Shown here: positions 1 to 64,000 of the stretch, piece by piece
Numbering within the stretch: position 1 is the first letter of the stretch
Layout: each line of letters begins with the position of its first letter
NCBI GenBank assembly: GCA_963836945.1
Contig: CAWILL010000014.1
Location: 106,486 to 170,485, forward strand
Direction of reading: 5' to 3'
Origin: an uncultured Acidobacteriota bacterium
Lineage (GTDB): Bacteria > Acidobacteriota > Terriglobia > Terriglobales > Acidobacteriaceae
Length of the DNA stretch: 64,000 bases
Notes under the pieces: model-generated
The model's database searches: none
Told to the model about the DNA's origin: nothing
What the model saw: only the letters and a program-made list of their open reading frames with translations
Program-made: the position numbers and the translations under genes

Positions 1-544
1 TGCCGTGGGGCCGACGATTGTTGCCCGCCGCCGAGTTCTACAGGCGATCGGCGGTTTCGCTCGATTGAAAGACTATTTGGCCGAAGATTTCGTGATGGGG
101 CAATTTGCCGCCGGTGCTGGTTACGGCGTGATCTTGTCCTCTTATGTCATTGAACATCACATCGGAAGCGCGACCTTCGGTGAGAATACCGCTCACCGGC
201 TGCGGTGGGCGCGCAGCACGCGTCGCTCTCGTCCCGCGGGATACATCGGACAACTGTTCACCATGCCCTTGCCGCTCGCGCTTATTGCTTGCGCATTCTC
301 GCCGGCGTGGTGGCGGGTTCTGCCGGTCGCTTTGGTGGTGCGCACGGTCGCTGCCTACATGGTTTCGCTGCGTGTACTGCGTGCGAGGCTCAACTGGCCG
401 CTGCTGCCGATCGAAGATCTGATGGGATTTTTCTTCTGGGTTGCAGGATTTTTTGGTAGTACGATTTCCTGGCGTGGGCGTCGTTACCGGCTCTCTGCCG
501 ATGGCCGTTTCGAATTGATCAGTGAACCCGCAGCCAACGGCTGA
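1..544 (+). CDS. Glycosyltransferase family 2/21 (ceramide glucosyltransferase / HpnI-like), C-terminal fragment; the 5' end lies outside the window
   Basis: The frame is open to the window edge. AHRLRWARSTRRSRPAGYIG, followed by a multi-pass hydrophobic tail ending ISWRGRRYRL, parallels QMRWARGVRDARLGGYIG...VTWRGDRFEL of the complete paralog at 547-1713. Confidence 0.7.
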   Translation, partial: AVGPTIVARRRVLQAIGGFARLKDYLAEDFVMGQFAAGAGYGVILSSYVIEHHIGSATFGENTAHRLRWARSTRRSRPAGYIGQLFTMPLPLALIACAFSPAWWRVLPVALVVRTVAAYMVSLRVLRARLNWPLLPIEDLMGFFFWVAGFFGSTISWRGRRYRLSADGRFELISEPAANG

Positions 545-546
545 GG

Positions 547-1713
547 CTACGAAATCCGAATCAGCCGGCCTTTTCTCAATTCGAATCGATCGCCGCGCCA
601 AGTCACGGAGTGACCCCAAAAACTTGCGATCCACACTCCAACCGCGCTGAGATCTCGCAGAGGCAACAGGAACAATTGGCCCGGCAGTTTGCGATCTTTG
701 AGGACCGACTTTCCTACCACGAGCGAGACTAGAATCCGGAGAAGGAGCACTACTCCCAACACCGCCCACGACCAAGCTGCGGCCCGGGATAGGATCAGGG
801 TCAGAAGCGCCCACATCAAGCCGAACGTTGTGGCCAAACCGATATATCCACCGAGCCGCGCGTCGCGCACGCCGCGGGCCCAACGCATCTGATGGGCGAG
901 GAATCCGCCGAGGTCGTACGCGGGGAGATGCGTTTCGACCACCACCTCCGACAGCACGATCCTCAGGCCGAGACCGGCAATCCGGTGTCCGAGTTCGTAG
1001 TCGTCGGCTAAGAATTCGACAATCGATCTGAAGCCCCCGATCTGGTTCAAGTTTCGTCGGCGGAAGGCAAGTGTCGATCCCAAACCAAAGCTAAGGCCGC
1101 CTTCGATCAGCTGCGCGGCCAAAACTCCGGCGTTGAAATCGGTGCTGATGCCGAGCGCCTCCAGCTGCGAACCGAGAGTGGGGGCTGCGACTCCGCGATA
1201 CAGGCACGTCACCATACCAACATTTTCGTCCGCCAGCGGTGCGACCACCCGTTGCAGGTAGTCACGTTCGACTCGAATGTCGCTGTCGTTGACGATGAGG
1301 TATTCGAAACGAGCTGCCTGAACCATTTGCTCAAGATTGCTCACCTTCAGGTTAGGACCGAGGATATTCGGGCAGACGACCAACTGGATCGCACGGTCGG
1401 GAAACTCCCCCTGCAGACGTTCCACACTGGCAACAGCCGGATCGGCGGGATCACTAACGCCAAAAACAATTTCGTATTCGGAATAATCCTGCAGACAGTG
1501 ACTGCGGAAGCTCTCATAGATCTCAGGATCAATTCCCTTGAGCGGCTTCAGGATGGAAACTGGCGGGGCGTAGGTGGGGCGGGTGCGGGTTGACGCTCTG
1601 TTCGCGCGCAGGAAGGCGCCCGCGCCATGCAGACAAACGAGGTAATAAATGCAACTGGAAAGGCAACCGAGAATAGCAACGATCTCGAGGATTCCGATTA
1701 TTTGGTGAAGCAT
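547..1713 (-). CDS. Glycosyltransferase family 2/21 (ceramide glucosyltransferase / hopanoid HpnI-like)
   Basis: 388-aa ORF with an N-terminal TM helix and the motifs PPVSILKPLKG, VNDSDI (DxD-like) and QMRWARG (QxxRW-like), plus a multi-pass C-terminus. Confidence 0.8.
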   Translation of the reverse strand: MLHQIIGILEIVAILGCLSSCIYYLVCLHGAGAFLRANRASTRTRPTYAPPVSILKPLKGIDPEIYESFRSHCLQDYSEYEIVFGVSDPADPAVASVERLQGEFPDRAIQLVVCPNILGPNLKVSNLEQMVQAARFEYLIVNDSDIRVERDYLQRVVAPLADENVGMVTCLYRGVAAPTLGSQLEALGISTDFNAGVLAAQLIEGGLSFGLGSTLAFRRRNLNQIGGFRSIVEFLADDYELGHRIAGLGLRIVLSEVVVETHLPAYDLGGFLAHQMRWARGVRDARLGGYIGLATTFGLMWALLTLILSRAAAWSWAVLGVVLLLRILVSLVVGKSVLKDRKLPGQLFLLPLRDLSAVGVWIASFWGHSVTWRGDRFELRKGRLIRIS

Positions 1714-1727
1714 GCACGAACGCTCGT

Positions 1728-2990
1728 CTATTCGTACCTGAGCGACTCAATCGGATCAAGATTCGCCGCTTTCCATGCCGGATAGATTCCGAACACGAGT
1801 CCCACCCCGGCGGCAGAGGCGAAACCAAACGACACCCAGAACATCGACATGCGTGCGGGGAGCGAAGGCCACACCATTGGTATCACCCATACAACCACGG
1901 CGCCGGCGAGAATGCCGATCACGCCGCCTACCGCGGTCAGCATGATCGCTTCCAGGGTGAACTGAAGAAGGATGTCGTTCTTGCGGGCGCCGATCGCCTT
2001 GCGCACACCGATCTCGCGTGTGCGCTCGGTGACGCTGACCAGCATGATGTTCATCACGCCGACGCCGCCCACCACCAGGCCGACACTGGAAATCGCGAAC
2101 ATGCCGATGAATAGCGCGCCGGTAAGCTGGTTCCACACGTCGGAAATCGAGTCCGAAGTCATTACTGCAAAGTTATCAGGCTTATCGAACGCAACTTTGC
2201 GCCGGCGTCGCAGCAGTTCCCGAATCTCGTCCATCGCTTTCGGCATGTCGTCGTGCGAAGTGGCCTTGAGGCTGATGACGTGCTGCTTCATTTCCGGATG
2301 CAGGGCTTTGAAAGTCTTCAGCGGAAGGATAACGCGATTGTCGTTGGGGTCCTTGCCTCCGCCGAAGACCGACTTGATCTTCGTCACGGTACCGATCACT
2401 TCGAACAGCTGGCCCTCGATGTTGATCTCTTTGCCGAGCGGATCCTGATCCGCAAACAACTCGTGCTGCGTCTCGTAGCAGATGACAACCACCGGCAGGT
2501 GGTGTTCGTCGTCGAAGTCGCTGAACCATCGGCCGCTGGCCATGGGCAAGTCGAAGACGTCCTTAGCCTCCGCCATGTCCCCTTCGAGGATGGTGTTCTT
2601 AACTTTTTTGTCCTGATACTTGACCGCGTAGGTGCCTACTCCAAGTTCGGGGCGGAAGAGGCGCAAACCTGCCGACACTGCTTTGACGTGGGGCAGATCG
2701 CGCATCGCCAGCGCATCGTCATAGGTAAGCTCCTTGCGGGTACGCATTTCATCGGTCATGCGGCCAAAGGTAAAGAAGTCCAAGTGGAACACAAAGATTA
2801 CATTCGAGCCGATGCTGGCCACCAGTTGGCGGACATTTTCGTCGAGGCCGCGTCCGATCGAAGATACGCCGATCACCACCGCAACTCCGATCACGATCCC
2901 GAGTACAGTCAGTCCCGAGCGCAGCTTGTTGCTGCGGATGGTGTCGGTCGCCATGTGGACGATTTCGCCGAATTCGGATTTGCGAATCAT
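1728..2990 (-). CDS. ABC transporter permease, MacB-like (periplasmic domain + FtsX)
   Basis: N-terminal [21 protein letters not shown] segment, a large periplasmic insert, and a C-terminal [14 protein letters not shown]...DPIESLRYE FtsX signature. Confidence 0.85.
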
Positions 2991-3099
2991 GGAGAATTTG
3001 GTGATTGAGTGATTTTGCGATTAAGCGATTGGAAAAACGGCAGAACTGGTTTTGAACCTCAATCTCCCGATGGCTCAATCGCTCAATGACTCAATTCCA

Positions 3100-4329
3100 T
3101 TACATCTCGAATCTTAACGCTACAATCGGATCCAGTCGCGCTGCCTTGCGGGCGGGATAGACTCCGAAAAACACGCCTACACTTGCCGCCACAATCAATC
3201 CGGCCAATACGGCCCAGAGCTTGATCGACGAAGGCATTCCGATGATCGCGGTCACGCCCTCGGCCAGGACTATGCCACCCAGAACCCCGATCGCTCCGCC
3301 CAGCAGCGCGAGCACTACCGACTCGATCAGGAACTGCAGCAGGACATCATCTTGCCGCGCGCCCAGCGCCTTGCGAATGCCGATCTCACGCGTGCGCTCG
3401 GTCACCGAGACCAGCATGATGTTCATGATCACGATGCCGCCAACCACCAGCGAGACACCGGCGATTCCAATGGTCGCCATGAAGAATGTGTTGCTGAGTC
3501 CAGACCAGATTCCCAGGAGACTGGCATTGGTCTCAATCTCAAAGCTGTCTTCCTGGCCGGGACGATCGTGCCGATGCGAGCGTAGCCCTACGCGCGCTTC
3601 GTCGATGGCCTGATTGAGCGGAATGCCCGTCGCCGACGCCTTCCCCCAGATTCCGATACTGTGATTGTGGGCTCCGTACTTCTTCAGGTACACAGTGATG
3701 GGAATCAGAACGTAGTTGTCAGCGCTCTGGCCCAGGGTCTTGCCCTTTTTCTTGCCGACTCCGATGACCTGATAAGTCCAGCCATCGACCCTGATTTCTT
3801 TTCCCAAGGGATCGCCGCCTGCGAGCAGGTGGTCAACAATGTCGGTTCCAACGACGGCGACTTGAATATGGTTGTTGAGATCCGTTTCGCTGATCATGCG
3901 CCCAGAGGTCAGGTCCGTATCGAGGATCGTGGCGATCGAGGGAGTGATGCCCTGGATGTTCGTGTCGTTAATTGATTGCTCGTTGCGCTTCACTTTGCCG
4001 GCGCCCTGCATCAGCGCGCCGACGTACTGGCAGTGCTGGCAGGCGTCAACGACGGCCTGGTAATCCTCCATGTCGAGGTTCTTGCGCTTTTCCGCTTCAA
4101 GGAAATGATCAACGTTCGTTTCCACCGCTGACATTTTCGCGACGATGAACACATCTGCGCCGAGATTGAATATCTTTTTGGCAACGTAGTCGTTGATTCC
4201 GGAGACGAAGGTCACGACCGCGATGACTGCGCCGACACCGATCATGACACCGAGCAGCGTCAGGACGGAGCGCAGCTTATTCGCCCACAGCGATTGCAAG
4301 GCCACGCGGATGGCTTCAATGTAATTCAT
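3100..4329 (-). CDS. ABC transporter permease, MacB-like (periplasmic domain + FtsX)
   Basis: The 564-aa track ORF was trimmed to MNYIEAIRVALQSLWANKLRS (ATG at 4329). The rest of the track ORF is antisense read-through into rnpB. C-terminal ERTREIGIRKALGA...DPIVALRFE. Confidence 0.85.
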   Translation of the reverse strand: MNYIEAIRVALQSLWANKLRSVLTLLGVMIGVGAVIAVVTFVSGINDYVAKKIFNLGADVFIVAKMSAVETNVDHFLEAEKRKNLDMEDYQAVVDACQHCQYVGALMQGAGKVKRNEQSINDTNIQGITPSIATILDTDLTSGRMISETDLNNHIQVAVVGTDIVDHLLAGGDPLGKEIRVDGWTYQVIGVGKKKGKTLGQSADNYVLIPITVYLKKYGAHNHSIGIWGKASATGIPLNQAIDEARVGLRSHRHDRPGQEDSFEIETNASLLGIWSGLSNTFFMATIGIAGVSLVVGGIVIMNIMLVSVTERTREIGIRKALGARQDDVLLQFLIESVVLALLGGAIGVLGGIVLAEGVTAIIGMPSSIKLWAVLAGLIVAASVGVFFGVYPARKAARLDPIVALRFEM

Positions 4330-4482
4330 GGAACAGGTTTTGGGCCTTAGGTGCTGGGTCTTAGGTCTGGCTGACTTGGCGTCACGTCGCCCCGAAATAA
4401 GTCTAACAGCCCCCAGATCATAAGAGGCCAAAAAGTCGCTATGACAATTGTGCTCGCCCGCCGGGGTCGTGCGCGTAAGACC

Positions 4483-4511
4483 CAGGACCCCAGCACCGCA
4501 TCGCTTATAAT
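4483..4511 (+). promoter_or_regulatory. Putative sigma-70 promoter of rnpB
   Basis: Perfect TATAAT at 4506-4511, 7-9 nt before the first base of the rnpB P1 helix. Only a weak -35 (AGGACC) lies about 17 nt upstream. Confidence 0.4.
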
Positions 4512-4518
4512 CATTTTG

Positions 4519-4925
4519 TAGGCAGCCGGACCGGACGGCCGCTTCCCGCGTCTTCGGACGCGAGGAGAGGAAAGTCCGAACTCCGCAGAGCAGTGTGCCG
4601 GATAACGTCCGGGACGTCAGGTTCAAGCCTGATGGACGGAAAGTGCCACAGAAAATATACCGCCCCGGAAACGGGGTAAGGGTGAAAAGGTGCGGTAAGA
4701 GCGCACCGCCGCGGCAGTAATGTCGCGGGCAGGGCAAACCCCACACGGAGCAAGACCAAATAGGAAGGAAGCCCGCGGCTTTGGCCGCGAGCACGTGCCG
4801 GCTCGGTGCGTCAAACCTTCGGGTAGGTCGCTAGAGCCGGGCAGCAATGCACGGCCCAGAGGAATGGTCGTCCCGCGGCAGCAATGTTGCGGACAAAATT
4901 CGGCTTACAGGTTCGGCTGCCTTAA
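4519..4925 (+). ncRNA. rnpB: RNase P RNA, bacterial type A
   Basis: Carries GAGGAAAGUCCG (P4 5' strand), ACAGAAAAUAUACCGCC, GGUAAGGGUGAAAAGGUGCGGUAAGAGCGCACC and GGACAAAAUUCGGCUUACAG (P4 3' strand). The termini pair as P1 (GGCAGCCG... / ...CGGCUGCC). Length is about 405 nt. Confidence 0.9.
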
Positions 4926-5017
4926 CTGCTTTCTGCTTCCACGCACATCGCGAGTGTGAACGCCCGTGTACGTATCGACGTCACCAAATGCCAACGCGAT
5001 CTTCAGGCTTTAGATAC

Positions 5018-5560
5018 AATTTGTCGCCGGGAAGAGGAACCACCCTAAATATCGCTTACGCAGGAACGCAATCCCGTCATCTCGTGACTTCACGGGATCT
5101 CAACGCAATTCCCTACGGTTACGCGTTCACTGCGGCAGCCCAGGATCCCAATGCTTGCGGTTGGAACGGCACTGTAGGCACCGATCCTTATCTGGCGGGT
5201 TCGCCATATCAGGCTGCCGGGTACAGCTTCACAGGAATCTGCGTCTGGGACGCAACTCCTATACCGATGCTCCCCTGGTGCCGTTCAAGGGCTATGGGCA
5301 AATGTCGTATATGAAGGTCGATGGGACAGCCAACTACAACTCGCTGCAGACTCCGTTGCAACGCCGCTTAACTAAGCGCCTGACGTTGGGAGCTGTGTAC
5401 ACCTGGTCACACTCGCAACCACAGCGAACGCGGATCAAGACACGCAGGATCCGTTTAATCCACCTCCTCGACTACCCGTCTGCGAGTTGGCATCTTCGGC
5501 ACGTCTGCGGTAGAAACCTTTCCATGGAAACAGTAGCGAACAAATCAACTCCCATCTCTT
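5018..5560 (+). pseudogene. Internal fragment of a CarboxypepD_reg-type TonB-dependent receptor, multiply frameshifted
   Basis: Three frames in succession give TLNIAYAGTQSRHLVTSRDLNAIPYG, then PLVPFKGYGQMSYMKVDGTANYNSLQTPLQRRLTKRLTLGAVYTWSHS, then LDYPSASWHLRHV. These mirror ELRYVGSRTL...EGYSNYNAMQVDFRQRQWHGMQFDANYTWSHT...YGPALFDLKHV of the intact receptor at 27936-31937. The N-terminal ~900 aa and the C-terminal barrel end are missing. Confidence 0.55.
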
Positions 5561-5597
5561 TCGAATTGCGTGTGTGCAACTTCAAACGAGCCCAACC

Positions 5598-8090
5598 ATG
5601 ACGAAAAAGCTGCGAATCGCAGTTCTGCTCTTATTAGTGAACCGCTGTCTGGCGCAGTCCGCGCCGCAGAAGCCAGATGTGGAAAGCCGTGTCAACTCGA
5701 TCCTCGAAAAGATGACGGTCGAGGAAAAGATCGAGATGCTTGGCGGAGTCAATGACCTCTATACACGTCCCATTCCTCGACTTGGAATTCCCGCGCTGAA
5801 AATGTCGGATGGGCCCATGGGAGTTCACGACTATGGACTTACCACGGCGTACCCTGCCGACATCGCATTAGCGGCGTCCTGGGACGTCGACCTTGCCCAC
5901 CGATTCGGCGTAGCCATGGGCAACGATGCGCGAGCGCGTGGGGTTCACGTCATACTTGCTCCCGGCATGAACATCTATCGCGCGCCCATGAACGGACGTA
6001 ACTTCGAATACTCCGGAGAAGATCCCTTCCTGGCGTCGCGCATGGCAGTCAACGAGATCGAAGGAATGCAGGAGCAGGGGGTCATAGCGACGGCCAAACA
6101 TTTTGCCGGGAATAACTCCGAGTTCGCGCGCATGACGCTGAGTTCCGACATCGACGAACGGACGTTGCGCGAAATCTATCTGCCCGCGTTTGAGGCGTCC
6201 GTGAAGGAAGCGAAAGTTGGCGCCGTCATGGACGCATACAACCTGGTCAATGGCGTTTACATGACCGCAAACAGCCATCTGAACAATGAAATCCTCAAGA
6301 AGGAGTGGGGATTCGACGGCATCGTTATGTCTGATTGGGGCGGCACTCACAATGGCGTAGCTGCGGCGAATGGTGGCCTGGATCTGGAGATGCCGTCTCC
6401 GTCGTTCATGAATCGCGAAGCGCTGCTGCCCGCGCTGAAAGACGGCAGGATTTCCATCGAGACGATTGACGACAAGGTGCGACGGATTCTGCGAAAGGCC
6501 ATCGAGTTCGGATTCTTTGATCGGCAGCAGGTTGATACCAACATTCCCTTCTACAGTCAGGAGGGCCGCCAAGTCGCACTAGAGGAGGCTCGGGGCGGCA
6601 TGGTCCTGTTAAAGAACGGCGGCAATCTGCTGCCGCTCGACGAGACCAAACTGAAAACGATCGCTGTGATCGGGCCTGATGCTTATCCTGCCGTCATTTC
6701 TGGAGGAGGCAGCGCGGAAGCCAAGCCATTCAGCGCCGTCAGCTATCTAGAAGGGATCAGCGACCGCCTCGGAACGAAGGTCAGAGTCTTGTATGACGTT
6801 GACGTTCCCGTTCTCGACCCGCTGTTTGAGAATTCCGAATTCGTGACTGCGCCTGGAGGCGAAAGCGGCTTGAAGGGAGAATATTTCGACAATGAAGATT
6901 TGAAGGGTTCGCCGGTTCTCGTTCGCACGGACCGTCACGTGCACTTCGATTGGGGAGAGGGCAGCTTTGCCCCGGGCCAGCCGGTGGATCACTTCGCCAT
7001 CCGCTGGACGGGCTATTTCATTCCAAAGGAGTCTGGCGATTACCAGTTCTTTACCTCCGCGGATGACGGAGTTCGGCTGTATATCGATGATGAAAGAACG
7101 ATCGACGACTGGCTGCCACATTCCCAGACACTGGATACGTGCAGCAAGCATCTCGAAGGCGGGAAAGCCTATAAGATTCGTCTCGAGTATTTCGACTCAG
7201 TAAGCACTGCCATCGTCGGTTTCGGCGTCACTCGAGCGGATTCATACGTGGGCAATAAAACCAAGGCGCTCGCGGCCAAGGCAGATGCAGTCATCATTTG
7301 CGTAGGGTTCGACGACAAGACTGAAGGAGAAGGTTTCGATCGGCGGTTTCAACTTCCCGGAGGACAGGATGAACTGATCCGCCAGATCAGCGCGGTCAAT
7401 AAAAACACAATCGTCGTGATTACTGCCGGGGGTGACGTCGACATGACGCAATGGATCGACAAGGTTCCGGCGCTACTCGACGCCTGGTATCCAGGACAGG
7501 AGGGCGGCACCGCGCTGGCGCAAATTCTTTTTGGCGACTACAGCCCTTCGGGCAAGCTTCCGGCATCATTTGAACGCCGGTGGGAGGATAATCCTGCCTT
7601 CCACAGCTACTATCCCGCAAAAGGCGAGTCACGAGTTCAATATTCCGAGGGCGTGTTCGTCGGATACCGCCACTACGATAAGTCAGAGACGAAACCACTC
7701 TTTTCCTTTGGATTTGGCCTGTCCTACACGACCTTCGGGTATAGCAATCTTTCAGTGACTCCTGCTTCCGGCAACCTCGATCAACCAGTGATAGTCTCAT
7801 TCGAAGTGAAGAACGTTGGCCGCCGGGAAGGAGCGGAAGTGGCGGAATTGTACGTCGGCGATCCGCATGCGAGCATTCCCCGCCCCGTCAAAGAGCTAGA
7901 AGGTTTTGCGAAAGTAAGCCTGAAGCCGGGAGAGAGCACGCGAGTGAGGATCAATCTAGATCGGCGGGCATTTTCCTTCTACGACATCGGGAAGAAAGAT
8001 TGGAATGCAGAACCGGGGTTGTTCAATATCCTGATCGGAGGTTCCTCCGACAAGATTCAACTGCGTGGCACATTTACTCTAACGCGTTGA
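5598..8090 (+). CDS. Glycoside hydrolase family 3 beta-glucosidase-like enzyme with inserted PA14 domain
   Basis: Start set at MTKKLRIAVLLLLVNRCLAQ (signal peptide). GH3 motifs KMSDGPMGV, KHFAGNN and the nucleophile region GFDGIVMSDWGG. PA14-like GLKGEYFDNEDLKGSPVL...FAIRWTGYF. Confidence 0.9.
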   Translation: MTKKLRIAVLLLLVNRCLAQSAPQKPDVESRVNSILEKMTVEEKIEMLGGVNDLYTRPIPRLGIPALKMSDGPMGVHDYGLTTAYPADIALAASWDVDLAHRFGVAMGNDARARGVHVILAPGMNIYRAPMNGRNFEYSGEDPFLASRMAVNEIEGMQEQGVIATAKHFAGNNSEFARMTLSSDIDERTLREIYLPAFEASVKEAKVGAVMDAYNLVNGVYMTANSHLNNEILKKEWGFDGIVMSDWGGTHNGVAAANGGLDLEMPSPSFMNREALLPALKDGRISIETIDDKVRRILRKAIEFGFFDRQQVDTNIPFYSQEGRQVALEEARGGMVLLKNGGNLLPLDETKLKTIAVIGPDAYPAVISGGGSAEAKPFSAVSYLEGISDRLGTKVRVLYDVDVPVLDPLFENSEFVTAPGGESGLKGEYFDNEDLKGSPVLVRTDRHVHFDWGEGSFAPGQPVDHFAIRWTGYFIPKESGDYQFFTSADDGVRLYIDDERTIDDWLPHSQTLDTCSKHLEGGKAYKIRLEYFDSVSTAIVGFGVTRADSYVGNKTKALAAKADAVIICVGFDDKTEGEGFDRRFQLPGGQDELIRQISAVNKNTIVVITAGGDVDMTQWIDKVPALLDAWYPGQEGGTALAQILFGDYSPSGKLPASFERRWEDNPAFHSYYPAKGESRVQYSEGVFVGYRHYDKSETKPLFSFGFGLSYTTFGYSNLSVTPASGNLDQPVIVSFEVKNVGRREGAEVAELYVGDPHASIPRPVKELEGFAKVSLKPGESTRVRINLDRRAFSFYDIGKKDWNAEPGLFNILIGGSSDKIQLRGTFTLTR

Positions 8091-8123
8091 TCTGCCCCGC
8101 GGCCACAATCGTGCCTTACGCGC

Positions 8124-10913
8124 TTATCTGGCCAGTTCCACCCAAGTCTGGGAGGACGAGAGTGGAATGACGTAAGCTCCACGATCCAATGGCGGCGAAC
8201 CACTCACGTGAAAAGAACCCACTCCGGCAAGATGCGCCGGTTGCTCGATCCGGATGCGCGCCTGAGGCGTAAACCCGTCCTTTGGCGCAAGTGCGATTCG
8301 CAGTTTTCCACTCTTTTCATTCCAAACCAGACGCTCGAATTGGCCGGAGTCCAACGTAAGCCAGAGGGCGGCAGGGGCGAGATAGAACCTGGTGCGCGAG
8401 GCGTCTTTGGGTTCCACCGTAACCTCATCGCCAGAAACCGAGATGTTTCCCCCGAAACAGATCCATCCGAAATCCGGATGGTTCGCAACGTAAGTCGCGG
8501 TATTCCACGCGTGCCCAAAAAAGTTCGGCCCGTTGTCCCCAGATAAAGGATCGAAGCGCAGCATATCGGGAAAGGAATGGAAGGCGGGCGCGTCAAAGCC
8601 CTGCTCGTCGACATCCGTAAGGGTGCCCATCACGCCGCCGTAACCTGCGCGGAGCAGGTGAAAATCTTCAGGATGCTCGCGGTATTCAGCGAGCATAGGA
8701 ATCGCATTGATGCCCGATCCATAATGATGAAGCTGGCGCTCGATGCGGCTATATTTTGCAGCGTAGATGAAATCCCAGTAACGGCGCGCGCTCCCGTTGT
8801 ATCCCCAATGCGGAACCGTCGGCATATATCCGATGATTGCATTCACCGTGACTTCTGCCTTGTCGTTATATCCGAAGTATTTGCTCCAGGCGTAGACCTC
8901 TTCCTGCCCGGTCGAGTCCCAAGGCATCTCGCTTCCGAAAGGATAAGCCTCTGTCTTCCAATGGTCGGCTCGCGCTTTCATCGCAGCTTCAAGTTGGGAG
9001 GCTTGTTCGTTTTTTCCTTCCCCCTTGAGGTCAGTCAGGATTGCCACGAAGATGTCGCCTTCCATTTGACCGAATTGCGCCAGACCTTCTGCGAAATGCG
9101 GCATTGCCATTGATGTTTGATACGCCTGATCGAGATACCAATCCCACGGATGATGCTTTACTAAGTTCGGATGATTGCGCGCGAGGCGGTAAAGGACCCA
9201 ATACGCGGCCGCCACGTGCGGATAATTGAACGATCTATCAATGGCCTCTGAAGCTTGCTTGTTCCAACTCGTCCAACTCTTCCAATCGAGATCAGAGCGA
9301 TAGTAGTTCGCCGGGAATTCATCAGGCTGATAGTAGAAGAGACTTTTCCTCACCCCATACTTCTTCGGTCCATCTTTGAACTGTATGCCGCCCCAAACCA
9401 CGTCATCCACAAACTGCTCCAGTTTGGCGACTTCATCCGGTTGTGGCTCCACAAATTCCTTCATGGCGAAGGCGAGCCATGATCCTGCTCCACCCTCATC
9501 GCTTAAACCGGCGATCCAGACACGACTGTCCTGGGTCACGATGTGGTTCTCTTCCCGGTCATAGGTCATCACTGAGGGTGCGCGGTGAAATGGATCCTTG
9601 GGATCGTCGAACCATTGTTCATGCGTGAGAAAACGACCCATATCGGCGACGGCCTCGGCCTGCGCCTTCATGACGAAATAATGGATCGACTGTGTGAGTC
9701 CGTCTGCATAGGTTACGGTCACTCGCGCTCGTCCCCATTGCTTGCCAGTCAGCACGTATTGGGTGAATGCGCGGTTCTCCGCTTCGCCTTTTTTCTGAAT
9801 GTCGATCGCGCCGACTGGCTCCGCTTCGATCGATTTCACTGGTTCCAAGTAGCGCAAGAAGAGTTGAGCATGAATATCTTTCGGAAGCACGTAGCCCGGG
9901 ATACCGACTGCGACCGGGCGATGGTTCTCCGCAAGAGCAGATTCAATGTTCTGGATGGAACTGACAACCACGAACTGGAAGCCTATGGTCCAGCTTTGGT
10001 TGGGCGCGAGGGTTTTCGATGTGGGCGGATTCCATGGTCGCGCTTTTTTCCATTCCTTCTCAGCGAAGGCTTGACTGACAACCATCCAGTCGTAGAAGCC
10101 CTCGAATGTTATTCCGCGAGGGGTTAAGTCCATGTAGATTTCTGGCTTTGGCTTCTGATGTTCACTCCAGCGCGGACTCAGAATCGGCTTGTAGGCTTCA
10201 AACGAGGTCTTGCCTTCTGGGATTACCAGCAAAGCAGGCCCGTGGCCGTTCAACCTGGTGATTTGAAGATAGCCTCCCTGCTGCCCGATGTAGGGATCGG
10301 AGAACGAGCAGATGGCATGTGCTTGCTCCAGAGTGCGCTCGTTCATGTCGTTGTTGAAGACCATGGGGACGCCAAGGCCACCGATCTCGATCGGAGCGCT
10401 CGTGTGATTCGCAAGGGTGAAACGCAGAGTGAGCTTGCCGTCGATGACGCCCCAGGCGCGAATTACCTGGAGCGGAATGGGGTCCGAAAATGCGCTGGTC
10501 AGATCCGCCGCCCCAAGGACGCCGCCCTCGTGTGGCATATTCCTTACGGGAGTCCGGCGAAGAGCTGTTGAGTAATCTTTCCACTGGCCTTTCTCGACTC
10601 TAAGGCGAACGTCGATGTCGCCCAGATGGTAGTAGCCGTCGTGCGAACGTTCCCCAAGGCGATCCCCCGGCGTGAAATCAAATTGCGCGTCGGTCTTGGG
10701 ATGAAGGGCCGCTACCGTCTGCGAAGAACGTACCAGCGACAACTGAAAGTCTGGTGTTTCAAAGTTCTCGAGGCCATCGGCGAGCATCGGCCCCGGCTGC
10801 GGAGGGGGCCCTTTCGGTTCCTGTGCGAGCGCACCAATGCTCGCGGTAAGGAAAATTCCGGCCCAGCACTTCAATACGAGCAGACGCAACAGCGGACGTG
10901 CTTGGCTCATCAT
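8124..10913 (-). CDS. Secreted 929-aa protein of unknown function in a glycoside-hydrolase operon (possibly DUF5695-like; family assignment unverified)
   Basis: Long clean ORF with a signal peptide (LLRLLVLKCWAGIFLTASIGALAQ). The start overlaps the GH51 stop (ATGATGA at 10908-10913). No catalytic motif recognised by eye. Confidence 0.8.
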   Translation of the reverse strand: MMSQARPLLRLLVLKCWAGIFLTASIGALAQEPKGPPPQPGPMLADGLENFETPDFQLSLVRSSQTVAALHPKTDAQFDFTPGDRLGERSHDGYYHLGDIDVRLRVEKGQWKDYSTALRRTPVRNMPHEGGVLGAADLTSAFSDPIPLQVIRAWGVIDGKLTLRFTLANHTSAPIEIGGLGVPMVFNNDMNERTLEQAHAICSFSDPYIGQQGGYLQITRLNGHGPALLVIPEGKTSFEAYKPILSPRWSEHQKPKPEIYMDLTPRGITFEGFYDWMVVSQAFAEKEWKKARPWNPPTSKTLAPNQSWTIGFQFVVVSSIQNIESALAENHRPVAVGIPGYVLPKDIHAQLFLRYLEPVKSIEAEPVGAIDIQKKGEAENRAFTQYVLTGKQWGRARVTVTYADGLTQSIHYFVMKAQAEAVADMGRFLTHEQWFDDPKDPFHRAPSVMTYDREENHIVTQDSRVWIAGLSDEGGAGSWLAFAMKEFVEPQPDEVAKLEQFVDDVVWGGIQFKDGPKKYGVRKSLFYYQPDEFPANYYRSDLDWKSWTSWNKQASEAIDRSFNYPHVAAAYWVLYRLARNHPNLVKHHPWDWYLDQAYQTSMAMPHFAEGLAQFGQMEGDIFVAILTDLKGEGKNEQASQLEAAMKARADHWKTEAYPFGSEMPWDSTGQEEVYAWSKYFGYNDKAEVTVNAIIGYMPTVPHWGYNGSARRYWDFIYAAKYSRIERQLHHYGSGINAIPMLAEYREHPEDFHLLRAGYGGVMGTLTDVDEQGFDAPAFHSFPDMLRFDPLSGDNGPNFFGHAWNTATYVANHPDFGWICFGGNISVSGDEVTVEPKDASRTRFYLAPAALWLTLDSGQFERLVWNEKSGKLRIALAPKDGFTPQARIRIEQPAHLAGVGSFHVSGSPPLDRGAYVIPLSSSQTWVELAR

Positions 10914-13459
10914 TGCGTATTGTCCTTGGTGTGAAGTCGCAGAACATTGAAGGAATAGGGCGCGAGCGAAAGAATTGAAGGCTCGCCGATCTTCACCGTG
11001 CGTGAGACCGGAGCGATTTTGGTAGGCTCCTCGAATGAGTTCTCGTCGTCGGCGCTCTTGGAGGTCAGAACTGTGAACTCACCCTCTGGCGCTAGATGGG
11101 TTGTGCCATCGAGCCGGACACTGGTCTCAACAACCCCACCGGTCGTGTTGAGAATCTTGAGGATGACATCACTCGATTTCTCATCTCTTCCTCCGATGGC
11201 GAGTACCGTCTCGGGAGAGGGCACGGTCACGTCCGAGATCAGCGTTCCATCGAGGTAGCAGCGCAGCCTGCGGCCGTCGACCTCGATCATGACGTCATAC
11301 CAACGATCTGCCTCGATCTTCGCGACGACCGGAGTACCGACGATCGAGTCGTCCGTCTCGACCGCGTGCTGGTAGTTCCCCCAGCCTCCGAGATTCCACT
11401 GCACGCGGCGCCCCTGCGCACTGCCTACAGTGATTGCGAATCCTTCTTTGCCGTGAAGCTTTCGCGCCTTAGCATGCACCACGGTGTGGGAGCTGGTTGC
11501 TCCTGCGAGTGCGTCCTGGTCGAGATAAGTCCAGCTGACTGCTTCTTTGGACTGACGATAGACGCCGTGATCGGCGGTCCACTGTCCAGTTGAAGACTTC
11601 CAATTCGAAACATCATTGAAGTCCGCTCGATACATCACCTTGCCGTCGCGCTCAACATACACGTCCTTGAATTCCGCGGCGGTGTCGTACGTTCCAAACC
11701 CGAGTTGAAAGTGAATGGGACTTGGCGCCGGGATGAAGTCGACCTTCGTATGAAGGTTGTATGTCGGGAGATTCTCTGCGAAGAGTTTGTTCACGTAGTA
11801 GGTGGCACGCCCAAACACTCGGCTGCTGTCAAAGTGAATCATGTTCACTTCCCAATCGGGATGATTCACGTTTTCAAGCAAAGGAGCATAGCTGCCCATC
11901 TTCACCAGATCAGAATTCTTCTCGATGCTCATCATGTAGGCCGCGTCATTGAGCGCGGCCAGCAGATTGCCCTTACCAACTCCTCCGTTGGTGGCAAACT
12001 CGCCGATGTATAGATCCCAGTCCTTGCGCGGATACGAAGCAAAACTGTCGAAGTGCTCGACCGGCCAATACAAAGGCCGGTAGGCATGCTCATCCACGAG
12101 ATCCACGTGTCCGGCAGCGCGGATCGCACGCTCGTCGATCCCCGAAATCCACGAACTCAAAACAACTTTGATTGGGGGATACTTTGCCTTGATTGCCTTC
12201 TCGAACAACGCCACACGCCCGCCGTAACGCGGACCTTGGTCCTCATTTCCGACTTCGATGTATTGGAGCGGGAATGGTGCGGGATGACCGTTCGCGACGC
12301 GGCGCGCGCCCCATTTCGAGTGCGCGGGACCGATCGCATATTCGATCGCGTCCAGAGTATCGTCGATCAACGGTTGCAGTTGATCGTCGGGAATGAACGT
12401 GCCGCTGCGAAACGCGCACGAGATTCCCGCGTTCGCCACGTAGAGCGCGTCCGCTCCAATGTCTTCGGCAAACTGCAGAAACTCGTGATAGCCAAGCCCG
12501 TCGGTGCTCCAGTATCCCCATGGGCTGTAGGTGCCAGCGCGGCCTTCTAACGGGCCAAGCGTGCGCTTCCACTGCGGGCGATCTTCGATGGTGATGCCCT
12601 CAACAAAACATCCACCAGGAAATCGAATAAAGCCGGGCTTTAGGTCGGCGATCATCTGGGCTAGGTCGGGCCGAAGCCCATTGGGTCGGTTATGAAATGT
12701 TTTCTCCGGGAACAGAGAGACGAAGTCGAGCCACGCCTGGCCCTCAGCGGAGAAAGACAACACGAGTCGCGCCTTTGCGTCGGTGGCCGCCGCGTGGAGG
12801 ACGGTCTCATATTTCTTCCATTCAACACCGCCATCCGCTTGCACTCTGGAGTTCGCCAATACCGCGCCGTTTACGCTCTCCAGAGTTGCGACGATGGGGA
12901 CGGGATTCCCACTCCCTCGCAGAAAGAACGACAGCTTATAGTTCTCTCCACTTCGGATCGCCATGCCCCAGTAGCCATCGTTGATGACCGCAACCCGGCC
13001 TGCCGGGCTCACCGTTCGAACCGTAACTTGCAACGAATGCGGAGTCGCCGCATTCAGCGGACGATCTTCGACCAGTTTGAACTCCGCGTCGTTGCCGCCT
13101 GTCACTTCCGTCGACCAGCCGGGCCACTCGCTGTCAACGTGCCACTCCATCTTCCAGTCACTGGCTTCCAGCTTCTTCCAGAAGTGCGGCGTTCGCGGTG
13201 GGATAAGAAAGTCTCCCTCTCGACGGCAGGCTGGCGGGAGATTGGCATCCTCGAAACCGCGATTCCTTACGAGTTCCGCATACAAGCCGCCATCTCCGGC
13301 GTGATTGATTTCCTCAAAGAAGATTCCATACAGACGGCTGGACACCGGCGCGCCTTGTTTCTTCAGATCGGCCGTAATCGTCGCCGACTCTGCAGAGATC
13401 GCACAGGTACTGAAGCTCACCGACATAAGAAGGACTGCACAGCAGCCTTGAAGCTCCAT
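10910..13459 (-). CDS. Alpha-L-arabinofuranosidase, GH51-like, with N-terminal carbohydrate-binding-like domain
   Basis: Signal peptide. Motifs FIRFPGGCFVEG and YIEVGNEDQG (GNE acid/base), plus a C-terminal beta-sandwich, all typical of GH51. Confidence 0.85.
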   Translation of the reverse strand: MELQGCCAVLLMSVSFSTCAISAESATITADLKKQGAPVSSRLYGIFFEEINHAGDGGLYAELVRNRGFEDANLPPACRREGDFLIPPRTPHFWKKLEASDWKMEWHVDSEWPGWSTEVTGGNDAEFKLVEDRPLNAATPHSLQVTVRTVSPAGRVAVINDGYWGMAIRSGENYKLSFFLRGSGNPVPIVATLESVNGAVLANSRVQADGGVEWKKYETVLHAAATDAKARLVLSFSAEGQAWLDFVSLFPEKTFHNRPNGLRPDLAQMIADLKPGFIRFPGGCFVEGITIEDRPQWKRTLGPLEGRAGTYSPWGYWSTDGLGYHEFLQFAEDIGADALYVANAGISCAFRSGTFIPDDQLQPLIDDTLDAIEYAIGPAHSKWGARRVANGHPAPFPLQYIEVGNEDQGPRYGGRVALFEKAIKAKYPPIKVVLSSWISGIDERAIRAAGHVDLVDEHAYRPLYWPVEHFDSFASYPRKDWDLYIGEFATNGGVGKGNLLAALNDAAYMMSIEKNSDLVKMGSYAPLLENVNHPDWEVNMIHFDSSRVFGRATYYVNKLFAENLPTYNLHTKVDFIPAPSPIHFQLGFGTYDTAAEFKDVYVERDGKVMYRADFNDVSNWKSSTGQWTADHGVYRQSKEAVSWTYLDQDALAGATSSHTVVHAKARKLHGKEGFAITVGSAQGRRVQWNLGGWGNYQHAVETDDSIVGTPVVAKIEADRWYDVMIEVDGRRLRCYLDGTLISDVTVPSPETVLAIGGRDEKSSDVILKILNTTGGVVETSVRLDGTTHLAPEGEFTVLTSKSADDENSFEEPTKIAPVSRTVKIGEPSILSLAPYSFNVLRLHTKDNTQ

Positions 13460-13504
13460 CAGTGAGCTACTCCCGAGTATCCATAAAGATGTAAAGAGAA
13501 CGAG

Positions 13505-15940
13505 CTAAGGTGTTTGATCCGCTCGAACGGTTCGCACACCAAAGATGGCCCCGATATCATTTCCATCCGTGGCCTGGAAGCGGACCGTCACTTTGCTCTT
13601 ACCCGCCATAAGCTCCGGCGGGATGACATAACTGGCATCCACGAATTGCTTTTCCTGATCGGGGCTGAGGTGCGGTTCTGCGTGATCGGCAATCTTCTTG
13701 CCTTCGACCACGATGTCGAGCGTGCTCTTTCGCCATCTGTCGCCGCCGAAGGTCACCCACAATGCGATTGGCCGCGAATTCTCAACCGGCATGTCGAATG
13801 AGAACCATCCCTTGCCTCCTCTCCCGTGTCGGCCTCGCCACAACAGTGGAGCAGAATCTTCACCTTGTTCATTGAAGTCGCGCTCCGACTGCATCTCGCC
13901 CGGTTGGGCAAGAGCGATCGTCGCATCCTGAAGCTTCTGCTGTTTCTCCTGCTCGGCTTTGTACTCGGCCGAACGCTTGTCCCACGCTTCCGGGGTGAAG
14001 ACATCCCAGTACACGGCGTATTTCCGTCGCGGAAGTTCATAGAAAGGCGCAAACTCGATGTCCTGGCTCAGGCCGACGTCGCTCGTCTTAAACCATCCGG
14101 GCTTTCCGGTTTCCGGCTTGAGGAACTGCTCGACTGGCTTTTTCGCAACGACCAGCGCCGGTGCCGACGGAGCCGGCATGTTCTCTTCGTCCTCCTGACG
14201 AAAGTCGGGCCCAAGATCTCCCGCCAGCACCAGCGGCCCCCACAGAAATGCCATCCGGCCAGAATTGTCGGGCAGCGGTTCGCTACGCAACACCTTCGGG
14301 AGATTGAGTTCAACCGTGTCGCCTTGCCGCCAGGCTCGGTTGATTTTGACGTAGGAATCCGCCGCTGGAAGATCTTTCACCAGTTGACCATTCACCTTCA
14401 CGCTGAAGCCGTCCCCGGCCCAATACGGCCTGCGCAGTGCGAGCGTAAATTGTTTGGCAACCTTGGTCCGAATTTTCACCGAAGCAAAAGAACCGAGTGG
14501 AAAGTCGGTCACCGTTTCCACTTCGACGCCAGCCGAATCCCACTTTGCGATCGACGGTGCGTACAGGCCGACCCAGAACTCCTCGGAACCTTTGTAATAG
14601 TAGATTCCCGCGCCGTGCAGTGCGTGGCTTTCCATGCTTGTGCCGACGCAGCAGGTGAAATCCTCAAACATGCGCTGGTATTCGTGCTGCACTCCGCGGC
14701 CGACGGGCAGCATGTAAGTTACAGTTCCGTCCTTCGGATCCTGCGACGCGAGAATGTGATTGAAGAGAGCGCGCTCGTGAAAGTCGGCATAGCGAATATC
14801 GGGCTCGATGGAGAAAAGCGTGCGCGTCATCTTCAACATGTTATAGACGTTGCACGTTTCGGCCGTACGGCCGTCCACCATGTCATTTAGCTTGTCCGGT
14901 TCTCCGAAGTACTCGTTCTTGCCATGGCCACCAGTGGCAAAGCTGTAGTGATAGACCACGCGATCCCAGAAAAATTTCGCAGCCTCCTCGTCAGCGGCAT
15001 TGCCGGTGTAGACGTACCGCATCAGCACGCCATAGAGTTTCGGGACCTGCGTATTTCCGTGGGTGTGAGAAATGACATCTTTGTCTTCGGAGAGCGGATC
15101 GATCATCGCCTTCTGGTGGAACTTGTCGGCGAGGATGAGCCAGCGCGGGTCTGCCGTGTCGGCGTACAACTCGGCGAGAACCTCGTTCATCCCGCCAAAT
15201 TCAGTGCCCAGCATGCGTTGCAGTTGATCGTCGTCTAACTTGGAAAGAATCTTTTCGACCCAGCCCGCAAACTTGATCTCGACCTGCAGAGCGGCTTCGT
15301 TGCCCGTGTACCTGTAAGCATCTCTGAGTCCGGCAAAGAGTTTGTGCTCGACGTACCACGGCGACCACAGACCGTTCAGATCGAAGCCTCCGGATTTAAT
15401 GACCCCGTTGCTCAGATCGACGAAGCGTTGTTTTCCATCGACGCCCTGACCATCCTCGAGCGCTCCGATATATCCATCTCCTTGCGCGTCCTGAATCTCT
15501 TTCAGTTGGTCCACAATGTAGTTGGCGCGCTCCTTGAATCGGGCATCGCCGGTGGCGGCCCACATCAAGCTCACCGCTGATAGATAGTGTCCCGCGATGT
15601 GTCCCGTCAGATTGCGCTTTGGCCCATCCCATCCGCCGTAGCCGTCGGCCTTCGGTTTCAACCCGGCACGCTGGCGCAGGAAGGCAAGCATGCGGTCGGG
15701 CCGGAGTTCGAGCAGATACTTTGCATCGGCCTCCTGGGCTGCTTTGAGGGGGCCTCCTGTCAGCCTCACATGATTCAGCGGGAGCGGATTCAGCTTGACC
15801 GTCTTGCTCTCCGCCAATTGCGCAGGATTTTCATTTCTGGCCGCAGCCCGCAACCGCACGACTAAGCAGGCTGATAAACAAACCCAAAGCAGATTCCTCA
15901 TCACGCGACTTCTTGAAACGTAGAGCAGAGCTTTCGACAT
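13505..15940 (-). CDS. Glycoside hydrolase family 127 (DUF1680) beta-L-arabinofuranosidase-like protein
   Basis: NLTGHIAGHYLSAVSLMWAATGD...YIVDQLKEIQDAQGDGYIGA and TCCVGTSMESHA are typical of GH127/HypBA1-like proteins. Start chosen at MSKALLYV (ATG 15940) with GAGG 7 nt upstream. Alternative starts are at 15967 and 15901. Confidence 0.85.
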   Translation of the reverse strand: MSKALLYVSRSRVMRNLLWVCLSACLVVRLRAAARNENPAQLAESKTVKLNPLPLNHVRLTGGPLKAAQEADAKYLLELRPDRMLAFLRQRAGLKPKADGYGGWDGPKRNLTGHIAGHYLSAVSLMWAATGDARFKERANYIVDQLKEIQDAQGDGYIGALEDGQGVDGKQRFVDLSNGVIKSGGFDLNGLWSPWYVEHKLFAGLRDAYRYTGNEAALQVEIKFAGWVEKILSKLDDDQLQRMLGTEFGGMNEVLAELYADTADPRWLILADKFHQKAMIDPLSEDKDVISHTHGNTQVPKLYGVLMRYVYTGNAADEEAAKFFWDRVVYHYSFATGGHGKNEYFGEPDKLNDMVDGRTAETCNVYNMLKMTRTLFSIEPDIRYADFHERALFNHILASQDPKDGTVTYMLPVGRGVQHEYQRMFEDFTCCVGTSMESHALHGAGIYYYKGSEEFWVGLYAPSIAKWDSAGVEVETVTDFPLGSFASVKIRTKVAKQFTLALRRPYWAGDGFSVKVNGQLVKDLPAADSYVKINRAWRQGDTVELNLPKVLRSEPLPDNSGRMAFLWGPLVLAGDLGPDFRQEDEENMPAPSAPALVVAKKPVEQFLKPETGKPGWFKTSDVGLSQDIEFAPFYELPRRKYAVYWDVFTPEAWDKRSAEYKAEQEKQQKLQDATIALAQPGEMQSERDFNEQGEDSAPLLWRGRHGRGGKGWFSFDMPVENSRPIALWVTFGGDRWRKSTLDIVVEGKKIADHAEPHLSPDQEKQFVDASYVIPPELMAGKSKVTVRFQATDGNDIGAIFGVRTVRADQTP

Positions 15941-15962
15941 TGCGGCACCTCGGGGCAATCTG

Positions 15963-15975
15963 AGCAAACGTTTTC
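15963..15975. promoter_or_regulatory. Pseudo-palindromic motif AGCAAACGTTTTC (LacI-family-operator-like), copy 1, just upstream of the GH127 gene
   Basis: The 13-nt string is identical to 32007-32019. Its core AAACGTTT is palindromic. Confidence 0.4.
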
Positions 15976-16016
15976 TTATGAATCCATGCCACTTCCATTT
16001 TCGGCGGATACCTTTT

Positions 16017-17609
16017 TTACTTGCGCAGATTGCCGTCGATCATTCGCCAAATCCCTAGCGGATTGGCCTCTTTCAGTTCATCGGGCACAGCGTTATCGGG
16101 GAATCCCTGGTAGCAGACCAGGCGTGTGAAACGGAAGATCGCCTGAGTGCCCACGGAGGTTGATCGCCCGTCGGAGGTCGAAGGATACGGACCGCCGTGC
16201 ACCATGGCATGCGTGACTTCAACACCAGTGGGAAACCCGTTAAAGACCAGCCGACCGACTTTCGTCTCTAAAATCTGGATGAGGTCCGCAAAGTCGCGCA
16301 AGTCTTGTTCCGTCCCGTGAATGGTTGCGGTCAGGTGGCCTTCGAGAGAGCGCGCGATCTCCAAAATCTGTTCGCGGCTGGAGTGGCGCACGAGCAGCGT
16401 GGTGGGCCCGAAGATCTCAGACTCCAGGTCGGAACCTAGAAACGCATCGGCGTTGGCCTCGAATACAGCGGAGTGCGCACAAAATCCCGCCGCGCCGGAC
16501 TTCTGCTTTTCCGCAAGGACCGTCACCGCCGGATCAGCCTTCCGCTTCGCAATAGCCGAATCGTAGGAGGAATGGATGGCTTCAGTCAGAAGATGGAAAT
16601 GCGCAGAGCCGGCCACTAACTCTGATAACTTGCCCGCGAATTTGTCGGCATCGGGGCCTTTACCAAGAAATACCATCCCCGGCTTGGTACAGAATTGTCC
16701 TGCTCCCAGCGTGAAGGAGGCGTGCAGACCGGACGCAATGTTTTCAGGGCGCTCGCGCAACGCTCCCGGCAAGATAAAGACTGGATTCGTGCTGCTCATC
16801 TCGGCATAGAAAGGAATCGGCTCCGGGCGAGACGCCGCCACGTCCATCAAAATTCGCCCGGCCGTGCGTGATCCGGTGAAACCGCCCGCTCGCACCAGGG
16901 GATGTTTCATCAGAGCGGTTCCAACCTGCGAACCGTGTCCGAACAACAGAGAAAAAACGCCCTCCGGCATACCGCACTCGCGAACGCTTTCCTGCAGTGC
17001 CCGCCCAACCAATTCGCTGGTGCCGGGATGAGCTGCATGCGCCTTTACGATCACCGTGTTTCCGCCCGCTAGAGCCGAGGCGGTGTCCCCTCCGGCCACG
17101 GAGAACGCCAGAGGGAAGTTGCTCGCCCCGAACACCACCACGGGGCCCAGCGGCCGCATGAGGGAGCGGATGTCTGGCTTCGGAAGCGGCTTGCGTTCGG
17201 GATCAGCGTGGTCGATTCTTGCGTTCACCCACGAGCCTTCTTCCGCCACCTGCGCAAACAAGCGAAGCTGTTGACAAGTACGTGCCGTCTCGCCTTGCAG
17301 CCGTGCAACTGGCAGCGCCGTCTCCTGCACCGCTCTTTCGACAATGTCGCCGGTGATGAACTCAATTTTGTCTGCAATCTTCCGCAGGAACGCGCCACGC
17401 TCACGGCCCGATGTGTGGCTGTAGCTCTTGAATGCATTGGCCGCGAGCTTTACCGCGTGGTCCACTTCCTCGGGCGTTGCCGGAACAAAACCCGGTTGGA
17501 ATCGCTGACCCGTGGTGGGGTCGTGCGCATACAGGGGATCTGAAGAACCGGCGCCCTCGCGAAAGCCGATCAGCGAGCGCCCTGATAGTTTTGCCATCTC
17601 GCCCAACAT
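16017..17609 (-). CDS. Aldehyde dehydrogenase, alpha-ketoglutarate semialdehyde dehydrogenase-like (LhpG-type step)
   Basis: ALDH fold with catalytic-Cys motif LGAGQFCTKPG. Start moved to ATG 17609, 4 nt after the stop of the upstream gene. It is the last gene of the hydroxyproline operon. Confidence 0.85.
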   Translation of the reverse strand: MLGEMAKLSGRSLIGFREGAGSSDPLYAHDPTTGQRFQPGFVPATPEEVDHAVKLAANAFKSYSHTSGRERGAFLRKIADKIEFITGDIVERAVQETALPVARLQGETARTCQQLRLFAQVAEEGSWVNARIDHADPERKPLPKPDIRSLMRPLGPVVVFGASNFPLAFSVAGGDTASALAGGNTVIVKAHAAHPGTSELVGRALQESVRECGMPEGVFSLLFGHGSQVGTALMKHPLVRAGGFTGSRTAGRILMDVAASRPEPIPFYAEMSSTNPVFILPGALRERPENIASGLHASFTLGAGQFCTKPGMVFLGKGPDADKFAGKLSELVAGSAHFHLLTEAIHSSYDSAIAKRKADPAVTVLAEKQKSGAAGFCAHSAVFEANADAFLGSDLESEIFGPTTLLVRHSSREQILEIARSLEGHLTATIHGTEQDLRDFADLIQILETKVGRLVFNGFPTGVEVTHAMVHGGPYPSTSDGRSTSVGTQAIFRFTRLVCYQGFPDNAVPDELKEANPLGIWRMIDGNLRK

Positions 17610-17613
17610 AAAG

Positions 17614-18537
17614 TCACTTCCTATTCGGTAAGGCATACGAATTGACCGATTCCGGCCTCGTTCGTAATGCTTCACGGATGATTTTCTTCGCCTGCTCGAG
17701 TTCATTCCCTAGCAACTCCAGTCGCGGCGGCCGGACACGGGTGCCTCCCATTCCGACTTCAGCTTGCACTACTTTGATGAGTTGAACGAACTTTGGCACC
17801 GTATCCATTCTCAACAGTGGCAGAAACCAACGATACAATTCAAACGCTTTTCGATCTTCTCCCTGGATTCCGTGGTTGAACAGGTCTACGGATTCGTGCG
17901 GCAAGGCGTTCGCCAGGCCGGCAACCCATCCTGTCGCTCCCACGCCGATCGCCTCCAGCACCGCGTCGTCCACGCCCACCGAAATTTCGATCCTGTCATC
18001 GACCAGCGCACGAATCGCCGACACACGCCTGGCGTCGGTACTCGACTCCTTGACCGCTCTGAAGTTCTCGAATTCCGACGCGAGTTCCTGGATCTGCTCC
18101 GGCAGGAAATCGGTTCCATACGCCACCGGATTGTTGTAGAGCATGCAGGAAAGAGGCGTTGCGCGGAAGATAGCCGCAACGTGAGCTTTTATCTCACGCC
18201 AGTCACCGAGATATACATACGGCGGCAACACCATCAGCCCGGAACAGCCCAGATCGCTCGCAGCTTTCGCCATCGACACCGACTCCGAAGTCGTGAGCGA
18301 CGAGATCGAGGCGACGAGGGTACCGCCGCCATTGAGTGCTTTTCCCAGCGTGTGCAGAATGCTCTTCTTCTCGTCGAACGACAGGGTCGCGCCCTCGCCC
18401 AACGAACCCAAGGCGACCACTCCGGCGCACCCTTTCTCCAGCAGCCAGCGGGAGTGCTCCACCAGGAATCCATGATCAACGCTGAGATTCTCGTTGAAAG
18501 GAGTTGTGATTGCTGGCGTGACGCCTTTCCAGTTCAT
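17614..18537 (-). CDS. Dihydrodipicolinate synthase family protein, delta1-pyrroline-4-hydroxy-2-carboxylate deaminase-like (LhpC-type)
   Basis: DapA/NAL fold (TPAITTPF, GVVALGSLGEG, Schiff-base Lys in RAVKESS). ATGA overlap with the upstream gene at 18534-18537. Confidence 0.85.
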   Translation of the reverse strand: MNWKGVTPAITTPFNENLSVDHGFLVEHSRWLLEKGCAGVVALGSLGEGATLSFDEKKSILHTLGKALNGGGTLVASISSLTTSESVSMAKAASDLGCSGLMVLPPYVYLGDWREIKAHVAAIFRATPLSCMLYNNPVAYGTDFLPEQIQELASEFENFRAVKESSTDARRVSAIRALVDDRIEISVGVDDAVLEAIGVGATGWVAGLANALPHESVDLFNHGIQGEDRKAFELYRWFLPLLRMDTVPKFVQLIKVVQAEVGMGGTRVRPPRLELLGNELEQAKKIIREALRTRPESVNSYALPNRK

Positions 18538-19832
18538 TGGACTTCTCCTGTCACTTCTGAGATCGACTGCGGCTGTGCAGCCAGGTGTTCGACGCGTGCC
18601 GGGAAAACCGGCGGACGAACCGAGTCAGGGTTCCACTTGAAAAGAAACTGCGTTGCCGGTCCGCAAATTCTTCCCTGGCAAGGTCCCATTCCGCAACGCG
18701 TGTGCAGTTTGGCGGCGCGCCAAGACGTGTGCTCGCGAAGGCGCGAGTAGGAAACGTCTTCGCATCGGCAAATCAGAGTGTCCGCCGAAGGTAGGCTTCT
18801 GAGTTCCGAGCGCAGACAGAATGTCTCGTCCAGAAGGCGCGCAAACCGGCGGAATCTCCCTCGCTTGGGAAACAGCATTCGCGCTTCGGAAGCCTTGCCG
18901 GTCGCGGCTAGCCCGGCAATCTGTCCCTCAATAATGGCCAGGTCCATTCCTCCGATCCCTGTCGGTTCGCCTGCGCAGAAGATCCCTGGCACACTCGTTT
19001 GTTGCAATTCGTCCACCTGCACGTAGCCACAACGAGTCCGACACCCAAGCAACACAGGCAGCTCTGTGTTGGGTACAAGATGAAATCCGCACGCCAGATA
19101 GTCGCACTGTACCGTTTCTGATTTGCCCGCGCGCGAGATGGTCACCGCCTCGAGCGTTCGTTTTCCATGAGCTGCCACGGGCCAGCTGCTCGTAGCCAAA
19201 GGAATGCCCGCTATGTCTTTGCTGAGCTGCAAACCCTGAAAAATCTTTTCCGGATGGCGGATCAGCATCATGGCGAATCGCGCCAGCTTGCTCACGGATG
19301 CTTGCTCGCAAATCAAAGGGATCTCCGCGCCCTGTTTGTGCAGATACGAGGCCACTGCGAGCAGAAGGGGTCCCGTGCCCGCGACGACAATCCGCTTGCC
19401 TTGAATCGGCAAACCGGACTTCACTAAAGCTTGCAATCCTCCTGCGCCCATTACGTTGGGTAAAGTCCAACCGGGAAATGGCAGAAATCTTTCCCGCGCT
19501 CCCGTAGCCAACACCAGATTGCGATAGCTCAACTCCCAAACATCATCGAGTCCTTCCGCCAGGAGGATGCCGGCTTCGGGATGATGAAACACTCTCTTCC
19601 CCCAAAGCTCGATGACACCGGCTTTCTTCAATCGCACGAGCCAACTCGAAGCTTCAAAAGAATGCGGTCCCTCCGACGGCCCGCCACGCCAGATCTGGCC
19701 TCCAGGAGCTACATTCTCGTCAGCCACCCCGACGCGTGCGCCACTTTCGGCCGAGCGGACTGCGGCCGCAATGCCCGCGGGCCCTCCGCCCACGACCAGA
19801 ACGTCGAATCGTTCTCTGGAATAGTTACTCAT
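18534..19832 (-). CDS. FAD/NAD(P)-binding oxidoreductase, HcnB/opine-oxidase alpha-like subunit of D-hydroxyproline dehydrogenase (LhpE-like)
   Basis: Start trimmed to MSNYSRERFDVLVVGGGPAGIAAA (GxGxxG), which overlaps the stop of the 2Fe-2S gene by 8 nt. A second dinucleotide fold is at VVAGTGPLLL. Confidence 0.8.
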   Translation of the reverse strand: MSNYSRERFDVLVVGGGPAGIAAAVRSAESGARVGVADENVAPGGQIWRGGPSEGPHSFEASSWLVRLKKAGVIELWGKRVFHHPEAGILLAEGLDDVWELSYRNLVLATGARERFLPFPGWTLPNVMGAGGLQALVKSGLPIQGKRIVVAGTGPLLLAVASYLHKQGAEIPLICEQASVSKLARFAMMLIRHPEKIFQGLQLSKDIAGIPLATSSWPVAAHGKRTLEAVTISRAGKSETVQCDYLACGFHLVPNTELPVLLGCRTRCGYVQVDELQQTSVPGIFCAGEPTGIGGMDLAIIEGQIAGLAATGKASEARMLFPKRGRFRRFARLLDETFCLRSELRSLPSADTLICRCEDVSYSRLREHTSWRAAKLHTRCGMGPCQGRICGPATQFLFKWNPDSVRPPVFPARVEHLAAQPQSISEVTGEVQ

Positions 19833-20076
19833 CCGTCTGCACTTCCATGTCGGGCTCGCACAAGAGCTGGCAGGTTCTGGAATGCGGTATTCCATTGACC
19901 ACGGCACGACACTCGAAACAAATACCCATTCCGCACAAGGGACCCCGTGGTTCCCCGATCACCGAACTCCGGCAAGGCTGCCCGGCGATCACCATCGCGA
20001 CCGCGACTGTTGCCCCAGCCGGCACGGAAACTGTCGCTCCGTTCACCCGCACTGTGAATTCGCTAGGCATGGGCAT
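19825..20076 (-). CDS. (2Fe-2S)-binding small subunit (HcnA / LhpF-like)
   Basis: 83 aa, with Cys cluster CRSS...CGMGICFECR...C. Overlaps both neighbouring genes. Confidence 0.8.
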   Translation of the reverse strand: MPMPSEFTVRVNGATVSVPAGATVAVAMVIAGQPCRSSVIGEPRGPLCGMGICFECRAVVNGIPHSRTCQLLCEPDMEVQTDE

Positions 20077-21193
20077 ATTCCTTTGCAGTCCGCGAAGGCA
20101 GATAAGGCTCGACAGCGATCTCCGGTTTCGAGCCCGTCACCTGATCTACGAGAATCCGCGCTGTTCCAAGCGATGTCGTAATTCCCAGGCCCTCGTGTCC
20201 GGTGGCCAGAAACACAGATTTGTATCCGGGACACGGACCAATGAGCGGCAGTTTGTCAGGAGTCGCTGCGCGAAATCCCGTCCACACGCGCACCGCTGAC
20301 ATCGACCCCAGCGCTGGCATGTATTCCTGCGCACGCCGCACCATGCGCGCCAGCATCACCTGATCGACTTCCTTGTGCTCAGCCCCGTATTGCCGTGAGG
20401 AGCCGATCAGAATCTGCCCGGTCCGCCGCGGCTGCACATTGAAAGCTACTGAATCCCGAGACACCGAGTGCGCACTCTTCAGATACCCAAGTTCGACTAA
20501 CTGATGACGAAGAAATCCCGGATAACGGTCCGTAATGACGAGATGCCCCTTACGCTTCTTGACGTCAATGTCCGCGGTCAGTTCTGCAGCATTGGCTCCA
20601 GCAGCATTCACGATGATGCCACCTGCGACTTCCTGACCATCGTTGAGCCGAACGCTGCTCTCAGATATCTGAACCACGGAAGCACCGAGCCTGAGTTGGG
20701 CGCCGCGTTGTTGCGCGCGGCCGATAAGAAATCGTGCGGCACACGGTGGATACAAGACCGCATCTCCGGAAACCAGCAGACCCCCCGCTAAACCTTCGCG
20801 CAGATTCGGCTCAGCCTTCATCAGTTGGTGCGCATCCATCACTTCCGCTGCGACCGCCCGTTTCTGGTAGTACTCGCGCTTACGCAATACCTCCGTCATT
20901 TCCTCTTCATCCGCTGCGACCCAAATGGTGCCGGCTTGTTCATATTCGACGTCGTCGGGCAGCTCCGGCCGCAGTTGCTGCCAGAGCCGCTGCGAGTAGT
21001 TCGTGAGCGCAAACTGGGCATCGGAGTCATCCATCACGACGATGTGCCCCATGCCGGCAGCCGTCGCTCCACTCCCCACAACGTCTCGATCTACAACCGC
21101 GACTCGTAGTCCTCGTCCGGCGAAAGCGTCCGCGCACGCCGCTCCCACAATCCCGGCGCCGACAATCACAACATCGTAAGTTTCTTTGTTCAT
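20063..21193 (-). CDS. FAD-dependent oxidoreductase (DAO family), D-hydroxyproline dehydrogenase beta subunit-like (LhpB/HcnC-like)
   Basis: N-terminal YDVVIVGAGIVGAACA Rossmann motif, DAO-type length and C-terminal HEGLGIT. Confidence 0.85.
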   Translation of the reverse strand: MNKETYDVVIVGAGIVGAACADAFAGRGLRVAVVDRDVVGSGATAAGMGHIVVMDDSDAQFALTNYSQRLWQQLRPELPDDVEYEQAGTIWVAADEEEMTEVLRKREYYQKRAVAAEVMDAHQLMKAEPNLREGLAGGLLVSGDAVLYPPCAARFLIGRAQQRGAQLRLGASVVQISESSVRLNDGQEVAGGIIVNAAGANAAELTADIDVKKRKGHLVITDRYPGFLRHQLVELGYLKSAHSVSRDSVAFNVQPRRTGQILIGSSRQYGAEHKEVDQVMLARMVRRAQEYMPALGSMSAVRVWTGFRAATPDKLPLIGPCPGYKSVFLATGHEGLGITTSLGTARILVDQVTGSKPEIAVEPYLPSRTAKEYAHA

Positions 21194-21198
21194 GCGCT

Positions 21199-22155
21199 TC
21201 AGACGCGGATGCCCATGCAGAGAGGATCCTCCGGATTCAAAATCAGTTCCGCCTCTGCATTCACAAAAGCCGATCCCGTGATGCTGGGATAAACCTTGCC
21301 TTCCTTCACTCGTACCGTGCCTTCAAAAATGCTGCCCACGATGCCTTCCTGCTTCCAGACTTGGCCTTCCTTGATCTTTCCGTCGGCGTACAGGCAGGCC
21401 AGCTTTGCGCTGGTGCCCGTCCCACAAGGCGAGCGATCGTAAGCTTTGCCGGGACACAGCACGAAATTCTTACTGTCAACTCCCGGGATCTGCGATGGGG
21501 CAAAGAGTTCCACGTGATCAATTTCTTTTCCCTGATCGCCGGTAATCCCGCTTTCTCTAAGTGCCGTTCGTATGGCCCACGTGAAGGCCGTCAGTTCATC
21601 GACATTCTTCAGTGTCAGACTCATGTCGTGCTTGCGAACCAAAAAAAACCAGTTGCCGCCCCACGCCACATCGCCCCGTATTTCACCGTGGCCCCGCACC
21701 TTCACCGCGATGTCTGCGGCGCTGCGGTAGCTGGCGACATTGTTTACCGTGACGTTGCCATTCTCGTGCCACTCCGCTGACACCACACCCACGGGTGTCT
21801 CGATCCTGTGTTCGCCCGGAGTGATGCGGTTCATGTACGCGAGCGTTGCGACCAAGCCGATGGTTCCATGACCGCACATTCCGAGATAACCCACATTGTT
21901 GAAGAAGATGACGCCGGCTGCGCAGGCCGGATCGACAGGATTGCAAAGCAATGCGCCGACCACGACATCAGATCCTCTTGGCTCGTTCACCACCGCTGAG
22001 CGGAAACTGTCGTGGTGTTGACGGAACTCGTTCAACCTGTCGGCCAACGCACCGAGACCTAGGTCGGGGCCACCGCTCACGACCAGTCGCGTAGGCTCGC
22101 CCCCAGTGTGGGAGTCAATAACCTTAACGCGTTGCCATCCGTTGACTGCCATCAC
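21199..22155 (-). CDS. 4-hydroxyproline 2-epimerase (proline racemase family, LhpA-like)
   Basis: VIDSHTGGEPTR, and both catalytic cysteines are present (GMCGHGTIG and DRSPCGTGTSA). This argues for an epimerase or racemase rather than a Cys/Thr dehydratase. Confidence 0.9.
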   Translation of the reverse strand: MMAVNGWQRVKVIDSHTGGEPTRLVVSGGPDLGLGALADRLNEFRQHHDSFRSAVVNEPRGSDVVVGALLCNPVDPACAAGVIFFNNVGYLGMCGHGTIGLVATLAYMNRITPGEHRIETPVGVVSAEWHENGNVTVNNVASYRSAADIAVKVRGHGEIRGDVAWGGNWFFLVRKHDMSLTLKNVDELTAFTWAIRTALRESGITGDQGKEIDHVELFAPSQIPGVDSKNFVLCPGKAYDRSPCGTGTSAKLACLYADGKIKEGQVWKQEGIVGSIFEGTVRVKEGKVYPSITGSAFVNAEAELILNPEDPLCMGIRV

Positions 22156-22402
22156 TTATCGGTTCGCTCGCTTGGGATAACAGATTTGGCTGTTAACCCT
22201 CTCCATCCCGGTAGGGGATATCTTATGGATACAATATGCAATCGTCAATCCTAACCATCCCTTTCCTCTCCATCAGTCCATAAAAATAGACTCCAAGCCA
22301 ATGAAAATAATACCTTTTCTTGAACAGCATTCACTAACCGTTGAATCCCCTTTGCATACATTCTGCGGTATACTTCCTGCGAGGAGCTTGGGGCCGGCGA
22401 AC

Positions 22403-23131
22403 ATGGACCTAGAGAGCGCATCGTATTCCAGCATCCCCCGCCAGTCGCTGCCGTCTGCCGTAGCCGACAAGCTGCGCGATCAAATCATCCGAGGCGAAAT
22501 TCCTGAAGGAGCTCAGCTCCGTCAGGACGCCATCGCAACGCAGTACGGAGTCAGTCGCATTCCGGTCCGCGAGGCTCTCCGTCAGTTGGATGCCGAAGGT
22601 CTGATCGCTATCGTTCCCAACCGCGGCGCGATCGTTCCGGCGTTGTCGCCGGATGACATTGGAGAACTGTTTTCCATCCGCGCCCTGCTCGAGCCAGAAG
22701 TCCTGAAGTTGTCGATACCTCATCTTACCCAAGAAGACTTCGGTGAAGCCGACAACGTGCTGCGTAAGTACGTGAGCGAACTGCGCAAGCAGGAACACGT
22801 TTCCGCCTGGGGCCGACTGAATTGGCAATTTCATTCCATTCTCTACTCGCGGGCGAACCAGCCCCGCTTTATGGCCGTCATTCGCAACGTCAATAACAGC
22901 GGAGAGCGCTACACGCGTCTTCAGCTTTACCTGACGCACGGCATGAAACGGGCGAACGAAGAGCATCACCAGATTCTCGAGTTGTGCCGTCAACGCAACG
23001 TTGTTGACGCCTGCGACCTGCTTCGAGAACACATTCGTCATGCCGGTCACTCGCTCAAAGAAGTCCTCGAACAGAAACGAACTGAAGCACAACACGAGTT
23101 AGAGACTGCCGGGCGGCGCTCGAAATCATGA
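22403..23131 (+). CDS. GntR family transcriptional regulator (FadR/FCD subfamily)
   Basis: Start trimmed to MDLESASYSS. Winged-HTH LRQDAIATQYGVSRIPVREALRQLDAEGLI followed by an all-helical FCD-like domain. Divergent from the hydroxyproline operon. Confidence 0.85.
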   Translation: MDLESASYSSIPRQSLPSAVADKLRDQIIRGEIPEGAQLRQDAIATQYGVSRIPVREALRQLDAEGLIAIVPNRGAIVPALSPDDIGELFSIRALLEPEVLKLSIPHLTQEDFGEADNVLRKYVSELRKQEHVSAWGRLNWQFHSILYSRANQPRFMAVIRNVNNSGERYTRLQLYLTHGMKRANEEHHQILELCRQRNVVDACDLLREHIRHAGHSLKEVLEQKRTEAQHELETAGRRSKS

Positions 23132-23160
23132 GTATCCGTTAAGCACCCCATCCGTCGCTC

Positions 23161-25509
23161 CTAGCTGATCTGTCCGACAATTTCAAACTGCTTTTTGCCC
23201 TTCGTTTGGATCCTTACAGTATCTCCGTGAACTCCTGCAAGAGGCGCAGATTCACCGTCGAGGGTCACGCGTTCCAGACTCATTCCCGCAGGAAGCCGAA
23301 GCTTAAAGTGTAGTTCCTTTGGGGTTGTAGCTCCGGTGAGCTCAACGTGTCCGACTACAGATTTGTCCTCTTTCTTGATCAGACTGAAGCTGACCCGGCC
23401 CCAGCGCGTCGGAGCTTTTTGAATCTGGATCAGTTTTCCGGAGGCGACCCACTCTCGCGGAACACCTTTCGCCAGATACAGAATCTCGGCATCAGAGTCT
23501 TCCAGCACCAGCATCCACCGAACCAGCAGTGGAATGGTCTGCTGCGCTGGAAGACAGTAAGTCCCAGAATCGCCAGTGATGCCGGTTACTTCGCCGGCCG
23601 TCCAACTTCCCCGCGTGTGGGCATGATAGCGGTGGGCATAGAGAAACAGCAGAAACTCTTCGATTCGATCCAGGCGCAAGAGCATTTGAGCGTATCCGTA
23701 GGAGATGAAACCAAGAATCTCTCTCCCCTCCGGCCCAAAGCGCCACACGTTGGCGACCACTCCAAGAGTGGTTGCGCCGTGAGCGCGCATGCAGTCGATC
23801 ACGAGGTTCGCAAGATTCGGAGGCAAGATATCGGCTTGCAGCAGTTCAGCATAAGGCCGATGCGGCCACTGCTGTGGACTGGGCTTCTCTTTCTCAAGCG
23901 ATTCGCGGAAGGTGAGAGTTGTTCCTGGGAAGATCCCGATGTACGGCGGGGCCTTATCTCTTTGGATATTCTGTTCGATGCTCTTGATGGTCTGATCCTG
24001 CAAAGTCTTGCTGCGCTTGAGCCACTCGTCAGCCAGAGTTTGCATAGCAGGCGCCGAGTTAGCCCGGCCCAATTGCGTCCAGACCTTGGCTAGATCTTTG
24101 AAACCGCGCGCGGCAAACGCACTGTTGGCGTAATAAGGCTGCCAATACAGTGACGGCGTTGCGCTCAAGCAAGAATCCGATTCGCTCCATCCGCGGATCA
24201 GACCGTGCCCCGGATTGTCTTCCGGCAGTTGGAGACTCTCGTCGTGCATGTCCGCCAGCTGTTTCGCGGTCGCTTCGATTTTCGCTCTGTGCTTCAGAAG
24301 CAGCCGGGCGTCGCCGCTGTAATTGAAGTACCGCGCGAGAAGAGAGAGGGTCATGCCGAACTGCGCGGTCTCCGGACCACGCATATCGATCATGCCGTTG
24401 TCGTCGACGTATTCGGAAAAGTAGTTATCGATGAAGAGCCGTGCAGTATCCAAACGCCCCCATTCCATGTTGGTGTAGATGGCGCTGGTGAAGATGTCCT
24501 GAAAACCATCGTATTCTGAACCCGCGTAGTCGCGATCCACTGCGCCGTATTTCGGATAGACGCCAGCGGGGCGAGTCATCAGCTCTTTGACGAATGCATG
24601 CTTCGATAAATCGATCCAGTCACGCCGTGGCAAAGAAGCCTGAGAGCAGTCGTGCAAAAGTCGCTGCCAGTATTGGGCAAACTCGAGCCATGCGCGATAA
24701 AACTCCTCTGGCTTAGGATCTTGTCTCGCAGGCGGAAAGGCCGGGTAGCTGTGGCCATACACAACCTCGGCGATCTTACCGTCCTCGATACGCGCCGCCC
24801 GGTGCCACGTGTGGACGATGTATTTGTTCTTGTTTGGGCGCACGTCGCCGAACAGGACGATCTCCCAATGACCTTCGCTCGCAGTGGTGATGACTTTGCG
24901 TACGGCCGGCATCCAGCCACCCACGAGCCCATCGAAGATTTGCCCATGCTCGGTGGCTTCGCGCAATCGAGGAAAGTACTGCCCCGCGTGATAAGTGCGG
25001 GTGCCTCCGCCTCGGTAGACGGGAGTGACGTCGTAGGCTTCCTTTGTTCCTACAAACGTCGTCCACATCCGCGGATTCTTCTCCGCCGACGCCATGGGAG
25101 GAGCGGCCGTTCTGACTGCTTCTGGGTCGGGATCGCCATTTTGTAGGAGGCGATCCGCCAGCAAATCAGCGGACGACGTTCCGATATCCCGCAACGCCAG
25201 GCCTAGATAAGGCGTTCCCCCAGCCATGGAAGCCTCAGCGCTCTTACCCAGAGAGAACGTCTCTCCGGAAGACGACAGAAAGATCAGCGCGCCTTCCCGC
25301 GTGCGAAGATCTTCATAGACCTTCCACGAAGCGCTTTGCGAATTGAATTCTGAAACGAGAGTGCACCCTTCCACCGAAACAGGAGGACCGGAAACGGTGC
25401 TCGATAACGGATGCTTACGAGTCTGGGCTTCCCTGACACCGAGACCGTCGAGCAGATCGAGACCGGCGGCGCTCACCGCCACACTTTGCAGGAATGTTCT
25501 TCGGTCCAT
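23161..25509 (-). CDS. Tat-exported 782-aa protein of unknown function
   Basis: Twin-arginine signal MDRRTFLQSVAVSAAGL. Clean long ORF, last gene of the TBDR-peptidase operon. No family recognised by eye. Confidence 0.8.
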   Translation of the reverse strand: MDRRTFLQSVAVSAAGLDLLDGLGVREAQTRKHPLSSTVSGPPVSVEGCTLVSEFNSQSASWKVYEDLRTREGALIFLSSSGETFSLGKSAEASMAGGTPYLGLALRDIGTSSADLLADRLLQNGDPDPEAVRTAAPPMASAEKNPRMWTTFVGTKEAYDVTPVYRGGGTRTYHAGQYFPRLREATEHGQIFDGLVGGWMPAVRKVITTASEGHWEIVLFGDVRPNKNKYIVHTWHRAARIEDGKIAEVVYGHSYPAFPPARQDPKPEEFYRAWLEFAQYWQRLLHDCSQASLPRRDWIDLSKHAFVKELMTRPAGVYPKYGAVDRDYAGSEYDGFQDIFTSAIYTNMEWGRLDTARLFIDNYFSEYVDDNGMIDMRGPETAQFGMTLSLLARYFNYSGDARLLLKHRAKIEATAKQLADMHDESLQLPEDNPGHGLIRGWSESDSCLSATPSLYWQPYYANSAFAARGFKDLAKVWTQLGRANSAPAMQTLADEWLKRSKTLQDQTIKSIEQNIQRDKAPPYIGIFPGTTLTFRESLEKEKPSPQQWPHRPYAELLQADILPPNLANLVIDCMRAHGATTLGVVANVWRFGPEGREILGFISYGYAQMLLRLDRIEEFLLFLYAHRYHAHTRGSWTAGEVTGITGDSGTYCLPAQQTIPLLVRWMLVLEDSDAEILYLAKGVPREWVASGKLIQIQKAPTRWGRVSFSLIKKEDKSVVGHVELTGATTPKELHFKLRLPAGMSLERVTLDGESAPLAGVHGDTVRIQTKGKKQFEIVGQIS

Positions 25510-25533
25510 CGTATTTTCCTGTCTATGTAGTGC

Positions 25534-27804
25534 CTAACGACGTCGTCTTCTCGATCTCTCCGCGTCTCGATCTTCCTTAACCTCGAAGTTGGGCGGCGGG
25601 GTAACTCCGAGCAGGTGTTGCACCAAGTAATCCCAGCGCCGCCGCACCAGGTAGCGCGCGTGTTCCCCGCTCTCGCCGTGAAACATGTTGGGCACGAACA
25701 GCATGTCGAAATCTTTGTTGGCCTTCATGAGTGCATCGGCCAACCGCATGGTTTCTACCGGGTGCACATTGTCATCGATGTCGCCATGTTCCAGAAGCAG
25801 GTGTCCTTTCAAACGGCTCGCCATGGTAACGTTCGATTGCTCCATGTAATCGTCCTGCACGGGATATCCCTGGTAGAGTTCGTTCCACCAAGCCTTATCC
25901 AGCCGCGCATCGTGATCACCAGAAGTGGAGACCCCGACTTTGTAGAAATCCGGAAACGCCAGCATGGCATGAGCCGCACCATAGCCGCCGGCCGATGTTC
26001 CGAAGATTCCAACGCGCTCGACATCCATGTAGGGGTAACGAGACGCCATCTGCTTGATCATCGCCACATGATCTTCGAAGGCACCGCCCAGGTTTCGGTA
26101 CGAGAACAGATGAAAGGCGCGTGATCGTCCGGACGTGCCGCGCCCGTCGATCATCACGACCACAAACCCCAGTTCGGCCATGGACTGAAGCCAGAACGTA
26201 TTAAAAGTCTTGGGCACAAAAAAAGATTGCGGTCCGGTGTAGACAAATTCGACGATGGGATACTTCGTGGCCGCGTCAAAATTCGACGGACGCCAGATCA
26301 ATCCATGCAAATCGGTTGTGCCGTCGGCCGCCTTCCCCTGAAATGGCTCCGGCGCTTTCCAGCCCATCTTCGTCAGCCAAGAGGAATCCGATTCTTCGAG
26401 AGTCCGCTGCTGTGAGCCGTCTTTCGCCCGCCGCAACCCTACCTTGACCGGCAGATCCGGACGTGAGTAGGTATCGATGAAGTAGGCGCCGTCCCCCGAA
26501 AAGTTGACGGAATGAGTCGCGTTCTCGGGCGTAAGCAACTGAAGTCCCTTGCCGTCGAAGCCGGCGCTGTACAGATGCGTCTGATAGGGGTCTTCATCCT
26601 TCTCGCGTCCACTGGCCGTGAAATACACGCGGCGACTCGGTTCATCGACATATTCAATCTGTTGAACCACCCAGTGACCCTGCGTGATCTGGTTCTCAAG
26701 TTGTCCGGTTTTGCTATAAAGATACAGATGATTCCAACCATCCCGTTCTGAACTCCACAGAATCTCGCCAGTGCCTTTTATGAACCGATAGAATGTTTCG
26801 CCCGGATCCACATACGGGTCCGACTGCTCGCGCACCAGGACTCTTTGCTCTCCGGTGGAGGCATCAACCACACGAAGCTCCTTCGCCTTGTACCCGCGCT
26901 CGTCGTAGTCGTAAAAGAAGCTCTTGCTGTCAGGAAACCACTCAAACCCGGGCCCCTCCTGAAACGGCAATTCGATCGAGCCAGACTTCACATCCGTACG
27001 TCGCCCAGATTGAATATCGAAGATGATAGGCTCCGCTCTGGCCAGCACCTCACCCGGCAGTGGATAGACGTAGGTGAATGCCTTGGGCCGGAGCTGGTTC
27101 GGCGGAACGAATTGCACGCTGGTGAAGCGCCCAGAATTTCGGGAATCAATGCGATAGGTGATCAGCTTGGAGGAGTCCGGCGCCCAGAACACCGCGGCAG
27201 GCTGCTTCACATCTTCAGTGCCCTGATCAACCATCAACCGTAGCGACGGAAGTGGGGTGGCATAGTCCCAACTTTTCACTCCATCCTGCGTCAGTTGCAA
27301 CTCTGTGCCAGTGGAGACGTCACGCAAATAAAGATTGTGGTCTCGAACAAAAGCAGCCCAGCGCTTGTTCGGGGAGAGTTCTTCATTCGAGTGCTTCGGT
27401 TCGGCAGGATCGCTCTTGCACTCGTAGCCGGCAAGGGAACAGGTCCACTCTGCCCCGTCGAGTAAGAAGCGGATTGTCTTGCCGTCATCCCCGAACTCAA
27501 ACTCTCGAAAAGGCAAGTCGGATGGGGAGTATTCCTGTTTATTCGCGTGAGACAGAGCGGCGGCGATGCGTGCATGGTCGAACGCGGGACCGGTAGCATC
27601 CCGCTCCGAGTCGACGAGAATAAATTCATTACCGCTGGTGGAGGACTTGCGATACCAGAATCGGCTCGTCTTCTGAATCCAGTGGGGGTTTACGTCGGCA
27701 ATGTACAGAACATGTCGCAGATTTCCCGGAAGAAACTGCTGCGCTCGTTCATAGTCCTCTTGCTTCCCTTGCGCCGCCAATCGAGGCGCAAGAATAGACG
27801 ACAA
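25534..27804 (-). CDS. S9 family serine peptidase, dipeptidyl-peptidase IV-like
   Basis: DPP-IV N-terminal propeller region followed by an alpha/beta hydrolase domain with GIFGTSAGGYGA (GxSxGG), GDIDDNV and MFHGE. The true start is probably upstream (see the finding on ATT 27843). Confidence 0.85.
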   Translation of the reverse strand: MSSILAPRLAAQGKQEDYERAQQFLPGNLRHVLYIADVNPHWIQKTSRFWYRKSSTSGNEFILVDSERDATGPAFDHARIAAALSHANKQEYSPSDLPFREFEFGDDGKTIRFLLDGAEWTCSLAGYECKSDPAEPKHSNEELSPNKRWAAFVRDHNLYLRDVSTGTELQLTQDGVKSWDYATPLPSLRLMVDQGTEDVKQPAAVFWAPDSSKLITYRIDSRNSGRFTSVQFVPPNQLRPKAFTYVYPLPGEVLARAEPIIFDIQSGRRTDVKSGSIELPFQEGPGFEWFPDSKSFFYDYDERGYKAKELRVVDASTGEQRVLVREQSDPYVDPGETFYRFIKGTGEILWSSERDGWNHLYLYSKTGQLENQITQGHWVVQQIEYVDEPSRRVYFTASGREKDEDPYQTHLYSAGFDGKGLQLLTPENATHSVNFSGDGAYFIDTYSRPDLPVKVGLRRAKDGSQQRTLEESDSSWLTKMGWKAPEPFQGKAADGTTDLHGLIWRPSNFDAATKYPIVEFVYTGPQSFFVPKTFNTFWLQSMAELGFVVVMIDGRGTSGRSRAFHLFSYRNLGGAFEDHVAMIKQMASRYPYMDVERVGIFGTSAGGYGAAHAMLAFPDFYKVGVSTSGDHDARLDKAWWNELYQGYPVQDDYMEQSNVTMASRLKGHLLLEHGDIDDNVHPVETMRLADALMKANKDFDMLFVPNMFHGESGEHARYLVRRRWDYLVQHLLGVTPPPNFEVKEDRDAERSRRRRR

Positions 27805-27935
27805 CAGCGCGACCGGAAGTACCCAAGATCGGAGGTTAAGAATTGTCGCCCCCTCGAACGGATTCGCTAATTGCTAGCAGCGCCCCTTCCGGTCTCGCCC
27901 AGAGCCGACAGAGGCGCTCTATTCATGCGAGACAA

Positions 27936-30900
27936 TCAGAATTCCACGTTCGCTCGCAATTCGATGACGCGCGCCCCCCCGTTCGGGCTGTTGGGATTGC
28001 CCGCGTTCGCATTGGAGAGGGTTCCATTGCTAAGCCCAAATCCCCCACTTTGAATGACGTTGAAACCAAAGTTCGCAGCTCCGTTGGTTGCTCCGGGACC
28101 AAAAGTCGGGTGATTGAATGCATTGAGCATCTCGGCTTGCAGGCTGAAACGGAGCCTCTCGGTGATCGGGAAGCGCTTGGTGATCGAGATATCGTCGAAC
28201 GTATTATGCGGTCCGTAAAGCCAGACACGTTGCCCGATTGTACCGGGTGTAGTGTTCTGCGAAATAAACGCCGGATTGGCCCCTCCGCTGGGATTGAGGT
28301 ACTTAGGATTGATAAAGGCAACGCTCGTCGTCCCGGGTATGTGGTACGAGCCCACTCCACTCTGCAACTGTGAAGCCGTTATGCCGTTGAGTACGATGCC
28401 GCCATCACCGTAGTCGTTAAAGGTATTGGTTCCCCCGATCAGATAAAACGGGGCTCCGGTCTGGAAGGTGAAGATCGTGCCCACCGTCCAACCTCCGATG
28501 ATGTGGTCAATAACGCCGCCGCGATTCGCAAATTGCCTGCCCTTCCCAAATGGTAGATCGTAGCTCCCGCTGACGTGTATGACGTGTTTAAGGTCAAACA
28601 GAGCTGGTCCGTAGCTCAGGCGCATGTTGCGCAGGCTGAAAACGTTGGTTTGGCCTTGCCAATTGTTCTGAGTTCCCGTCCCAAGCGTGTGACTCCATGT
28701 GTAATTTGCGTCAAACTGCATTCCGTGCCACTGCCGTTGCCGGAAGTCGACTTGCATCGCGTTGTAGTTGGAGTAGCCCTCTGCGACCGCGTACGTTCCG
28801 CCCGGGCCGCCCGGAACAACGCCGTAGGGATTCGCGACAAAGAAGTTGATCGGATATCCCGCTCCCGGATTGGTTGAAGGGAAGCCAGCATTGTTGACGC
28901 AGGGAGCAAAACTTGCCCCGACCAGATTGCAGAAATAAGGCGCAGCGCCGTTGATATTAGCGAGCACGCCAGCCATGGCGCCTGCGGCTCCGTTATTTAA
29001 TTGGGTGATGAATCCGCTGTCACCGTAGTCCGCTAACGGTATACCAGCTCCGCCAGATGCCTCACCCGCGAATGCGGCATCGAAAAGAGGCAAGGCCTGC
29101 TGGCCGGCAAAACCATTGTTAGCAAATGAAGTGATGCCGTTGGCTGCATTTATGGCAAGGTTCTGTTGCGCTGCCTTGAACTGGCTAAGAAAACCGTTCT
29201 CAAAGATGTTAACTTCATTTGGATTGACTGTGATCCATTGGCGCAGAGTACGACTGCCAACATAGCGCAACTCGAGAGCACGGCTTTCGCCCAGTTGACG
29301 CTGGATGCCCAAATTCCACGACTCAGTGTAGGGCTGTTGAATATCTGACTTAATCCCATTCAGAGGTCCGAAGAAGCCTGGTCCGCCCAGGAACGTGAAA
29401 TCCGCTGCCGGTTCCGTCTTGAGGTAAGTCTGCGGCGAGCGTATGTAGGGTATTCCGAACGCAGTGGTGGGATCGCCGCCAGGAGTGAAATTGTCCATCG
29501 ACAATGTTCCCGGCACAAACGTGCCCGGCTGCCCAGTGGCATTCGCGTTGAGAGCGAATATCTGATAATAGTAGGCCTGATAATCCGTAGCCTGGTTCCA
29601 TACATATTGCTGGGGCTCGGTGAGTTTCCTTAACGAGAAACCGGCGCGAATCACGGTCTTGTCCCCACCAAGCCGCCCGCCGAATCCATTGTTGGAGGGA
29701 TTCCATGCGATGCCAATGGCAGGTTGCGGGGATACATTCCAATTTTGGTAGGCTTGGCTGATCTGAATCACTGACGGATTCGGATCGCCCTTGAAGGAAC
29801 CTGGATTGAAGAGATTCCAGACTCCGGACGGACCAAACATAGAACTGGTCGTCACCGAGTGATAGAGATTGGTAAGATCCCTGTCCGCTCGGGTAAAGTC
29901 CCAGCGCAGCCCAAAGTTGAGCGTGAGATTCGGCTTTATTCGATAGGAATCCTGAAAGAACAGGCCAGTGCCGCCAGTGACCTCATCAAGGTTGTACCTT
30001 CCCACCGCAGGTGTGTAGTCGTTGGTTGATGGGTTAAAGGCATAGCTTCCGCCCACACTCGCGATCCGAGCCGCAAGGATTGCGTAGAGTTGCTGCGCTT
30101 CGGCTTGGATATTCGTGTCGTTGGCAGTTGTATTCGGAAGTGTTCCACCAGCCGTAAAGGCGTTACGCGCAGGATCTCCGGTAGCCAATCCGAAATTGAC
30201 TACAGGAAAGCCTTGCACAGGGTTGTAATAGTGGTTCTGCTCGCGCCACCACGAGAACCCGAAATTCATGGTGTGCGCACCATGCTGCCAGGTCATCGTA
30301 TCGGACACATTAAAGATCGGATATAGAGTTTGGACACCCGTGTTGAAGACCGTCCCCGACATCATGGTGTTCTGCGGTCCGCCGATATTGGTGTAACTCC
30401 ATCCCAGTTGCGGGCTATTTATGTCTAGCGGACTTGCGCCCGCAGCAAACTGCTCGGCGTGGTACAGGTAGCCCCCGCGAAAGTCGTTGACTATGGTCGG
30501 AGACAGTGTCCAATCGAAACCAAAGCCGGCGGTGTAAAACTTGGCGGCATACCCGGCTCCGGTCTTCGCCCAATCGGATCCCGGAAAGTCGGGTGGCGAA
30601 CCGGGATCTCCTGAGCGGTTAATTTTGGTCATGTTCCAGGCGAGGTTGAAACGCATTTTCTGCGAAGCGTCGAAATCTACACGGACTGTGGGAAAGTACT
30701 GAGTGGTTGGATTCGGCACTTTCCAATTCAGGTTCTGAAGATTGGGATCACCTGCATTAGGACTCAGATTACCCGCAGACGCGGCGCTATTGGCAGCACT
30801 GAATACCTTCTGAGTGCTGTTTTGATTCACTTGTGTGGGCAAGGTTTGACCCTGCGCACATGAGGGGTTAGCGTTGCAGTTTGCTGCCAGCGTAAAAAGG

Positions 30901-31937
30901 TTGACGGTGTTCCCGTTGTAGCTGAAATTACCGGTTTGCGCTGCCTGGGTGAACAGGTAATTCAACGCGGTGTACGCGCCCGGTTGCTTGCTCTCAGCGT
31001 ACGTTCCAAAGAAGAAGAGCTTGTCTTTGATGATCGGGCCTCCGACGCTCACTCCAAACTCGTTGAGGATCAGATGATTTTTCTTCGCCGGGTTGGTTGG
31101 ATCGATCGCTGTGAGGGCGTCATTGAGCCAACTGTTTGCATCGAGAGATGAGTTTCTGAAATCCTCATAGACTCGGCCGTGAAAGGCATTGCTGCCTCGG
31201 CGAGTCACAAAATTGAGCTGCATATTGGACTGGCCAAACCCCTGGTCCAAGTTCAATTGCTCGGTCTGCACCGTCATTTCCTGCATGGATTCCAATCGCG
31301 GCTCTAAATCCGGAGCGTCATTTCCGCCAAATTTCATGCGACTCGTGCTACTGATGACGCCGTCGATGTTGTTCCCTTGCGCGATGGCCGGAAGCCCGTC
31401 GTACGTTCCGGATCCGTTGACGCCGCCGTACCCGGGCACCAGTTGCGACAGTGCTGCCAAGTTGCGGCCTTGCAGCGGCAGATCCTCGATCTGCTTCATG
31501 TCGATATTCGTTCCGATCGCATTCGTTGTCGTCTCCACGAGAGGGGCTGTGCCGCCTGTAACCTGCACCGTCTCGCTGATCGCGCCGACTTTCAAATTCG
31601 CAGTAATGTCAGTTGTCTTCGCCGCCTGGACAATCACATCAGTAAATTCCTGGCTCTGGAAACCTGCTTTTTTCACCGTCAGGCTGTACTTGCCGAGAGA
31701 CAAGCTCGGGAACGTATGAATGCCTTGCTCCTGAGTAGTCGCTCTGCGGATGCTGTTGGTCGCGATATCGCGAAGTTCCAGATCGGCGCCTTGCACCACG
31801 CTGCCGCTCGGATCCAGAACCGTAATGGTGACTGTGCCCTCAGAGCCGTGCTGGGCCTGAACGCTCGGCACACGGATTACAAGGAAAGCCGCAAGGGCGA
31901 TCACGACACATGCTGCAGATTTCGTGGCGAACTTCAT
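27936..31937 (-). CDS. TonB-dependent receptor with N-terminal carboxypeptidase-regulatory-like domain (1333 aa)
   Basis: Signal peptide, then a CarboxypepD_reg-like TVTITVLDPSGSVVQGADLELRD...GKYSLTVKKAGF, a plug region, a long beta-barrel, and a terminal aromatic residue (...LRANVEF). Confidence 0.9.
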   Translation of the reverse strand: MKFATKSAACVVIALAAFLVIRVPSVQAQHGSEGTVTITVLDPSGSVVQGADLELRDIATNSIRRATTQEQGIHTFPSLSLGKYSLTVKKAGFQSQEFTDVIVQAAKTTDITANLKVGAISETVQVTGGTAPLVETTTNAIGTNIDMKQIEDLPLQGRNLAALSQLVPGYGGVNGSGTYDGLPAIAQGNNIDGVISSTSRMKFGGNDAPDLEPRLESMQEMTVQTEQLNLDQGFGQSNMQLNFVTRRGSNAFHGRVYEDFRNSSLDANSWLNDALTAIDPTNPAKKNHLILNEFGVSVGGPIIKDKLFFFGTYAESKQPGAYTALNYLFTQAAQTGNFSYNGNTVNLFTLAANCNANPSCAQGQTLPTQVNQNSTQKVFSAANSAASAGNLSPNAGDPNLQNLNWKVPNPTTQYFPTVRVDFDASQKMRFNLAWNMTKINRSGDPGSPPDFPGSDWAKTGAGYAAKFYTAGFGFDWTLSPTIVNDFRGGYLYHAEQFAAGASPLDINSPQLGWSYTNIGGPQNTMMSGTVFNTGVQTLYPIFNVSDTMTWQHGAHTMNFGFSWWREQNHYYNPVQGFPVVNFGLATGDPARNAFTAGGTLPNTTANDTNIQAEAQQLYAILAARIASVGGSYAFNPSTNDYTPAVGRYNLDEVTGGTGLFFQDSYRIKPNLTLNFGLRWDFTRADRDLTNLYHSVTTSSMFGPSGVWNLFNPGSFKGDPNPSVIQISQAYQNWNVSPQPAIGIAWNPSNNGFGGRLGGDKTVIRAGFSLRKLTEPQQYVWNQATDYQAYYYQIFALNANATGQPGTFVPGTLSMDNFTPGGDPTTAFGIPYIRSPQTYLKTEPAADFTFLGGPGFFGPLNGIKSDIQQPYTESWNLGIQRQLGESRALELRYVGSRTLRQWITVNPNEVNIFENGFLSQFKAAQQNLAINAANGITSFANNGFAGQQALPLFDAAFAGEASGGAGIPLADYGDSGFITQLNNGAAGAMAGVLANINGAAPYFCNLVGASFAPCVNNAGFPSTNPGAGYPINFFVANPYGVVPGGPGGTYAVAEGYSNYNAMQVDFRQRQWHGMQFDANYTWSHTLGTGTQNNWQGQTNVFSLRNMRLSYGPALFDLKHVIHVSGSYDLPFGKGRQFANRGGVIDHIIGGWTVGTIFTFQTGAPFYLIGGTNTFNDYGDGGIVLNGITASQLQSGVGSYHIPGTTSVAFINPKYLNPSGGANPAFISQNTTPGTIGQRVWLYGPHNTFDDISITKRFPITERLRFSLQAEMLNAFNHPTFGPGATNGAANFGFNVIQSGGFGLSNGTLSNANAGNPNSPNGGARVIELRANVEF

Positions 31938-32006
31938 GATTCCTCCTCACGATGCCTGGCGACTAGAACGTCCGGCAGATCCCGGGACTCCCCCGCACAG
32001 GGTTTC

Positions 32007-32019
32007 AGCAAACGTTTTC
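32007..32019. promoter_or_regulatory. Pseudo-palindromic motif AGCAAACGTTTTC, copy 2, in the divergent TBDR / CRTAC1 intergenic region
   Basis: Identical 13-mer to 15963-15975. It lies about 70 nt upstream of the TBDR start (31937) and of the CRTAC1 start (32087). Confidence 0.4.
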
Positions 32020-32086
32020 CCAATTGCGGGATTTTGTATACTTTATTCGCCGTCGTTGTCAACCTCAAAGTTTCTCTGGTGTCCGG

Positions 32087-33862
32087 ATGCCCTTACAATG
32101 CCCCCGGAACCCCGATCGAAAGGCACCCGTGAAGCCGTCCGGCGTCTCCAGACGCGAGCTACTCAAGCAGATGGGCTATCTCTCGCTGGCGCTCGCCACC
32201 CCCGCTCGTGCCTTCAATCCAGAGAACCGGAGCCATGCCACCTTCGTTGACGTCGCGGCACAAGCAGGCATCTCCTTCCGCCACGACAACGCGTCCTCTG
32301 CGGAGAAGTATCTGATCGAGACGATGGGCTCCGGATGTGGCTGGATCGACTACGACCAGAACGGACTGCTCGATCTCTATCTGGTCAACGGCGCCGCCAC
32401 CCGCGTGTACGCGCCGCAACAGCCGCTGCGCAGCGCTCTTTACCGCAACAATGGCGACGGCAGCTTCACCGACGTCACGGCCAAAGCTGGAGTCGGAGCC
32501 GAAGGACTTTTCGGAATGGGCGTGGCTGTCGGCGATTATGACAACGACGGCTTTCCCGACCTGTTCGTGCTCGGTTATGGCCGCTGCATTCTCTATCACA
32601 ACAACGGAGACGGCAGCTTCACCGATACGACCGCTCGAGCGGGCGTACAGAACTCGGGATTGTGGGCATCGAGCGCGGCCTGGTTCGATTATGACAACGA
32701 CGGAAAGCTCGACCTTATCATCGCCAACTATGTCGACTGGTCCCCCGAGCGTAACTTCTTTTGCGGCGACCGCGGCCCCGGCATGCGCAGCTACTGCCAT
32801 CCGGATGACTTTCACGGCCAGCCTCCGACTCTTTACCACAACAATGGGGACGGCACTTTCACCGACGTCAGCAAGTCTTCCGGAGTCGGATTGAAGGGAG
32901 GGAACGGCCTCGGCGTGGTGACGTTCGACTACGACAACGACGGCTGGCAGGACATTTTCATCGCCAATGACCACATGCCCAACTTCCTGTTTCACAACAA
33001 TCGTGATGGAGCTTTTCGCGAAGTGGGATATCTGGCCGGAGTCGCCGTCAGCGCCGACGGCCAGTTCGAGGCCGGCATGGGCACCGACGCTGCCGACACC
33101 ACCGGAAACGGACGGCTCGATCTCATCGTTGGCCATCTGGATATGCAACTCGCCCGCGTCTACCAGAACATGGGTGACCAGACATTCGAAGATGCGACTC
33201 TCCGCTCGAAGCTCTCGTACTCGACGTATCACATGAGCACCTTCGGAGCGCGCTTCATGGATTACGACAACGATGGCTGGCGTGACCTGTTTCTGGCGAA
33301 CGGCCACGTGCTCGATAACATCGAGCGCTACCACGCCGACACCAAGTACGCCGAGCCTAAGATGATGTTCCGCAACACGGGGAGCGGCATCTTCGAGAAC
33401 GTCAGCGACCAGCTTGGGTCTGATTTTCAGCTGCCTCGCGTAAGCCGCGGCGCGGCCATCGGCGATTTCGACAACGACGGCGACCTGGATATCCTGATCA
33501 ACAATTGCGGACAGGCCCCACAACTCCTGCGCAATGATGGCGGCAATGCGAACCACTGGCTGGAAATCCTCCTGATCGGAACCAAGTCGAACCGCGACGG
33601 CGTGGGCGCGCGCGTCAAAGTCACAGCGGGAGATCTCCTTCTCGATGACCAGCGAAAGGGCGGGATGAGCTACCAGTCCGCGCAGGATCCGCGGCTGCAT
33701 TTCGGGTTGGGCCAGCGTTCATCCGTAGAATCGATTGAGATTGTCTGGCCCAGCGGCAGCGTAACCAAGCTTGCCAACATCAAAGCGGACCAGATCATTG
33801 CGGTGAAAGAGGGAGCGGGGATTGTGGAGCGTCCATTCCCTTGCGTTCGAGCCTCTGGCTGA
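32087..33862 (+). CDS. CRTAC1 family protein (FG-GAP/VCBS repeats + ASPIC/UnbV domain), Tat signal
   Basis: SRRELLKQMGYLSLALATPARA. Repeated NNGDGSFTDVT...D(Y/F)DNDG(x)DL units. C-terminal GGMSYQSAQDPRLHFGLG...IEIVWPSG. An in-frame GTG at 32129 is an alternative start. Confidence 0.85.
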   Translation: MPLQCPRNPDRKAPVKPSGVSRRELLKQMGYLSLALATPARAFNPENRSHATFVDVAAQAGISFRHDNASSAEKYLIETMGSGCGWIDYDQNGLLDLYLVNGAATRVYAPQQPLRSALYRNNGDGSFTDVTAKAGVGAEGLFGMGVAVGDYDNDGFPDLFVLGYGRCILYHNNGDGSFTDTTARAGVQNSGLWASSAAWFDYDNDGKLDLIIANYVDWSPERNFFCGDRGPGMRSYCHPDDFHGQPPTLYHNNGDGTFTDVSKSSGVGLKGGNGLGVVTFDYDNDGWQDIFIANDHMPNFLFHNNRDGAFREVGYLAGVAVSADGQFEAGMGTDAADTTGNGRLDLIVGHLDMQLARVYQNMGDQTFEDATLRSKLSYSTYHMSTFGARFMDYDNDGWRDLFLANGHVLDNIERYHADTKYAEPKMMFRNTGSGIFENVSDQLGSDFQLPRVSRGAAIGDFDNDGDLDILINNCGQAPQLLRNDGGNANHWLEILLIGTKSNRDGVGARVKVTAGDLLLDDQRKGGMSYQSAQDPRLHFGLGQRSSVESIEIVWPSGSVTKLANIKADQIIAVKEGAGIVERPFPCVRASG

Positions 33863-33883
33863 CGAGGCCTCCTGCCAAACGAC

Positions 33884-35071
33884 TCACTGCGGCGAGGGAG
33901 AAGTGTTCCCGCCGTAGCTGATTTTGCGCTCGCCCGGCGCAGAGCGGATTCGCTCCGCTTGTGCCTGATTCAAACTCTCTAACTTTGCGAGGGCCTCCTG
34001 CGCGCGTTGCGGGTCTCCCTTACGCTGATATGCCTTGGCCAGACTCGCATAGATCGACGGCTGATCGGGTCTCATCTGCCGCGCTGTCTCCAGATGCGCA
34101 ATGGCATCATCAAGGTGACCGCCCAGTAGATAGACCTGGCCGAGCGCAATTTGCGACGCAGGATCATTTGGATGCTGTGCGACTGACATCTCCAGAGCGT
34201 CCTGCGCTTCGACGAATTCCGGCTGGCCGGGCACAATCCCGGACCGCAGCAACGCCTTCCCCAGAATCACGAGGAGAGCCGGATTCTGAAATCCATGCTT
34301 CCTGCCATCGCGTGCCATTCGAATGGCTTCAGGAATATTGCCGCTGAGCAGATTCTCGTACGCCGCCGAGAGATATCCGATCTCGGTACCCTGCCCGAGT
34401 TTGCCGGCTAATTCAAAGTCCGCCTTGGCGCGGTCGAACTGATCCAGCTGGGTCAGGAACTGTCCTCTTTCGTAGTGCAGCCGCGCCGACTGCGGAAGAT
34501 TGCGCAGCCCGATCTCCACCACTTTCAAACCGAGTTCAAAATCCTGATTGTCCGTACATGCATCCCCGACAAAAGTAAAAAGTTTTTCGTTCTGCGGTGA
34601 AATCGCAGCGCCACGTTCAAGGGCGGCCAGAGCATCGCTACGGTTGCCATTGCCGATATAAGCCTGCGCCAACAGATTCTCGATGTCAGCATTCTCATGG
34701 CCTTGTCGCCGCAGGGCGCCCAGAACCTCAACCGCGTTCTTGTACTCACCCGCTCCCACATAGCACAAGCTCAGGTTGAATTCGAGAGCGTATTCATTCC
34801 TCACATTTCCACGGGCTGCCAGCAGATGTGGGATCGCTTCCTTGAATCGGCCTTGGCGCGTAAGAGCCGTTCCACGCTCCAGGTCATCTCGCGCCTGCGC
34901 CGATGCAGATTGTAGCGACGTCGAGGATGCGTTCTGGTCAATGGATTGATTCGCGCGAGTTGGTGCGGAGACAGGCGGGCTTGCAGGTGTGACCTGACCA
35001 AGGCACGGACAACGTGGCACAAGGCCCATCACGATCACGAGTTTCCAGCAACTCGCCTGCACGGTGCTCAT
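33884..35071 (-). CDS. Tetratricopeptide repeat protein (secreted)
   Basis: Start trimmed to MSTVQASCWKLVIVMGLV. Multiple TPR-like A/Y/G-spaced helices (GRFKEAIPHLLAA, GEYKNAVEVL, GHLDDAIAHLETA). Confidence 0.8.
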   Translation of the reverse strand: MSTVQASCWKLVIVMGLVPRCPCLGQVTPASPPVSAPTRANQSIDQNASSTSLQSASAQARDDLERGTALTRQGRFKEAIPHLLAARGNVRNEYALEFNLSLCYVGAGEYKNAVEVLGALRRQGHENADIENLLAQAYIGNGNRSDALAALERGAAISPQNEKLFTFVGDACTDNQDFELGLKVVEIGLRNLPQSARLHYERGQFLTQLDQFDRAKADFELAGKLGQGTEIGYLSAAYENLLSGNIPEAIRMARDGRKHGFQNPALLVILGKALLRSGIVPGQPEFVEAQDALEMSVAQHPNDPASQIALGQVYLLGGHLDDAIAHLETARQMRPDQPSIYASLAKAYQRKGDPQRAQEALAKLESLNQAQAERIRSAPGERKISYGGNTSPSPQ

Positions 35072-35096
35072 CACCACGCTTCCCCGCCTCACTGCG

Positions 35097-36827
35097 CTAC
35101 TTCCACTTGCCCTCTCCCTCCACGATCGTGACGTATCTGTCGATCGGCAGATCAATAACCCGTTCTTTCTTCCCGCTCGGCTGCGGCCACTCTACTTCGA
35201 GCCAATCGATCTTCGTTCGCTTACCGAATCCAAGTACCATTCGCGGGTCGTGGGATGATAGATAGCTTCCGCCACCGACCTTGAACTTATGTCGCAGCAA
35301 ATCACCCGCCTGGTATGTAATCTTCGCGCCGATTGGGTCGATGTTCGATTTCGTTCCCACCAAGCGAACTCCCAACCAGTGATTCTCTCGCCCCGCCAGG
35401 TTACGCAGGAGAATTGGCGCGCCGTTATTCTGGGAGATCAACAGATCCACCGCACCATCATTATCGAAGTCTCCGATCGCCAGGCCGCGCGCCGCGAGTG
35501 GCTTCGAAAAAGCTGGGCCGCTCTGCTGGCTGACATTCTGAAATCCCTTACCCGTATTGCGAAACAGCAACATCGGTTCCCGGAATTTTACCCCTTCGAT
35601 TCTCTTCTCGACCGTGTCGTCGGGATGCCCGTTGCAAAGCAGCAAGTCAAGATCGCCGTCATTGTCGTAATCAAGGAACTTCAGGCCCCATCCGCTCATC
35701 AGCCGTGTAGCCACCCCAATGCCATTGGGATTGGAAACGTCGCTGAACACTTCGTCCTTATCATTGTGGTAGAGCGAGTACATCTCCTGATCAACATTGG
35801 CTTCGAACAGGTCGATCCACCCATCTTGATCGTAGTCCGCCGCGTCGACTCCCATCCCCGAGCGGGCTTTGCCAAAGCTGCTGACGCCCACGCCCGCAAG
35901 AATCCCGATCTCTTCAAATCGTCCTTTGCCCCGGTTGGCAAACAGAAAATTCGGCACCGTATCGTTAGTCACGTACAGATCCATTCGTCCATCATTGTTC
36001 ACATCGGCGGCCACAACTCCCCAGGCCTTGGCACGCGACTGCGCAATCCCTGATGCCTTACTCACGTCCGTGAACGTGCCGTCTCCATTATTATGAAATA
36101 GCCAGCACGGCATGGCGTCGTAGATGCTCGGAATGCAGTAATGACGCTCTCCGGTGATCAGGTCGCCGCAGAACTTCAGCTTGGCTTTGCTGTAGTCGAC
36201 AAATCGGCACACGAACAGATCAAGCCGCCCATCGTTGTCATAGTCGAACCATACCGCACTAGTCGCCCATCCGGGCGCCCCCACTCCCGCTTTGGCCGTA
36301 ACGTCGGTGAAAGTCCCGTCTCCATTGTTGTGATAGAGGATGCTGTGGGGATACTGCGTGACATACAAATCCGGAAGGCCGTCTCCGTCATAATCCCCAA
36401 CCGCCACGCCCATGCCATACGCATTTCCTGGCACACCGGCTTTTTGCGTTACATCAGTAAACGTGCCATCGCGATTGTTGTGGTAAAGGGCATTGCGCAG
36501 TGGTGTAGACGGCTCGTAAAAATCGCAGGGCCCGCTGTTTACGAGGTAAATGTCCATCCACCCGTCATTGTCGTAATCAACAAAAGCGCAGCCCGCGCCG
36601 ACGGTTTCCGGCAAATGGGCCATCGGCGAACGGCCGCTGACATGCGTCCAGGCGATGCCGCTGGTGGTCGTGGGAATCTCTTCGAACGCGGCAGTCGATG
36701 CGACTGCATCCGCGGCCGAGAACAGAGAAGGCGCCCAGATTCCGCTTCGGAGCCCGGCAACCCCCAGCAACTGAAGAAATCTGCGGCGAGAAAATGAATG
36801 GCCCCGCGGCTTCCGACGTCTCATCAT
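35097..36827 (-). CDS. CRTAC1 family protein (FG-GAP/VCBS repeats + ASPIC/UnbV domain), Tat signal
   Basis: [13 protein letters not shown], the same repeat architecture as 32087-33862, and C-terminal [18 protein letters not shown]...[10 protein letters not shown]. Confidence 0.85.
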
Positions 36828-36845
36828 TCGGTCCCGATCGTTCTA

Positions 36846-37838
36846 TTATTGTTGCGGAAAAGTGCGCGGCGCCTTCGCGGCCGTCTCCTGCTGCAATGCC
36901 ATCTCTCTTTGCGCATCTTGCTTGCGGCCGGTCCGCGCATACGCCGTTGCCAACTGATAGTGACCCGCCGGATCATCGGGCTGCATCTTCACATAGTTTT
37001 CCAGCGGCGTGACCGCATCGGCAAACTTCCCGGCAGCGTTCATCGAGATCCCCAGAGCAAGGTAGGCCTCCACAAACCCTTCATCCAATTTTGTGGCTCT
37101 CCCAAAGTGGCGGATGGCCTCCTCCCACTGCCCTGCCTGTCGCGCAATTTCGCCCAGCAGAAACTCAGACGCGGCGCTGTCGGGGTCAATCTTCAATTCC
37201 TCTTCAAATTCCTTCTTCGCGTCCTCGGAATCCGGAGGAGTCTTTGTCAGAAACAATCTTCCAAGCCTGTAATGAATCCCATGGCGCTGCGGATTTTGCT
37301 CGAGAATTCTCTGGTACTGCGTGACCGCCTTATCCCAGTCGCCTTGTGACTCGAACGCCTCCGCCTCAAGCTGCTGTGCCTGCGCCGACGAGGGAGCCGC
37401 CGACGCCAGCTCATGCGACGCTTTCAACGCCAGCTCGGAATAGTAGTGGGTTGTGAGATACAGAACTTCCGGATCCTTCCGAAAGCTGCGGTTGAGCTCG
37501 AGCAACGTTCTGACGGCAGTCTCCGTCTGCTCCAGTCCCATGGCGCAGCGCGCTGTTGACATCAGCAAGTCATACTTGAAGTCCTTATTCGTAATTTCCG
37601 CAACGGCCTTTTTGAGGATCGGCAGTGCCTCCTTGCACCGCCCTTTCGATGCCAGGGAAATTCCGCGCTCTGCGGCGCTGGAACTGCCCTCCGCAGGCGC
37701 TTTCGTCTTTACTTGTGCACTCGTTGTGACACACATCAACGTCACTGCAGCAGCCATAAGAGTCCGATTGCGGTACCGCACAGAAATAGCCAACCCCGGG
37801 TCCATAGCGTTTGCGCGGAGTATATCCTCACGTGTCAT
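36846..37838 (-). CDS. Tetratricopeptide repeat protein
   Basis: TPR-like repeats (GRCKEALPILKKA, GDWDKAVTQYQRILEQNP, GQWEEAIRHFGRATKLD, GKFADAVTPLENYV). The start is uncertain (37838, or ATG 37805). Confidence 0.8.
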   Translation of the reverse strand: MTREDILRANAMDPGLAISVRYRNRTLMAAAVTLMCVTTSAQVKTKAPAEGSSSAAERGISLASKGRCKEALPILKKAVAEITNKDFKYDLLMSTARCAMGLEQTETAVRTLLELNRSFRKDPEVLYLTTHYYSELALKASHELASAAPSSAQAQQLEAEAFESQGDWDKAVTQYQRILEQNPQRHGIHYRLGRLFLTKTPPDSEDAKKEFEEELKIDPDSAASEFLLGEIARQAGQWEEAIRHFGRATKLDEGFVEAYLALGISMNAAGKFADAVTPLENYVKMQPDDPAGHYQLATAYARTGRKQDAQREMALQQETAAKAPRTFPQQ

Positions 37839-38044
37839 CGATCGCCAACTGAGACGTCGTTATCGTTTGCTAGGAGGTTCAGCTGCGACTCCGGAGCTAG
37901 AGCGGACTTCCCCCGCCGCCGACAAAGGCTGACGCGAGAATTGACAGTTGGCACGCGATCAGATTGAATGAAATGTGTGTCTGCCTCCGGCTGTGAGCTG
38001 GGGTTCAGCCGCTTCACTTCAATTCAGGAATTCAGGAGCACCAC

Positions 38045-38218
38045 ATGTCCGCACCCAGCCGCCGGCCAGAGATTCGCCGACGTCGCACCCGCAAAGAAAA
38101 GATTGTTCAATTACGCAAGCGCTTGACTGACGCCAAAACCGACGCCGACCGCAGCCGCATCACCGCCAAACTGCACAAGCTCGCCATCATGTCCCCCGGC
38201 CAGCCGCTGCTGAAGTAG
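38045..38218 (+). CDS. Small basic protein, 57 aa (below the ORF-track cutoff)
   Basis: ATG preceded by AGGAG with a 6-nt spacer. Sequence MSAPSRRPEIRRRRTRKEKIVQLRKRLTDAKTDADRSRITAKLHKLAIMSPGQPLLK. Followed by a hairpin repeat. Confidence 0.5.
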   Translation: MSAPSRRPEIRRRRTRKEKIVQLRKRLTDAKTDADRSRITAKLHKLAIMSPGQPLLK

Positions 38219-38271
38219 CCTGGCATTCCGCGGCCAACCGGTGTGGCCCACCGAAAAAGATGAACTGGTGA

Positions 38272-38348
38272 GGGTGCCCCATCCTTGTCGCGTTTGGTGC
38301 GACAGAGCCTGCCCTGAGCGAAGTCGAAGGGGTGGGGATTTTGATTTT
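38272..38348 (+). repeat. Hairpin repeat family 2 (GGGTGCCCC...GTGGGGATTTT), intergenic copy with internal insert
   Basis: GGGTGCCCCATCCTTGTCGCG...GCGACAG...GGGGTGGGGATTTTGATTTT. Related copies at 41626-41670, 50662-50708 and 54933-54989. Confidence 0.75.
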
Positions 38349-38400
38349 CCAACGCGCAGATTGTGGAGACGAGGTGAGGGCCGCTTCGCACCCATACAAC

Positions 38401-39567
38401 TCAATCCGCCGCGTGCGATCTCGACTCGGCACGCTCGCACTGCGCGACCTGCCGGTAGGCATCCAACACGCGCCGCACCGAACTCTCCCAGGAGAACCGC
38501 GTCACCTGTTTGTAGCCGCGCTCCTTCATGCGCTCCCGCAGCGCCTTATCCATCAGGACGCGGTGCAGCGCCCGCATGATCTCAAATACATTTTCAGGAT
38601 TCACCAGCACTGCCGCATTCCCCACCACTTCCGGCAGGGACGTCGCGTTCGAAGTCACCACTGGCGTTCCGTGCGCCATGGCTTCGAGCGGAGGCAGACC
38701 AAACCCCTCATAGAGTGACGGAAACACGAAGATCTTCGCCGAGTCATAAAAAATACGCAGCACCTCGATCGGGATGAAGCCCAGGAATCGCACGTCGTTT
38801 TGGACTCCGCTTCTCACCACCGTCCGCCGCAGGTCCGGATTGCCAGACAGATCGTCTCCGATAATGATGAGCTTCAGGTCGGGATAAGCCTGGTCCCTTT
38901 CCAGTTCCGTCTTCAACGCTGAGAACGCCTCGATCATGCGCACCACATTTTTGTGCGGGCTGATGCGGCCAGCGTACAAGAGGAATGGATAGGTCACCTG
39001 ATACCGCTCGGCAATCAATTCACGATCGGCTGGGCTGGCATGCCCGTGCAAGAAGCGCTCGTCGATGGCGTTGTAGACCACCTCGATCCGGCTGGACGGA
39101 ATTTCGAATAGCTTCTCGATCTCGGTGCGCGTGAAATTTGAAACCGCAAAAATTCTTGCCGCGCCGCGCAGCACCTGCCGGGTCATCTGCATGTTCCACG
39201 TTCCCCAGAAACCAATCTGTTGGCGGGCGCCGGACATATGTTCGAACATGTCGTGCACCGTCATGACGTACGGGCACGGCATCATGCGCGGAACCGAAAA
39301 CAGGTTGGGGATATGGACCAGATCGCAATTGAGCCGCTTCAACGCAGTCCGGAACTCACGATAGCCTTGAAACGTGCGCTCAGGCGCCTCAGCAGGAATG
39401 TGGTGGAAGTTCGCGGGCAGGGGCCCGATTTCCTGGACCTTTGCCGGAGGCCCAATCAGAAAATACTCGTTCTCCTGATCGAGCCGGCAAAGCGTCCGAA
39501 CAATATTCCGGATATACGTGCCAACGCCGAACTCCGTCATCCGCCGGATATCGAGGGCGATCTTCAC
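38401..39567 (-). CDS. Glycosyltransferase family 4 (GT-B, group 1)
   Basis: C-terminal EGFGLPPLEAMAHGTPVVTSNATSLPEVVG motif, typical of GT4 enzymes. Confidence 0.85.
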   Translation of the reverse strand: MKIALDIRRMTEFGVGTYIRNIVRTLCRLDQENEYFLIGPPAKVQEIGPLPANFHHIPAEAPERTFQGYREFRTALKRLNCDLVHIPNLFSVPRMMPCPYVMTVHDMFEHMSGARQQIGFWGTWNMQMTRQVLRGAARIFAVSNFTRTEIEKLFEIPSSRIEVVYNAIDERFLHGHASPADRELIAERYQVTYPFLLYAGRISPHKNVVRMIEAFSALKTELERDQAYPDLKLIIIGDDLSGNPDLRRTVVRSGVQNDVRFLGFIPIEVLRIFYDSAKIFVFPSLYEGFGLPPLEAMAHGTPVVTSNATSLPEVVGNAAVLVNPENVFEIMRALHRVLMDKALRERMKERGYKQVTRFSWESSVRRVLDAYRQVAQCERAESRSHAAD

Positions 39568-40070
39568 CGATGAAATTTAAACACAGAGAACCCAAGGAAC
39601 ACAGAAGAATTGCACGTTGAAAAGCTGTTCCCTAATCGTGAAGGTCAAACCGCTGTAGTAGGTAACTGCTTAAAGTCCACCTCGGAAACCCAAGCGAGAT
39701 TGTAGAGAACCCGGCCGGGCATGTCGGGTGGCAAATCTCCTGGATTCGGCCATCGAGCCACGGCAGCCAGAGTCTCGGAAGCGCTGCGTTCGACAAAATG
39801 TGACCATGCTTCGCGGGACTCTCGTCTAGTCTCCCAAACATATACTCCCGGTGGTCCATGCCGTTGCGGGATGACGCCGGCCCAACTTGTGGAAGGCGTC
39901 CTGCACCCACCACCGTTGCCCACCAAGAATCCCCATCCCCTGAGAACGGAGGATGTTAACGGACGACCGGGACCTGCATGCGAATCCACCCGAATTCGCC
40001 ATTGCTGGCGCGAAAAGCATCTTGCTCAAGCTGGGGTGGAAACATGATTAACTCCTAATGTGTCGTGCGC

Positions 40071-41354
40071 CTAAACCTCAGCCTGCGCCTTGGCCCGCCG
40101 TTCCGCATAGAGCGGAAACGCCTCGCACAGTTCGAGCACGTGGCTACGCACCTTGCTCAGCACGGCAGCGTCATTGCGATGCAGAAGGACCTCGGCGATC
40201 CAGCGTCCGATCTGCCGCATCTCAGCTTCCTTCATCCCACGCGTCGTCAAGGCCGGCGTGCCAATGCGAATCCCGCTCGGCTTCATCGGAGGATTCGTGT
40301 CAAACGGAATGGCATTCTTGTTCACCGTGATTCCCGCCTCACCCAGCGCCTTCTCCGCGTCGCTGCCCAGCATGCCCTTCGAGAACACATCGATCAGCAT
40401 GAGGTGAGTATCGGTTCCACCGGAGATAATGCGGAAGCCTTCGTCCGCCAGCGTCTGCGCCAGCACCTTGGCATTGGCCACGATCTGCCGCGCATAATCG
40501 CGGAAATCAGGCTGCATCGCTTCCTGGAAGCAAACTGCCTTCGCCGCGATGATGTGCACCAGCGGCCCGCCCTGCATGCCCGGGAATACAACTTTATCGA
40601 TGGCCTGCGCGAATTCGGCTTTGGACAGAATCATCCCCGACCGTGGGCCCCGCAATGTCTTGTGGGTAGTCGAAGTAACAATGTGCGCGTGCGGAACCGG
40701 TGAAGGATGCGCGCCTCCCGCCACCAGCCCGGCGAAGTGCGCCATATCCACAAGATAGAGCGCGCCGACTTTGTCCGCGATCTGCCGCATGCGGGCAAAG
40801 TCAATGATCCGCGGATATGCGCTGCCGCCGCCAATGATCAGCTTCGGCCGTTCCTTCTCGGCGAGCTTCTCCAGTTCGTCGTAGTCAATTGTCTCGCTCT
40901 CCTTGGTTACGCCATAAGGAACAATCTTGTACGTCTTGCCGGAAAAATTCAGATGATGTCCGTGCGTCAGATGTCCGCCATGCGCCAGGTTCAGCCCGAG
41001 GATCGTGTCGCCCGGTTGGAGCACGGCGGCATACGCTTCCATGTTGGCCTGCGACCCTGCGTGTGGCTGCACGTTGGCGTGTTCCGCGCCGAAAAGCTGC
41101 TTCGCTCGGTCACGAGCGAGGTTCTCCACGACATCGGTGAACTCGCATCCGCCGTAGTAGCGCTTTCCCGGATATCCTTCGGCATATTTGTTCGTGAACA
41201 CCGATCCGGCGGCTTCGAGCACAGCTTCGCTGACAAAGTTTTCTGACGCAATCAGCTCCAACCCTTCGTGTTGGCGCCGCGTTTCGTTATCAATGGCCGC
41301 GGCAATCTGCGGATCGGCTTCGTACAGCGGACGGTACATCTTCGTGTTTTTCAT
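40071..41354 (-). CDS. glyA: Serine hydroxymethyltransferase
   Basis: Start trimmed to [24 protein letters not shown]. Motifs [23 protein letters not shown] and [12 protein letters not shown] (PLP lysine). ATGA overlap with the GNAT gene stop. Confidence 0.95.
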
Positions 41355-41875
41355 TTCGTTTCCCTGATTTCGTATATATCGGCCCGGTGCAACTCCATGT
41401 AGCGGTCCGGCGCTTTCAGCGGTGTGAATCCAGACTTCGCGTAAAGCCCATGCGCATCCCGGGTCAGCAGAATCCATCGACGCAGCCCTTGCAGGGAAGG
41501 ATGCTGCAGGATGCGCTCCATCATCCACTTGCTCAACCCGCGCCCGCGATACGTTTCGAGCACGAACACATCACCGAGATATGCCACGGTGGCGAAGTCA
41601 CTGATCACCCGCGCAAACCCGACTTGGGGTGCCCCACTTCTAGCTGGTTTTGCCAGCAATGGGGATTTTTCGCCCACCTCATGATAAATCCCGAAGCACA
41701 ACGAATGCTCAATCGATCGTTCCACCACATCCCGCGGAATCCCTTTCGCCCAATAACAATTCGTGAGGAATTCGTGGATTACGTCCAGATCAAGCCGGGC
41801 GCGGTCTGTACTGATCACAAACTCCCCGCGCCGGGATTCCATCACACCGGACGCGGAAATGGGATCGAACTCCAT
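41351..41875 (-). CDS. GNAT family N-acetyltransferase carrying an in-frame repeat-derived insert
   Basis: Acetyl-CoA motif [15 protein letters not shown]. The segment [15 protein letters not shown] is encoded by the hairpin repeat at 41626-41670. Confidence 0.8.
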
Positions 41876-41896
41876 GCCGCAATTCTAACTGCTCTA

Positions 41897-41957
41897 ACCA
41901 CGAAGGACACGAAGTTGCACGAAGATCCAATTGTGTTCCTTAGTGTCCTTCGTGGTG
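41897..41957. repeat. Hairpin repeat family 3 (ACCACGAAGGACAC ... GTGTCCTTCGTGGT)
   Basis: Perfect 14-bp inverted repeat with a 33-nt loop, between the hydrolase stop and the GNAT start. Related copies at 55715-55778 and 61899-61927. Confidence 0.75.
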
Positions 41958-41965
41958 ATCGCCTT

Positions 41966-43078
41966 TCAAAACGCCGACCGCAGAAACGAAACCAACTGCC
42001 ACCCATCCATGTACTTGTAGGGAGTCTCCCCGGTTGTGTAGTGACCACACGGCAGCACCGCCACCTTGTGCTCCAGCCCATGCCGAGCAAACTCCTCAAC
42101 CACCTGCCGCGAAAATTCCGGCAGGAAGGTCAAATCGTATGCCGCATAGACAATCAGCGATTTCTTGGGCCAGCGCGAGAATTGCTCGAAGTACGACATC
42201 GGACTGATCGCCCGCCAGACATTCCGCAATTCTGCCAGATCAATCCTCTCTTCAATTCCCTGGCGGATGTGCCGGGTCGATTGCCCGTGCCACACGACAT
42301 CGGCAAAATACGTGGACGCATGATTGAAAGCCGCCACCCGAATCCGTGGATCATGCGCCGCCGCAATGAACGCATAGCAAGATCCCAGGCTCGTGCCCAC
42401 AATGCCGAGATTCGAGTAGCCCTGCTGTTCGAGCCAGTCGAGGCAGCAACGAATATCAATCACGCCTTGGCGTGTGGCGTCGAGAGTGCGCCCGATGTTC
42501 GCCGAAACCGCGTAGTCCGCGCGCCTGATTTCGGCCGGCATCCGAATGTCGTGATACGGCATGCTCAGCCGCAGAACGGCGATTCCAAGCAAGTTGAATA
42601 CGCGGCATAGGCCGACGTAGGCAATCGCATCGGAATTCCAGTGCGGCAGCAGAACCACCGCTCGCCGTCCACGCGCGGGAAACCAGCGCGCATTCGCCAC
42701 ATTGTTTTCGGGATACGGCGTGCTTACCGGAGAGGTAAATCGCAGAAATTCCCCAAACGTCCCCTTGACCTTGGCTTCAACTTTCGGATCAGGCACTTCG
42801 CGCGTCGAGAAAACCTGTACTTCGCGCTGCTCCAGGCGGAAGTCGCGCGGTTTCGTGTAGGAATAGTACTCGTCACTCGAAGCTACGATGCGGCGGTTGT
42901 AATCCAGAAAGAATTGTTCGGGCTTCTCGGCCGCCTGCCTGGGAGAATGCCCGTTACGGCAGGGCCATTCCCCAGCCCACTCGACTCCCCACTCCAGCGG
43001 ACGGACTACACGGTTGTTGTCCACCGACGTGAGCCGGTGCTCCCAGTCATACATCCACTGTGCGTAGCGGGAAGGCAT
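41966..43078 (-). CDS. Alpha/beta hydrolase family protein
   Basis: 370 aa, with nucleophile elbow IVGTSLGSCYA (GxSxG) and His near LPCGHY. Confidence 0.75.
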   Translation of the reverse strand: MPSRYAQWMYDWEHRLTSVDNNRVVRPLEWGVEWAGEWPCRNGHSPRQAAEKPEQFFLDYNRRIVASSDEYYSYTKPRDFRLEQREVQVFSTREVPDPKVEAKVKGTFGEFLRFTSPVSTPYPENNVANARWFPARGRRAVVLLPHWNSDAIAYVGLCRVFNLLGIAVLRLSMPYHDIRMPAEIRRADYAVSANIGRTLDATRQGVIDIRCCLDWLEQQGYSNLGIVGTSLGSCYAFIAAAHDPRIRVAAFNHASTYFADVVWHGQSTRHIRQGIEERIDLAELRNVWRAISPMSYFEQFSRWPKKSLIVYAAYDLTFLPEFSRQVVEEFARHGLEHKVAVLPCGHYTTGETPYKYMDGWQLVSFLRSAF

Positions 43079-43327
43079 AAGGAACCTCCCAGTCTAGCAA
43101 GCGAGCGCCCCGCATTTAGGCCAGATTCAGCCAACGGCAGCAATTCGCTGTCGACCTTGCTATTTGTCAACTTAGGCGGGCCGGTGGCTGGGGAACAGCG
43201 CAGCCCATTTTGGGACATGAATAGAAGAACTCCGACATCTTGTGACATCCGACACGGACCGTGCTTCGGGACCGTTTAATCATCAAGAAGCGATGCTAAT
43301 TGAAGTGTAACTACATTTGGAGTTACA

Positions 43328-43623
43328 ATGCGATTTGAGTGGGACGACGCGAAGAACCGCGTGCGAATGTTCGTAAGCACGGCTTTCATTTCGCAGATGC
43401 CACTGAAATGTTCGGTGGACCGTTCCTGGCCCGGCCCGATACTCGCGAAGATTATGGGGAACAGCGTTGGATCGGAGTTGGCATGACGAAGGGTCGCGTG
43501 GCTTTTGTGGCCTCCTCCGTAGAGTCACAGGAAACGATTCGAATCATTTCCCTAAGGAAAGCGAGCAATGAAGAGCACCAAGAACACGAAACTGCGATCA
43601 AGGACAGATTGGAAGCGAATTGA
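43328..43623 (+). pseudogene. brnT: BrnT family toxin, frameshifted near the N-terminus
   Basis: ATG 43328 encodes MRFEWDDAKNR. The conserved continuation ANVRKHGFHFADA...GEQRWIGVG...IRIISLRKAS is in another frame (track ORF from GTG 43339). Two surplus nucleotides lie at 43361-43362. Confidence 0.6.
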
Positions 43624-43840
43624 CGCCATGGAGGATGAGGGTATCGATTTTTCGGATATCCCAGAACAGGGTCCCGATTTCTTTGCCAACGCCATTCTCT
43701 GGCCCGGACCGAAGCGGCAGATCACTCTCCGCCTAGACCCTGACGTGCTCAAATTTTTCCGGAAACAAGGACGTGGATACCAGACGACGATCAATGCGGT
43801 GCTGCGAAAGTACATGGAAGCGCAAGAGCGGAGAACCTGA
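43568..43840 (+). CDS. brnA: BrnA antitoxin family protein
   Basis: TDWKRIDAMEDEGIDFSDIPE...ITLRLDPDVLKFFRKQGRGYQTTINAVLRKYMEA, typical of BrnA (RHH-like) antitoxins. Confidence 0.8.
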   Translation: MKSTKNTKLRSRTDWKRIDAMEDEGIDFSDIPEQGPDFFANAILWPGPKRQITLRLDPDVLKFFRKQGRGYQTTINAVLRKYMEAQERRT

Positions 43841-43842
43841 GA

Positions 43843-45018
43843 CTAGCTCACATACCGCCGCGGCACGCGCTTTGAGATATTGCACAGGATTTCGTACGGC
43901 GAACTGTTTGCCAGCCGCGCGTGTTCGAGCGCATCGACACTCAGCCCGTCGCAGGTTCCCAGCAGAATCACTTCATCTCCGACGGAGACACCGGGAATTC
44001 CGGTCACGTCGACCAGAGTCAAATCCATCGAGATGCTACCCAGAATCGGCGCATAGTGTTCGCGCAAAATCACGCGGCCTCGATTCGACAGTTGCCGATT
44101 GTATCCGTCGGCATATCCCACCGGAAGCACCGCCACATGCGCTGGAGCTTTGGTCACATAAGTCGCGCCGTATCCGAGGGCTTGGTTCGCCCCGAAATTC
44201 CGCAGCGACAGAATCCGTGTCTTCCACGTAAGAATCGGTTTCAGTGGCAACCGCAGAGTGCCGCCGCTCACCTCGCGTCCGGCGCGCTGAAACGGCAAAT
44301 AGTACCCATACAGCGAAACTCCCGGCCGCACCATCGTGTTCCAGGTTTCACGCCGCGAGATCACCGCGCTGGTATTGGCGACGTGCACGAACCTGGGTTC
44401 AAGACCAGCGTCTCGCACCATGCCTCGCGCCGCTTCGAAACTGTGTTCCTGCTCGGCCACCGATGGCGCATCCATGATCTCCGACGATGCCAGATGAGTG
44501 GACAGCCCTTCGACGGTGAGATGCTTCGCCGAGCGCAAAACATTGAGCACCGTCGGAAGCTGATCGATCCCTACGCCCAGCCGACCCATCCCCGTGTCGA
44601 CCTTCAGGTGCACGGGATGCTGCGCCACTCCAAGTCCAGCGGCCGCCTTGTCCAGCGACTCGATTTGAGATGGCTCCCACACGGTCGGCGTGAGATGCAG
44701 GCGCACGATTTCGCCCTCTTCACCGCGCCAGAATCCGGTCATCAGCAAGATATTCGCCCGCACTCCCGCGTCCCGCAGTGGAATCGCCTCGTCCAGCGAA
44801 GTGACGCCCAGCCACTGCGCGCCTTCCGCCTCGAGCGACTTTGAGCATTCCACGGCGCCGTGGCCGTAGGCATCGGCCTTGACGACAGCACACACGGTCA
44901 CCGCCGCGCTCACATGCTTCTGCACTGTTCGGAAGTTTTGCCGCAAGGTTGTCAGCGATACGTCAGCCCACGTCGGACGCGTCGCCGCACGGCTCAGGAT
45001 TTCTGCAGTCGTTGCCAC
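43843..45018 (-). CDS. alr: Alanine racemase
   Basis: PLP-lysine motif AVVKADAYGHGA and C-terminal GYADGY, at the expected length. Confidence 0.9.
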   Translation of the reverse strand: MATTAEILSRAATRPTWADVSLTTLRQNFRTVQKHVSAAVTVCAVVKADAYGHGAVECSKSLEAEGAQWLGVTSLDEAIPLRDAGVRANILLMTGFWRGEEGEIVRLHLTPTVWEPSQIESLDKAAAGLGVAQHPVHLKVDTGMGRLGVGIDQLPTVLNVLRSAKHLTVEGLSTHLASSEIMDAPSVAEQEHSFEAARGMVRDAGLEPRFVHVANTSAVISRRETWNTMVRPGVSLYGYYLPFQRAGREVSGGTLRLPLKPILTWKTRILSLRNFGANQALGYGATYVTKAPAHVAVLPVGYADGYNRQLSNRGRVILREHYAPILGSISMDLTLVDVTGIPGVSVGDEVILLGTCDGLSVDALEHARLANSSPYEILCNISKRVPRRYVS

Positions 45019-45108
45019 TCTCGCGATTATAGCGGGAGCGCGCCGCGCGCCGAGGTTACGCTGGGGCTACTCCCGCCATCGCCTCCAGCAAACAAGTCCG
45101 TCGAATCT

Positions 45109-45840
45109 CTAACGTCCATCCAGCATGAAGTTCACCGTGATCTGCGTCTCCACCTCGATGACGTCGCCGTTCAGAATGTAAGGCCGATACCGCCACTGGC
45201 TCACTGCGTCAAGCGCCGCGCCCACCAGCATCGGATGCCCCGAAACCAGCCTCAGGTTATCAATGGTCCCCGCTTTGCTGATCACGGCCACCAGCACGAC
45301 CGTTCCCTGAATACGAGCCTGACGCGCCAAGGGCGGATAGGTCGGTTCCACCCGGCGAATCAGGCTGCCCTGCAATATGCTCGAAGTGCGGAATATTTTG
45401 GTAACCGGTTTTGGAGCCACGGGCATCACCGGCCGCGTTCCCCCGCTGAATGGTATGGGCAGGCCAGGTCCCTCGCCGACATACGGACCGATGGGTAGGC
45501 CCGGATCACCGCTCGGGTCTGAGACCGGAGTCGTGTCCCTGTCCGGTTGAAATCCATGAGGGATCCGTGTCGGCGCCATAATGCGGCCGATGGACGGACC
45601 GATCGTCACTCCACGGGTCCGCCCGCCGTGCGGCTGCGGCGCTGGCCCAGGATCTCTCCTCCCCAATGTAATCGGCGTCGAGACCGCCGTCCGCCCCGAG
45701 GGCAGCCCCACGGTCGTCAGCAGCGGAATCAGCAACAGCAGTCCAACGATCACCGCCTGCAGTCCGAATGATGTCAGGGTCATCCAGCTGCGGCGTCCCC
45801 GCTCGGCCCAGGAAGTCTCCAGCAAGCTATCGGCAAACAT
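45109..45840 (-). CDS. Energy transducer TonB family protein
   Basis: Start trimmed to MFADSLLETSW. Single TM (LQAVIVGLLLLIPLL), a Pro-rich linker, and the C-terminal TonB domain YPPLARQARIQGTVVLVAVISKAGTIDNLRLVSGHPML. Confidence 0.85.
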   Translation of the reverse strand: MFADSLLETSWAERGRRSWMTLTSFGLQAVIVGLLLLIPLLTTVGLPSGRTAVSTPITLGRRDPGPAPQPHGGRTRGVTIGPSIGRIMAPTRIPHGFQPDRDTTPVSDPSGDPGLPIGPYVGEGPGLPIPFSGGTRPVMPVAPKPVTKIFRTSSILQGSLIRRVEPTYPPLARQARIQGTVVLVAVISKAGTIDNLRLVSGHPMLVGAALDAVSQWRYRPYILNGDVIEVETQITVNFMLDGR

Positions 45841-45911
45841 GGTGTCCTCCAGCGTGAACTCTTGCCTGCTGCTATGGACACCACGAGAAGAAATGCAGGC
45901 GCCGCGCGCAC

Positions 45912-45940
45912 AAAAAATAAAAGCCGCGTCGTAACGCGGC
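45912..45940 (-). terminator. Rho-independent terminator after skp
   Basis: Minus strand: GCCGCGU-UACG-ACGCGGC followed by UUUUAUUUUUU. Confidence 0.8.
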
Positions 45941-45979
45941 CTCGTGGAACTTTTCGGACACCCGGGGTGTCCGCTTGGG

Positions 45980-46711
45980 TTACTGTTTTGGCGGCTCGCT
46001 CGGCTTCGGCGTCGCGGGCTTCGGTGTCGTCGTGGCCGGAGCTCTCGGCGCGGGCTTTGTCCCGCCTGCCGATGAGGCCGGAGCGGCAACGCCCGATTGC
46101 ACGTTGTAGCTATCGACCACGTTCTTGGTGATGTCTACCGCATCGGGGTTCCACCACAGCACCGGGCTCTGGGGCCACGGCTTGGACGTGTCGATGATCA
46201 TCGTGTATCCGTTTTCCTGCGCGTATTTCACGATGAGCGGTGCCATCTTGGAAAGAATCCGGCCCGCAATCTCCTGTTGCTGATTGCCAACTTCTTCCTG
46301 CGCATCCTGCACGTTGCGGTCGAAGGACTTCTGCTTACCATCGATCTGCCTCTTCAGGGTATCCAGCGCTTCCGGGTTCAGTTTGTCCTGCTGAGTAGTA
46401 AGCTGTTTCTTGAGTGACTCGAGTTCATCGTTCTGATTCTTCAGCTCAGCCTGCTTGGGTTCATACTTCTTCTGCAGGGCGTCCATATCGCGACGGCCTT
46501 CATTGGAGGCGATAATCGCATCCTGAATGTTGATGGTTCCTACCTTCCCCGGTCCGGTGGGAACGGGGGCTGTTGCCGCAGGAGTAGAGGCCGGCGTGGA
46601 TGTCGGCGCAGCCGCGCTCGACGGAGTGGCAGCACTGCCGGTTTGGGCAAATGCAGAGAACGTGAATGTCGCTGCTATCGCCAGTACAACGCTCAGAAAC
46701 TTGCTTTTCAT
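45980..46711 (-). CDS. skp: OmpH/Skp family periplasmic chaperone
   Basis: Signal peptide, a low-complexity A/P/T linker, then the coiled-coil KVGTINIQDAI...LQKKYEPKQAELKNQNDELESLKKQL. Located directly downstream of bamA. Confidence 0.85.
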   Translation of the reverse strand: MKSKFLSVVLAIAATFTFSAFAQTGSAATPSSAAAPTSTPASTPAATAPVPTGPGKVGTINIQDAIIASNEGRRDMDALQKKYEPKQAELKNQNDELESLKKQLTTQQDKLNPEALDTLKRQIDGKQKSFDRNVQDAQEEVGNQQQEIAGRILSKMAPLIVKYAQENGYTMIIDTSKPWPQSPVLWWNPDAVDITKNVVDSYNVQSGVAAPASSAGGTKPAPRAPATTTPKPATPKPSEPPKQ

Positions 46712-46966
46712 TGGATTGGTTGAACTCCTTGGAACATGGTTCCACGAATAACTTCGAATCTCGTTCTCGGATCGCTTCTTCAGTTAATGCTGGGCCGCAC
46801 TGAATGAGGTCCCCGCTGCGGTAGCGGCCGCCATCGGACTAGGCGCACTAGACTCGCCAGCATCGCACGCCGCGCACACAGACGTGCTGTCCACACTTTG
46901 CAGCTTCACTCAATGGCGTGAATCATCAACATTATAGTGACCTCGCTCTGGCAGCGTCAAACCTGT

Positions 46967-49957
46967 TTAAAACGTGGTGGCCACCGTAAACCGGAAAGTC
47001 TTCCGCGGTTCGCGCAGCAGGAAACTGGGCGCGTACGTCTGCTTCGCCAGTTTGTAAGTGTAGGCTCCCGCCGCGGTCATCTCCCACTTTCCTGTCACCG
47101 GATTGATGCTGCCCGGGAACATCTCCGGCGTAATCGCGATCGGAGGATTCGCCGGCGTATCCAGCCGCAAAGGGTTATAGGCCCAGTAAATGCGAAACGG
47201 CGCATTGATCACCGGCAGGAACATCTGCAGTTCCAGTCCGGTGGACATGCGCAGTTTCCAGTTGGTGGCGTTCAGCACAGACAGAAACTGTGAGGGCTTG
47301 GGGTTCAACACATTGCCGCCAGCGCAATTGAAGCCGGTATCCAGCTGCGGACAGCCAAAGGGAGTTGATATCACCTGATCGTATTGCGCCTGCGCAATCT
47401 GCAACTGCGAAGGCCGGACGATGGAGTCGATACCTGCGTCGACGAACGGCGCCAGCACAACCGGCCCGGCAATCGTGTAGCGATATTCGAGGTTCCCCCA
47501 GGTGCTCAGGTCGCCGCCGGGGAACACGATCTGATCGACCGGAATCGGAATCGTCCAATTCCCCAATCGTGGGTTCGACGGATCCTTCAGCACCGGCGTA
47601 TTGTCCGGGTTGGTCAAGGTGATGACGTTCGAACTCGGCAAAAACGCAACCGGCGAGATCGACCGGATATCGAATCCGCGGATATCGTTTTCACCGCCCA
47701 TGTAGAAGCGCTGGAACGGCGGAGCGACCAGCCCTCCGAACCCACTGATGTACGATCCGTTCGCACTAAACCCGATGGCGTTTCGCCCCTTCTGCACTGG
47801 CACGAAGCGCTTGTATTGAACGATGGGCCGTATGGACCGCACCGTGCCGCCGATTCCAGCAAACTCCGCTCCCATTGTGAACTGGTGCCCGTGATGCGGA
47901 GAGATGCCGCTATCGAGCGTGTTGAACGAGAAATTGGGGAAGATCTTGCTGGTGATGATTCCGTTCACGGCATTCGGCCCGGAAATTCCACGGAACGCGA
48001 TAAAGTCGAATAGCGTCTTCGACGCCGTGCTCAACGGCAGCAGCGTCGACCGGTCGAACGAATACGTGATGCCCAGCCGTTTGAACGAGCGTCGCAGCGG
48101 ATAGCTTAGCGAAGTCGTGAAGCCCGCGCTCGATTGCGAATAGTTCTGCAGGTTCTGCAGCACCGCGCTGGGCAGGTTCAGGTTTTGTCCGCTGAAGATC
48201 GAGAGCTGCCGCGCCTGGTTGTAGCTGATCTTGTTGCCGAACACCGTAAATCCAAACTGCAGCGGCCGGTCAAACAGGTAGGGCTGCGTGTAGCCGAACA
48301 GCACGCTACGCGCCAGGTTCCCCAGGCTAATCTGCACCTGCAGCGTCTCGCCGCGTCCCAAGAAGTTGTTGGTAGAGTAGTTGAGCCCGATGAACGCTCC
48401 CTCCAGCCCGCTCACGCCTCCGTTCAACCCGATGCTGTTCTTGCCCTTCTCGTGGACATGCAGCGTCAGGTCCACGTAGCCGTTTTTCTCGTCCAACCGC
48501 TTTTCCGTCAGGTTCGGATCATCGGGCTTGAGCTGATCAAAATACGAGAGCTGATTCAAGCGCAGCAGGCTCAACTCCCACAAGCGCGAGTTGTAAATCC
48601 CGCCTTCTTCCAAGGCCAATTCGCGGCGGATAACTTTGTCGCGGGTCGTCGTATTCCCCTGGAACTCGATGCGCCGCACGTAGAACTGCTTGCCTTCGTC
48701 GACATCGATCTCAAGGTTCGCCAGCTTCTTTTCGTCATCAAATGTCGTCTGCGGAACACCCGTGTAGTTGATATATCCGTACTCGCCGTAGGCTTTCCGA
48801 AGATTCTCCAGGCCTTTCGCGATCTTCTCACGGCTGAAGATATCGCCATCTTTGAGTGGAATCATCGCCCGCAGCGCCGCCATATTCGAGATCGCTTTGT
48901 TGTTCTTGAACGTGATCTTGCCCAGCCGGTACTGGTCGCCTTCGTCGATCTGCATCGTGATATCGACAGCTTTTCCCGGACCCGACTGCACCAGAGGAAT
49001 GTGGAACCCTTTGTGGCCCGTATCGTGGATGACTGTCTTCGGATCGGCCACCGCCGCCTTGAAGTATCCCCGGTTCTGATACTCGGCACGCACCCGCTCG
49101 GTGTCTTCCTCAAGCTTGGTCGCGTCGTAAGTTTTGGCAAAGAGGCTTTCCAGAAAGATGGAGTGAGGAATACCGATCGGCTTCAGATTCTTCATCGCGG
49201 CGCGCAGAACGCGGCTCTTGATGTTCTTGTTGCCCTGGAAAATAATCTTCCCGACCTTAACCTTCGGACCCTCCTTCACCACAAACGTAATGCCCACGGC
49301 CGCAGGAGGAACCTGGCGCACTTCGGTGCGAACCGTGGCGAATTGCCTGCCGTGTTCCGACAGCAGGTTCTTGATCGAGTTCTCCGCCCTTTTGATACGT
49401 GTCGGATCGTACTGGCTTTCCACCGTAAGCCCGACCTTGTCCTGCTTGAAGCGGTCCAGAATGTCGCTGTTCGAAACAGAACTTGCCCCAACATAGTCGA
49501 TCGTGCGGATCGTCGGCTTTTCCTTCACCTGCACGATGATCCGCCAGCCTTTCGGCGTCTGTTCGCGTAGAAACTTGATGTCTTCGAAGTAGCCCGTATT
49601 CCACAGAGAGTTGAAATCGCGCTCCAGAGCCGCCGCGTCATATATGTCACCCGGCTTGCTGAAAATGCGCGATTTCACAGTTTCGGCGGGAATGCGCCGG
49701 TTCCCAGTCACATTGATCTCAGAGATCACATCGTTGTTCTGGGCATAGGCCATGCTGGCTGCTGCGATCAGGGCTGCCAGCGTCATTGCAAACGCACAGG
49801 CGCGCCACCCCCACTCTCTCCAAATCCGCTGGAATGAATGAGATGGCACCGCTGCTGCCCTCGTAACGCAGGGAGCCTTGGGCGCGACAAGGTTCTCCGG
49901 ATGAAAGCGAAAAGGAATCGCTACGACCTCAGCCTCTGGGATGTGAGAAAACTGCAA
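46967..49957 (-). CDS. bamA: Outer membrane protein assembly factor BamA
   Basis: Five POTRA-like repeats (INVTGNRRIP..., KIIFQGNKNI..., ITFKNNKAIS..., IEFQGNTTTRD...) and a C-terminal Omp85 barrel ending in F. The true start is probably internal (for example ATG 49786, giving MTLAALIAAASMAYAQ). Confidence 0.9.
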   Translation of the reverse strand: MQFSHIPEAEVVAIPFRFHPENLVAPKAPCVTRAAAVPSHSFQRIWREWGWRACAFAMTLAALIAAASMAYAQNNDVISEINVTGNRRIPAETVKSRIFSKPGDIYDAAALERDFNSLWNTGYFEDIKFLREQTPKGWRIIVQVKEKPTIRTIDYVGASSVSNSDILDRFKQDKVGLTVESQYDPTRIKRAENSIKNLLSEHGRQFATVRTEVRQVPPAAVGITFVVKEGPKVKVGKIIFQGNKNIKSRVLRAAMKNLKPIGIPHSIFLESLFAKTYDATKLEEDTERVRAEYQNRGYFKAAVADPKTVIHDTGHKGFHIPLVQSGPGKAVDITMQIDEGDQYRLGKITFKNNKAISNMAALRAMIPLKDGDIFSREKIAKGLENLRKAYGEYGYINYTGVPQTTFDDEKKLANLEIDVDEGKQFYVRRIEFQGNTTTRDKVIRRELALEEGGIYNSRLWELSLLRLNQLSYFDQLKPDDPNLTEKRLDEKNGYVDLTLHVHEKGKNSIGLNGGVSGLEGAFIGLNYSTNNFLGRGETLQVQISLGNLARSVLFGYTQPYLFDRPLQFGFTVFGNKISYNQARQLSIFSGQNLNLPSAVLQNLQNYSQSSAGFTTSLSYPLRRSFKRLGITYSFDRSTLLPLSTASKTLFDFIAFRGISGPNAVNGIITSKIFPNFSFNTLDSGISPHHGHQFTMGAEFAGIGGTVRSIRPIVQYKRFVPVQKGRNAIGFSANGSYISGFGGLVAPPFQRFYMGGENDIRGFDIRSISPVAFLPSSNVITLTNPDNTPVLKDPSNPRLGNWTIPIPVDQIVFPGGDLSTWGNLEYRYTIAGPVVLAPFVDAGIDSIVRPSQLQIAQAQYDQVISTPFGCPQLDTGFNCAGGNVLNPKPSQFLSVLNATNWKLRMSTGLELQMFLPVINAPFRIYWAYNPLRLDTPANPPIAITPEMFPGSINPVTGKWEMTAAGAYTYKLAKQTYAPSFLLREPRKTFRFTVATTF

Positions 49958-50087
49958 TTATACGGTAGACCAAGGGAAAGCGTCCAAGTTGCGACTCTCA
50001 ATTTGCCATCCTTCGGTCGTCGCAGACGCTAGTACATTACACGGCAGTCGCGATCCCCGAGCATTGGGCTCTCGACCGGCCAAATCA

Positions 50088-52346
50088 CTAATGGCTGCTT
50101 TTGGGCTTGGACAACTCTACTTCAACCAAGACGGAATAAAACGTAGCCGAGTTGCCCATGTCGGTAAGTTTTTCTGAGGTTAAGCTGTTGATACTCTGAA
50201 ATCCGGGCGCCATCTTCGCCCAATGCAGGCTCGCGGAAACAACTCCTGCTTGCACTTTCCCGTCCACTCGCGCGACCAGTTCCACATCGCCACGATGATT
50301 AAAGACCCGCACCCGGTCGCCATCCGCAATGCCCCGCGCCTGCGCATCGACTGAAGAAATCTCCAGCAATCCCGGTTCCTCCATCTCTTGCACCGAAGGC
50401 ACGTTGGAGAACGTCGTATTGAGAAAGTTGTCGGCCTTCCGCGCCAGCAACTCCAGCGGCAGTCCATTTTGCTTGGCGTGTCGCGATTCCAAAGGCGGCC
50501 GGAACTCCACCACCGGATCGAGACCCTGCGTCTTCAAGGACTCAGAATAGAGTTCGGCTTTTCCCGAAGGAGTCCGAAACCCTCCGCGAGCAAACGGAAG
50601 AAAGGGTTCGAATGTGGGGACAGCCGCCATCGGCTGTCCAGCGGAGCGAAGCTCCGCCGTCGGGTGCCCCACTTGTCCCTGCCTTTGGGAGAAGTGGGGA
50701 TTTTCGCCAACGTCGGTTCCAGAAGCCGCAAACTTCATCCGCACCGCTTCCCGTTCCAGACGTTCGCGACTCATCCCCTCCATCCACGTATCATCCGATC
50801 CCAGCGCCAGATCGATCATCTCATCGACGCTCTCCCGGAAACATTCCTCCTCGAACCCCATGCGCTCCGCCAGACCGCGGAACAACTCCACATTCGACCG
50901 GCACTCGCCCAACGGCTCGATCGCCTGGTTCGATACCTGCACATAGTAGTGCCCGTAGCCCTTCTGCAAATCCTTATGCTCGAAGAAAGTCGTCGCCGGC
51001 AGAACGATATCGGCGTAATCGGTGGTGTCGGTGAAGAACTGCTCATGCACCACCGTAAACAGATCCGGCCGCAGCAATCCACGAATCACCGCTTGATGAT
51101 TCGGACACACCGCCGCCGGATTCGAGTTGTACACGAACAAGGCCTTCACCGGCGGATCATTCACTTTGTTCAGCACACGCCCCAGTTCGACCATATTGAG
51201 CGTTCGAGCTTCGCGCCGGAGAGCGGCATTCATCAGGTCCGGACGCCTCAGGCCTTCTGAATTGAAATCCGCGGCACCGCTCAATGACATCTGCAACCCG
51301 CCTCCAACTTCCTTCCACGATCCGATCACGCACGGCAGCATCACGACGGCCCGCGTCGCCATCCCTCCGCCTTCCGAGCGCTGCACACCATAATTCAGCC
51401 GGATCACCGATGGCCGCACCGTCGCATACTCCCGCGCCAACTTCCGAATGTCTCCCGCCACAATCCCCGTCCACTGCGCCACACGCTCCGGCGGATACGC
51501 TTTCACTTTCTCCCGCAGTTGCTCGAACCCAACCGTGTACTTCGCAACATAATCAGCATCGTGCAGATTCTCGCCGATGATCACATGCATCATTCCGAGC
51601 GCCAGAGCCGCGTCAGTCCCTGGATTGATCGGCAGATACCAGTCGGCGCACTCCGCGGTCCGCGTGCGATACGGATCGATCACCACCAGCTTCGCACCAT
51701 TCCGCCGCGCTTCCGCGATGAACGGCCACAGATGCACATTGTTCCCGTGAATGTTCGAAGCCCACGCGATGATGTACTTCGAATGCCGGAACTGTTCCGG
51801 CTCGGTCCCGAGTTTCACTCCCAGCACCGACTTTAGCCCAGCCTCACCCGCCGCCGAGCAAATCGTGCGATCGAGTTGCGAAGCCCCCAGCCGATGAAAG
51901 AACCGCCGGTCCATCGACCCGCCATTCAGCGCTCCCAAAGTTCCGCCGTAGGAATAAGGCAGAATCGCCTCACTGCCAGACTCCGCCGAGATCGCGAGAA
52001 AACGCGAGGTGATCTCGTCCAAGGCCTCGCCCCATGAAATCCGCCGCCAGACCGAAGAAGTGATTTGTGTGGTGGCAGCCGCCCCCGACTGTCCTGCCTG
52101 TGTGGCGCGGGCGCTTCCGCCCGCGAAGGGCCCTTTAGGGCCGACTCTCTTCATCGGATACATCACCCGGTCCGGTGAATACACCCGATCCAGATACTTC
52201 GCCACCTTCGCGCACAAAAACCCGCGCGTCACCGCATGCTCCGGATCCCCCTGGATCTTCGTAGCTCGCCCGTCCTCGACCGTAATCAGCACCCCGCAAG
52301 CGTCCGGACAATCATGCGGACAAGCGGCACGCACCACTCGCTTCAT
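50088..52346 (-). CDS. Molybdopterin-dependent oxidoreductase (MopB superfamily) with N-terminal 4Fe-4S motif and two in-frame repeat-derived inserts
   Basis: CPHDCPDACG...C cluster, molybdopterin and C-terminal beta-barrel regions (FRTPSGKAELYS, VRVFNHRGDV). Confidence 0.85.
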   Translation of the reverse strand: MKRVVRAACPHDCPDACGVLITVEDGRATKIQGDPEHAVTRGFLCAKVAKYLDRVYSPDRVMYPMKRVGPKGPFAGGSARATQAGQSGAAATTQITSSVWRRISWGEALDEITSRFLAISAESGSEAILPYSYGGTLGALNGGSMDRRFFHRLGASQLDRTICSAAGEAGLKSVLGVKLGTEPEQFRHSKYIIAWASNIHGNNVHLWPFIAEARRNGAKLVVIDPYRTRTAECADWYLPINPGTDAALALGMMHVIIGENLHDADYVAKYTVGFEQLREKVKAYPPERVAQWTGIVAGDIRKLAREYATVRPSVIRLNYGVQRSEGGGMATRAVVMLPCVIGSWKEVGGGLQMSLSGAADFNSEGLRRPDLMNAALRREARTLNMVELGRVLNKVNDPPVKALFVYNSNPAAVCPNHQAVIRGLLRPDLFTVVHEQFFTDTTDYADIVLPATTFFEHKDLQKGYGHYYVQVSNQAIEPLGECRSNVELFRGLAERMGFEEECFRESVDEMIDLALGSDDTWMEGMSRERLEREAVRMKFAASGTDVGENPHFSQRQGQVGHPTAELRSAGQPMAAVPTFEPFLPFARGGFRTPSGKAELYSESLKTQGLDPVVEFRPPLESRHAKQNGLPLELLARKADNFLNTTFSNVPSVQEMEEPGLLEISSVDAQARGIADGDRVRVFNHRGDVELVARVDGKVQAGVVSASLHWAKMAPGFQSINSLTSEKLTDMGNSATFYSVLVEVELSKPKSSH

Positions 52347-52380
52347 AGAGGTCGATTATAAGGGAGCGGCAATACGTGTA

Positions 52381-52495
52381 GCGACAGCCGCCTCGGCTGT
52401 CCCGCGAAGCAAAGCGAGCGGCCCAGAGACGCTGCACTTTGCCGTGAAAAATAATCGAGCTTCGCTCGACCGGACAGCCGAAGGCGGCTGTCCCG
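52381..52495. repeat. Hairpin repeat family 1 (GACAGCCG-N4-CGGCTGTC with adjacent CGAGC-TTC-GCTCG hairpin), two copies in the oxidoreductase leader
   Basis: GACAGCCGCCTCGGCTGTC (52383-52401), CGAGCTTCGCTCG (52456-52468), GGACAGCCGAAGGCGGCTGTCC (52472-52493). An inverted related copy lies at 50616-50657. Confidence 0.75.
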
Positions 52496-52507
52496 TCCCC
52501 ACAAAAA

Positions 52508-53213
52508 ATCGGGATAGGGGGACGATCACTCGTCCTCCCCTCCGACACCACCGTACATGCGGATCCGTATACGGCGGTTCGGCGGGTTGAGCTCGATGTG
52601 AGTAGCCGGGCTTGCGATACAACGCGTCGCCAGAGACCGATTCGGTCCCTTCGTAGACTCCCCTTGGAGCTTCACTCCGCCGGGAATCCGGAAGGCCAAA
52701 CGATTGGCTTTTCGGCCGCGGGTCGTTCCTGAGAACGCGCGCTGTACTCGCCACTCCCTTCCCTTCGGGCCTTCGCTCATCGTTCCCGGCTTGGCCTAGC
52801 TGTTGCTCCGCCTTTCGGCATGGGAGTGCCTCATTATCCTCGCCGACTGCATGACCCACTTTGCCCTCGGCTGACTTCTACGGCATGGTCAGAATGAATC
52901 GCTTCATCCTCCGTCACGTTCTGTGACATGCCGCAGATCTCCCGCGGTAAGTTCGACCGCCTTCGACGCGCAACCGCCGGATTTACCACCAGTGAGCTTG
53001 ATGGATATGGGCTTTGCAGTCATCTGCCCGCTCGCCCGCCACCGTAGGCCTCGTATCCGGTTCTGGTTCATCGGCTCGCGTCTTTGTTCCGCGCTTCTTT
53101 CCGGCCTCGCCTCGCGGCGAGTGTGATTTCACCGTTGCGCTTCGCTATCACTTCACGTCCATCACGTTGTGAAGAGGACTTGCACCTCCCAGCTGTCGAC
53201 CATGCTCGGCACA
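52508..53213 (-). mobile_element. Group II intron, class C (IIC)-like, with no ORF (~706 nt)
   Basis: The 5' end is GUGUGCCGAGCAUGG, 1 nt after a terminator U-tract. Domain V is GAACCGCCGUAUACGGAUCCGCAUGUACGGUGGUG (52546-52580). Domain VI is GGACGA-GUGA-UCGUCC with a bulged A 7 nt before the terminal ...CCCGAU. No reverse-transcriptase ORF. Confidence 0.8.
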
Positions 53214-53214
53214 C

Positions 53215-53246
53215 CAAAAAAAGCGGACGGCCCAAAGGCCGTCCGC
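53215..53246 (-). terminator. Rho-independent terminator of the DUF4382 lipoprotein gene (also the intron insertion context)
   Basis: Minus strand: GCGGACGGCC-UUUG-GGCCGUCCGC followed by eight U. Confidence 0.85.
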
Positions 53247-53266
53247 AGTAGTTCGCTTGGATTCAC

Positions 53267-54664
53267 CTAGTTCTGCGGCGGGTCCGCCACCACTCCCGCA
53301 TAGAACTGCGTCGTCCCGCTGACCGGGTCCTTCAGCAGCAATCCGCGTGTCACCAGCGGAATCGCGGTGGTCTCGGACTGAAGCTGGCTGAGCCCTGTAA
53401 GGTTGATGAAGAACGTCAGGTTGTAGGTATTCACTGTGACCGGCCCACCCACGGAATAGCCGACCAGCCCGTTGTTGTTCAGCAGGAAGTTTCCGGCGTT
53501 TCCGTTGGCGATCGTGACATGCCCCACGTCCAGCGTGCCGTACATCCCCTGCCGCCGCAGCGAGATCATCGCCGGAGTGAACACGCTATTCACAAAGCCG
53601 CCACCGATGAAGATCCGCTGTCCCACTTCAATGGACGTGTTGTCAAACAGCGCGTTGGTAAACGGATTGTCCATGAAGCAGATGTCATATTGCGTGACAG
53701 CGTTGATGTCGATCGTCTGGATCGTGTCCACCCAGCTGACCATGTCCGCGCCGGTTTCACCGATCCACATCGTCACCTGCAGATGACCAGAGCCGTTGGT
53801 ACCAACCTGCAGCACGCGGCCGGACACGAACGACTGTGACGTCGTTACCACCTCCACGCCGCTAGCCATGAGGCTGCCATCGGTCTGGAATCGTCCCTGC
53901 ACTGCCACAAACGCCGGCGTCGCAAGATTATTGATGTTCCATCCGCTATTGAACTGTGTGTTGCTGTTCACGTAAATCGTGAGTTGCCGTCCGTACGGCC
54001 CCTGCAAGACAAACGAATTGTTCCCCGCGCTGACCGAGACCAGTCCGCCCATCAGATCCGTGATTTCGCCATCGGGATCGCTGGCTTTCGTCGCCTTGGC
54101 ATAAATAACCGGGGTCACGATCGCTTGACCACTGCCATTGAGCAGGATCTGTCCGTTAGCATCCACCGAGACGGACTTACGGATATCCACTTCCATCTTG
54201 AGTCCGGCAAGACCGTTACTCGCGACCACCATCGGCGTCGGGAAATTAACCGTGATAGTGTCCGGATTCTGCGGCAGAGCTCCGGTATAGGTGTTCAGCG
54301 CCGGCGGATTCTGCGTCATGTCGACGTAGGAAATCATCGGATTGGCGACGACAAAAGTCACGCTCGTGTAATTCCCTGGCGTAACCGAGTTGAACGCGAG
54401 CGGTGAGCGCAACCCTAGCAGCCGCGCAAAGTCGACTGTGGTTGGCGTCGAGAGCACCGTCGCCGTGCTGCCGCCCTGCTCGTTCAGCGTGATGGAATTA
54501 AGAGTGAGGCTGAAGCCCACGACCGAAGACAGCGGCGCGTCCTCACCCGTCACGAATACCGCGCCTGGCTGAGAGTTCGAGTTCTGTGATGAGGAATTCG
54601 ATCCACATCCGATCCCCATCAAGCTGAGCCCGAGTACCAATGCAATCCCGATGAACTTTTTCAT
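53267..54664 (-). CDS. DUF4382-like lipoprotein
   Basis: Start trimmed to MKKFIGIALVLGLSLMGIGC (lipobox). VFVTGEDAPLSSVVGFSLTLNSITL...TVDFARLLG...GNYTSVTF resembles DUF4382. Confidence 0.75.
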   Translation of the reverse strand: MKKFIGIALVLGLSLMGIGCGSNSSSQNSNSQPGAVFVTGEDAPLSSVVGFSLTLNSITLNEQGGSTATVLSTPTTVDFARLLGLRSPLAFNSVTPGNYTSVTFVVANPMISYVDMTQNPPALNTYTGALPQNPDTITVNFPTPMVVASNGLAGLKMEVDIRKSVSVDANGQILLNGSGQAIVTPVIYAKATKASDPDGEITDLMGGLVSVSAGNNSFVLQGPYGRQLTIYVNSNTQFNSGWNINNLATPAFVAVQGRFQTDGSLMASGVEVVTTSQSFVSGRVLQVGTNGSGHLQVTMWIGETGADMVSWVDTIQTIDINAVTQYDICFMDNPFTNALFDNTSIEVGQRIFIGGGFVNSVFTPAMISLRRQGMYGTLDVGHVTIANGNAGNFLLNNNGLVGYSVGGPVTVNTYNLTFFINLTGLSQLQSETTAIPLVTRGLLLKDPVSGTTQFYAGVVADPPQN

Positions 54665-54846
54665 GGCTGACTCCGAAGTTAGTTTTTTCGTGAAGTAGGT
54701 CGTTCCGGGGGGAGCCGTGAGTAGCTTCACGGCAATGCAAACACAGGCTTTTCAGAAATGTCGCGTAACCAGTGAAGACATTACTTTGCCTGGAAAAGCC
54801 GTCGACACAGCGGCTATGTATCCAGATTTGAAGGATTTACGCGAAT

Positions 54847-54896
54847 GCAGGGGAGATGCCAGGTTCCAGTAGCAGGGGAGATGCCAGGTTCCAGTA
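54847..54896 (-). promoter_or_regulatory. Two sigma-54-type -24/-12 elements in a perfect 25-bp tandem duplication
   Basis: Minus strand: (TACTGGAACCTGGCATCTCCCCTGC)x2. Each unit contains TGGCAT-N5-CTGC(T/A), that is GG-N10-GC. It lies about 170-200 nt upstream of the lipoprotein start. Confidence 0.5.
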
Positions 54897-54932
54897 CATG
54901 TACGTGCGTGAAAAGAATTATTAAAGACTCGA

Positions 54933-54989
54933 GGGTGCCCCTTCCTTGTCTCGCGCATTTCGCGAGACAGGGTGGGGATTTTGACTTTT
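54933..54989 (+). repeat. Hairpin repeat family 2, intergenic copy
   Basis: GGGTGCCCCTTCCTTGTCTCGCG-CATT-TCGCGAGACAGGGTGGGGATTTTGACTTTT. Confidence 0.75.
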
Positions 54990-55079
54990 TCGTAGAAAAA
55001 TTCCTGATTCTCAGGAGAGAGAAAAGGGGGTTCCTTCGTGTCCTTGGCGGTTTATGGTTTCCGACTTGCGAGGAAGCGG

Positions 55080-55664
55080 TTACTTCAATTCCAGCACTTC
55101 CTTCTCTTTCGCCTTGCTCATCTCTTCCATCTTCTTGATCTCGCCGTCGGTCAGCTTCTGAATCTCATCCAGCGACCGCTTCTCTTCATCCTCAGTAATT
55201 TTCTTATCCTTCATCGCCTTCTTGATCGCGTCGTTGCCGTCCCGTCGAATATTCCGTACCGCAGTCCGATGCTCCTCCAACACGCGATGCAGATGCTTCA
55301 CCATATCCTGCCGGCGTTCCTGGGTCAGCGGAGGCACGGGCACGCGGATCATCTTCCCGTCATTCATCGGATTCAATCCCAAATCCCCACTGCGAATCGC
55401 CTTCTCGATTGCCGGCAACTGCGACGGATCAAACGGCTGTACGGTGATCAACTGTGCCTCTGGCGCGTGCACCTGCGCCACCTGGTTCAAGGGCATCTGC
55501 GCCCCGTAGGCATCCACGGTCACGCCGTCCAGCATGTGCACCGACGCCCGTCCAGTCCTCGTCGCCGCCATCGCCTTGCGGAAGTCTTCGACAGCTTTAT
55601 CCATGCGCGTCTTCAGTTGCACGTACGTATCTTTCAGTCCAGCAATTGAAGCCATCATCGCCAT
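55080..55664 (-). CDS. frr: Ribosome recycling factor
   Basis: TGRASVHMLDGVTVDAYG...LITVQPFD...AIRSGDLGLNP...IRVPVPPLTEERR-type motifs. ATG 55664 has GGAG 8 nt upstream. Confidence 0.9.
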   Translation of the reverse strand: MAMMASIAGLKDTYVQLKTRMDKAVEDFRKAMAATRTGRASVHMLDGVTVDAYGAQMPLNQVAQVHAPEAQLITVQPFDPSQLPAIEKAIRSGDLGLNPMNDGKMIRVPVPPLTQERRQDMVKHLHRVLEEHRTAVRNIRRDGNDAIKKAMKDKKITEDEEKRSLDEIQKLTDGEIKKMEEMSKAKEKEVLELK

Positions 55665-55714
55665 AAAGTCAGCTCCATTCCAAAACGTCGCATTATAAAC
55701 CCCCAAAATCTCAG

Positions 55715-55778
55715 ACCACAAAGGACACGAAGGAACACGAAGTAATCTTGCTTCGTGAACCTTCGTGCCCTTTGTGGT
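55715..55778. repeat. Hairpin repeat family 3 (ACCACAAAGGACACGAAGG ... CCTTCGTGCCCTTTGTGGT)
   Basis: 18/19-bp inverted repeat between pyrH and frr. Its right arm (55751-55779) is identical over 29 nt to 61899-61927. Confidence 0.8.
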
Positions 55779-55786
55779 TCTCGCTC

Positions 55787-56503
55787 TTAAGCGCTTACCA
55801 TCGACCCAATCTTCTCGCCCAGCACCACGCGCCCTATGTTCCCGTGCTGATTCAAGCTGAACACGACGATCGGCAGATTATTGTCCTTGCACAGCGAGAT
55901 CGCCGTCGAGTCCATCACCTTCAGCCCCAGCTTCAGAACATCCATGTAGGAAATGTGATTGAACTTCCGCGCGCCATCTACCTTCATCGGGTCGGCGTCA
56001 TAGATGCCGTCAACCTTGGTGGCTTTCAAAATCACGTCGGCCTTGATTTCCATGGCGCGCAGCGACGCAGCCGTGTCGGTCGAGAAGTAAGGATTCCCTG
56101 TGCCGCCCGCGAAAATCACCACGCGATTCTTCTCCAGATGCCGGATGGCGCGCCGTCGTATAAACGGCTCGGCCACCTGATTCATCTCAATCGCCGATTG
56201 CACCCGTGTATACACACCCTGCTTCTCCAGCGCGTCCTGCAATGCGAGCCCGTTGATCACGGTCGCCAGCATTCCCATGTGATCGGCCGAAACACGATCC
56301 ATGTCCTTCGCTTGATGAGCGACTCCGCGGAAAAAGTTTCCCCCGCCCACCACGATTGCGATCTGCACGCCGAGCTTATGGACGTCGGCAATCTCAGCCG
56401 CAATCTCGTGAATGCGTTTCGTCTCGACGCCAAAGCCCTGGTTCGCCGCCAGCGCTTCACCGGATAGTTTCAGAAGAATGCGTTTGAACACAGGGGTTGT
56501 CAT
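55787..56503 (-). CDS. pyrH: UMP kinase
   Basis: [39 protein letters not shown]. Confidence 0.95.
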
Positions 56504-56577
56504 TTTCTAGGTATTCCAGGTACTTCAGTTCGAAGACCGATTTCCTCGCGACCGTGCCGGTCGGGAATGACTTTCCG

Positions 56578-56862
56578 CTAGGTTTTTGCCCTAATCAGGA
56601 GCAATCTTGCACCACGAAACAGCAAGATCGCAGCGATCACCCCAATCGTTATCAGAAACAATTTACGCTCTCTCGCATGCTGGGCGGTTGCCGCGCCCAG
56701 GGAGAGCATTCTAAGCCCCATGAGGACTTCTGCTACCTGAACCCGGCGACGACTTTCGAATCTACACTTATCACCGACCCCGCATACCACGCAGCCGCCA
56801 AGGTAATAAAGCCACCGCCGGCGAGACCTCCAACCATGACGGCAGCGATCGTGAGAATCATC
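56578..56862 (-). CDS. Possible small membrane protein (94 aa), speculative
   Basis: ATG 56862 with GAGG 7 nt upstream. Two hydrophobic segments (MILTIAAVMVGGLA, LFLITIGVIAAILLF). Lies between the tsf terminator and pyrH. The track lists only the 3' 70 aa. Confidence 0.3.
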   Translation of the reverse strand, partial: DDSHDRCRHGWRSRRRWLYYLGGCVVCGVGDKCRFESRRRVQVAEVLMGLRMLSLGAATAQHARERKLFLITIGVIAAILLFRGARLLLIRAKT

Positions 56863-56901
56863 TCGCGCCCTCGTGAACTACGGAGAGCTGCTCCTCCCAG
56901 C

Positions 56902-56925
56902 AAAAAGGCGCCCCGCAGGGCGCCC
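56902..56925 (-). terminator. Rho-independent terminator after tsf
   Basis: Minus strand: GGCGCCC-UGCG-GGGCGCC followed by UUUUU. Confidence 0.75.
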
Positions 56926-56930
56926 TGAAA

Positions 56931-57587
56931 TTACTCAGCCTTTGGCTCTGAGGGTTTGGTGATCGCGATGGTCTCCCCCGCGTCCCCCACCTTGAACCGC
57001 GCAAACCGCCGTACGGCAATATTCTCGCCGAGCTTGCCGATCTTCGACGCGATCAGTTGCCCAATCGAGATGGTCTGGTCCTTGATGAAAGGCTGCTCGA
57101 GCAAGCAGACTTCCTCATAGAACTTCTCCATCTTGCCGTTCACCATCTTCTCGGCGATGTTCGCCGGCTTGCCGCTGGCGATTGCCTGCGCGAGATAGAT
57201 TTCCTTCTCGCGTGCGAAGTCCGCCGCCGTAACGTCTTCCTTGCGCACGTACTTGGGATCGCTAGCCGCGATGTGCATGGCGACGTCGTGCAGCAGCTCC
57301 TTAAAGTCGTCCGTACGCGCCACGAAATCGCTCTCGCAATTCACCTCGACGAGCACACCAATCTTGCCGCCGGCGTGGATGTAGCTCCCCACCGCCCCTT
57401 CGCTGGTCACTCGAGTTGCCTTCTTCGCCGCCACCGAAACACCCTTCTTCCGCAGGATCACGACCGCCTGCTCCATGTCACCTTTGGCTTCGGTCAAAGC
57501 CTGCTTGCAATCCATCATCGGAGCCCCGGTCTTCTCCCGGAGATCCTTCACTTGCGCCGCTGAAATATTCACTGTAGTAGTACCCAT
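56931..57587 (-). CDS. tsf: Translation elongation factor Ts (short form)
   Basis: N-terminal UBA-like VKDLREKTGAPMMDCKQALTEAKGDMEQAV and core IGVLVEVNCESDFVAR. Confidence 0.95.
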   Translation of the reverse strand: MGTTTVNISAAQVKDLREKTGAPMMDCKQALTEAKGDMEQAVVILRKKGVSVAAKKATRVTSEGAVGSYIHAGGKIGVLVEVNCESDFVARTDDFKELLHDVAMHIAASDPKYVRKEDVTAADFAREKEIYLAQAIASGKPANIAEKMVNGKMEKFYEEVCLLEQPFIKDQTISIGQLIASKIGKLGENIAVRRFARFKVGDAGETIAITKPSEPKAE

Positions 57588-57814
57588 AAGATTCCTTCTT
57601 CGTAGAGACGTAAGCTTGCTACGTCTCTTCTAGCCACATGATGATCTGCCGCTACCGGCAGGAGACGTTGCAAGCGACGTCTCTACAGAAACAACGACCC
57701 GCGCCGGACGACCCGCGCGGGTCTTATATCAATGCCCGGTTTGTCTCGTACCCTGCAAACCACATCCAGTGTGGTTTTAACTGAGAACTGACAACTGAGA
57801 ACCGAGAACTGCTT

Positions 57815-58708
57815 CTACACCGTCTGGCTCTCCACCTTCGGCAGATCCGCGTCTTCGTTTGCCACCGGCTTCTTGTGCGTCCCCGGACCCAGCACTTCTT
57901 CCATGCTGATGTCTTCCGCAGGATCCACTGCAGCGGCTTCCTCGCTGTGGTACTCAGGGGCTGCGTCCGCAGCCGCCTGCGCCGCATCCGAAGCAGCCTG
58001 CATATCCGCAACCTGCTTGTCGGTCATCAACTGCGCGCCTTCCGCAATCGATTCCGAAATCTTCGACGTAAACAGCCGGATCGCCCGCAATGCATCGTCG
58101 TTGCCCGGGATCACGTAGTCCACTTCCGTCGGATCGCAGTTTGTGTCCACCACCGCGACCACCGGAATTCCCAGCTTGCGCGCCTCGCGCACCGCGATCT
58201 GTTCCTTGTTCGAGTCAATCACAAAGATCGCGTCGGGCAGACGGTTCATGTTCTTGATGCCGGCCAGGTTGGCCTGCAGATGCTTCCGCTCGCGCTCGAG
58301 CTTGATCACTTCCTTCTTCGGCAGCAGCTCGTAGCGGCCGTCCGTGGCCATCTCGTCGAGCTCTTTCAGCCGCTTCACCGATTTCTGCACGGTGACCCAG
58401 TTGGTGAGCAGTCCGCCCAGCCAGCGCTGGTTGATGTAGAACGCTCCGCACTTCTGCGCCTCTTCGGCAATCGCGTCCTGCGCCTGGCGCTTGGTTCCCA
58501 CGAACAGCACAATCCTGCCGTCGGTCGCCAGATCCTGCACAAACTTCGACGCCTCTTTGAACATCTTCAGCGTCTTCTGCAAATCGATAATGTAAATCCC
58601 GTTGCGCTCTCCAAAGATGTATTCCTTCATCTTGGGATTCCAGCGCTTGGTCTGATGCCCGAAGTGAACTCCTGCTTCGAGCAACTCCTTCATGGTGATA
58701 GTAGCCAA
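57815..58708 (-). CDS. rpsB: 30S ribosomal protein S2
   Basis: [22 protein letters not shown]...NGIYIIDL...FVGTKRQA, with an acidic C-terminal extension. Confidence 0.95.
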
Positions 58709-58890
58709 TTAACCTCCTATTTAGTCTGCATCGGGAACTCAATGTGCTTTCCCGATTGCCATTCCCGTCCCCGTACCGGAGCACGGGAAGAATTGAACAC
58801 CTAAAATCAGCTCTCAGCTCTCAACAAAAGCCAAAACCCTTTGTCATTCCGAGCGTGGCGAGGAATCTGCTGTTCCTCGACGCCCCAGTA

Positions 58891-59286
58891 CTAGCGCTTC
58901 GAGAACTGGAACCGCTTTCTCGCGCCCTTCTGTCCGTACTTCTTGCGCTCTTTCCCGCGCGAGTCGCGGCTGACCATGCCTTCCGACTTCAGCTTCTTGC
59001 GCAGTTCCGCGTTGAACTGCATCAATGCGCGCGCGATGCCGAGCTTCACTGCATCCGCCTGACCGCGCACGCCGCCGCCCAGCACGCTGGCGACAACGTT
59101 GAACGTAGCCACCGCGTCCGCCGATGCCAGCGGAGATTTCGCCGCCGAGCGCTGCGCCGGCGTTACGAAGTACTCGTCAAAAGCGCGTCCGTTGACTTTG
59201 AAATCGCCACTGCCGGGACGCAGATACACACGAGCGATCGCCGTCTTGCGCCGCCCTGTTCCGTAATATTGAACCAACTCTGCCAT
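58891..59286 (-). CDS. rpsI: 30S ribosomal protein S9
   Basis: YYGTGRRKTAIARV...GGGVRGQADAVKLGIARAL...RDSRGKERKKYG. Confidence 0.95.
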   Translation of the reverse strand: MAELVQYYGTGRRKTAIARVYLRPGSGDFKVNGRAFDEYFVTPAQRSAAKSPLASADAVATFNVVASVLGGGVRGQADAVKLGIARALMQFNAELRKKLKSEGMVSRDSRGKERKKYGQKGARKRFQFSKR

Positions 59287-59371
59287 GTTTAGCTTCGAGC
59301 CATGAGTCCCGAGCTTCGAGCAACACCAGAAGCCCTTGTCCCCGACTCTTAACCTTTCAGATATGAATTTT

Positions 59372-59416
59372 CTCGTAGCTCGTAGCTCGTAGCTCGTAGC
59401 TCGAGGCTCGTAGCTC
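59372..59416. repeat. Heptanucleotide tandem repeat (CTCGTAG)x6.4 in the rplM-rpsI spacer
   Basis: ctcgtag ctcgtag ctcgtag ctcgtag ctcgagg ctcgtag ctc. Confidence 0.9.
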
Positions 59417-59418
59417 TC

Positions 59419-59886
59419 TTACGAAACCGCAACCTTCCGCGGCCGGTACTCACGCACTTCCAACTTCAAATCCTGCGGCTTCTGAGCCTGATGCGGATGC
59501 TTGTCGCCCTTGTACACATTCAGCTTCGACAGCATATGCGCCGCGAGCTTGTTCTTCGGCAGCATACGCCGCACCGCGGCTTCAATTACCGCTTCCGGCT
59601 TGCGGTCCATGCGCTTTTTGTACTCTTCGGTGCGCAGACCACCCGGATATCCGGTGTAGTGCTGATACAGCTTCTGCTCCGACTTCATGCCGGTCGTCTT
59701 GATCTTCTCCGCATTGATCACGATCACGTGATCGCCGGTATCGATAAACGGCGTATACCGCGGATTCTCCTTGCCCATGAGGATGCGCGCTACCTGTGAA
59801 GCCAGGCGCCCGAGCGTCTGCCCGTCTGCATCCACGACGTACCACTTGCGCACAATTTCCCCCTCTTTGGGGAAATACGTTGACAT
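59419..59886 (-). CDS. rplM: 50S ribosomal protein L13
   Basis: [37 protein letters not shown], the canonical L13 N-terminus. Confidence 0.95.
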
Positions 59887-59996
59887 CGGAACTCTCCCAG
59901 ATTTGAAAAAGGCTGCGAAAGAAAACCGCTCGTTGATTCCCCTGACGAGGACGCCAGGACCATCAGGCGGGCAACCACACTACTGCTAAAGACTTT

Positions 59997-60026
59997 AATG
60001 TACCGAACCTACTCGACCATTGTCAA
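59997..60026 (-). promoter_or_regulatory. Possible sigma-70 promoter for rplM-rpsI
   Basis: Minus strand: TTGACA (60026-60021), an 18-nt spacer, then TACATT (60002-59997). Confidence 0.3.
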
Positions 60027-60078
60027 CGCCGTGTTACTCACCGGCTGGCGGTGGTAACGTATGCTTCGGAGGTTCCCC

Positions 60079-60606
60079 ATGAAGTTACTCCCCAGACTTT
60101 TTGTCGTGTTCGCGGTTCTTTCTCTGCCCGCATGGGCGCAGCACGGCGGCCATGGCAGCCACTCGGTCGGCGGCGGCTATGTTCCGAAACACGGTCCACC
60201 TCCTTCTCATGGCACCGTTGCGCGCCCAGCCGCGCCCCAAGCCAGCTTCCGCGACCGCGAAGGGCATCCCGAAGCCCCCCATGTCCATCACAACGGAGAG
60301 TGGATCGGGCACGACTACGGACGTGATGATGCGCGCTTCCATCTCGATCATCCGTGGGAGCATGGTCACTTTGAAGGCGGCTTCGGCCCCGGTCACCGGT
60401 GGCGCCTTGGCGGAGGCGGTCCGGGCCGCTTCTGGTTCGGCGGATTCTTTTTTAGCGTCGCGGCTTTTGATGTCGGTTATTGCCATGACTGGCTCTGGGA
60501 CAGCGACGACATTGTGATCTACGACGATCCCGACCACGACGGCTGGTATCTCGCCTACAATGTGCGATTGGGCAGCTACGTTCACGTCACGTATCTCGGA
60601 CGATAG
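60079..60606 (+). CDS. Secreted His/Gly-rich protein of unknown family (paralog 1)
   Basis: GGAGG 6 nt upstream. Signal peptide [20 protein letters not shown], then QHGGHGSHS... and a conserved C-terminal domain [14 protein letters not shown]...[26 protein letters not shown]. Confidence 0.8.
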
Positions 60607-60755
60607 CTCTCCGGTGTATTTAGAAATCGAACACAAAGGCGACGCCAATTCTTGTCCGTCCGTCAATGGCAACAACGTTCGCATTTCTTCATCAGAGGTT
60701 GGCCATCCGCTGCGACGACATCGGCAGTGGTAACGTATGTCCTCGGAGGTTGTTA

Positions 60756-61316
60756 ATGAAACTGTTTCCCGGAGTCCTTACAGCGGCTCTGATCCTCTCC
60801 CTGCCTGCCTTCGCCCAAAAAGATGACCACCACGACGACCACCACCACGACGTCGGTGGAGGATACGTTCCTCACCATGGGCCGCAGGCCTATCATGGCG
60901 ACCAGCACGAAGGCGACCGCCGCGATGACCACCATGACGATCGGGACCGGCACTCTTATCAGGACCGCGACGGCCATCCGGAGGCCCCACACGTCCACCA
61001 CAACGGCGAATGGGTTGGGCACGACGTGCGGCGGGATGACGACCGCTTCCACCTCGACCATCCCTGGCAATACGGCCGCTTTCAAGGTGGCTTCGGTCGC
61101 GGACATCGGTGGCGCATCGAGGGTGGGGATCCCCGCCGTTTCTGGTTTCGTGGCTTCTACTTCGGCGTCGCCCCGTTTGACCTTGCCTATGCCAATGACT
61201 GGTATTGGGACCGCGACGATGTGGTGATTTACGAAGATCCCGACCACGACGGCTGGTATCTCGCCTACAACGTACGACTTGGCACTTACGTTCACGTAAC
61301 GTATCTAGGACGATAG
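60756..61316 (+). CDS. Secreted His/Asp-rich protein of unknown family (paralog 2)
   Basis: GGAGG upstream. Signal peptide [20 protein letters not shown], then [12 protein letters not shown]...[13 protein letters not shown] and the same C-terminal domain as paralog 1. Confidence 0.8.
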
Positions 61317-61537
61317 CTGCGATCTAGAAGTTGACCGTGGCCATCTGGCTGCAGTGATCCCCGATGCCCGATCGTTTGTCGTTCATATTCCGTGAATTGT
61401 TGGACGTTCACAAGCCGCGAAGCGGCGATAGAATGCCAGCCCATGGCGCAAGCCATGGGTTTGCGATTTCAGGTCGAACCAGCCCCAATGGGGCAATGGG
61501 GCGAAAGACACTCTCCACAATTCCGAGGCATTCCATC

Positions 61538-61892
61538 ATGCCCGCAGCGAAGAAAAGCGCGCCGAACGAAGCCCTCTACGACAAACTCATTGCCACAATC
61601 CCGGAGATCGAGCGCAAAGGCGACGCCAATCCCTACACCTCGTTGAACGGCAACATGTTCACCCTTCTCCATCAATCGAGGTTGGCGATCCGCCTGCCCG
61701 AAAACGAGCGCGATGAATTCCTCAAAAAGGTACCAGACGAACTTATTCGAAGCCTACGCCACAGTCATGAAGGAATACGTCGCCGTCCCCGACGACCTCT
61801 TACCCAAGACGAAGGAACTGAAGAAGTATCTCGAGCTAAGTTATTCCTATGCCAAGACCTTAAAACCGAAACCGACGAAAAAGACGAAGTAG
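61538..61892 (+). pseudogene. Conserved-looking small protein gene with a +1 frameshift at an A5G2 run
   Basis: Frame 0 reads MPAAKKSAPNEALYDKLIATIPEIERKGDANPYTSLNGNMFTLLHQS...ENERDEFLKK. After AAAAAGG (61724-61730) the protein-like continuation YQTNLFEAYATVMKEYVAVPDDLLPKTKELKKYLELSYSYAKTLKPKPTKKTK* is in the +1 frame. Confidence 0.5.
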
Positions 61893-61963
61893 TCTTTCCT
61901 TCGTGAACCTTCGTGCCCTTTGTGGTTACAGGTTTGGATTCCCGTGATACTATTTTCGCCGTT

Positions 61964-62464
61964 ATGCGCCGCCGCATTCTCTTCGCGATCGTCCTGACAA
62001 TCGTTGCGGGCGCCTCCATCGCCGTCGCCCAGCGCGATGAAACCGGCCAGCCCGCCCCCCGCTTCCGCGCCAAAACCACCGCCGGAGATCAGTTCAATAA
62101 CGACTCCATCAAGGGAAAGGTCGTACTGTTCGAATTCTGGACCACGTGGTGCAAGTATTGCGAAGAGGAAGCCCAACTGGTCGATGACATTGCCAAGGAA
62201 TATAAGAGCAAAGATCTGATCGTGCTCGCCGTCAACGTCCTCGAACCCGATCAACGAGTGAAGAAGTATGTGGTGGAACACCCGCGCACCGTTCCCATCG
62301 TCCTCACCAAAGACACGAACCTCGCCGCCATGTACAACGCGCAGGTGTATCCCATTTACGTAGTCGTCGACCGTGACGGTAACATCGCCGGCGAACAGCG
62401 CGGTGCTGCCGGAGAGCGTGGCCTTCGCCGCATGCTCCGCCGCGCCGGCCTCGAGTCCGAATAG
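61964..62464 (+). CDS. TlpA/ResA-like thiol-disulfide oxidoreductase (thioredoxin fold)
   Basis: Start trimmed to MRRRILFAIVLTIVAGASIAVAQ. CxxC active site FWTTWCKYCEEE. Confidence 0.85.
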   Translation: MRRRILFAIVLTIVAGASIAVAQRDETGQPAPRFRAKTTAGDQFNNDSIKGKVVLFEFWTTWCKYCEEEAQLVDDIAKEYKSKDLIVLAVNVLEPDQRVKKYVVEHPRTVPIVLTKDTNLAAMYNAQVYPIYVVVDRDGNIAGEQRGAAGERGLRRMLRRAGLESE

Positions 62465-62490
62465 CAACCCGCTCCACTCCCGGAGGTCTG

Positions 62491-62784
62491 ATGACCAGAC
62501 ACACGTATGAGCTCGCCGCCTCTATTTGCGGATTTCTTGGTGGCGCGATCTTATCTCTTGACGCGCTCTTCGCGGTGCGCCGCGCCCGCTCGGAACGCGG
62601 TAAGGAAGCGGTGCGGGAGGCCGTTCAGAAGGCAAAGGGTGTGTACGTCGATGACCACGACAAGGTCCTGACTTCGGCTTATGCGTTGCAGCTATTATTC
62701 GCCCGCAGAGTCGCCGCCGCTGGCCGCATCGGTTTCGGCCTGATCACGCTCGGATTCCTGATGGATTTGATCTCGAAGTGGTAG
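62491..62784 (+). CDS. Small two-TM membrane protein, unknown function
   Basis: GGAGG 6 nt upstream of the ATG. Hydrophobic segments ICGFLGGAILSLDALFAV and IGFGLITLGFLMDLI. Confidence 0.6.
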   Translation: MTRHTYELAASICGFLGGAILSLDALFAVRRARSERGKEAVREAVQKAKGVYVDDHDKVLTSAYALQLLFARRVAAAGRIGFGLITLGFLMDLISKW

Positions 62785-62787
62785 CCG

Positions 62788-63108
62788 CTAATCCCGCTCT
62801 TCTTCAATGTTGAGCAGATCAAACAGAGTCGCGCCGGCAAAGTTGGTAATGTTTCGTCCGGCCTCGTCCTGCCCATCGGGTACCGACTTGTCAGGACGGA
62901 ACACGACTGTGAAATGGCCGATGAGGGGAAGGCAGCAGGTTCCGTCAGTGGGATGATGTTCCGGAGACCGGGTGATACTGCCGTCGAGCAGCCCTTTCAC
63001 CACTTCGTCAAGCCGGGCTTGCAGTTCCTTCTCCCGGCCCTCCAGCGCCTCAAACAGACTCGCCAGCTTGCGATCAAACCTGCCGGCGCTGCGTAGCTCT
63101 CTTTTCAT
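62788..63108 (-). CDS. Hypothetical 106-aa protein, downstream partner of an AbrB-fold gene (toxin candidate, family unknown)
   Basis: ORF overlaps the upstream AbrB-like gene by 35 nt. No family recognised. The segment HHPTDGTCCLPLIGHFTVVFRPD is only vaguely RelE/ParE-like. Confidence 0.5.
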   Translation of the reverse strand: MKRELRSAGRFDRKLASLFEALEGREKELQARLDEVVKGLLDGSITRSPEHHPTDGTCCLPLIGHFTVVFRPDKSVPDGQDEAGRNITNFAGATLFDLLNIEEERD

Positions 63109-63523
63109 GACGCTTGCTGGAACTCCGAGGTGTCTCCCCCAGGCTGGATAATAGCTTCATCAGCATCGCCTCGACTACCGTCTCGACGTCGTGACGCTGC
63201 GACTCGGTCAGGTGCTCCGCTTCCGGCTCAGCCACACTCGGAGCCTCGCCCTTGCGCAGCTTTTCCACGTGCTTGCGAAAATCACCCACGCTGCGAATCA
63301 GCGTGTACCGGCCCTCTTGAATGTCCTGTTTCGCGGCACTCTCTTCCTGCCGCGCTTCCGCCGAGCCGACCTTCACGATCTTCGCTGGGTGTAGCTGTAC
63401 TCCACCCTTGCCGTTCGTGGAGAATTCCACCATATCGCCCAGGTTAAGCCCCATCTGTTCCACCACCGAAGCCGGCAATGTCACCTGGTTCCGTTCCCGC
63501 AGGCGAGCATATTCGCGTGCCAT
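63074..63523 (-). CDS. AbrB/MazE/SpoVT-type DNA-binding protein (antitoxin-like) with long C-terminal extension
   Basis: Start trimmed to MAREYARLRERNQVTLPASVVEQMGLNLGDMVEF (SpoVT-AbrB swapped-hairpin motif). AGGAG lies 5 nt upstream of ATG 63523. Confidence 0.7.
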   Translation of the reverse strand: MAREYARLRERNQVTLPASVVEQMGLNLGDMVEFSTNGKGGVQLHPAKIVKVGSAEARQEESAAKQDIQEGRYTLIRSVGDFRKHVEKLRKGEAPSVAEPEAEHLTESQRHDVETVVEAMLMKLLSSLGETPRSSSKRHEKRATQRRQV

Positions 63524-63591
63524 AGCATCTCCTACCTTTATGGAGATGTTAGCAGAAATCAGAATTTCGTACAATCAGAAATTCAGAACAA

Positions 63592-64000
63592 CTACTCGTA
63601 CGCCAGAGCATCAATGGGATCTCTCTGCGCCGCCTTGAATGCCGGATATAGCGCACCCAGCACGGCACCGACGGTCGCAATCGCAGTAGCCCGTAACACC
63701 CACCAATTGCTCCAGAACAGCCTCTGCACCGGACGCTCAAACATAATCACCCGCCGCGTCACCAGGCTGATGATGATCCCCGCGATGATGCCCACGATTG
63801 CGAGCAGCAACGTCTCCCGTAGCACGACATTCACGATGTACAACTTCGTCGCACCCAGCGACTTCAGAATCCCGATCTCGCGGGTCCGCTCCATCACCGC
63901 CGTATACATCGCTTGAAAAATCACCAGAAACCCAACGATGACGGCGATTCCAATCACAATTTCGATCGCCACATTGAAACCCGGCAGATTGTCCGGCGTC
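63592..64000 (-). CDS. ABC transporter permease, FtsX/MacB-like, C-terminal part (5' end outside the window)
   Basis: ERTREIGILKSLGATK...AFKAAQRDPIDALAYE. The frame is open to the window edge. Confidence 0.8.
   Translation of the reverse strand, partial: TPDNLPGFNVAIEIVIGIAVIVGFLVIFQAMYTAVMERTREIGILKSLGATKLYIVNVVLRETLLLAIVGIIAGIIISLVTRRVIMFERPVQRLFWSNWWVLRATAIATVGAVLGALYPAFKAAQRDPIDALAYE

Follow-up and report, generated by a model that had tools for sequence, protein, structure and literature searches.

A hydroxyproline catabolic operon joined to exported arabinofuranosidases, a peptidase and an outer-membrane receptor in an acidobacterium: a candidate locus for the use of hydroxyproline-rich glycoproteins

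Gene content and layout of the locus

The window, by which we mean the whole 64 kb stretch of DNA analysed, comes from a soil acidobacterium (Terriglobia). An ORF check found every gene at the position and on the strand given by a first-pass annotation made from the sequence, although the run that it had counted as eleven same-strand genes consists of nine, from hypE to the DUF5695 gene, with overlaps or short gaps throughout. A hydroxyproline (Hyp) catabolic operon is followed, after a gap of 76 nt, by genes for a clan GH-P β-L-arabinofuranosidase, a GH51 enzyme and a DUF5695 protein; beyond the Hyp operon lie a divergent GntR gene and an operon for an outer-membrane receptor, an S9 peptidase and a 782-residue protein (U782), Table 1. 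Domain annotation with Pfam, a check that had been proposed, recovered the expected families, among them those of the divergent regulator and, together with the Tat motif of U782, those of the receptor operon. The GH3 gene does converge on the run as described, but it is restricted to the three closest relatives (L001-L003) and is therefore no conserved part of the locus; its product reaches no NCBIfam equivalog.

Table 1 Genes and candidate regulatory elements of the locus, in window positions
Feature	Position	Strand	Basis
GH3 and PA14 exo-glycosidase, doubtful member of the locus	5574..8090	+	Pfam; convergent
Exported DUF5695 protein, predicted distant PL27-like β-sandwich, (α/α)6 and β-sandwich	8124..10913	-	Pfam DUF5695, 1282 bits
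Exported GH51 α-L-arabinofuranosidase (plant/fungal ASD1 type) with inserted lectin-like module	10910..13459	-	Pfam ASD1_dom and Alpha-L-AF_C
Exported clan GH-P β-L-arabinofuranosidase-like protein, GH146-type, C-terminal DUF6805 jelly-roll	13505..15940	-	Pfam PF07944, PF20736 (127M) and DUF6805
LacI-type palindromic 12-mer GCAAACGTTTTC, candidate site	15964..15975	.	24 nt upstream of the GH146 ATG, inside the 76-nt gap
Aldehyde dehydrogenase (ALDH), candidate α-ketoglutarate semialdehyde (KGSA) dehydrogenase	16017..17609	-	Pfam Aldedh
DHDPS/NAL-family protein, candidate Pyr4H2C deaminase	17614..18537	-	Pfam DHDPS, 169 bits
HcnB-like Pyr_redox_2 and BFD [2Fe-2S] subunit	18534..~19832	-	Pfam
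83-residue 2Fe-2S (Fer2_4) subunit	19825..20076	-	Pfam, 63.8 bits
DAO-family flavoprotein, candidate catalytic subunit of D-Hyp dehydrogenase	20063..21193	-	Pfam DAO, 221 bits
4-Hydroxyproline 2-epimerase (LhpA-like), hypE	21199..22155	-	Pfam Pro_racemase; NCBIfam NF010577; PA1268/2AZP match
hypE promoter TTGACG-17-TAAGAT	22220..22248	-	Promoter scan
Imperfect palindrome TGGATACAATATGCA, candidate GntR-type operator, in the hypE promoter spacer	22226-22240	-	Conserved block
GntR/FCD-family regulator, divergent from hypE	22301..23131	+	Pfam GntR and FCD
782-residue Tat-exported protein U782, predicted β-sandwich, (α/α)6 barrel and β-sandwich	23161..25509	-	RRxFLQ Tat motif
S9 DPP-IV-like serine peptidase (DPPIV_N and Peptidase_S9)	25534..27804	-	Pfam, 199 and 139 bits
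1333-residue outer-membrane receptor (CarboxypepD_reg and OMP_b-brl_4), heading the receptor-peptidase-U782 operon	27936..31937	-	Pfam, 417 and 57 bits
LacI-type palindromic 12-mer GCAAACGTTTTC, candidate site	32008..32019	.	71 nt upstream of the receptor ATG

The hydroxyproline operon

The epimerase matches Pseudomonas aeruginosa PA1268 (2AZP) at 409 bits, a 62%-range match, and both of its catalytic Cys motifs (MCGHGT and SPCGTGTSAK) align with that structure, as had been predicted; against the NCBIfam model NF010577 it scores 432 bits, slightly below the cut-off of 442. Judged by its domains and gene order, the three-subunit D-Hyp dehydrogenase of the first-pass annotation also appears to be present. 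The DAO gene keeps its operon position among related loci, the Fer2_4 gene overlaps its neighbours on both sides, and the HcnB-like subunit probably starts at MSNYSRERFDVLVVGGG, overlapping the Fer2 stop; the three expected domains thus lie in the expected overlapping order, which is kept in more than 30 loci. The DHDPS-like protein reaches no NCBIfam equivalog model, and its role as deaminase is therefore assigned from its place in the operon; its gene still adjoins the GH146 gene in three loci that lack the rest of the hyp genes (L007, L016 and L078). The ALDH finds its best NCBIfam match in AlphKGSA_gudD (126 bits, far under that model's cut-off) and its best PDB match in 1EYY (453 bits), and we infer from context that it would act as the KGSA dehydrogenase.

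The bacterial trans-4-hydroxy-L-proline pathway was reportedly worked out by Watanabe et al. and White et al., with Lhp genes in Pseudomonas and Azospirillum, and the hyp cluster of Sinorhizobium carries a GntR-type regulator, HypR. The present operon shares with these systems the Cys/Cys epimerase, the three-gene dehydrogenase (DAO, 2Fe-2S, HcnB-like), the DHDPS-family protein as candidate deaminase and the ALDH, and with Sinorhizobium the divergently transcribed GntR-family regulator. It differs from them in being flanked on both sides by genes for exported glycosidases, a peptidase and a receptor, and in that its ALDH and DHDPS-like protein score below every curated equivalog. Most loci have the GntR gene next to the hyp operon; alignments of its product to homologues begin at residues 18-35, and the true start is likely Met35, at 22403.

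The glycosidases and their companions

All glycosidases of the locus carry export signals. The clan GH-P enzyme, which has a signal peptide and which the first-pass annotation had called GH127, is closest among characterised proteins to the GH146 enzyme BT0349 (5OPJ; 447 bits, 36% identity, E=1e-132), in an alignment that spans residues 53-803 of 811 and includes the C-terminal jelly-roll. Against GH127 structures the scores are much lower, 35 bits for HypBA1 (3WKW) and 53-86 bits for the others, and we rejected a HypBA1-type identity. The motifs AETCN, FTCCVG and NEYF align with PETCN, WCCVG and REHF of BT0349, that is, with the Cys nucleophile, the Cys3-Glu zinc site and the acid/base Glu, roles that we take from the literature (PMC10850190). 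According to the same study, characterised GH146 members are specific for β1,3 linkages in AGP and arabinan and leave the β1,2 or Hyp-O bonds of extensin intact, and BT0349 itself belongs to an RG-I locus. The locus enzyme thus resembles BT0349 and Bll3HypBA1 (8K7X), with the full-length architecture of BT0349, its active-site-capping C-terminal jelly-roll and the Glu-x-Cys and Cys-Cys zinc/nucleophile motifs, but it is only 36% identical to BT0349, and its neighbours are Hyp catabolism, S9 and DUF5695 genes where theirs are RG-I genes or AGP galactanases. The GH51 assignment held up on both Pfam domains, with 263 bits to MgGH51 (6ZPS); the gene varies in presence among close relatives and is missing from L001, L003 and L004.

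What had been described as a secreted unknown of 929 residues does carry an export signal and belongs to a recognised Pfam family, DUF5695. PL27 is an L-rhamnose-α-1,4-D-glucuronate lyase, acting on AGP caps, and the DUF5695 protein may have a distant PL27-like fold: its AF2 model, of low confidence (pLDDT 61), has the PL27 enzyme BACCELL_00875 (5NOK) as top Foldseek match (E=9e-18, TM-score 0.25-0.37), and that entry is also the one that a PDB profile search singles out (E=0.0015, four collinear pieces, 14% identity). The two would share an N-terminal β-sandwich and (α/α)6 barrel layout, whereas DUF5695 is ~235 residues longer, with an extra predicted C-terminal β-sandwich, and extensin offers a PL27 lyase no obvious uronic-acid substrate. 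The gene directly follows that of GH146 in ~25 loci of several phyla. U782 has more than 1600 homologues and no Pfam, NCBIfam or PDB sequence match; the best Foldseek matches of its low-confidence AF2 model (pLDDT 58.6) are (α/α)6 glycosidases (GH78 at 1.7e-7, then GH127, GH116 and GH183), which suggests a fold of that kind. GH121 gave no PDB-chain sequence match to any protein of the locus, U782 and DUF5695 included, and is absent from the top Foldseek matches of these two models.

The receptor and the peptidase

Of the claim of a TonB-dependent receptor, the barrel family stands, while a Plug domain (Pfam, E<=1e-3) or TonB box was not found, nor was an NCBIfam match; with CarboxypepD_reg and OMP_b-brl_4 as its only domains at that threshold, the protein is presumed TonB-dependent from its barrel family. 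Receptor homologues head the equivalent operon in three further loci (L161, L163 and L164). Like the SusC/SusD PULs of Bacteroidota, the locus groups genes for exported CAZymes with one for an outer-membrane receptor and has a regulator site of its own. Unlike in those systems, no ORF scanned contains a SusD-like domain, the gene after the receptor being that of the S9 peptidase; the receptor belongs to an acidobacterial type (CarboxypepD_reg/OMP_b-brl_4), and the substrate would be a glycoprotein, not a polysaccharide, with a pathway for amino-acid catabolism added.

The S9 DPP-IV-like peptidase of the first-pass annotation has the expected DPPIV_N propeller, the S9 domain and, at residue 602, a GTSAGGYG serine motif matching GxSxGG. 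Its true start probably lies upstream, near 27870: its homologues bear signal peptides, and the upstream in-frame codons encode the missing h-region, in a stretch with no canonical start codon. Since DPP-IV-type enzymes, to our knowledge, generally leave X-Pro|Pro bonds uncut, Hyp4 blocks may need other peptidases.

Two candidate regulatory sites

Of 15 orthologous intergenic regions, 13 retain the hypE promoter block, and all three unseen loci have it ~100-125 nt upstream of hypE; in the window it occurs once, with its GntR-type palindrome, at hypE. The LacI-type palindrome GCAAACGTTTTC has exactly two copies in the window, one before the GH146 gene and one before the receptor gene, the latter in a divergent region common to the receptor gene and an FG-GAP/ASPIC gene. 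Its core is conserved in the equivalent gap before GH146 in L001-L005, L009, L011, L012 and L038 and also lies upstream of receptor homologues in L008, L010, L014, L015 and L127, while the core AAACGTTT precedes the receptor gene by 90-150 nt in all three loci not used for motif finding.

These sites bear on the proposal that the locus works as one unit, which in its strictest form would make hypE to DUF5695 a single operon under the divergent GntR alone. The nine tightly packed genes on one strand speak for it, as do the lack of a terminator-like hairpin in the 76-nt gap (15941-16016), as had been reported, and of a sigma-70-like promoter there in the promoter scan. The gap is not featureless, however, for it holds the conserved operator-like palindrome just before GH146, identical to that before the receptor gene; the GntR-type palindrome is confined to hypE, and the glycosidase block is present or missing independently of the hyp operon among relatives. 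We therefore consider a single operon unlikely and its description as one unit doubtful. The difference between the site at the hyp promoter and that at the glycosidases and receptor operon points to two juxtaposed regulons under modular control, with partial co-transcription by read-through across the gap possible.

Recurrence of the linkage

The synteny check proposed by the first-pass annotation supported the adjacency of glycosidase and Hyp genes more strongly than its authors could have known. Among 80 loci anchored on GH146, Hyp genes lie beside it in 11 of the 17 close informative loci and in 8 of the 48 distant ones, the latter including Verrucomicrobiota (L036, L040, L054), Armatimonadota (L032), Abditibacteriota (L053) and a distant Terriglobia genome (L030), and gene orders and strands differ from one such locus to another. 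HypE falls within 10 kb of distant GH146 relatives in 6/48 informative loci, for which the binomial P is 4e-4 to 1e-6 at assumed background rates of 2% to 0.7%; the link is not due to chance. Clusters of other phyla (L035, L036, L032) contain S9 and multiple paralogues of GH127/146 and DUF5695, which fits a substrate rich in β-L-Araf.

In the reverse direction, an S9, U782, DUF5695 or GH-P gene accompanies 11 of the 28 long HypE-anchored metagenome loci and ~60% have no accessory gene, so that the linkage is facultative. In L092 and L095 the gene immediately after that for the ALDH encodes DUF5695, and in L089 a DUF5695 gene lies downstream of the hyp genes with no ALDH match there, in each case without GH146; L084, L113 and L132 have another, different GH127-like gene immediately next to hypE. 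Conversely, GH146 orthologues at 80% identity stand without hyp genes in L006, L008, L010 and L013-L015. All three look-ups anchored on U782 returned the order receptor-S9-U782-GH27-(GH51), GntR, S9-permease, hyp operon. A GH27 α-galactosidase is encoded in ~14 related loci, and relatives further have another S9 peptidase and a permease for amino acids. The functional link of Hyp catabolism, arabinofuranosidase, S9 peptidase and receptor, as first proposed, is thus upheld by its recurrence, with gene orders rearranged, in four phyla or more and by these look-ups.

Known arabinoside clusters and competing explanations

GH121 is the extensin-specific arabinobiosidase of known systems. Bifidobacterium longum has a cluster of hypAA (GH43), hypBA2 (GH121) and hypBA1 (GH127) with an ABC transporter, and Xanthomonas euvesicatoria one of XeHypAA, XeHypBA2 and XeHypBA1 with an adjacent prolyl oligopeptidase pseudogene (PMC7263609, PMC6085000; the GH121 structure is published in PMC7263609). 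The present locus resembles both in combining an α-L-arabinofuranosidase with clan GH-P β-L-arabinofuranosidase(s) and in its presumed substrate, hydroxyproline-rich glycoproteins (HRGPs), and the Xanthomonas cluster also in its exported enzymes and adjoining prolyl-type peptidase. It departs from them in having GH51 for GH43, a GH146-like enzyme for GH127 and no GH121, in adding two uncharacterised families, DUF5695 and U782, and in its presumed uptake by an outer-membrane receptor instead of an ABC system. Its physical joining to an apparently complete Hyp catabolic operon is described in neither PMC7263609 nor PMC6085000, and we found no published description of a linkage between Hyp catabolism and glycosidases.

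We consider it reasonably probable that the locus serves to harvest plant (or algal) HRGPs, most likely extensin-type Hyp-arabinoside glycopeptides, and to burn the released Hyp. Extensin carries a single Ser-O-α-Gal, which the GH27 of relatives would match. Several findings count against this reading: characterised GH146 enzymes cut β1,3-L-Araf, and the locus enzyme is 36% identical to one of them; DUF5695 finds its closest structural match in a lyase of AGP caps; no GH121 homologue was found in the locus; confidence is low in both structure models (pLDDT ~60); the linkage is facultative; and the window is without GH27, an inner-membrane transporter or L-arabinose catabolic genes. One could also imagine that the glycosidases strip AGP side-chain caps, with β1,3-Araf falling to GH146, α-Araf to GH51, α-Gal to the GH27 of relatives and Rha-GlcA to the PL27-like DUF5695, and that the Hyp-rich core uncovered in this way goes to peptidases and the Hyp pathway. 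Among characterised proteins, those closest to the GH146-like enzyme and to DUF5695 do both act on AGP or arabinan caps (PMC10850190). A DUF5695 paralogue lies with GH39, GH51, GH127 and GH31 in L165, and a GalT gene adjoins the GH146-DUF5695 pair in L057. AGP backbones, however, would need a β-galactanase and a β-glucuronidase, and neither was seen in the window; more broadly, the window and the related loci examined contain no exo-β-1,3-galactanase, β-1,6-galactanase or β-galactosidase and no β-glucuronidase or unsaturated glucuronyl hydrolase. As AGPs are >90% sugar, a link to Hyp rather than galactose catabolism would be odd, and the PL27 relation on which the assignment leans is remote. 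We thus regard AGP caps as a rather unlikely target.

That the locus merely juxtaposes two neighbours with no common substrate, a pectic arabinan or arabino-oligosaccharide module (GH146, GH51, DUF5695 and receptor) and a module in which the hyp operon and S9 serve free Hyp or collagen-type peptides, seems to us improbable. The separate cis elements would agree with it, as would the origin of BT0349 in an RG-I locus (PMC10850190), the GH146 orthologues that have a receptor and no hyp genes (L008, L010, L014 and L015) and the many hyp operons with no glycosidase nearby. It is at odds, however, with an adjacency that recurs in at least four phyla in differing arrangements, with the binomial P of at most 4e-4 for HypE near distant GH146, and with the S9 gene sharing one operon with an (α/α)6 protein, GH27 and GH51 behind a receptor gene that bears the "sugar-type" site, a layout from which co-expression is predicted.

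Proposed role

On the HRGP reading, the receptor would import glycopeptide fragments across the outer membrane. In the periplasm, GH51 would take off α-L-arabinofuranose caps and the GH146-like enzyme β-L-arabinofuranose, alongside DUF5695 and U782, while in relatives GH27 would take off α-galactose; the S9 peptidase would cut the Pro/Hyp-rich backbone. Hyp would then enter the cell, in relatives through an APC permease, and be converted to α-ketoglutarate by the epimerase, D-Hyp dehydrogenase, Pyr4H2C deaminase and KGSA dehydrogenase. A GntR-type repressor site in the hypE promoter would govern the hyp module, and a LacI-type site would be common to the glycosidase genes and the receptor operon. 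Since Hyp genes are paired across phyla with exported glycosidases, a peptidase and an importer, the locus is probably a kit for plant cell-wall glycoproteins.

Layout of the locus

When checked in the window, the open reading frames of the first-pass annotation proved to be correctly placed, but the run that it had counted as eleven same-strand genes holds nine (see the table). Neighbouring genes in this run overlap or lie a few bases apart, save for 76 nt before and 45 nt after the gene of a GH146-like glycosidase. On the far side of a GntR gene lies an operon for a receptor, an S9 peptidase and a 782-aa Tat-exported protein, here called U782. The remaining window contains MacB/FtsX, glycosyltransferases, FG-GAP/ASPIC and TPR proteins and housekeeping genes, and domain scans found no transporter or sugar-catabolic genes among these ORFs. 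The converging GH3 gene was dropped as a member of the locus because it is not conserved among relatives. The nearest public relatives are MAGs labelled Candidatus Sulfotelmatobacter or Acidobacteriota, at 94% protein identity. The paired FG-GAP/ASPIC (CRTAC1-like) and TPR genes that flank the receptor gene are also found beside it in relatives (L127, L161, L163, L164, L165).

Features of the window, with positions in window coordinates
Feature	Position	Strand or placement	Assignment
Pro_racemase-family gene (epimerase, hypE)	21199-22155	minus	Pfam domain
DAO flavoprotein	20063-21193	minus	Pfam domain
Fer2_4 protein, 83 aa	19825-20076	minus	Pfam domain
Pyr_redox_2 + BFD protein (HcnB-like)	18534-~19832	minus	Pfam domains
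DHDPS-family protein	17614-18537	minus	Pfam domain
Aldehyde dehydrogenase (ALDH)	16017-~17600	minus	Pfam domain
GH127/146 catalytic domain + DUF6805 protein	13505-15940	minus	Pfam domains
GH51-type arabinofuranosidase	10910-13459	minus	Pfam domains
DUF5695 protein	8124-10913	minus	Pfam domain
GntR/FCD gene	22301-23131	divergent from nine-gene run	Pfam domains
U782, RRxFLQ Tat motif	23161-25509	minus, beyond GntR	no Pfam, NCBIfam or PDB sequence match
DPPIV_N + Peptidase_S9 protein	25534-27804	minus, beyond GntR	Pfam domains
CarboxypepD_reg/OMP_b-brl_4 receptor, 1333 aa	27936-31937	minus, beyond GntR	Pfam domains
GH3 + PA14 gene		converges at 8090	Pfam domains
Paired FG-GAP/ASPIC and TPR genes	32024-37838	flank receptor gene	
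ORFs of 155-370 aa	4847-5314, 41966-43078, 60666-61316, 61847-62467		no Pfam match
TGGATACAATATGCA	22226-22240	hypE promoter spacer	putative GntR-type
GCAAACGTTTTC	15964-15975	24 nt before glycosidase ATG	putative LacI-type
GCAAACGTTTTC, second copy	32008-32019	71 nt before receptor ATG	

The S9 ORF begins at a TTG, its first canonical start codon, and lacks there the signal peptide that is present in all homologues. The in-frame codons upstream (27805-27900, minus strand) contain no ATG, GTG or TTG and encode LRSWVLPVALLSSILAPRLAAQG, which resembles the h-region of the homologues. This suggests that translation begins at a non-canonical codon, or that the start codon was altered by recent mutation or by an error in sequencing.

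Conservation of the linkage

We scanned with the glycosidase, taking one genome per GTDB species, and searched the resulting 80 loci with all window proteins. Among close relatives (at least 79% identity), genes of the hydroxyproline (Hyp) pathway adjoin the glycosidase gene in 11 of 17 informative loci; among distant ones (53-66% identity; 48 informative loci), 6 encode HypE, the 4-Hyp 2-epimerase, no more than 10 kb away and 8 encode some Hyp-pathway gene. If the background is taken as 0.7-2% per 20-kb neighbourhood, a value assumed rather than measured, the binomial probability comes to 1e-6 to 4e-4. The distant linked loci belong to Verrucomicrobiota (L036, L040, L054), Capsulimonas (L032), Abditibacterium (L053) and Ca. 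Angelobacter (L030), and gene order and orientation vary: the glycosidase gene can precede or follow hypE or be encoded on the other strand. About 25 loci have the GH146 and DUF5695 genes as direct neighbours, among them loci from Pyrinomonadaceae at 55% identity, and clusters from other phyla (L035, L036, L032) combine several GH127/146 and DUF5695 paralogues with an S9 peptidase. GH146 orthologues at 80% identity also lie behind a receptor gene without hyp genes in L008, L010, L014 and L015.

A reverse scan of metagenomes with HypE recovered loci whose common core is the six-gene hyp operon with a divergent GntR gene; among those of at least 12 kb (n=28), 11 also carry an S9, U782, DUF5695 or clan GH-P gene. 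A DUF5695 gene directly follows the ALDH gene in L092 and L095, which have no GH146 gene; in L089, which has neither an ALDH match nor a GH146 gene, it is found further down from the hyp genes. A different GH127-like gene abuts hypE in L084, L113 and L132. As a third anchor we chose three U782 homologues from long contigs (L161, L163, L164), and all three show the same succession: FG-GAP/TPR genes, receptor-S9-U782-GH27-(GH51), GntR, a second S9 peptidase with an APC permease, and hypE-DAO-Fer2-HcnB-DHDPS. About 14 related loci encode the GH27 alpha-galactosidase, whose gene sits between U782 and GntR in the receptor operon of L005, L007, L009, L011, L086, L092, L094, L097, L153, L161, L163 and L164, and is absent from the window and from L001-L004. 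The APC amino-acid permease occurs in about 12 related loci; it and the second S9 peptidase are divergent from hypE in relatives, and both are missing from the window.

The adjacency of Hyp genes and glycosidases, from which a single extensin-utilisation unit had been proposed, is thus seen in a share of the relatives and recurs under forward, reverse and U782 anchors. Because synteny appears under all three, and orthologues without hyp genes exist as well, the linkage is real and recurrent, but facultative.

Two of the loci deserve separate mention. In L019, an 82%-identical relative, the hyp operon (12558-20468) is placed downstream of the GH146 gene in opposite orientation and seems eroded, with only partial matches to HypE and HcnB and unrelated ORFs on the other strand; these genes may be pseudogenes or reflect assembly problems. 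L165 carries a RES-Xre toxin-antitoxin pair (18122-19257) within an arabinofuranosidase-rich cluster (GH127, GH31, DUF5695, LacI, GH39, GH51).

Catabolic enzymes, glycosidases and orphan families

At 409 bits the epimerase aligns with P. aeruginosa PA1268 (2AZP), both catalytic cysteines included, and it scores 10 bits below the NCBIfam equivalog cut-off for 4-Hyp epimerase. The domains of the DAO, Fer2_4 and Pyr_redox_2 + BFD proteins are those of the three-subunit D-Hyp dehydrogenase in the Lhp system, for which the trio is a candidate. For the DHDPS-like and ALDH proteins the assignment stops at family level; their putative roles, Pyr4H2C deaminase and KGSA dehydrogenase, follow from operon position, and the PDB matches of the former do not tell a Pyr4H2C deaminase from a DHDPS or a KDA dehydratase. 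In L007, L016 and L078 the DHDPS-like gene directly adjoins the GH146 gene without epimerase and dehydrogenase genes, and L009 has epimerase-DHDPS-ALDH with the dehydrogenase genes absent. Since a DHDPS-family KDA dehydratase and a KGSA dehydrogenase also terminate the oxidative L-arabinose route, the two genes might serve both Hyp and arabinose.

The glycosidase originally called GH127 is GH146-like when scored against solved structures, reaching 447 bits with the GH146 founder BT0349 (5OPJ), 186 bits with the GH146 enzyme Bll3HypBA1 (8K7X) and 35 bits with the GH127 enzyme HypBA1 (3WKW). The alignment with BT0349 spans the whole protein, the C-terminal jelly-roll included (36% identity), and it retains the zinc/nucleophile motifs (Glu-x-Cys, Cys-Cys) and the acid/base Glu; an exact-sequence look-up of the protein returned no record. 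The GH146 members characterised to date act specifically on Araf-beta1,3-Araf of arabinogalactan proteins (AGPs) and arabinan and leave beta1,2 bonds intact (PMC10850190). The GH51 protein is of the plant/fungal ASD1 type (MgGH51 at 263 bits), and its presence is polymorphic between the window and L001, L003 and L004, whose neighbouring genes are 90-94% identical; L161 and L164 have a shorter GH51 in the receptor operon. An export signal is present on every glycosidase.

Single-sequence PDB searches with U782 and DUF5695 gave no match. By a wide margin, the top Foldseek match of the low-confidence AF2 model of DUF5695 (pLDDT 61) is the PL27 rhamnose-glucuronate lyase BACCELL_00875 (E=9e-18), which its sequence profile retrieves independently (E=0.0015); PL27 enzymes take Rha caps off gum arabic AGP (PMC8377490). 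The U782 profile found nothing usable in the PDB. Its AF2 model (pLDDT 58.6) has a beta-sandwich / (alpha/alpha)6 / beta-sandwich architecture, and at this confidence its Foldseek matches are exclusively (alpha/alpha)6 glycosidases (GH78, GH127, GH116, GH183, GH94). In hhalign, U782 showed no relation to DUF5695 or to GH146 (probability <1%), on alignments too shallow for such a comparison (Neff 1.6). The U782 family alignment has invariant cysteines C447, C573 and C652, and E380 is present. Around residues 361-390, U782 weakly resembles the acid/base / Glu-x-Cys region of GH146 (NYFSEYVD..MRGPETAQF versus NEYFGEPD..DGRTAETCNV; hhalign probability again <1%), which could be chance or a very remote relation within clan GH-P.

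Two putative regulons

An upstream block of hypE, TTGACG-17-TAAGAT, is kept in 13 of 15 orthologous regions, and its spacer is the imperfect palindrome TGGATACAATATGCA, which in two loci is a perfect TGGATAT-T-ATATCCA. The palindrome occurs once in the 64 kb window, and the lack of a second one before the receptor or GH146 gene led us to reject a single GntR regulon covering the locus. A terminator scan bore out the absence of a terminator from the 76-nt gap, and this gap holds GCAAACGTTTTC, a site conserved in nine orthologous gaps. The identical 12-mer recurs once in the window, before the receptor gene; about 0.008 occurrences of an exact given 12-mer are expected by chance. A degenerate form of the motif has 26 matches in 2.15 Mb of fetched loci; of these, 17, spread over 15 loci, lie no more than 350 nt upstream of the start of a GH146, receptor or GH51 gene. 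The three U782-anchored loci had no part in the discovery of either motif, and in each of them the receptor gene is preceded by the AAACGTTT core at 90-150 nt and hypE by the GntR-type palindrome at about 100-125 nt. Domain scans found no LacI-family gene in the window; in L165, beside a DUF5695 paralogue, the AAACGTTT motif lies 70 nt upstream of one, a candidate type of regulator for the site.

From these motifs, we read the locus as two putative regulons side by side, with inferred regulators and effectors: a Hyp-responsive catabolic operon and a harvesting set, presumably sugar-responsive, of the receptor-S9-U782 and GH146-GH51-DUF5695 genes, with possible read-through across the 76-nt gap. 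The first FG-GAP/ASPIC gene, divergent from the receptor gene, shares with it the intergenic region carrying a AAACGTTT site, and may therefore join the same regulon.

Substrate and significance

Extensins and other hydroxyproline-rich glycoproteins (HRGPs) are cross-linked, protease-resistant components of plant and algal walls, and the extensin glycomodule is Ser(alpha-Gal)-Hyp(beta-Ara3-alpha-Ara). The window and its relatives link an alpha-L-arabinofuranosidase, at least one clan GH-P beta-L-arabinofuranosidase, an alpha-galactosidase, DPP-IV-type peptidases, an amino-acid permease and Hyp catabolism, a set that matches what this glycomodule, with its Ara4 chain (PMC6085000), would require. 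We consider it probable that the locus serves HRGP / extensin-type glycopeptides. One could also suppose that the glycosidases target AGP caps, a reading that stays alive because the nearest characterised relatives of the GH146-like enzyme and of DUF5695 act on AGP or arabinan caps, but that we judge unlikely; no galactan-backbone or glucuronidase genes were seen, an absence that speaks against AGP polysaccharide being the principal target. That the modules are unrelated neighbours seems to us highly improbable.

The HRGP reading can be extended, more speculatively and with considerable doubt, to one in which DUF5695 and U782 found new carbohydrate-active enzyme families and the GH146 clade has Hyp-O-arabinoside activity. 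Joined by GH51, GH27 and two S9 peptidases, these proteins would then make up a complete bacterial route from extensin to free Hyp and arabinose, the first of its kind and common among soil Acidobacteriota and Verrucomicrobiota. In that case the two end products might meet at alpha-ketoglutarate semialdehyde and the ALDH of the locus.

Known trimming of Hyp-arabinosides uses GH43, GH121 and GH127, with ABC uptake in B. longum and, in Xanthomonas, secreted enzymes and a prolyl-oligopeptidase pseudogene nearby (PMC7263609, PMC6085000). Compared with these clusters, the window locus has other families (GH51, GH146-like, DUF5695, U782) and an outer-membrane receptor for import, and is joined to a full Hyp pathway. 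We found no description in the open-access papers searched of a linkage between Hyp catabolism and arabinofuranosidases; a paper on Latescibacteria merely lists GH127 in genome content. To our knowledge, soil turnover of HRGPs is largely obscure, and only two bacterial glycan-trimming clusters have been characterised, neither tied to amino-acid use.

We regard the HRGP reading as a hypothesis that is well supported and open to test. It offers a provisional candidate role to two large orphan families, DUF5695 (>4000 homologues) and U782 (>1600 homologues), and it suggests that GH146 function is broader than the beta1,3 specificity described to date. Import, deglycosylation, proteolysis and Hyp catabolism in one locus, which recurs in abundant, uncultured peat and forest-soil lineages, would give a testable route for the carbon and nitrogen pool held in HRGPs.

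Follow-up and report, generated by a model that had tools for sequence, protein, structure and literature searches.

A 707-nt ORF-less class C group II intron behind an acidobacterial terminator, probably a non-autonomous retroelement mobilised in trans

On its minus strand, the 64-kb window (the whole stretch of DNA analysed here) carries a 707-nt element, which we regard as a non-autonomous, ORF-less class C group II intron mobilised in trans, with a probability of about 0.8. It is of a known kind, the ORF-less IIC introns, some of which are known as HYERs. Observed here are an insertion with exact ends, a match between EBS1 and IBS1, a large number of sites occupied by the family, and siblings that encode a reverse transcriptase (RT); judging from these sequences, a stripped-down intron family of soil Acidobacteria most likely borrows the enzyme of its full-length relatives. 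The first-pass annotation of the window had left the choice between a trans-mobilised derivative and a fossil. For the family we favour the former, since near-identical ORF-less copies lie behind other terminators and samples of the same kind also contain full-length siblings that encode an RT, whereas the activity of the window copy itself is uncertain because of a few private mismatches.

Results

Insertion behind a terminator hairpin

The element follows the Rho-independent terminator of a DUF4382/DUF5666 lipoprotein gene (minus strand, 53223..53246), whose hairpin, GCGGACGGCC-TTTG-GGCCGTCCGC at 53246..53223, has 10 pairs, 9 of them G-C, closed by the loop TTTG. The gene itself ends at 53267, and the real start of its protein is MKKF... 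The hairpin is followed by a U7G tail (53215..53222, minus strand), made up of 7 T at 53222..53216 and G53215, with which the 5' exon ends. The earlier description of a textbook terminator thus holds for the hairpin, the tract being U7 and not U8.

The intron (52508..53214, minus strand) runs from GUGUG (53214..53210) to GAU (52510..52508), and its ends are set by empty sites in three relatives (L193, L199 and L195) with 94%, 88% and 79% identical DUF4382 proteins. All three keep the terminator hairpin and have an uninterrupted exon junction, with an intergenic gap of 209, 218 and 119 nt as against 920 nt in the window; in L193, the empty site reads ...CCGTCCG TTTTTTG C TTTTTGTGGGG. These homologous sites place the insertion point between G53215 and T52507, and the termini of the intron, which agree with the group II consensus of 5' GUGYG and 3' AY, coincide with their junction. 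The 3' exon begins with UUUUUGUGGGG (52497..52507, minus strand); its first U is the putative IBS3, and in the empty sites it joins the 5' exon without a break. Sibling copies terminate at the same bases. The comparison of homologous sites therefore revealed an insertion with exactly the predicted ends; the match to GUGYG at the start stands, with GUGUGCCGAGCAUGG beginning at 53214 instead of 53213, and the estimate of about 706 nt was about right. The same site is occupied in two further strains, L023 and L179, whose flanks are 97.6-99.9% identical to the window, and the insertion is recent, since the site is still empty in a strain whose neighbouring gene is 94% identical.

It is this stem-loop of the terminator that class C introns recognise as their motif in DNA. 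Insertion directly 3' of the hairpin had been annotated as the habit of this class, and the order seen here, a hairpin and U7G and then the intron, agrees with it. Bacterial class C introns are known to insert behind terminators (PMC1702495). The relatives behave alike: among about 30 distinct metagenome sites, represented by 39 loci having the intron's 5' 22-mer, nearly all have the intron directly after a hairpin, which in a few is without a T-run. The same position behind a terminator or stem-loop is found in L007, L012, L046, L053, L110 and L149, and a scan of the metagenomes for the exact 5' 30-mer preceded by a base other than G gave no match.

Class C introns bind their targets by short EBS1-IBS1 (3-6 bp) and EBS3-IBS3 pairings, with no EBS2-IBS2 contact. 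Target choice can be read from the EBS1 loop, GCAGAUGA (53020..53027, minus strand), of which CAGA (53026..53023) pairs with the IBS1 sequence UUUG (53218..53215). Complementarity between this loop and exon positions -1 to -4 is found in about ten kinds of insertion site; in the window strain the pairing needs a one-base register shift. The corresponding loop in L023 is GCCAAGGA, whose CAAGG pairs with UUUUG. Between the window and L023 copies, 6 of the 13 intron differences fall in or beside the EBS1 hairpin, a clustering that looks like exchange with another copy and not like random decay.

A complete ribozyme with a structured stub for domain IV

Rfam covariance searches returned matches far above what chance would give for group II intron features: 123.2 bits (E 8e-25) to RF02001 (group-II-D1D4-3), 40.3 bits to RF00029 (DV/DVI), marginal at 0.3 bits above its gathering score of 40, and 33.3 bits to RF01998, just under its gathering score of 35. 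The covariance models for domains V/VI, above gathering, and for D1-D4, strongly, thus both match, and together with the sequence they put the minus-strand terminator, the 5' GUGYG and domains V and VI at the places at which they had been annotated.

A consensus fold over 10 ORF-less relatives comprises 178 pairs, 71 of which show compensatory changes, so that the domains fold and their pairs covary across relatives. Domain I (52942..53209, minus strand) contains the RF02001 match (53121..52951) and compensatory pairs, domain II (52873..52941, minus strand; consensus columns 275-345) shows many of the latter, and domain III (52767..52866, minus strand) is covered by the consensus fold and by the RF01998 near-match (52912..52810). 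Domain III bears an expansion of about 66 nt (about 52779..52846), which is common to the rhizobial and soil full-length siblings and absent from the ORF-less families of Bryobacterales, Nitrospirales and Alphaproteobacteria.

The pairs of domains V and VI are kept in all 10 relatives. Domain V (52547..52578, minus strand; GAACCGCCGUAUACGGAUCCGCAUGUACGGUGGUG, intron positions 635-669) contains CGC as its catalytic triad and a bulge of 2 nt, as in the almost canonical class C domain that had been noticed before, and domain VI (52510..52545, minus strand) has, again as annotated, a bulged A, the branch point 52515, 7 nt ahead of the AU (52509-52508) with which the intron ends. In group II introns this A stands 7-8 nt from the 3' end. 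A CGC triad instead of AGC distinguishes domain V of class C, as established from the O. iheyensis structure; in the RF00029 alignment, the model sequence GAGCCGUAU corresponds to CCGCCGUAU of the window. Assignment of the element to class C is supported by this triad, the terminator position, the EBS1-IBS1 covariation and the IIC-like RT/maturase of the siblings.

The internal ORFs, which had been described as devoid of RT motifs, gave no Pfam match, and tblastn with class C intron RTs detected no RT coding sequence in the intron or in the whole 64-kb window, nor were RT remnants found in domain IV when sought there. This domain is a stub of 184 nt (52580..52763, minus strand), in which DIVa and roughly the first 47 codons of an RT/maturase ORF now lost, whose start codon has become AGG, are fused to the final ~20 nt upstream of domain V. 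The stub is homologous to the 5' ORF region of four full-length siblings (L161, L155, L050 and L022). It is strongly structured: its fold has 42 pairs, 19 of them with compensatory changes, and 89% of cells are paired as compared with 30-43% in slid controls, a value reached by none of 500 shuffles. We presume that the stub is the docking site for an IEP given in trans, and its conservation suggests dependence on such a protein.

Siblings with and without a reverse transcriptase

In soil metagenomes, siblings with 92-99% identity are found behind at least five other terminators, and at least two of them are ORF-less. They include a complete 710-nt copy with 94.6% identity behind a different terminator (L186), a copy that reaches position 615 behind yet another (L154), and three copies that are 92-99% identical over their assembled parts, again behind other terminators (L166, L174 and L188). 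Copies at different sites within a single metagenome are 97.9-99.6% identical to each other (L179 with L166 and L154; L186 with L174); all of these sibling copies come from metagenome contigs, so that they may belong to other genomes than that of the window locus. Some members of the family are decaying, as L186 has a G-to-A change in its catalytic triad.

The family also has full-length members. One of these, L161, is 1969 nt long with an intact open frame of 464 codons for an RT/maturase of ~460 aa; over domains I-III, blastn gives 88-89% identity to the window intron for L161 and for some eight siblings that are assembled in part, and full-length siblings reach up to 94% identity to other ORF-less copies. 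The L161 protein has RVT_1 and GIIM domains only, without an endonuclease domain, and its best match of solved structure is the GsI-IIC RT (480 bits, E 4e-143), with the IIC enzymes of E. rectale and R. intestinalis also among its best solved relatives, and with LtrA (147 bits) and the IIB enzyme far off. In viral contigs, the only finds were full-length IIC relatives and introns that are unrelated but have a similar domain V, and a text search of the literature for the family's conserved sequence strings found no paper.

Among the matches listed, similar ORF-less elements of 629-660 nt occur in many copies in genomes of Bryobacterales, Nitrospirales and Alphaproteobacteria, and all these families retain the same structured domain IV stub of DIVa and about the first 47 codons. 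One Bryobacterales MAG combines, in a single genome, 100% identical 629-nt copies at several loci and a 1877-nt parent, from which the short form differs by lacking positions 540-1780; other deletion sizes, of 952 and 1421 nt, also exist. We considered a single ancient deletion as the source of all ORF-less families and rejected it, because each is nearer to its local full-length intron (89-94%) than to the others (67-78%). The closest Acidobacteriota genome match among the matches listed, L049, is a different, degenerate deletion derivative, which starts with GGUACG and diverges after about 250 nt, and it was not used.

Discussion

Mobilisation in trans and its alternatives

We propose that the element descends from a full-length IIC retroelement by an internal deletion, in which the core of the RT/maturase, from around codon 48 to the stop, would have been lost and the six ribozyme domains would all have been kept, along with DIVa, the structured 5' portion of domain IV. 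Retrohoming, on the pattern of known IIC introns, from which we infer both that the RT is supplied in trans and that the route is one of reverse splicing, would begin with intron RNA bound to a sibling's RT/maturase and recognising a terminator stem-loop in single-stranded DNA; the final 4-5 bases of the U-tract (UUUG) would be bound by EBS1 and the U that follows them by EBS3, and reverse splicing would be followed by copying into DNA. Splicing, if any, would rejoin UUUUUUUG to UUUUUGUGGGG. With an intact hairpin and U7 tract before the intron and the promoter of the next gene after it, the element is expected to be transcribed by terminator read-through only, at little cost to its host.

Instead of being mobile, the window copy could be an immobile ribozyme fossil, the product of one ancestral insertion that was inherited vertically and decays slowly without efficient splicing or movement. 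Such a history, which we consider possible if somewhat doubtful, fits the occupation of the same site in L023 and L179, the failure to find an RT within the window, and six otherwise conserved pairs that are broken in this copy, partly together with L023, including an A.C at the first pair of the upper helix of domain V (52568/52559), a C.C at the second pair from the base of the domain VI helix (52544/52511) and an A.G in the closing stem of domain I. On this evidence, the copy may be starting to decay toward a fossil. Its 11 non-standard pairs out of 178 lie, however, within the range of multi-copy relatives (4-11), and the triad, bulge, branch A, GUGUG and EBS1-IBS1 pairing are all intact. 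The empty site next to a 94% identical gene speaks for a recent insertion, siblings at different sites are 98-99.6% identical to each other, and the differences gathered around EBS1 resemble exchange more than random decay.

The RNA might also act without any protein, as a HYER-like ribozyme that by itself hydrolyses RNA or single-stranded DNA at a short target and could spread or act without an RT. An ORF-less IIC intron of 0.6-0.7 kb is of the general kind and size of HYER1, which has 637 nt (PMC12990946, PMC11754743); the loop by which the element recognises its target is short and programmable, and its family has many copies. We nevertheless think this unlikely: the likeness to HYER1-6 is one of general kind and size, no copy can be made in DNA without an RT, RT-encoding siblings are present wherever the family's context is visible, and the conserved DIVa stub suggests dependence on an IEP. 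Far less probable still is a role as a cis-regulatory leader, in which splicing of the read-through transcript would control expression of the molybdopterin oxidoreductase gene. The intron and the genes on either side of it point the same way, and 161 nt separate it from the ATG downstream; yet relatives have the same gene arrangement without the element, and siblings stand behind unrelated terminators with unrelated neighbours. Between intron and gene there are, moreover, a second terminator-like hairpin (52453..52471, minus strand), also present in the empty-site relatives, and a TATAAT box (52355..52360, minus strand) 8 nt before the ATG (52346), which is kept in L193, L199 and L195. The TATAAT at 52360..52355 was not called in a sigma-70 scan; it is probably the oxidoreductase gene's own promoter, giving a leaderless mRNA and lying downstream of the intron. 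Given this conserved box, the intron probably lies upstream of the promoter, and its earlier placement in the leader of the oxidoreductase gene is probably wrong.

Relation to known systems

With the IEP-encoding IIC introns, such as B.h.I1 of Bacillus halodurans, O.i.I1 of Oceanobacillus iheyensis and GsI-IIC, the element shares the six-domain ribozyme with a small domain I, the CGC triad, the site 3' of an intrinsic terminator and the short EBS1-IBS1 complementarity, and the IEP of its siblings is likewise an endonuclease-less RT/maturase, nearest to the GsI-IIC RT. In contrast to them, it has no IEP gene, its domain IV being the 184-nt structured stub, and it cannot be autonomous.

According to PMC4424553, ORF-less introns of bacteria are usually accompanied by related introns that encode an IEP and may act in trans. 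The forms described by Simon et al. (2008), as summarised there, are rare and mostly immobile, splicing-only introns. In the terms of that summary, our element resembles them in having lost the ORF and kept the ribozyme, in having RT-encoding siblings that may act in trans, and in its non-essential, intergenic position. It differs in that its subfamily, with identities of 92-99%, is found behind six or more different terminators, and in that analogous families with several to many near-identical copies per genome exist in three other lineages.

HYERs (hydrolytic endonucleolytic ribozymes) are described (Liu et al., Science 2024, as cited in PMC11754743 and PMC12990946) as natural ORF-less IIC introns of ~0.6 kb with a short target-recognition sequence. 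Our element is likewise ORF-less and of class IIC, but with 707 nt it is longer than HYER1 (637 nt, PMC12990946) because of the expansion in domain III. Further traits described for HYERs are hydrolytic trans-cleavage and dimerisation via a palindromic D3 loop.

A looser parallel is offered by the MITEs of DNA transposons and the SINEs of LINEs, internally deleted or protein-less copies that keep the cis parts needed for the machinery of an autonomous partner and can outnumber this partner. The analogy is one of logic only, as the mechanism is entirely different, namely ribozyme-mediated reverse splicing followed by reverse transcription.

A wider reading, which we entertain only tentatively and hold to be more likely wrong than right, is that ORF-less IIC introns are recurrent, convergent non-autonomous retroelements and not sporadic wrecks. 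They would have arisen time and again from the local full-length introns of Terriglobia, Bryobacterales, Nitrospirota and Alphaproteobacteria, and would outnumber their parents, even forming head-to-tail arrays; each deletion would stop close to the same point and thereby preserve a covarying DIVa module of ~165 nt, the putative docking site of the IEP. In a bolder version, some of them, possibly including the window intron, could be natural HYER-type RNAs with protein-free DNA targeting in soil bacteria.

Significance

At the level of annotation, 707 nt of 'intergenic' DNA can now be described as a mobile ribozyme, and a role in regulating the adjacent oxidoreductase gene can be all but dismissed. 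Bacterial ORF-less group II introns were long seen as rare dead ends and have become, since the work on HYERs, candidates for compact, RNA-only nucleases. Starting from the locus, one reaches an acidobacterial subfamily, so far uncharacterised, whose RT-encoding partners are intact and whose EBS1/target code can be read, and also parallel multi-copy families of three further lineages, all with the same domain IV module. The locus thereby provides a concrete, testable case for the trans-mobilisation of protein-less group II introns, and new sequences to screen for HYER-like activity.

Insertion site and flanking context

The element occupies 53214..52508 on the minus strand, between a lipoprotein gene (DUF4382/DUF5666 by Pfam, stop at 53267, minus strand) and a molybdopterin oxidoreductase gene. 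The terminator that the first-pass annotation had placed directly before a group II 5' end is borne out: 3' of the lipoprotein gene lies a hairpin of 10 bp, nine of them G-C (53246..53223, minus strand), followed by T7 and a G (53222..53215, minus strand), directly after which the intron starts with GUGUGCCGAGCAUGG (from 53214). Its 3' end, ...CCCCCUAUCCCGAU, falls at 52508 and is flanked by UUUUUGUGGGG. The U-tract is present, with seven residues and not the eight first given, and the limits first proposed were roughly right, now corrected to a first base at 53214 and a length of 707 nt.

The true lipoprotein sequence (start MKKF...) was found on further public contigs. The same locus in another strain (L023) has the same gene arrangement at 99.6% identity, while in contigs carrying 94%, 88% and 79% identical lipoprotein homologues the gap to the next gene, which is the same oxidoreductase gene where identifiable, is 209, 218 and 119 nt, against 920 nt here. 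Across the empty site, one such relative (L193) aligns as ...GCGGACGGCCTTCGGGCCGTCCG-TTTTTTG-C-TTTTTGTGGGGACAGCC..., that is, as the window sequence minus 53214..52508, except for one added C. This search for a homologous empty site thus confirms rather than refutes an insertion, with exactly these ends. One further contig of the same locus (L024:1870-2800, JGI 3300037845) follows the intron only to about position 588, beyond which comes unrelated DNA with a gene for a TPR protein; this reflects either a chimeric assembly at a repeat or a genuine rearrangement.

With the upstream hairpin and U7 tract intact, transcription should reach the intron only through terminator read-through. Between it and the oxidoreductase gene lie a second terminator-like hairpin (52471..52453, minus strand) and a TATAAT box (52360..52355, minus strand), 8 nt before the oxidoreductase ATG (52346) and kept in three empty-site relatives (L193, L199 and L195), including the one at 79% identity. 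A sigma-70 scan did not call this box. Its position and conservation suggest that the oxidoreductase gene is transcribed as a leaderless mRNA from a promoter of its own, so that the intron probably lies outside its leader, where it had initially been placed. The spacer downstream of the intron also holds a near-identical hairpin pair, GGGACAGCCG...CGGCUGUC (about 52475-52497 and 52385-52407, minus strand), kept in empty-site relatives and with a 38-nt, 89% inverted match inside the oxidoreductase gene (50617-50654); this could be a small family of repeats, or else a hairpin with a regulatory role.

Elsewhere in the window we found a class A RNase P RNA (4523-4923, plus strand, 284 bits) and an Acido-Lenti-1 sRNA (61413-61459, minus strand, 38.4 bits against a gathering score of 37), both consistent with an acidobacterial origin, and the source names of the lipoprotein homologues point to an organism close to Candidatus Sulfotelmatobacter (Terriglobia). 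Plus-strand GC skew is negative over the whole window (mean -0.065), which makes the minus strand, home to the intron and the genes on either side of it, the G-rich and presumably the leading strand.

Fold, class and the domain IV remnant

Two Rfam covariance models match the element above their thresholds: RF02001 (group-II-D1D4-3) at 53121..52951 with 123.2 bits (E 8e-25), and RF00029 (domains V/VI) at 52579..52508 with 40.3 bits against a gathering score of 40; a match to RF01998 at 52912..52810 falls slightly below. The RF00029 alignment contains both features read from the sequence at first pass, a domain V with a CGC triad (AGC in the model) and a domain VI with a bulged A (52515), seven bases from the 3' end. 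RNAalifold on an alignment of ten ORF-less members from four lineages (A4) returned the typical six-domain fold; it comprises 178 pairs, and 71 of these show compensatory changes. By all the sequence features examined, the element belongs to the ORF-less class C (IIC) group II introns.

The internal ORFs gave no Pfam matches, and tblastn queries with two RTs, one from a Mesorhizobium IIC intron and one from a close sibling, found no RT in the element or the 64-kb window, in line with the earlier reading that these ORFs lack RT motifs. What remains of domain IV (52763..52580, minus strand) is homologous to the start of the region coding for the intron-encoded RT/maturase (IEP) in full-length introns, with which it shares the motifs CUCAUGAGCGG...CUGGCC...GGGGUGAAGCCCC...GGGACCGAAUCG...AAGCCCGGCU; the IEP start codon is changed to AGG, and the stub is rejoined about 20 nt upstream of domain V. 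Since the GsI-IIC RT aligns with the sibling IEP only from residue 51 of the latter onward, the piece kept would correspond to the N-terminal extension or to DIVa, the 5' part of domain IV, and the whole RT/maturase core would have been lost by deletion. Across ORF-less families the stub forms 42 pairs. Of the cells at these pairs 89% are paired, while sliding the partners lowers this to 30-43%; two-sided changes occur in 19 pairs, and none of 500 shuffles reaches the observed value. This covariation argues that the remaining domain IV is not junk. In well-studied group II introns DIVa is where the IEP binds with high affinity, and its retention here fits an element that relies on an IEP provided in trans.

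Siblings, mobility and the state of this copy

The 5' 22-mer of the element occurs at 39 metagenome loci representing about 30 different sites, at nearly all of which the intron begins directly after a hairpin, mostly with a T-run. A complete ORF-less copy of 710 nt (L186) is 94.6% identical by blastn and sits behind a different terminator; L154, a copy behind yet another terminator, is 94% identical as far as the contig end (position 615), and three fragments (L166, L174, L188) at three further terminators are 92-99% identical. One locus (L179) is the window's own in a more distant strain. Eight more loci are 88-89% identical over positions 1-454, and in the two with long enough assemblies (L161, L168) the element runs on into a long domain IV. 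The L161 intron (1969 nt) has an intact 464-codon frame encoding, from the first Met, about 460 aa with YADD and only the RVT_1 and GIIM domains; among solved structures its IEP is closest to the IIC enzymes (GsI-IIC RT, E 4e-143, 480 bits), ahead of LtrA (147 bits) and a IIB enzyme (117 bits), which settles class C for the intron family.

The first-pass annotation left open whether the element is a trans-mobilised derivative or a ribozyme fossil. Copies at different terminators within single metagenomes are 97.9-99.6% identical (L179 with L166 and L154; L186 with L174), which argues for recent movement, and four independent Logan assemblies all end 22 nt inside the intron, as expected of a repeat. 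Decay is under way in autonomous and ORF-less members alike: in L168 (JGI Ga0209161) the 5' segment of domain IV is duplicated (positions ~430-700) and the RT ORF lies in two frames, and L186 has a G-to-A change within the domain V triad. The window copy has 11 non-standard pairs among the 178 of the consensus (family range 4-11), and six of these, at positions where L186 is standard, are private to this locus: A.G at 53206/52945 (domain I closing stem), C.A at 53144/53087, G.G at 52855/52776 (domain III), G.G at 52763/52580 (domain IV base), A.C at 52568/52559 (first pair of the domain V upper helix) and C.C at 52544/52511 (second pair from the base of domain VI). It keeps all invariant catalytic features. 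For the family we favour trans-mobilised ORF-less derivatives; this particular copy may still be active or may already be a fossil.

Target recognition by EBS1

An eight-base loop after GAGCGAGC in domain I (53027..53020, minus strand) varies among family members and is complementary, from its third base on, to the exon bases immediately before the intron. Loop/exon pairs include AGAAA/UUUCU, UACU/AGUA, AUAU/AUAU, AAAC/GUUU, UAGG/CCUA, CAAGG/UUUUG and CAAU/GUUG and, in a separate alignment, UGGUUU/AAACCA, AUGG/CCAU and ACAG/CUGU, a pattern that identifies the loop as EBS1 and its exon partner as IBS1. At the same locus in other strains (L023, L179) the loop CAAGG matches the UUUUG of the window's terminator perfectly, while in the window loop, GCAGAUGA, CAGA pairs with UUUG only after a one-base shift. 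Of 19 differences from L023 in 5 kb, 13 lie inside the intron (1.8% vs 0.14%), nine of them within 53015..53102, around EBS1, and the window's EBS1 hairpin resembles that of L154, which sits at another terminator. This suggests ectopic exchange or conversion between intron copies.

ORF-less relatives in other lineages

Plasmid introns of rhizobia and Burkholderia match positions 1-470 of the element at about 72% (blastn); in Mesorhizobium AR02 the annotated ltrA begins 14 nt past this match, and a domain V/VI nearly identical to the window's follows its stop codon. A domain V sequence scan over 185,579 species genomes matched at least 120 loci. Among the matches listed are full-length introns (about 1.87 kb) and many with a span from 5' end to domain V of 558-639 nt, which on extraction proved to be ORF-less elements of 629-660 nt. 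These listed matches include 100% identical copies at several loci of a Bryobacterales MAG, some in head-to-tail tandem, copies 95-99% identical in Nitrospirales MAGs, and ORF-less elements in several alphaproteobacterial MAGs. The Bryobacterales genome also has a parent of 1877 nt whose RT ORF is intact, and from this parent the short form differs by the absence of positions 540-1780, at about 94% identity.

Every ORF-less family is nearer to the local full-length intron (89-94%) than to other ORF-less families (67-78%). Related IIC introns of 952 and 1421 nt on two genome contigs (L055, L097) keep parts of the RT ORF and are intermediate deletion derivatives, ORF erosion happening in several ways. 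Given this local kinship and these other deletion sizes, ORF loss seems to be recurrent and to converge on the same retained module.

In the Bryobacterales MAG (CBDCFO01), identical 629-nt copies lie head to tail (L045:4640-7241, L096:1423-2679), with the junction ...CCCGAU/UGUGCC..., where the first G of the downstream copy is missing, and in L045 a full-length copy comes next in the array; these introns appear to home beside the domain VI hairpin of another copy. The ORF-less copies at five Nitrospirales loci (651-660 nt) always follow one repeated hairpin, CCUUUUGUUUCGGCAAAAGG then ACCCAAAACCA(U), rather than a U-tract terminator, and carry EBS1 loops (UGGUUUU or AUGG) with complementarity to the hairpin tail ACCCAAAACCA(U). 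The intron at L085 directly adjoins another copy, downstream of it.

Relation to known introns

That IIC introns insert behind terminators is well established (PMC1702495). Bacterial introns that lack an ORF and are accompanied by IEP-encoding relatives form an accepted category, reportedly a rare one (PMC4424553), and genome surveys count them as well (PMC8919778). Hydrolytic endonucleolytic ribozymes (HYERs), named in 2024, are presented in PMC11754743 and PMC12990946 as ORF-less IIC introns that act as nucleases without a protein, HYER1 being 637 nt long; the 707-nt element shares their sequence class, and its membership of the HYERs would depend on such an activity. At the level of the family, multi-copy ORF-less families in four lineages, a covarying DIVa stub common to them, an EBS1 code that can be read and the tandem arrays form a pattern that may exceed what is described so far.
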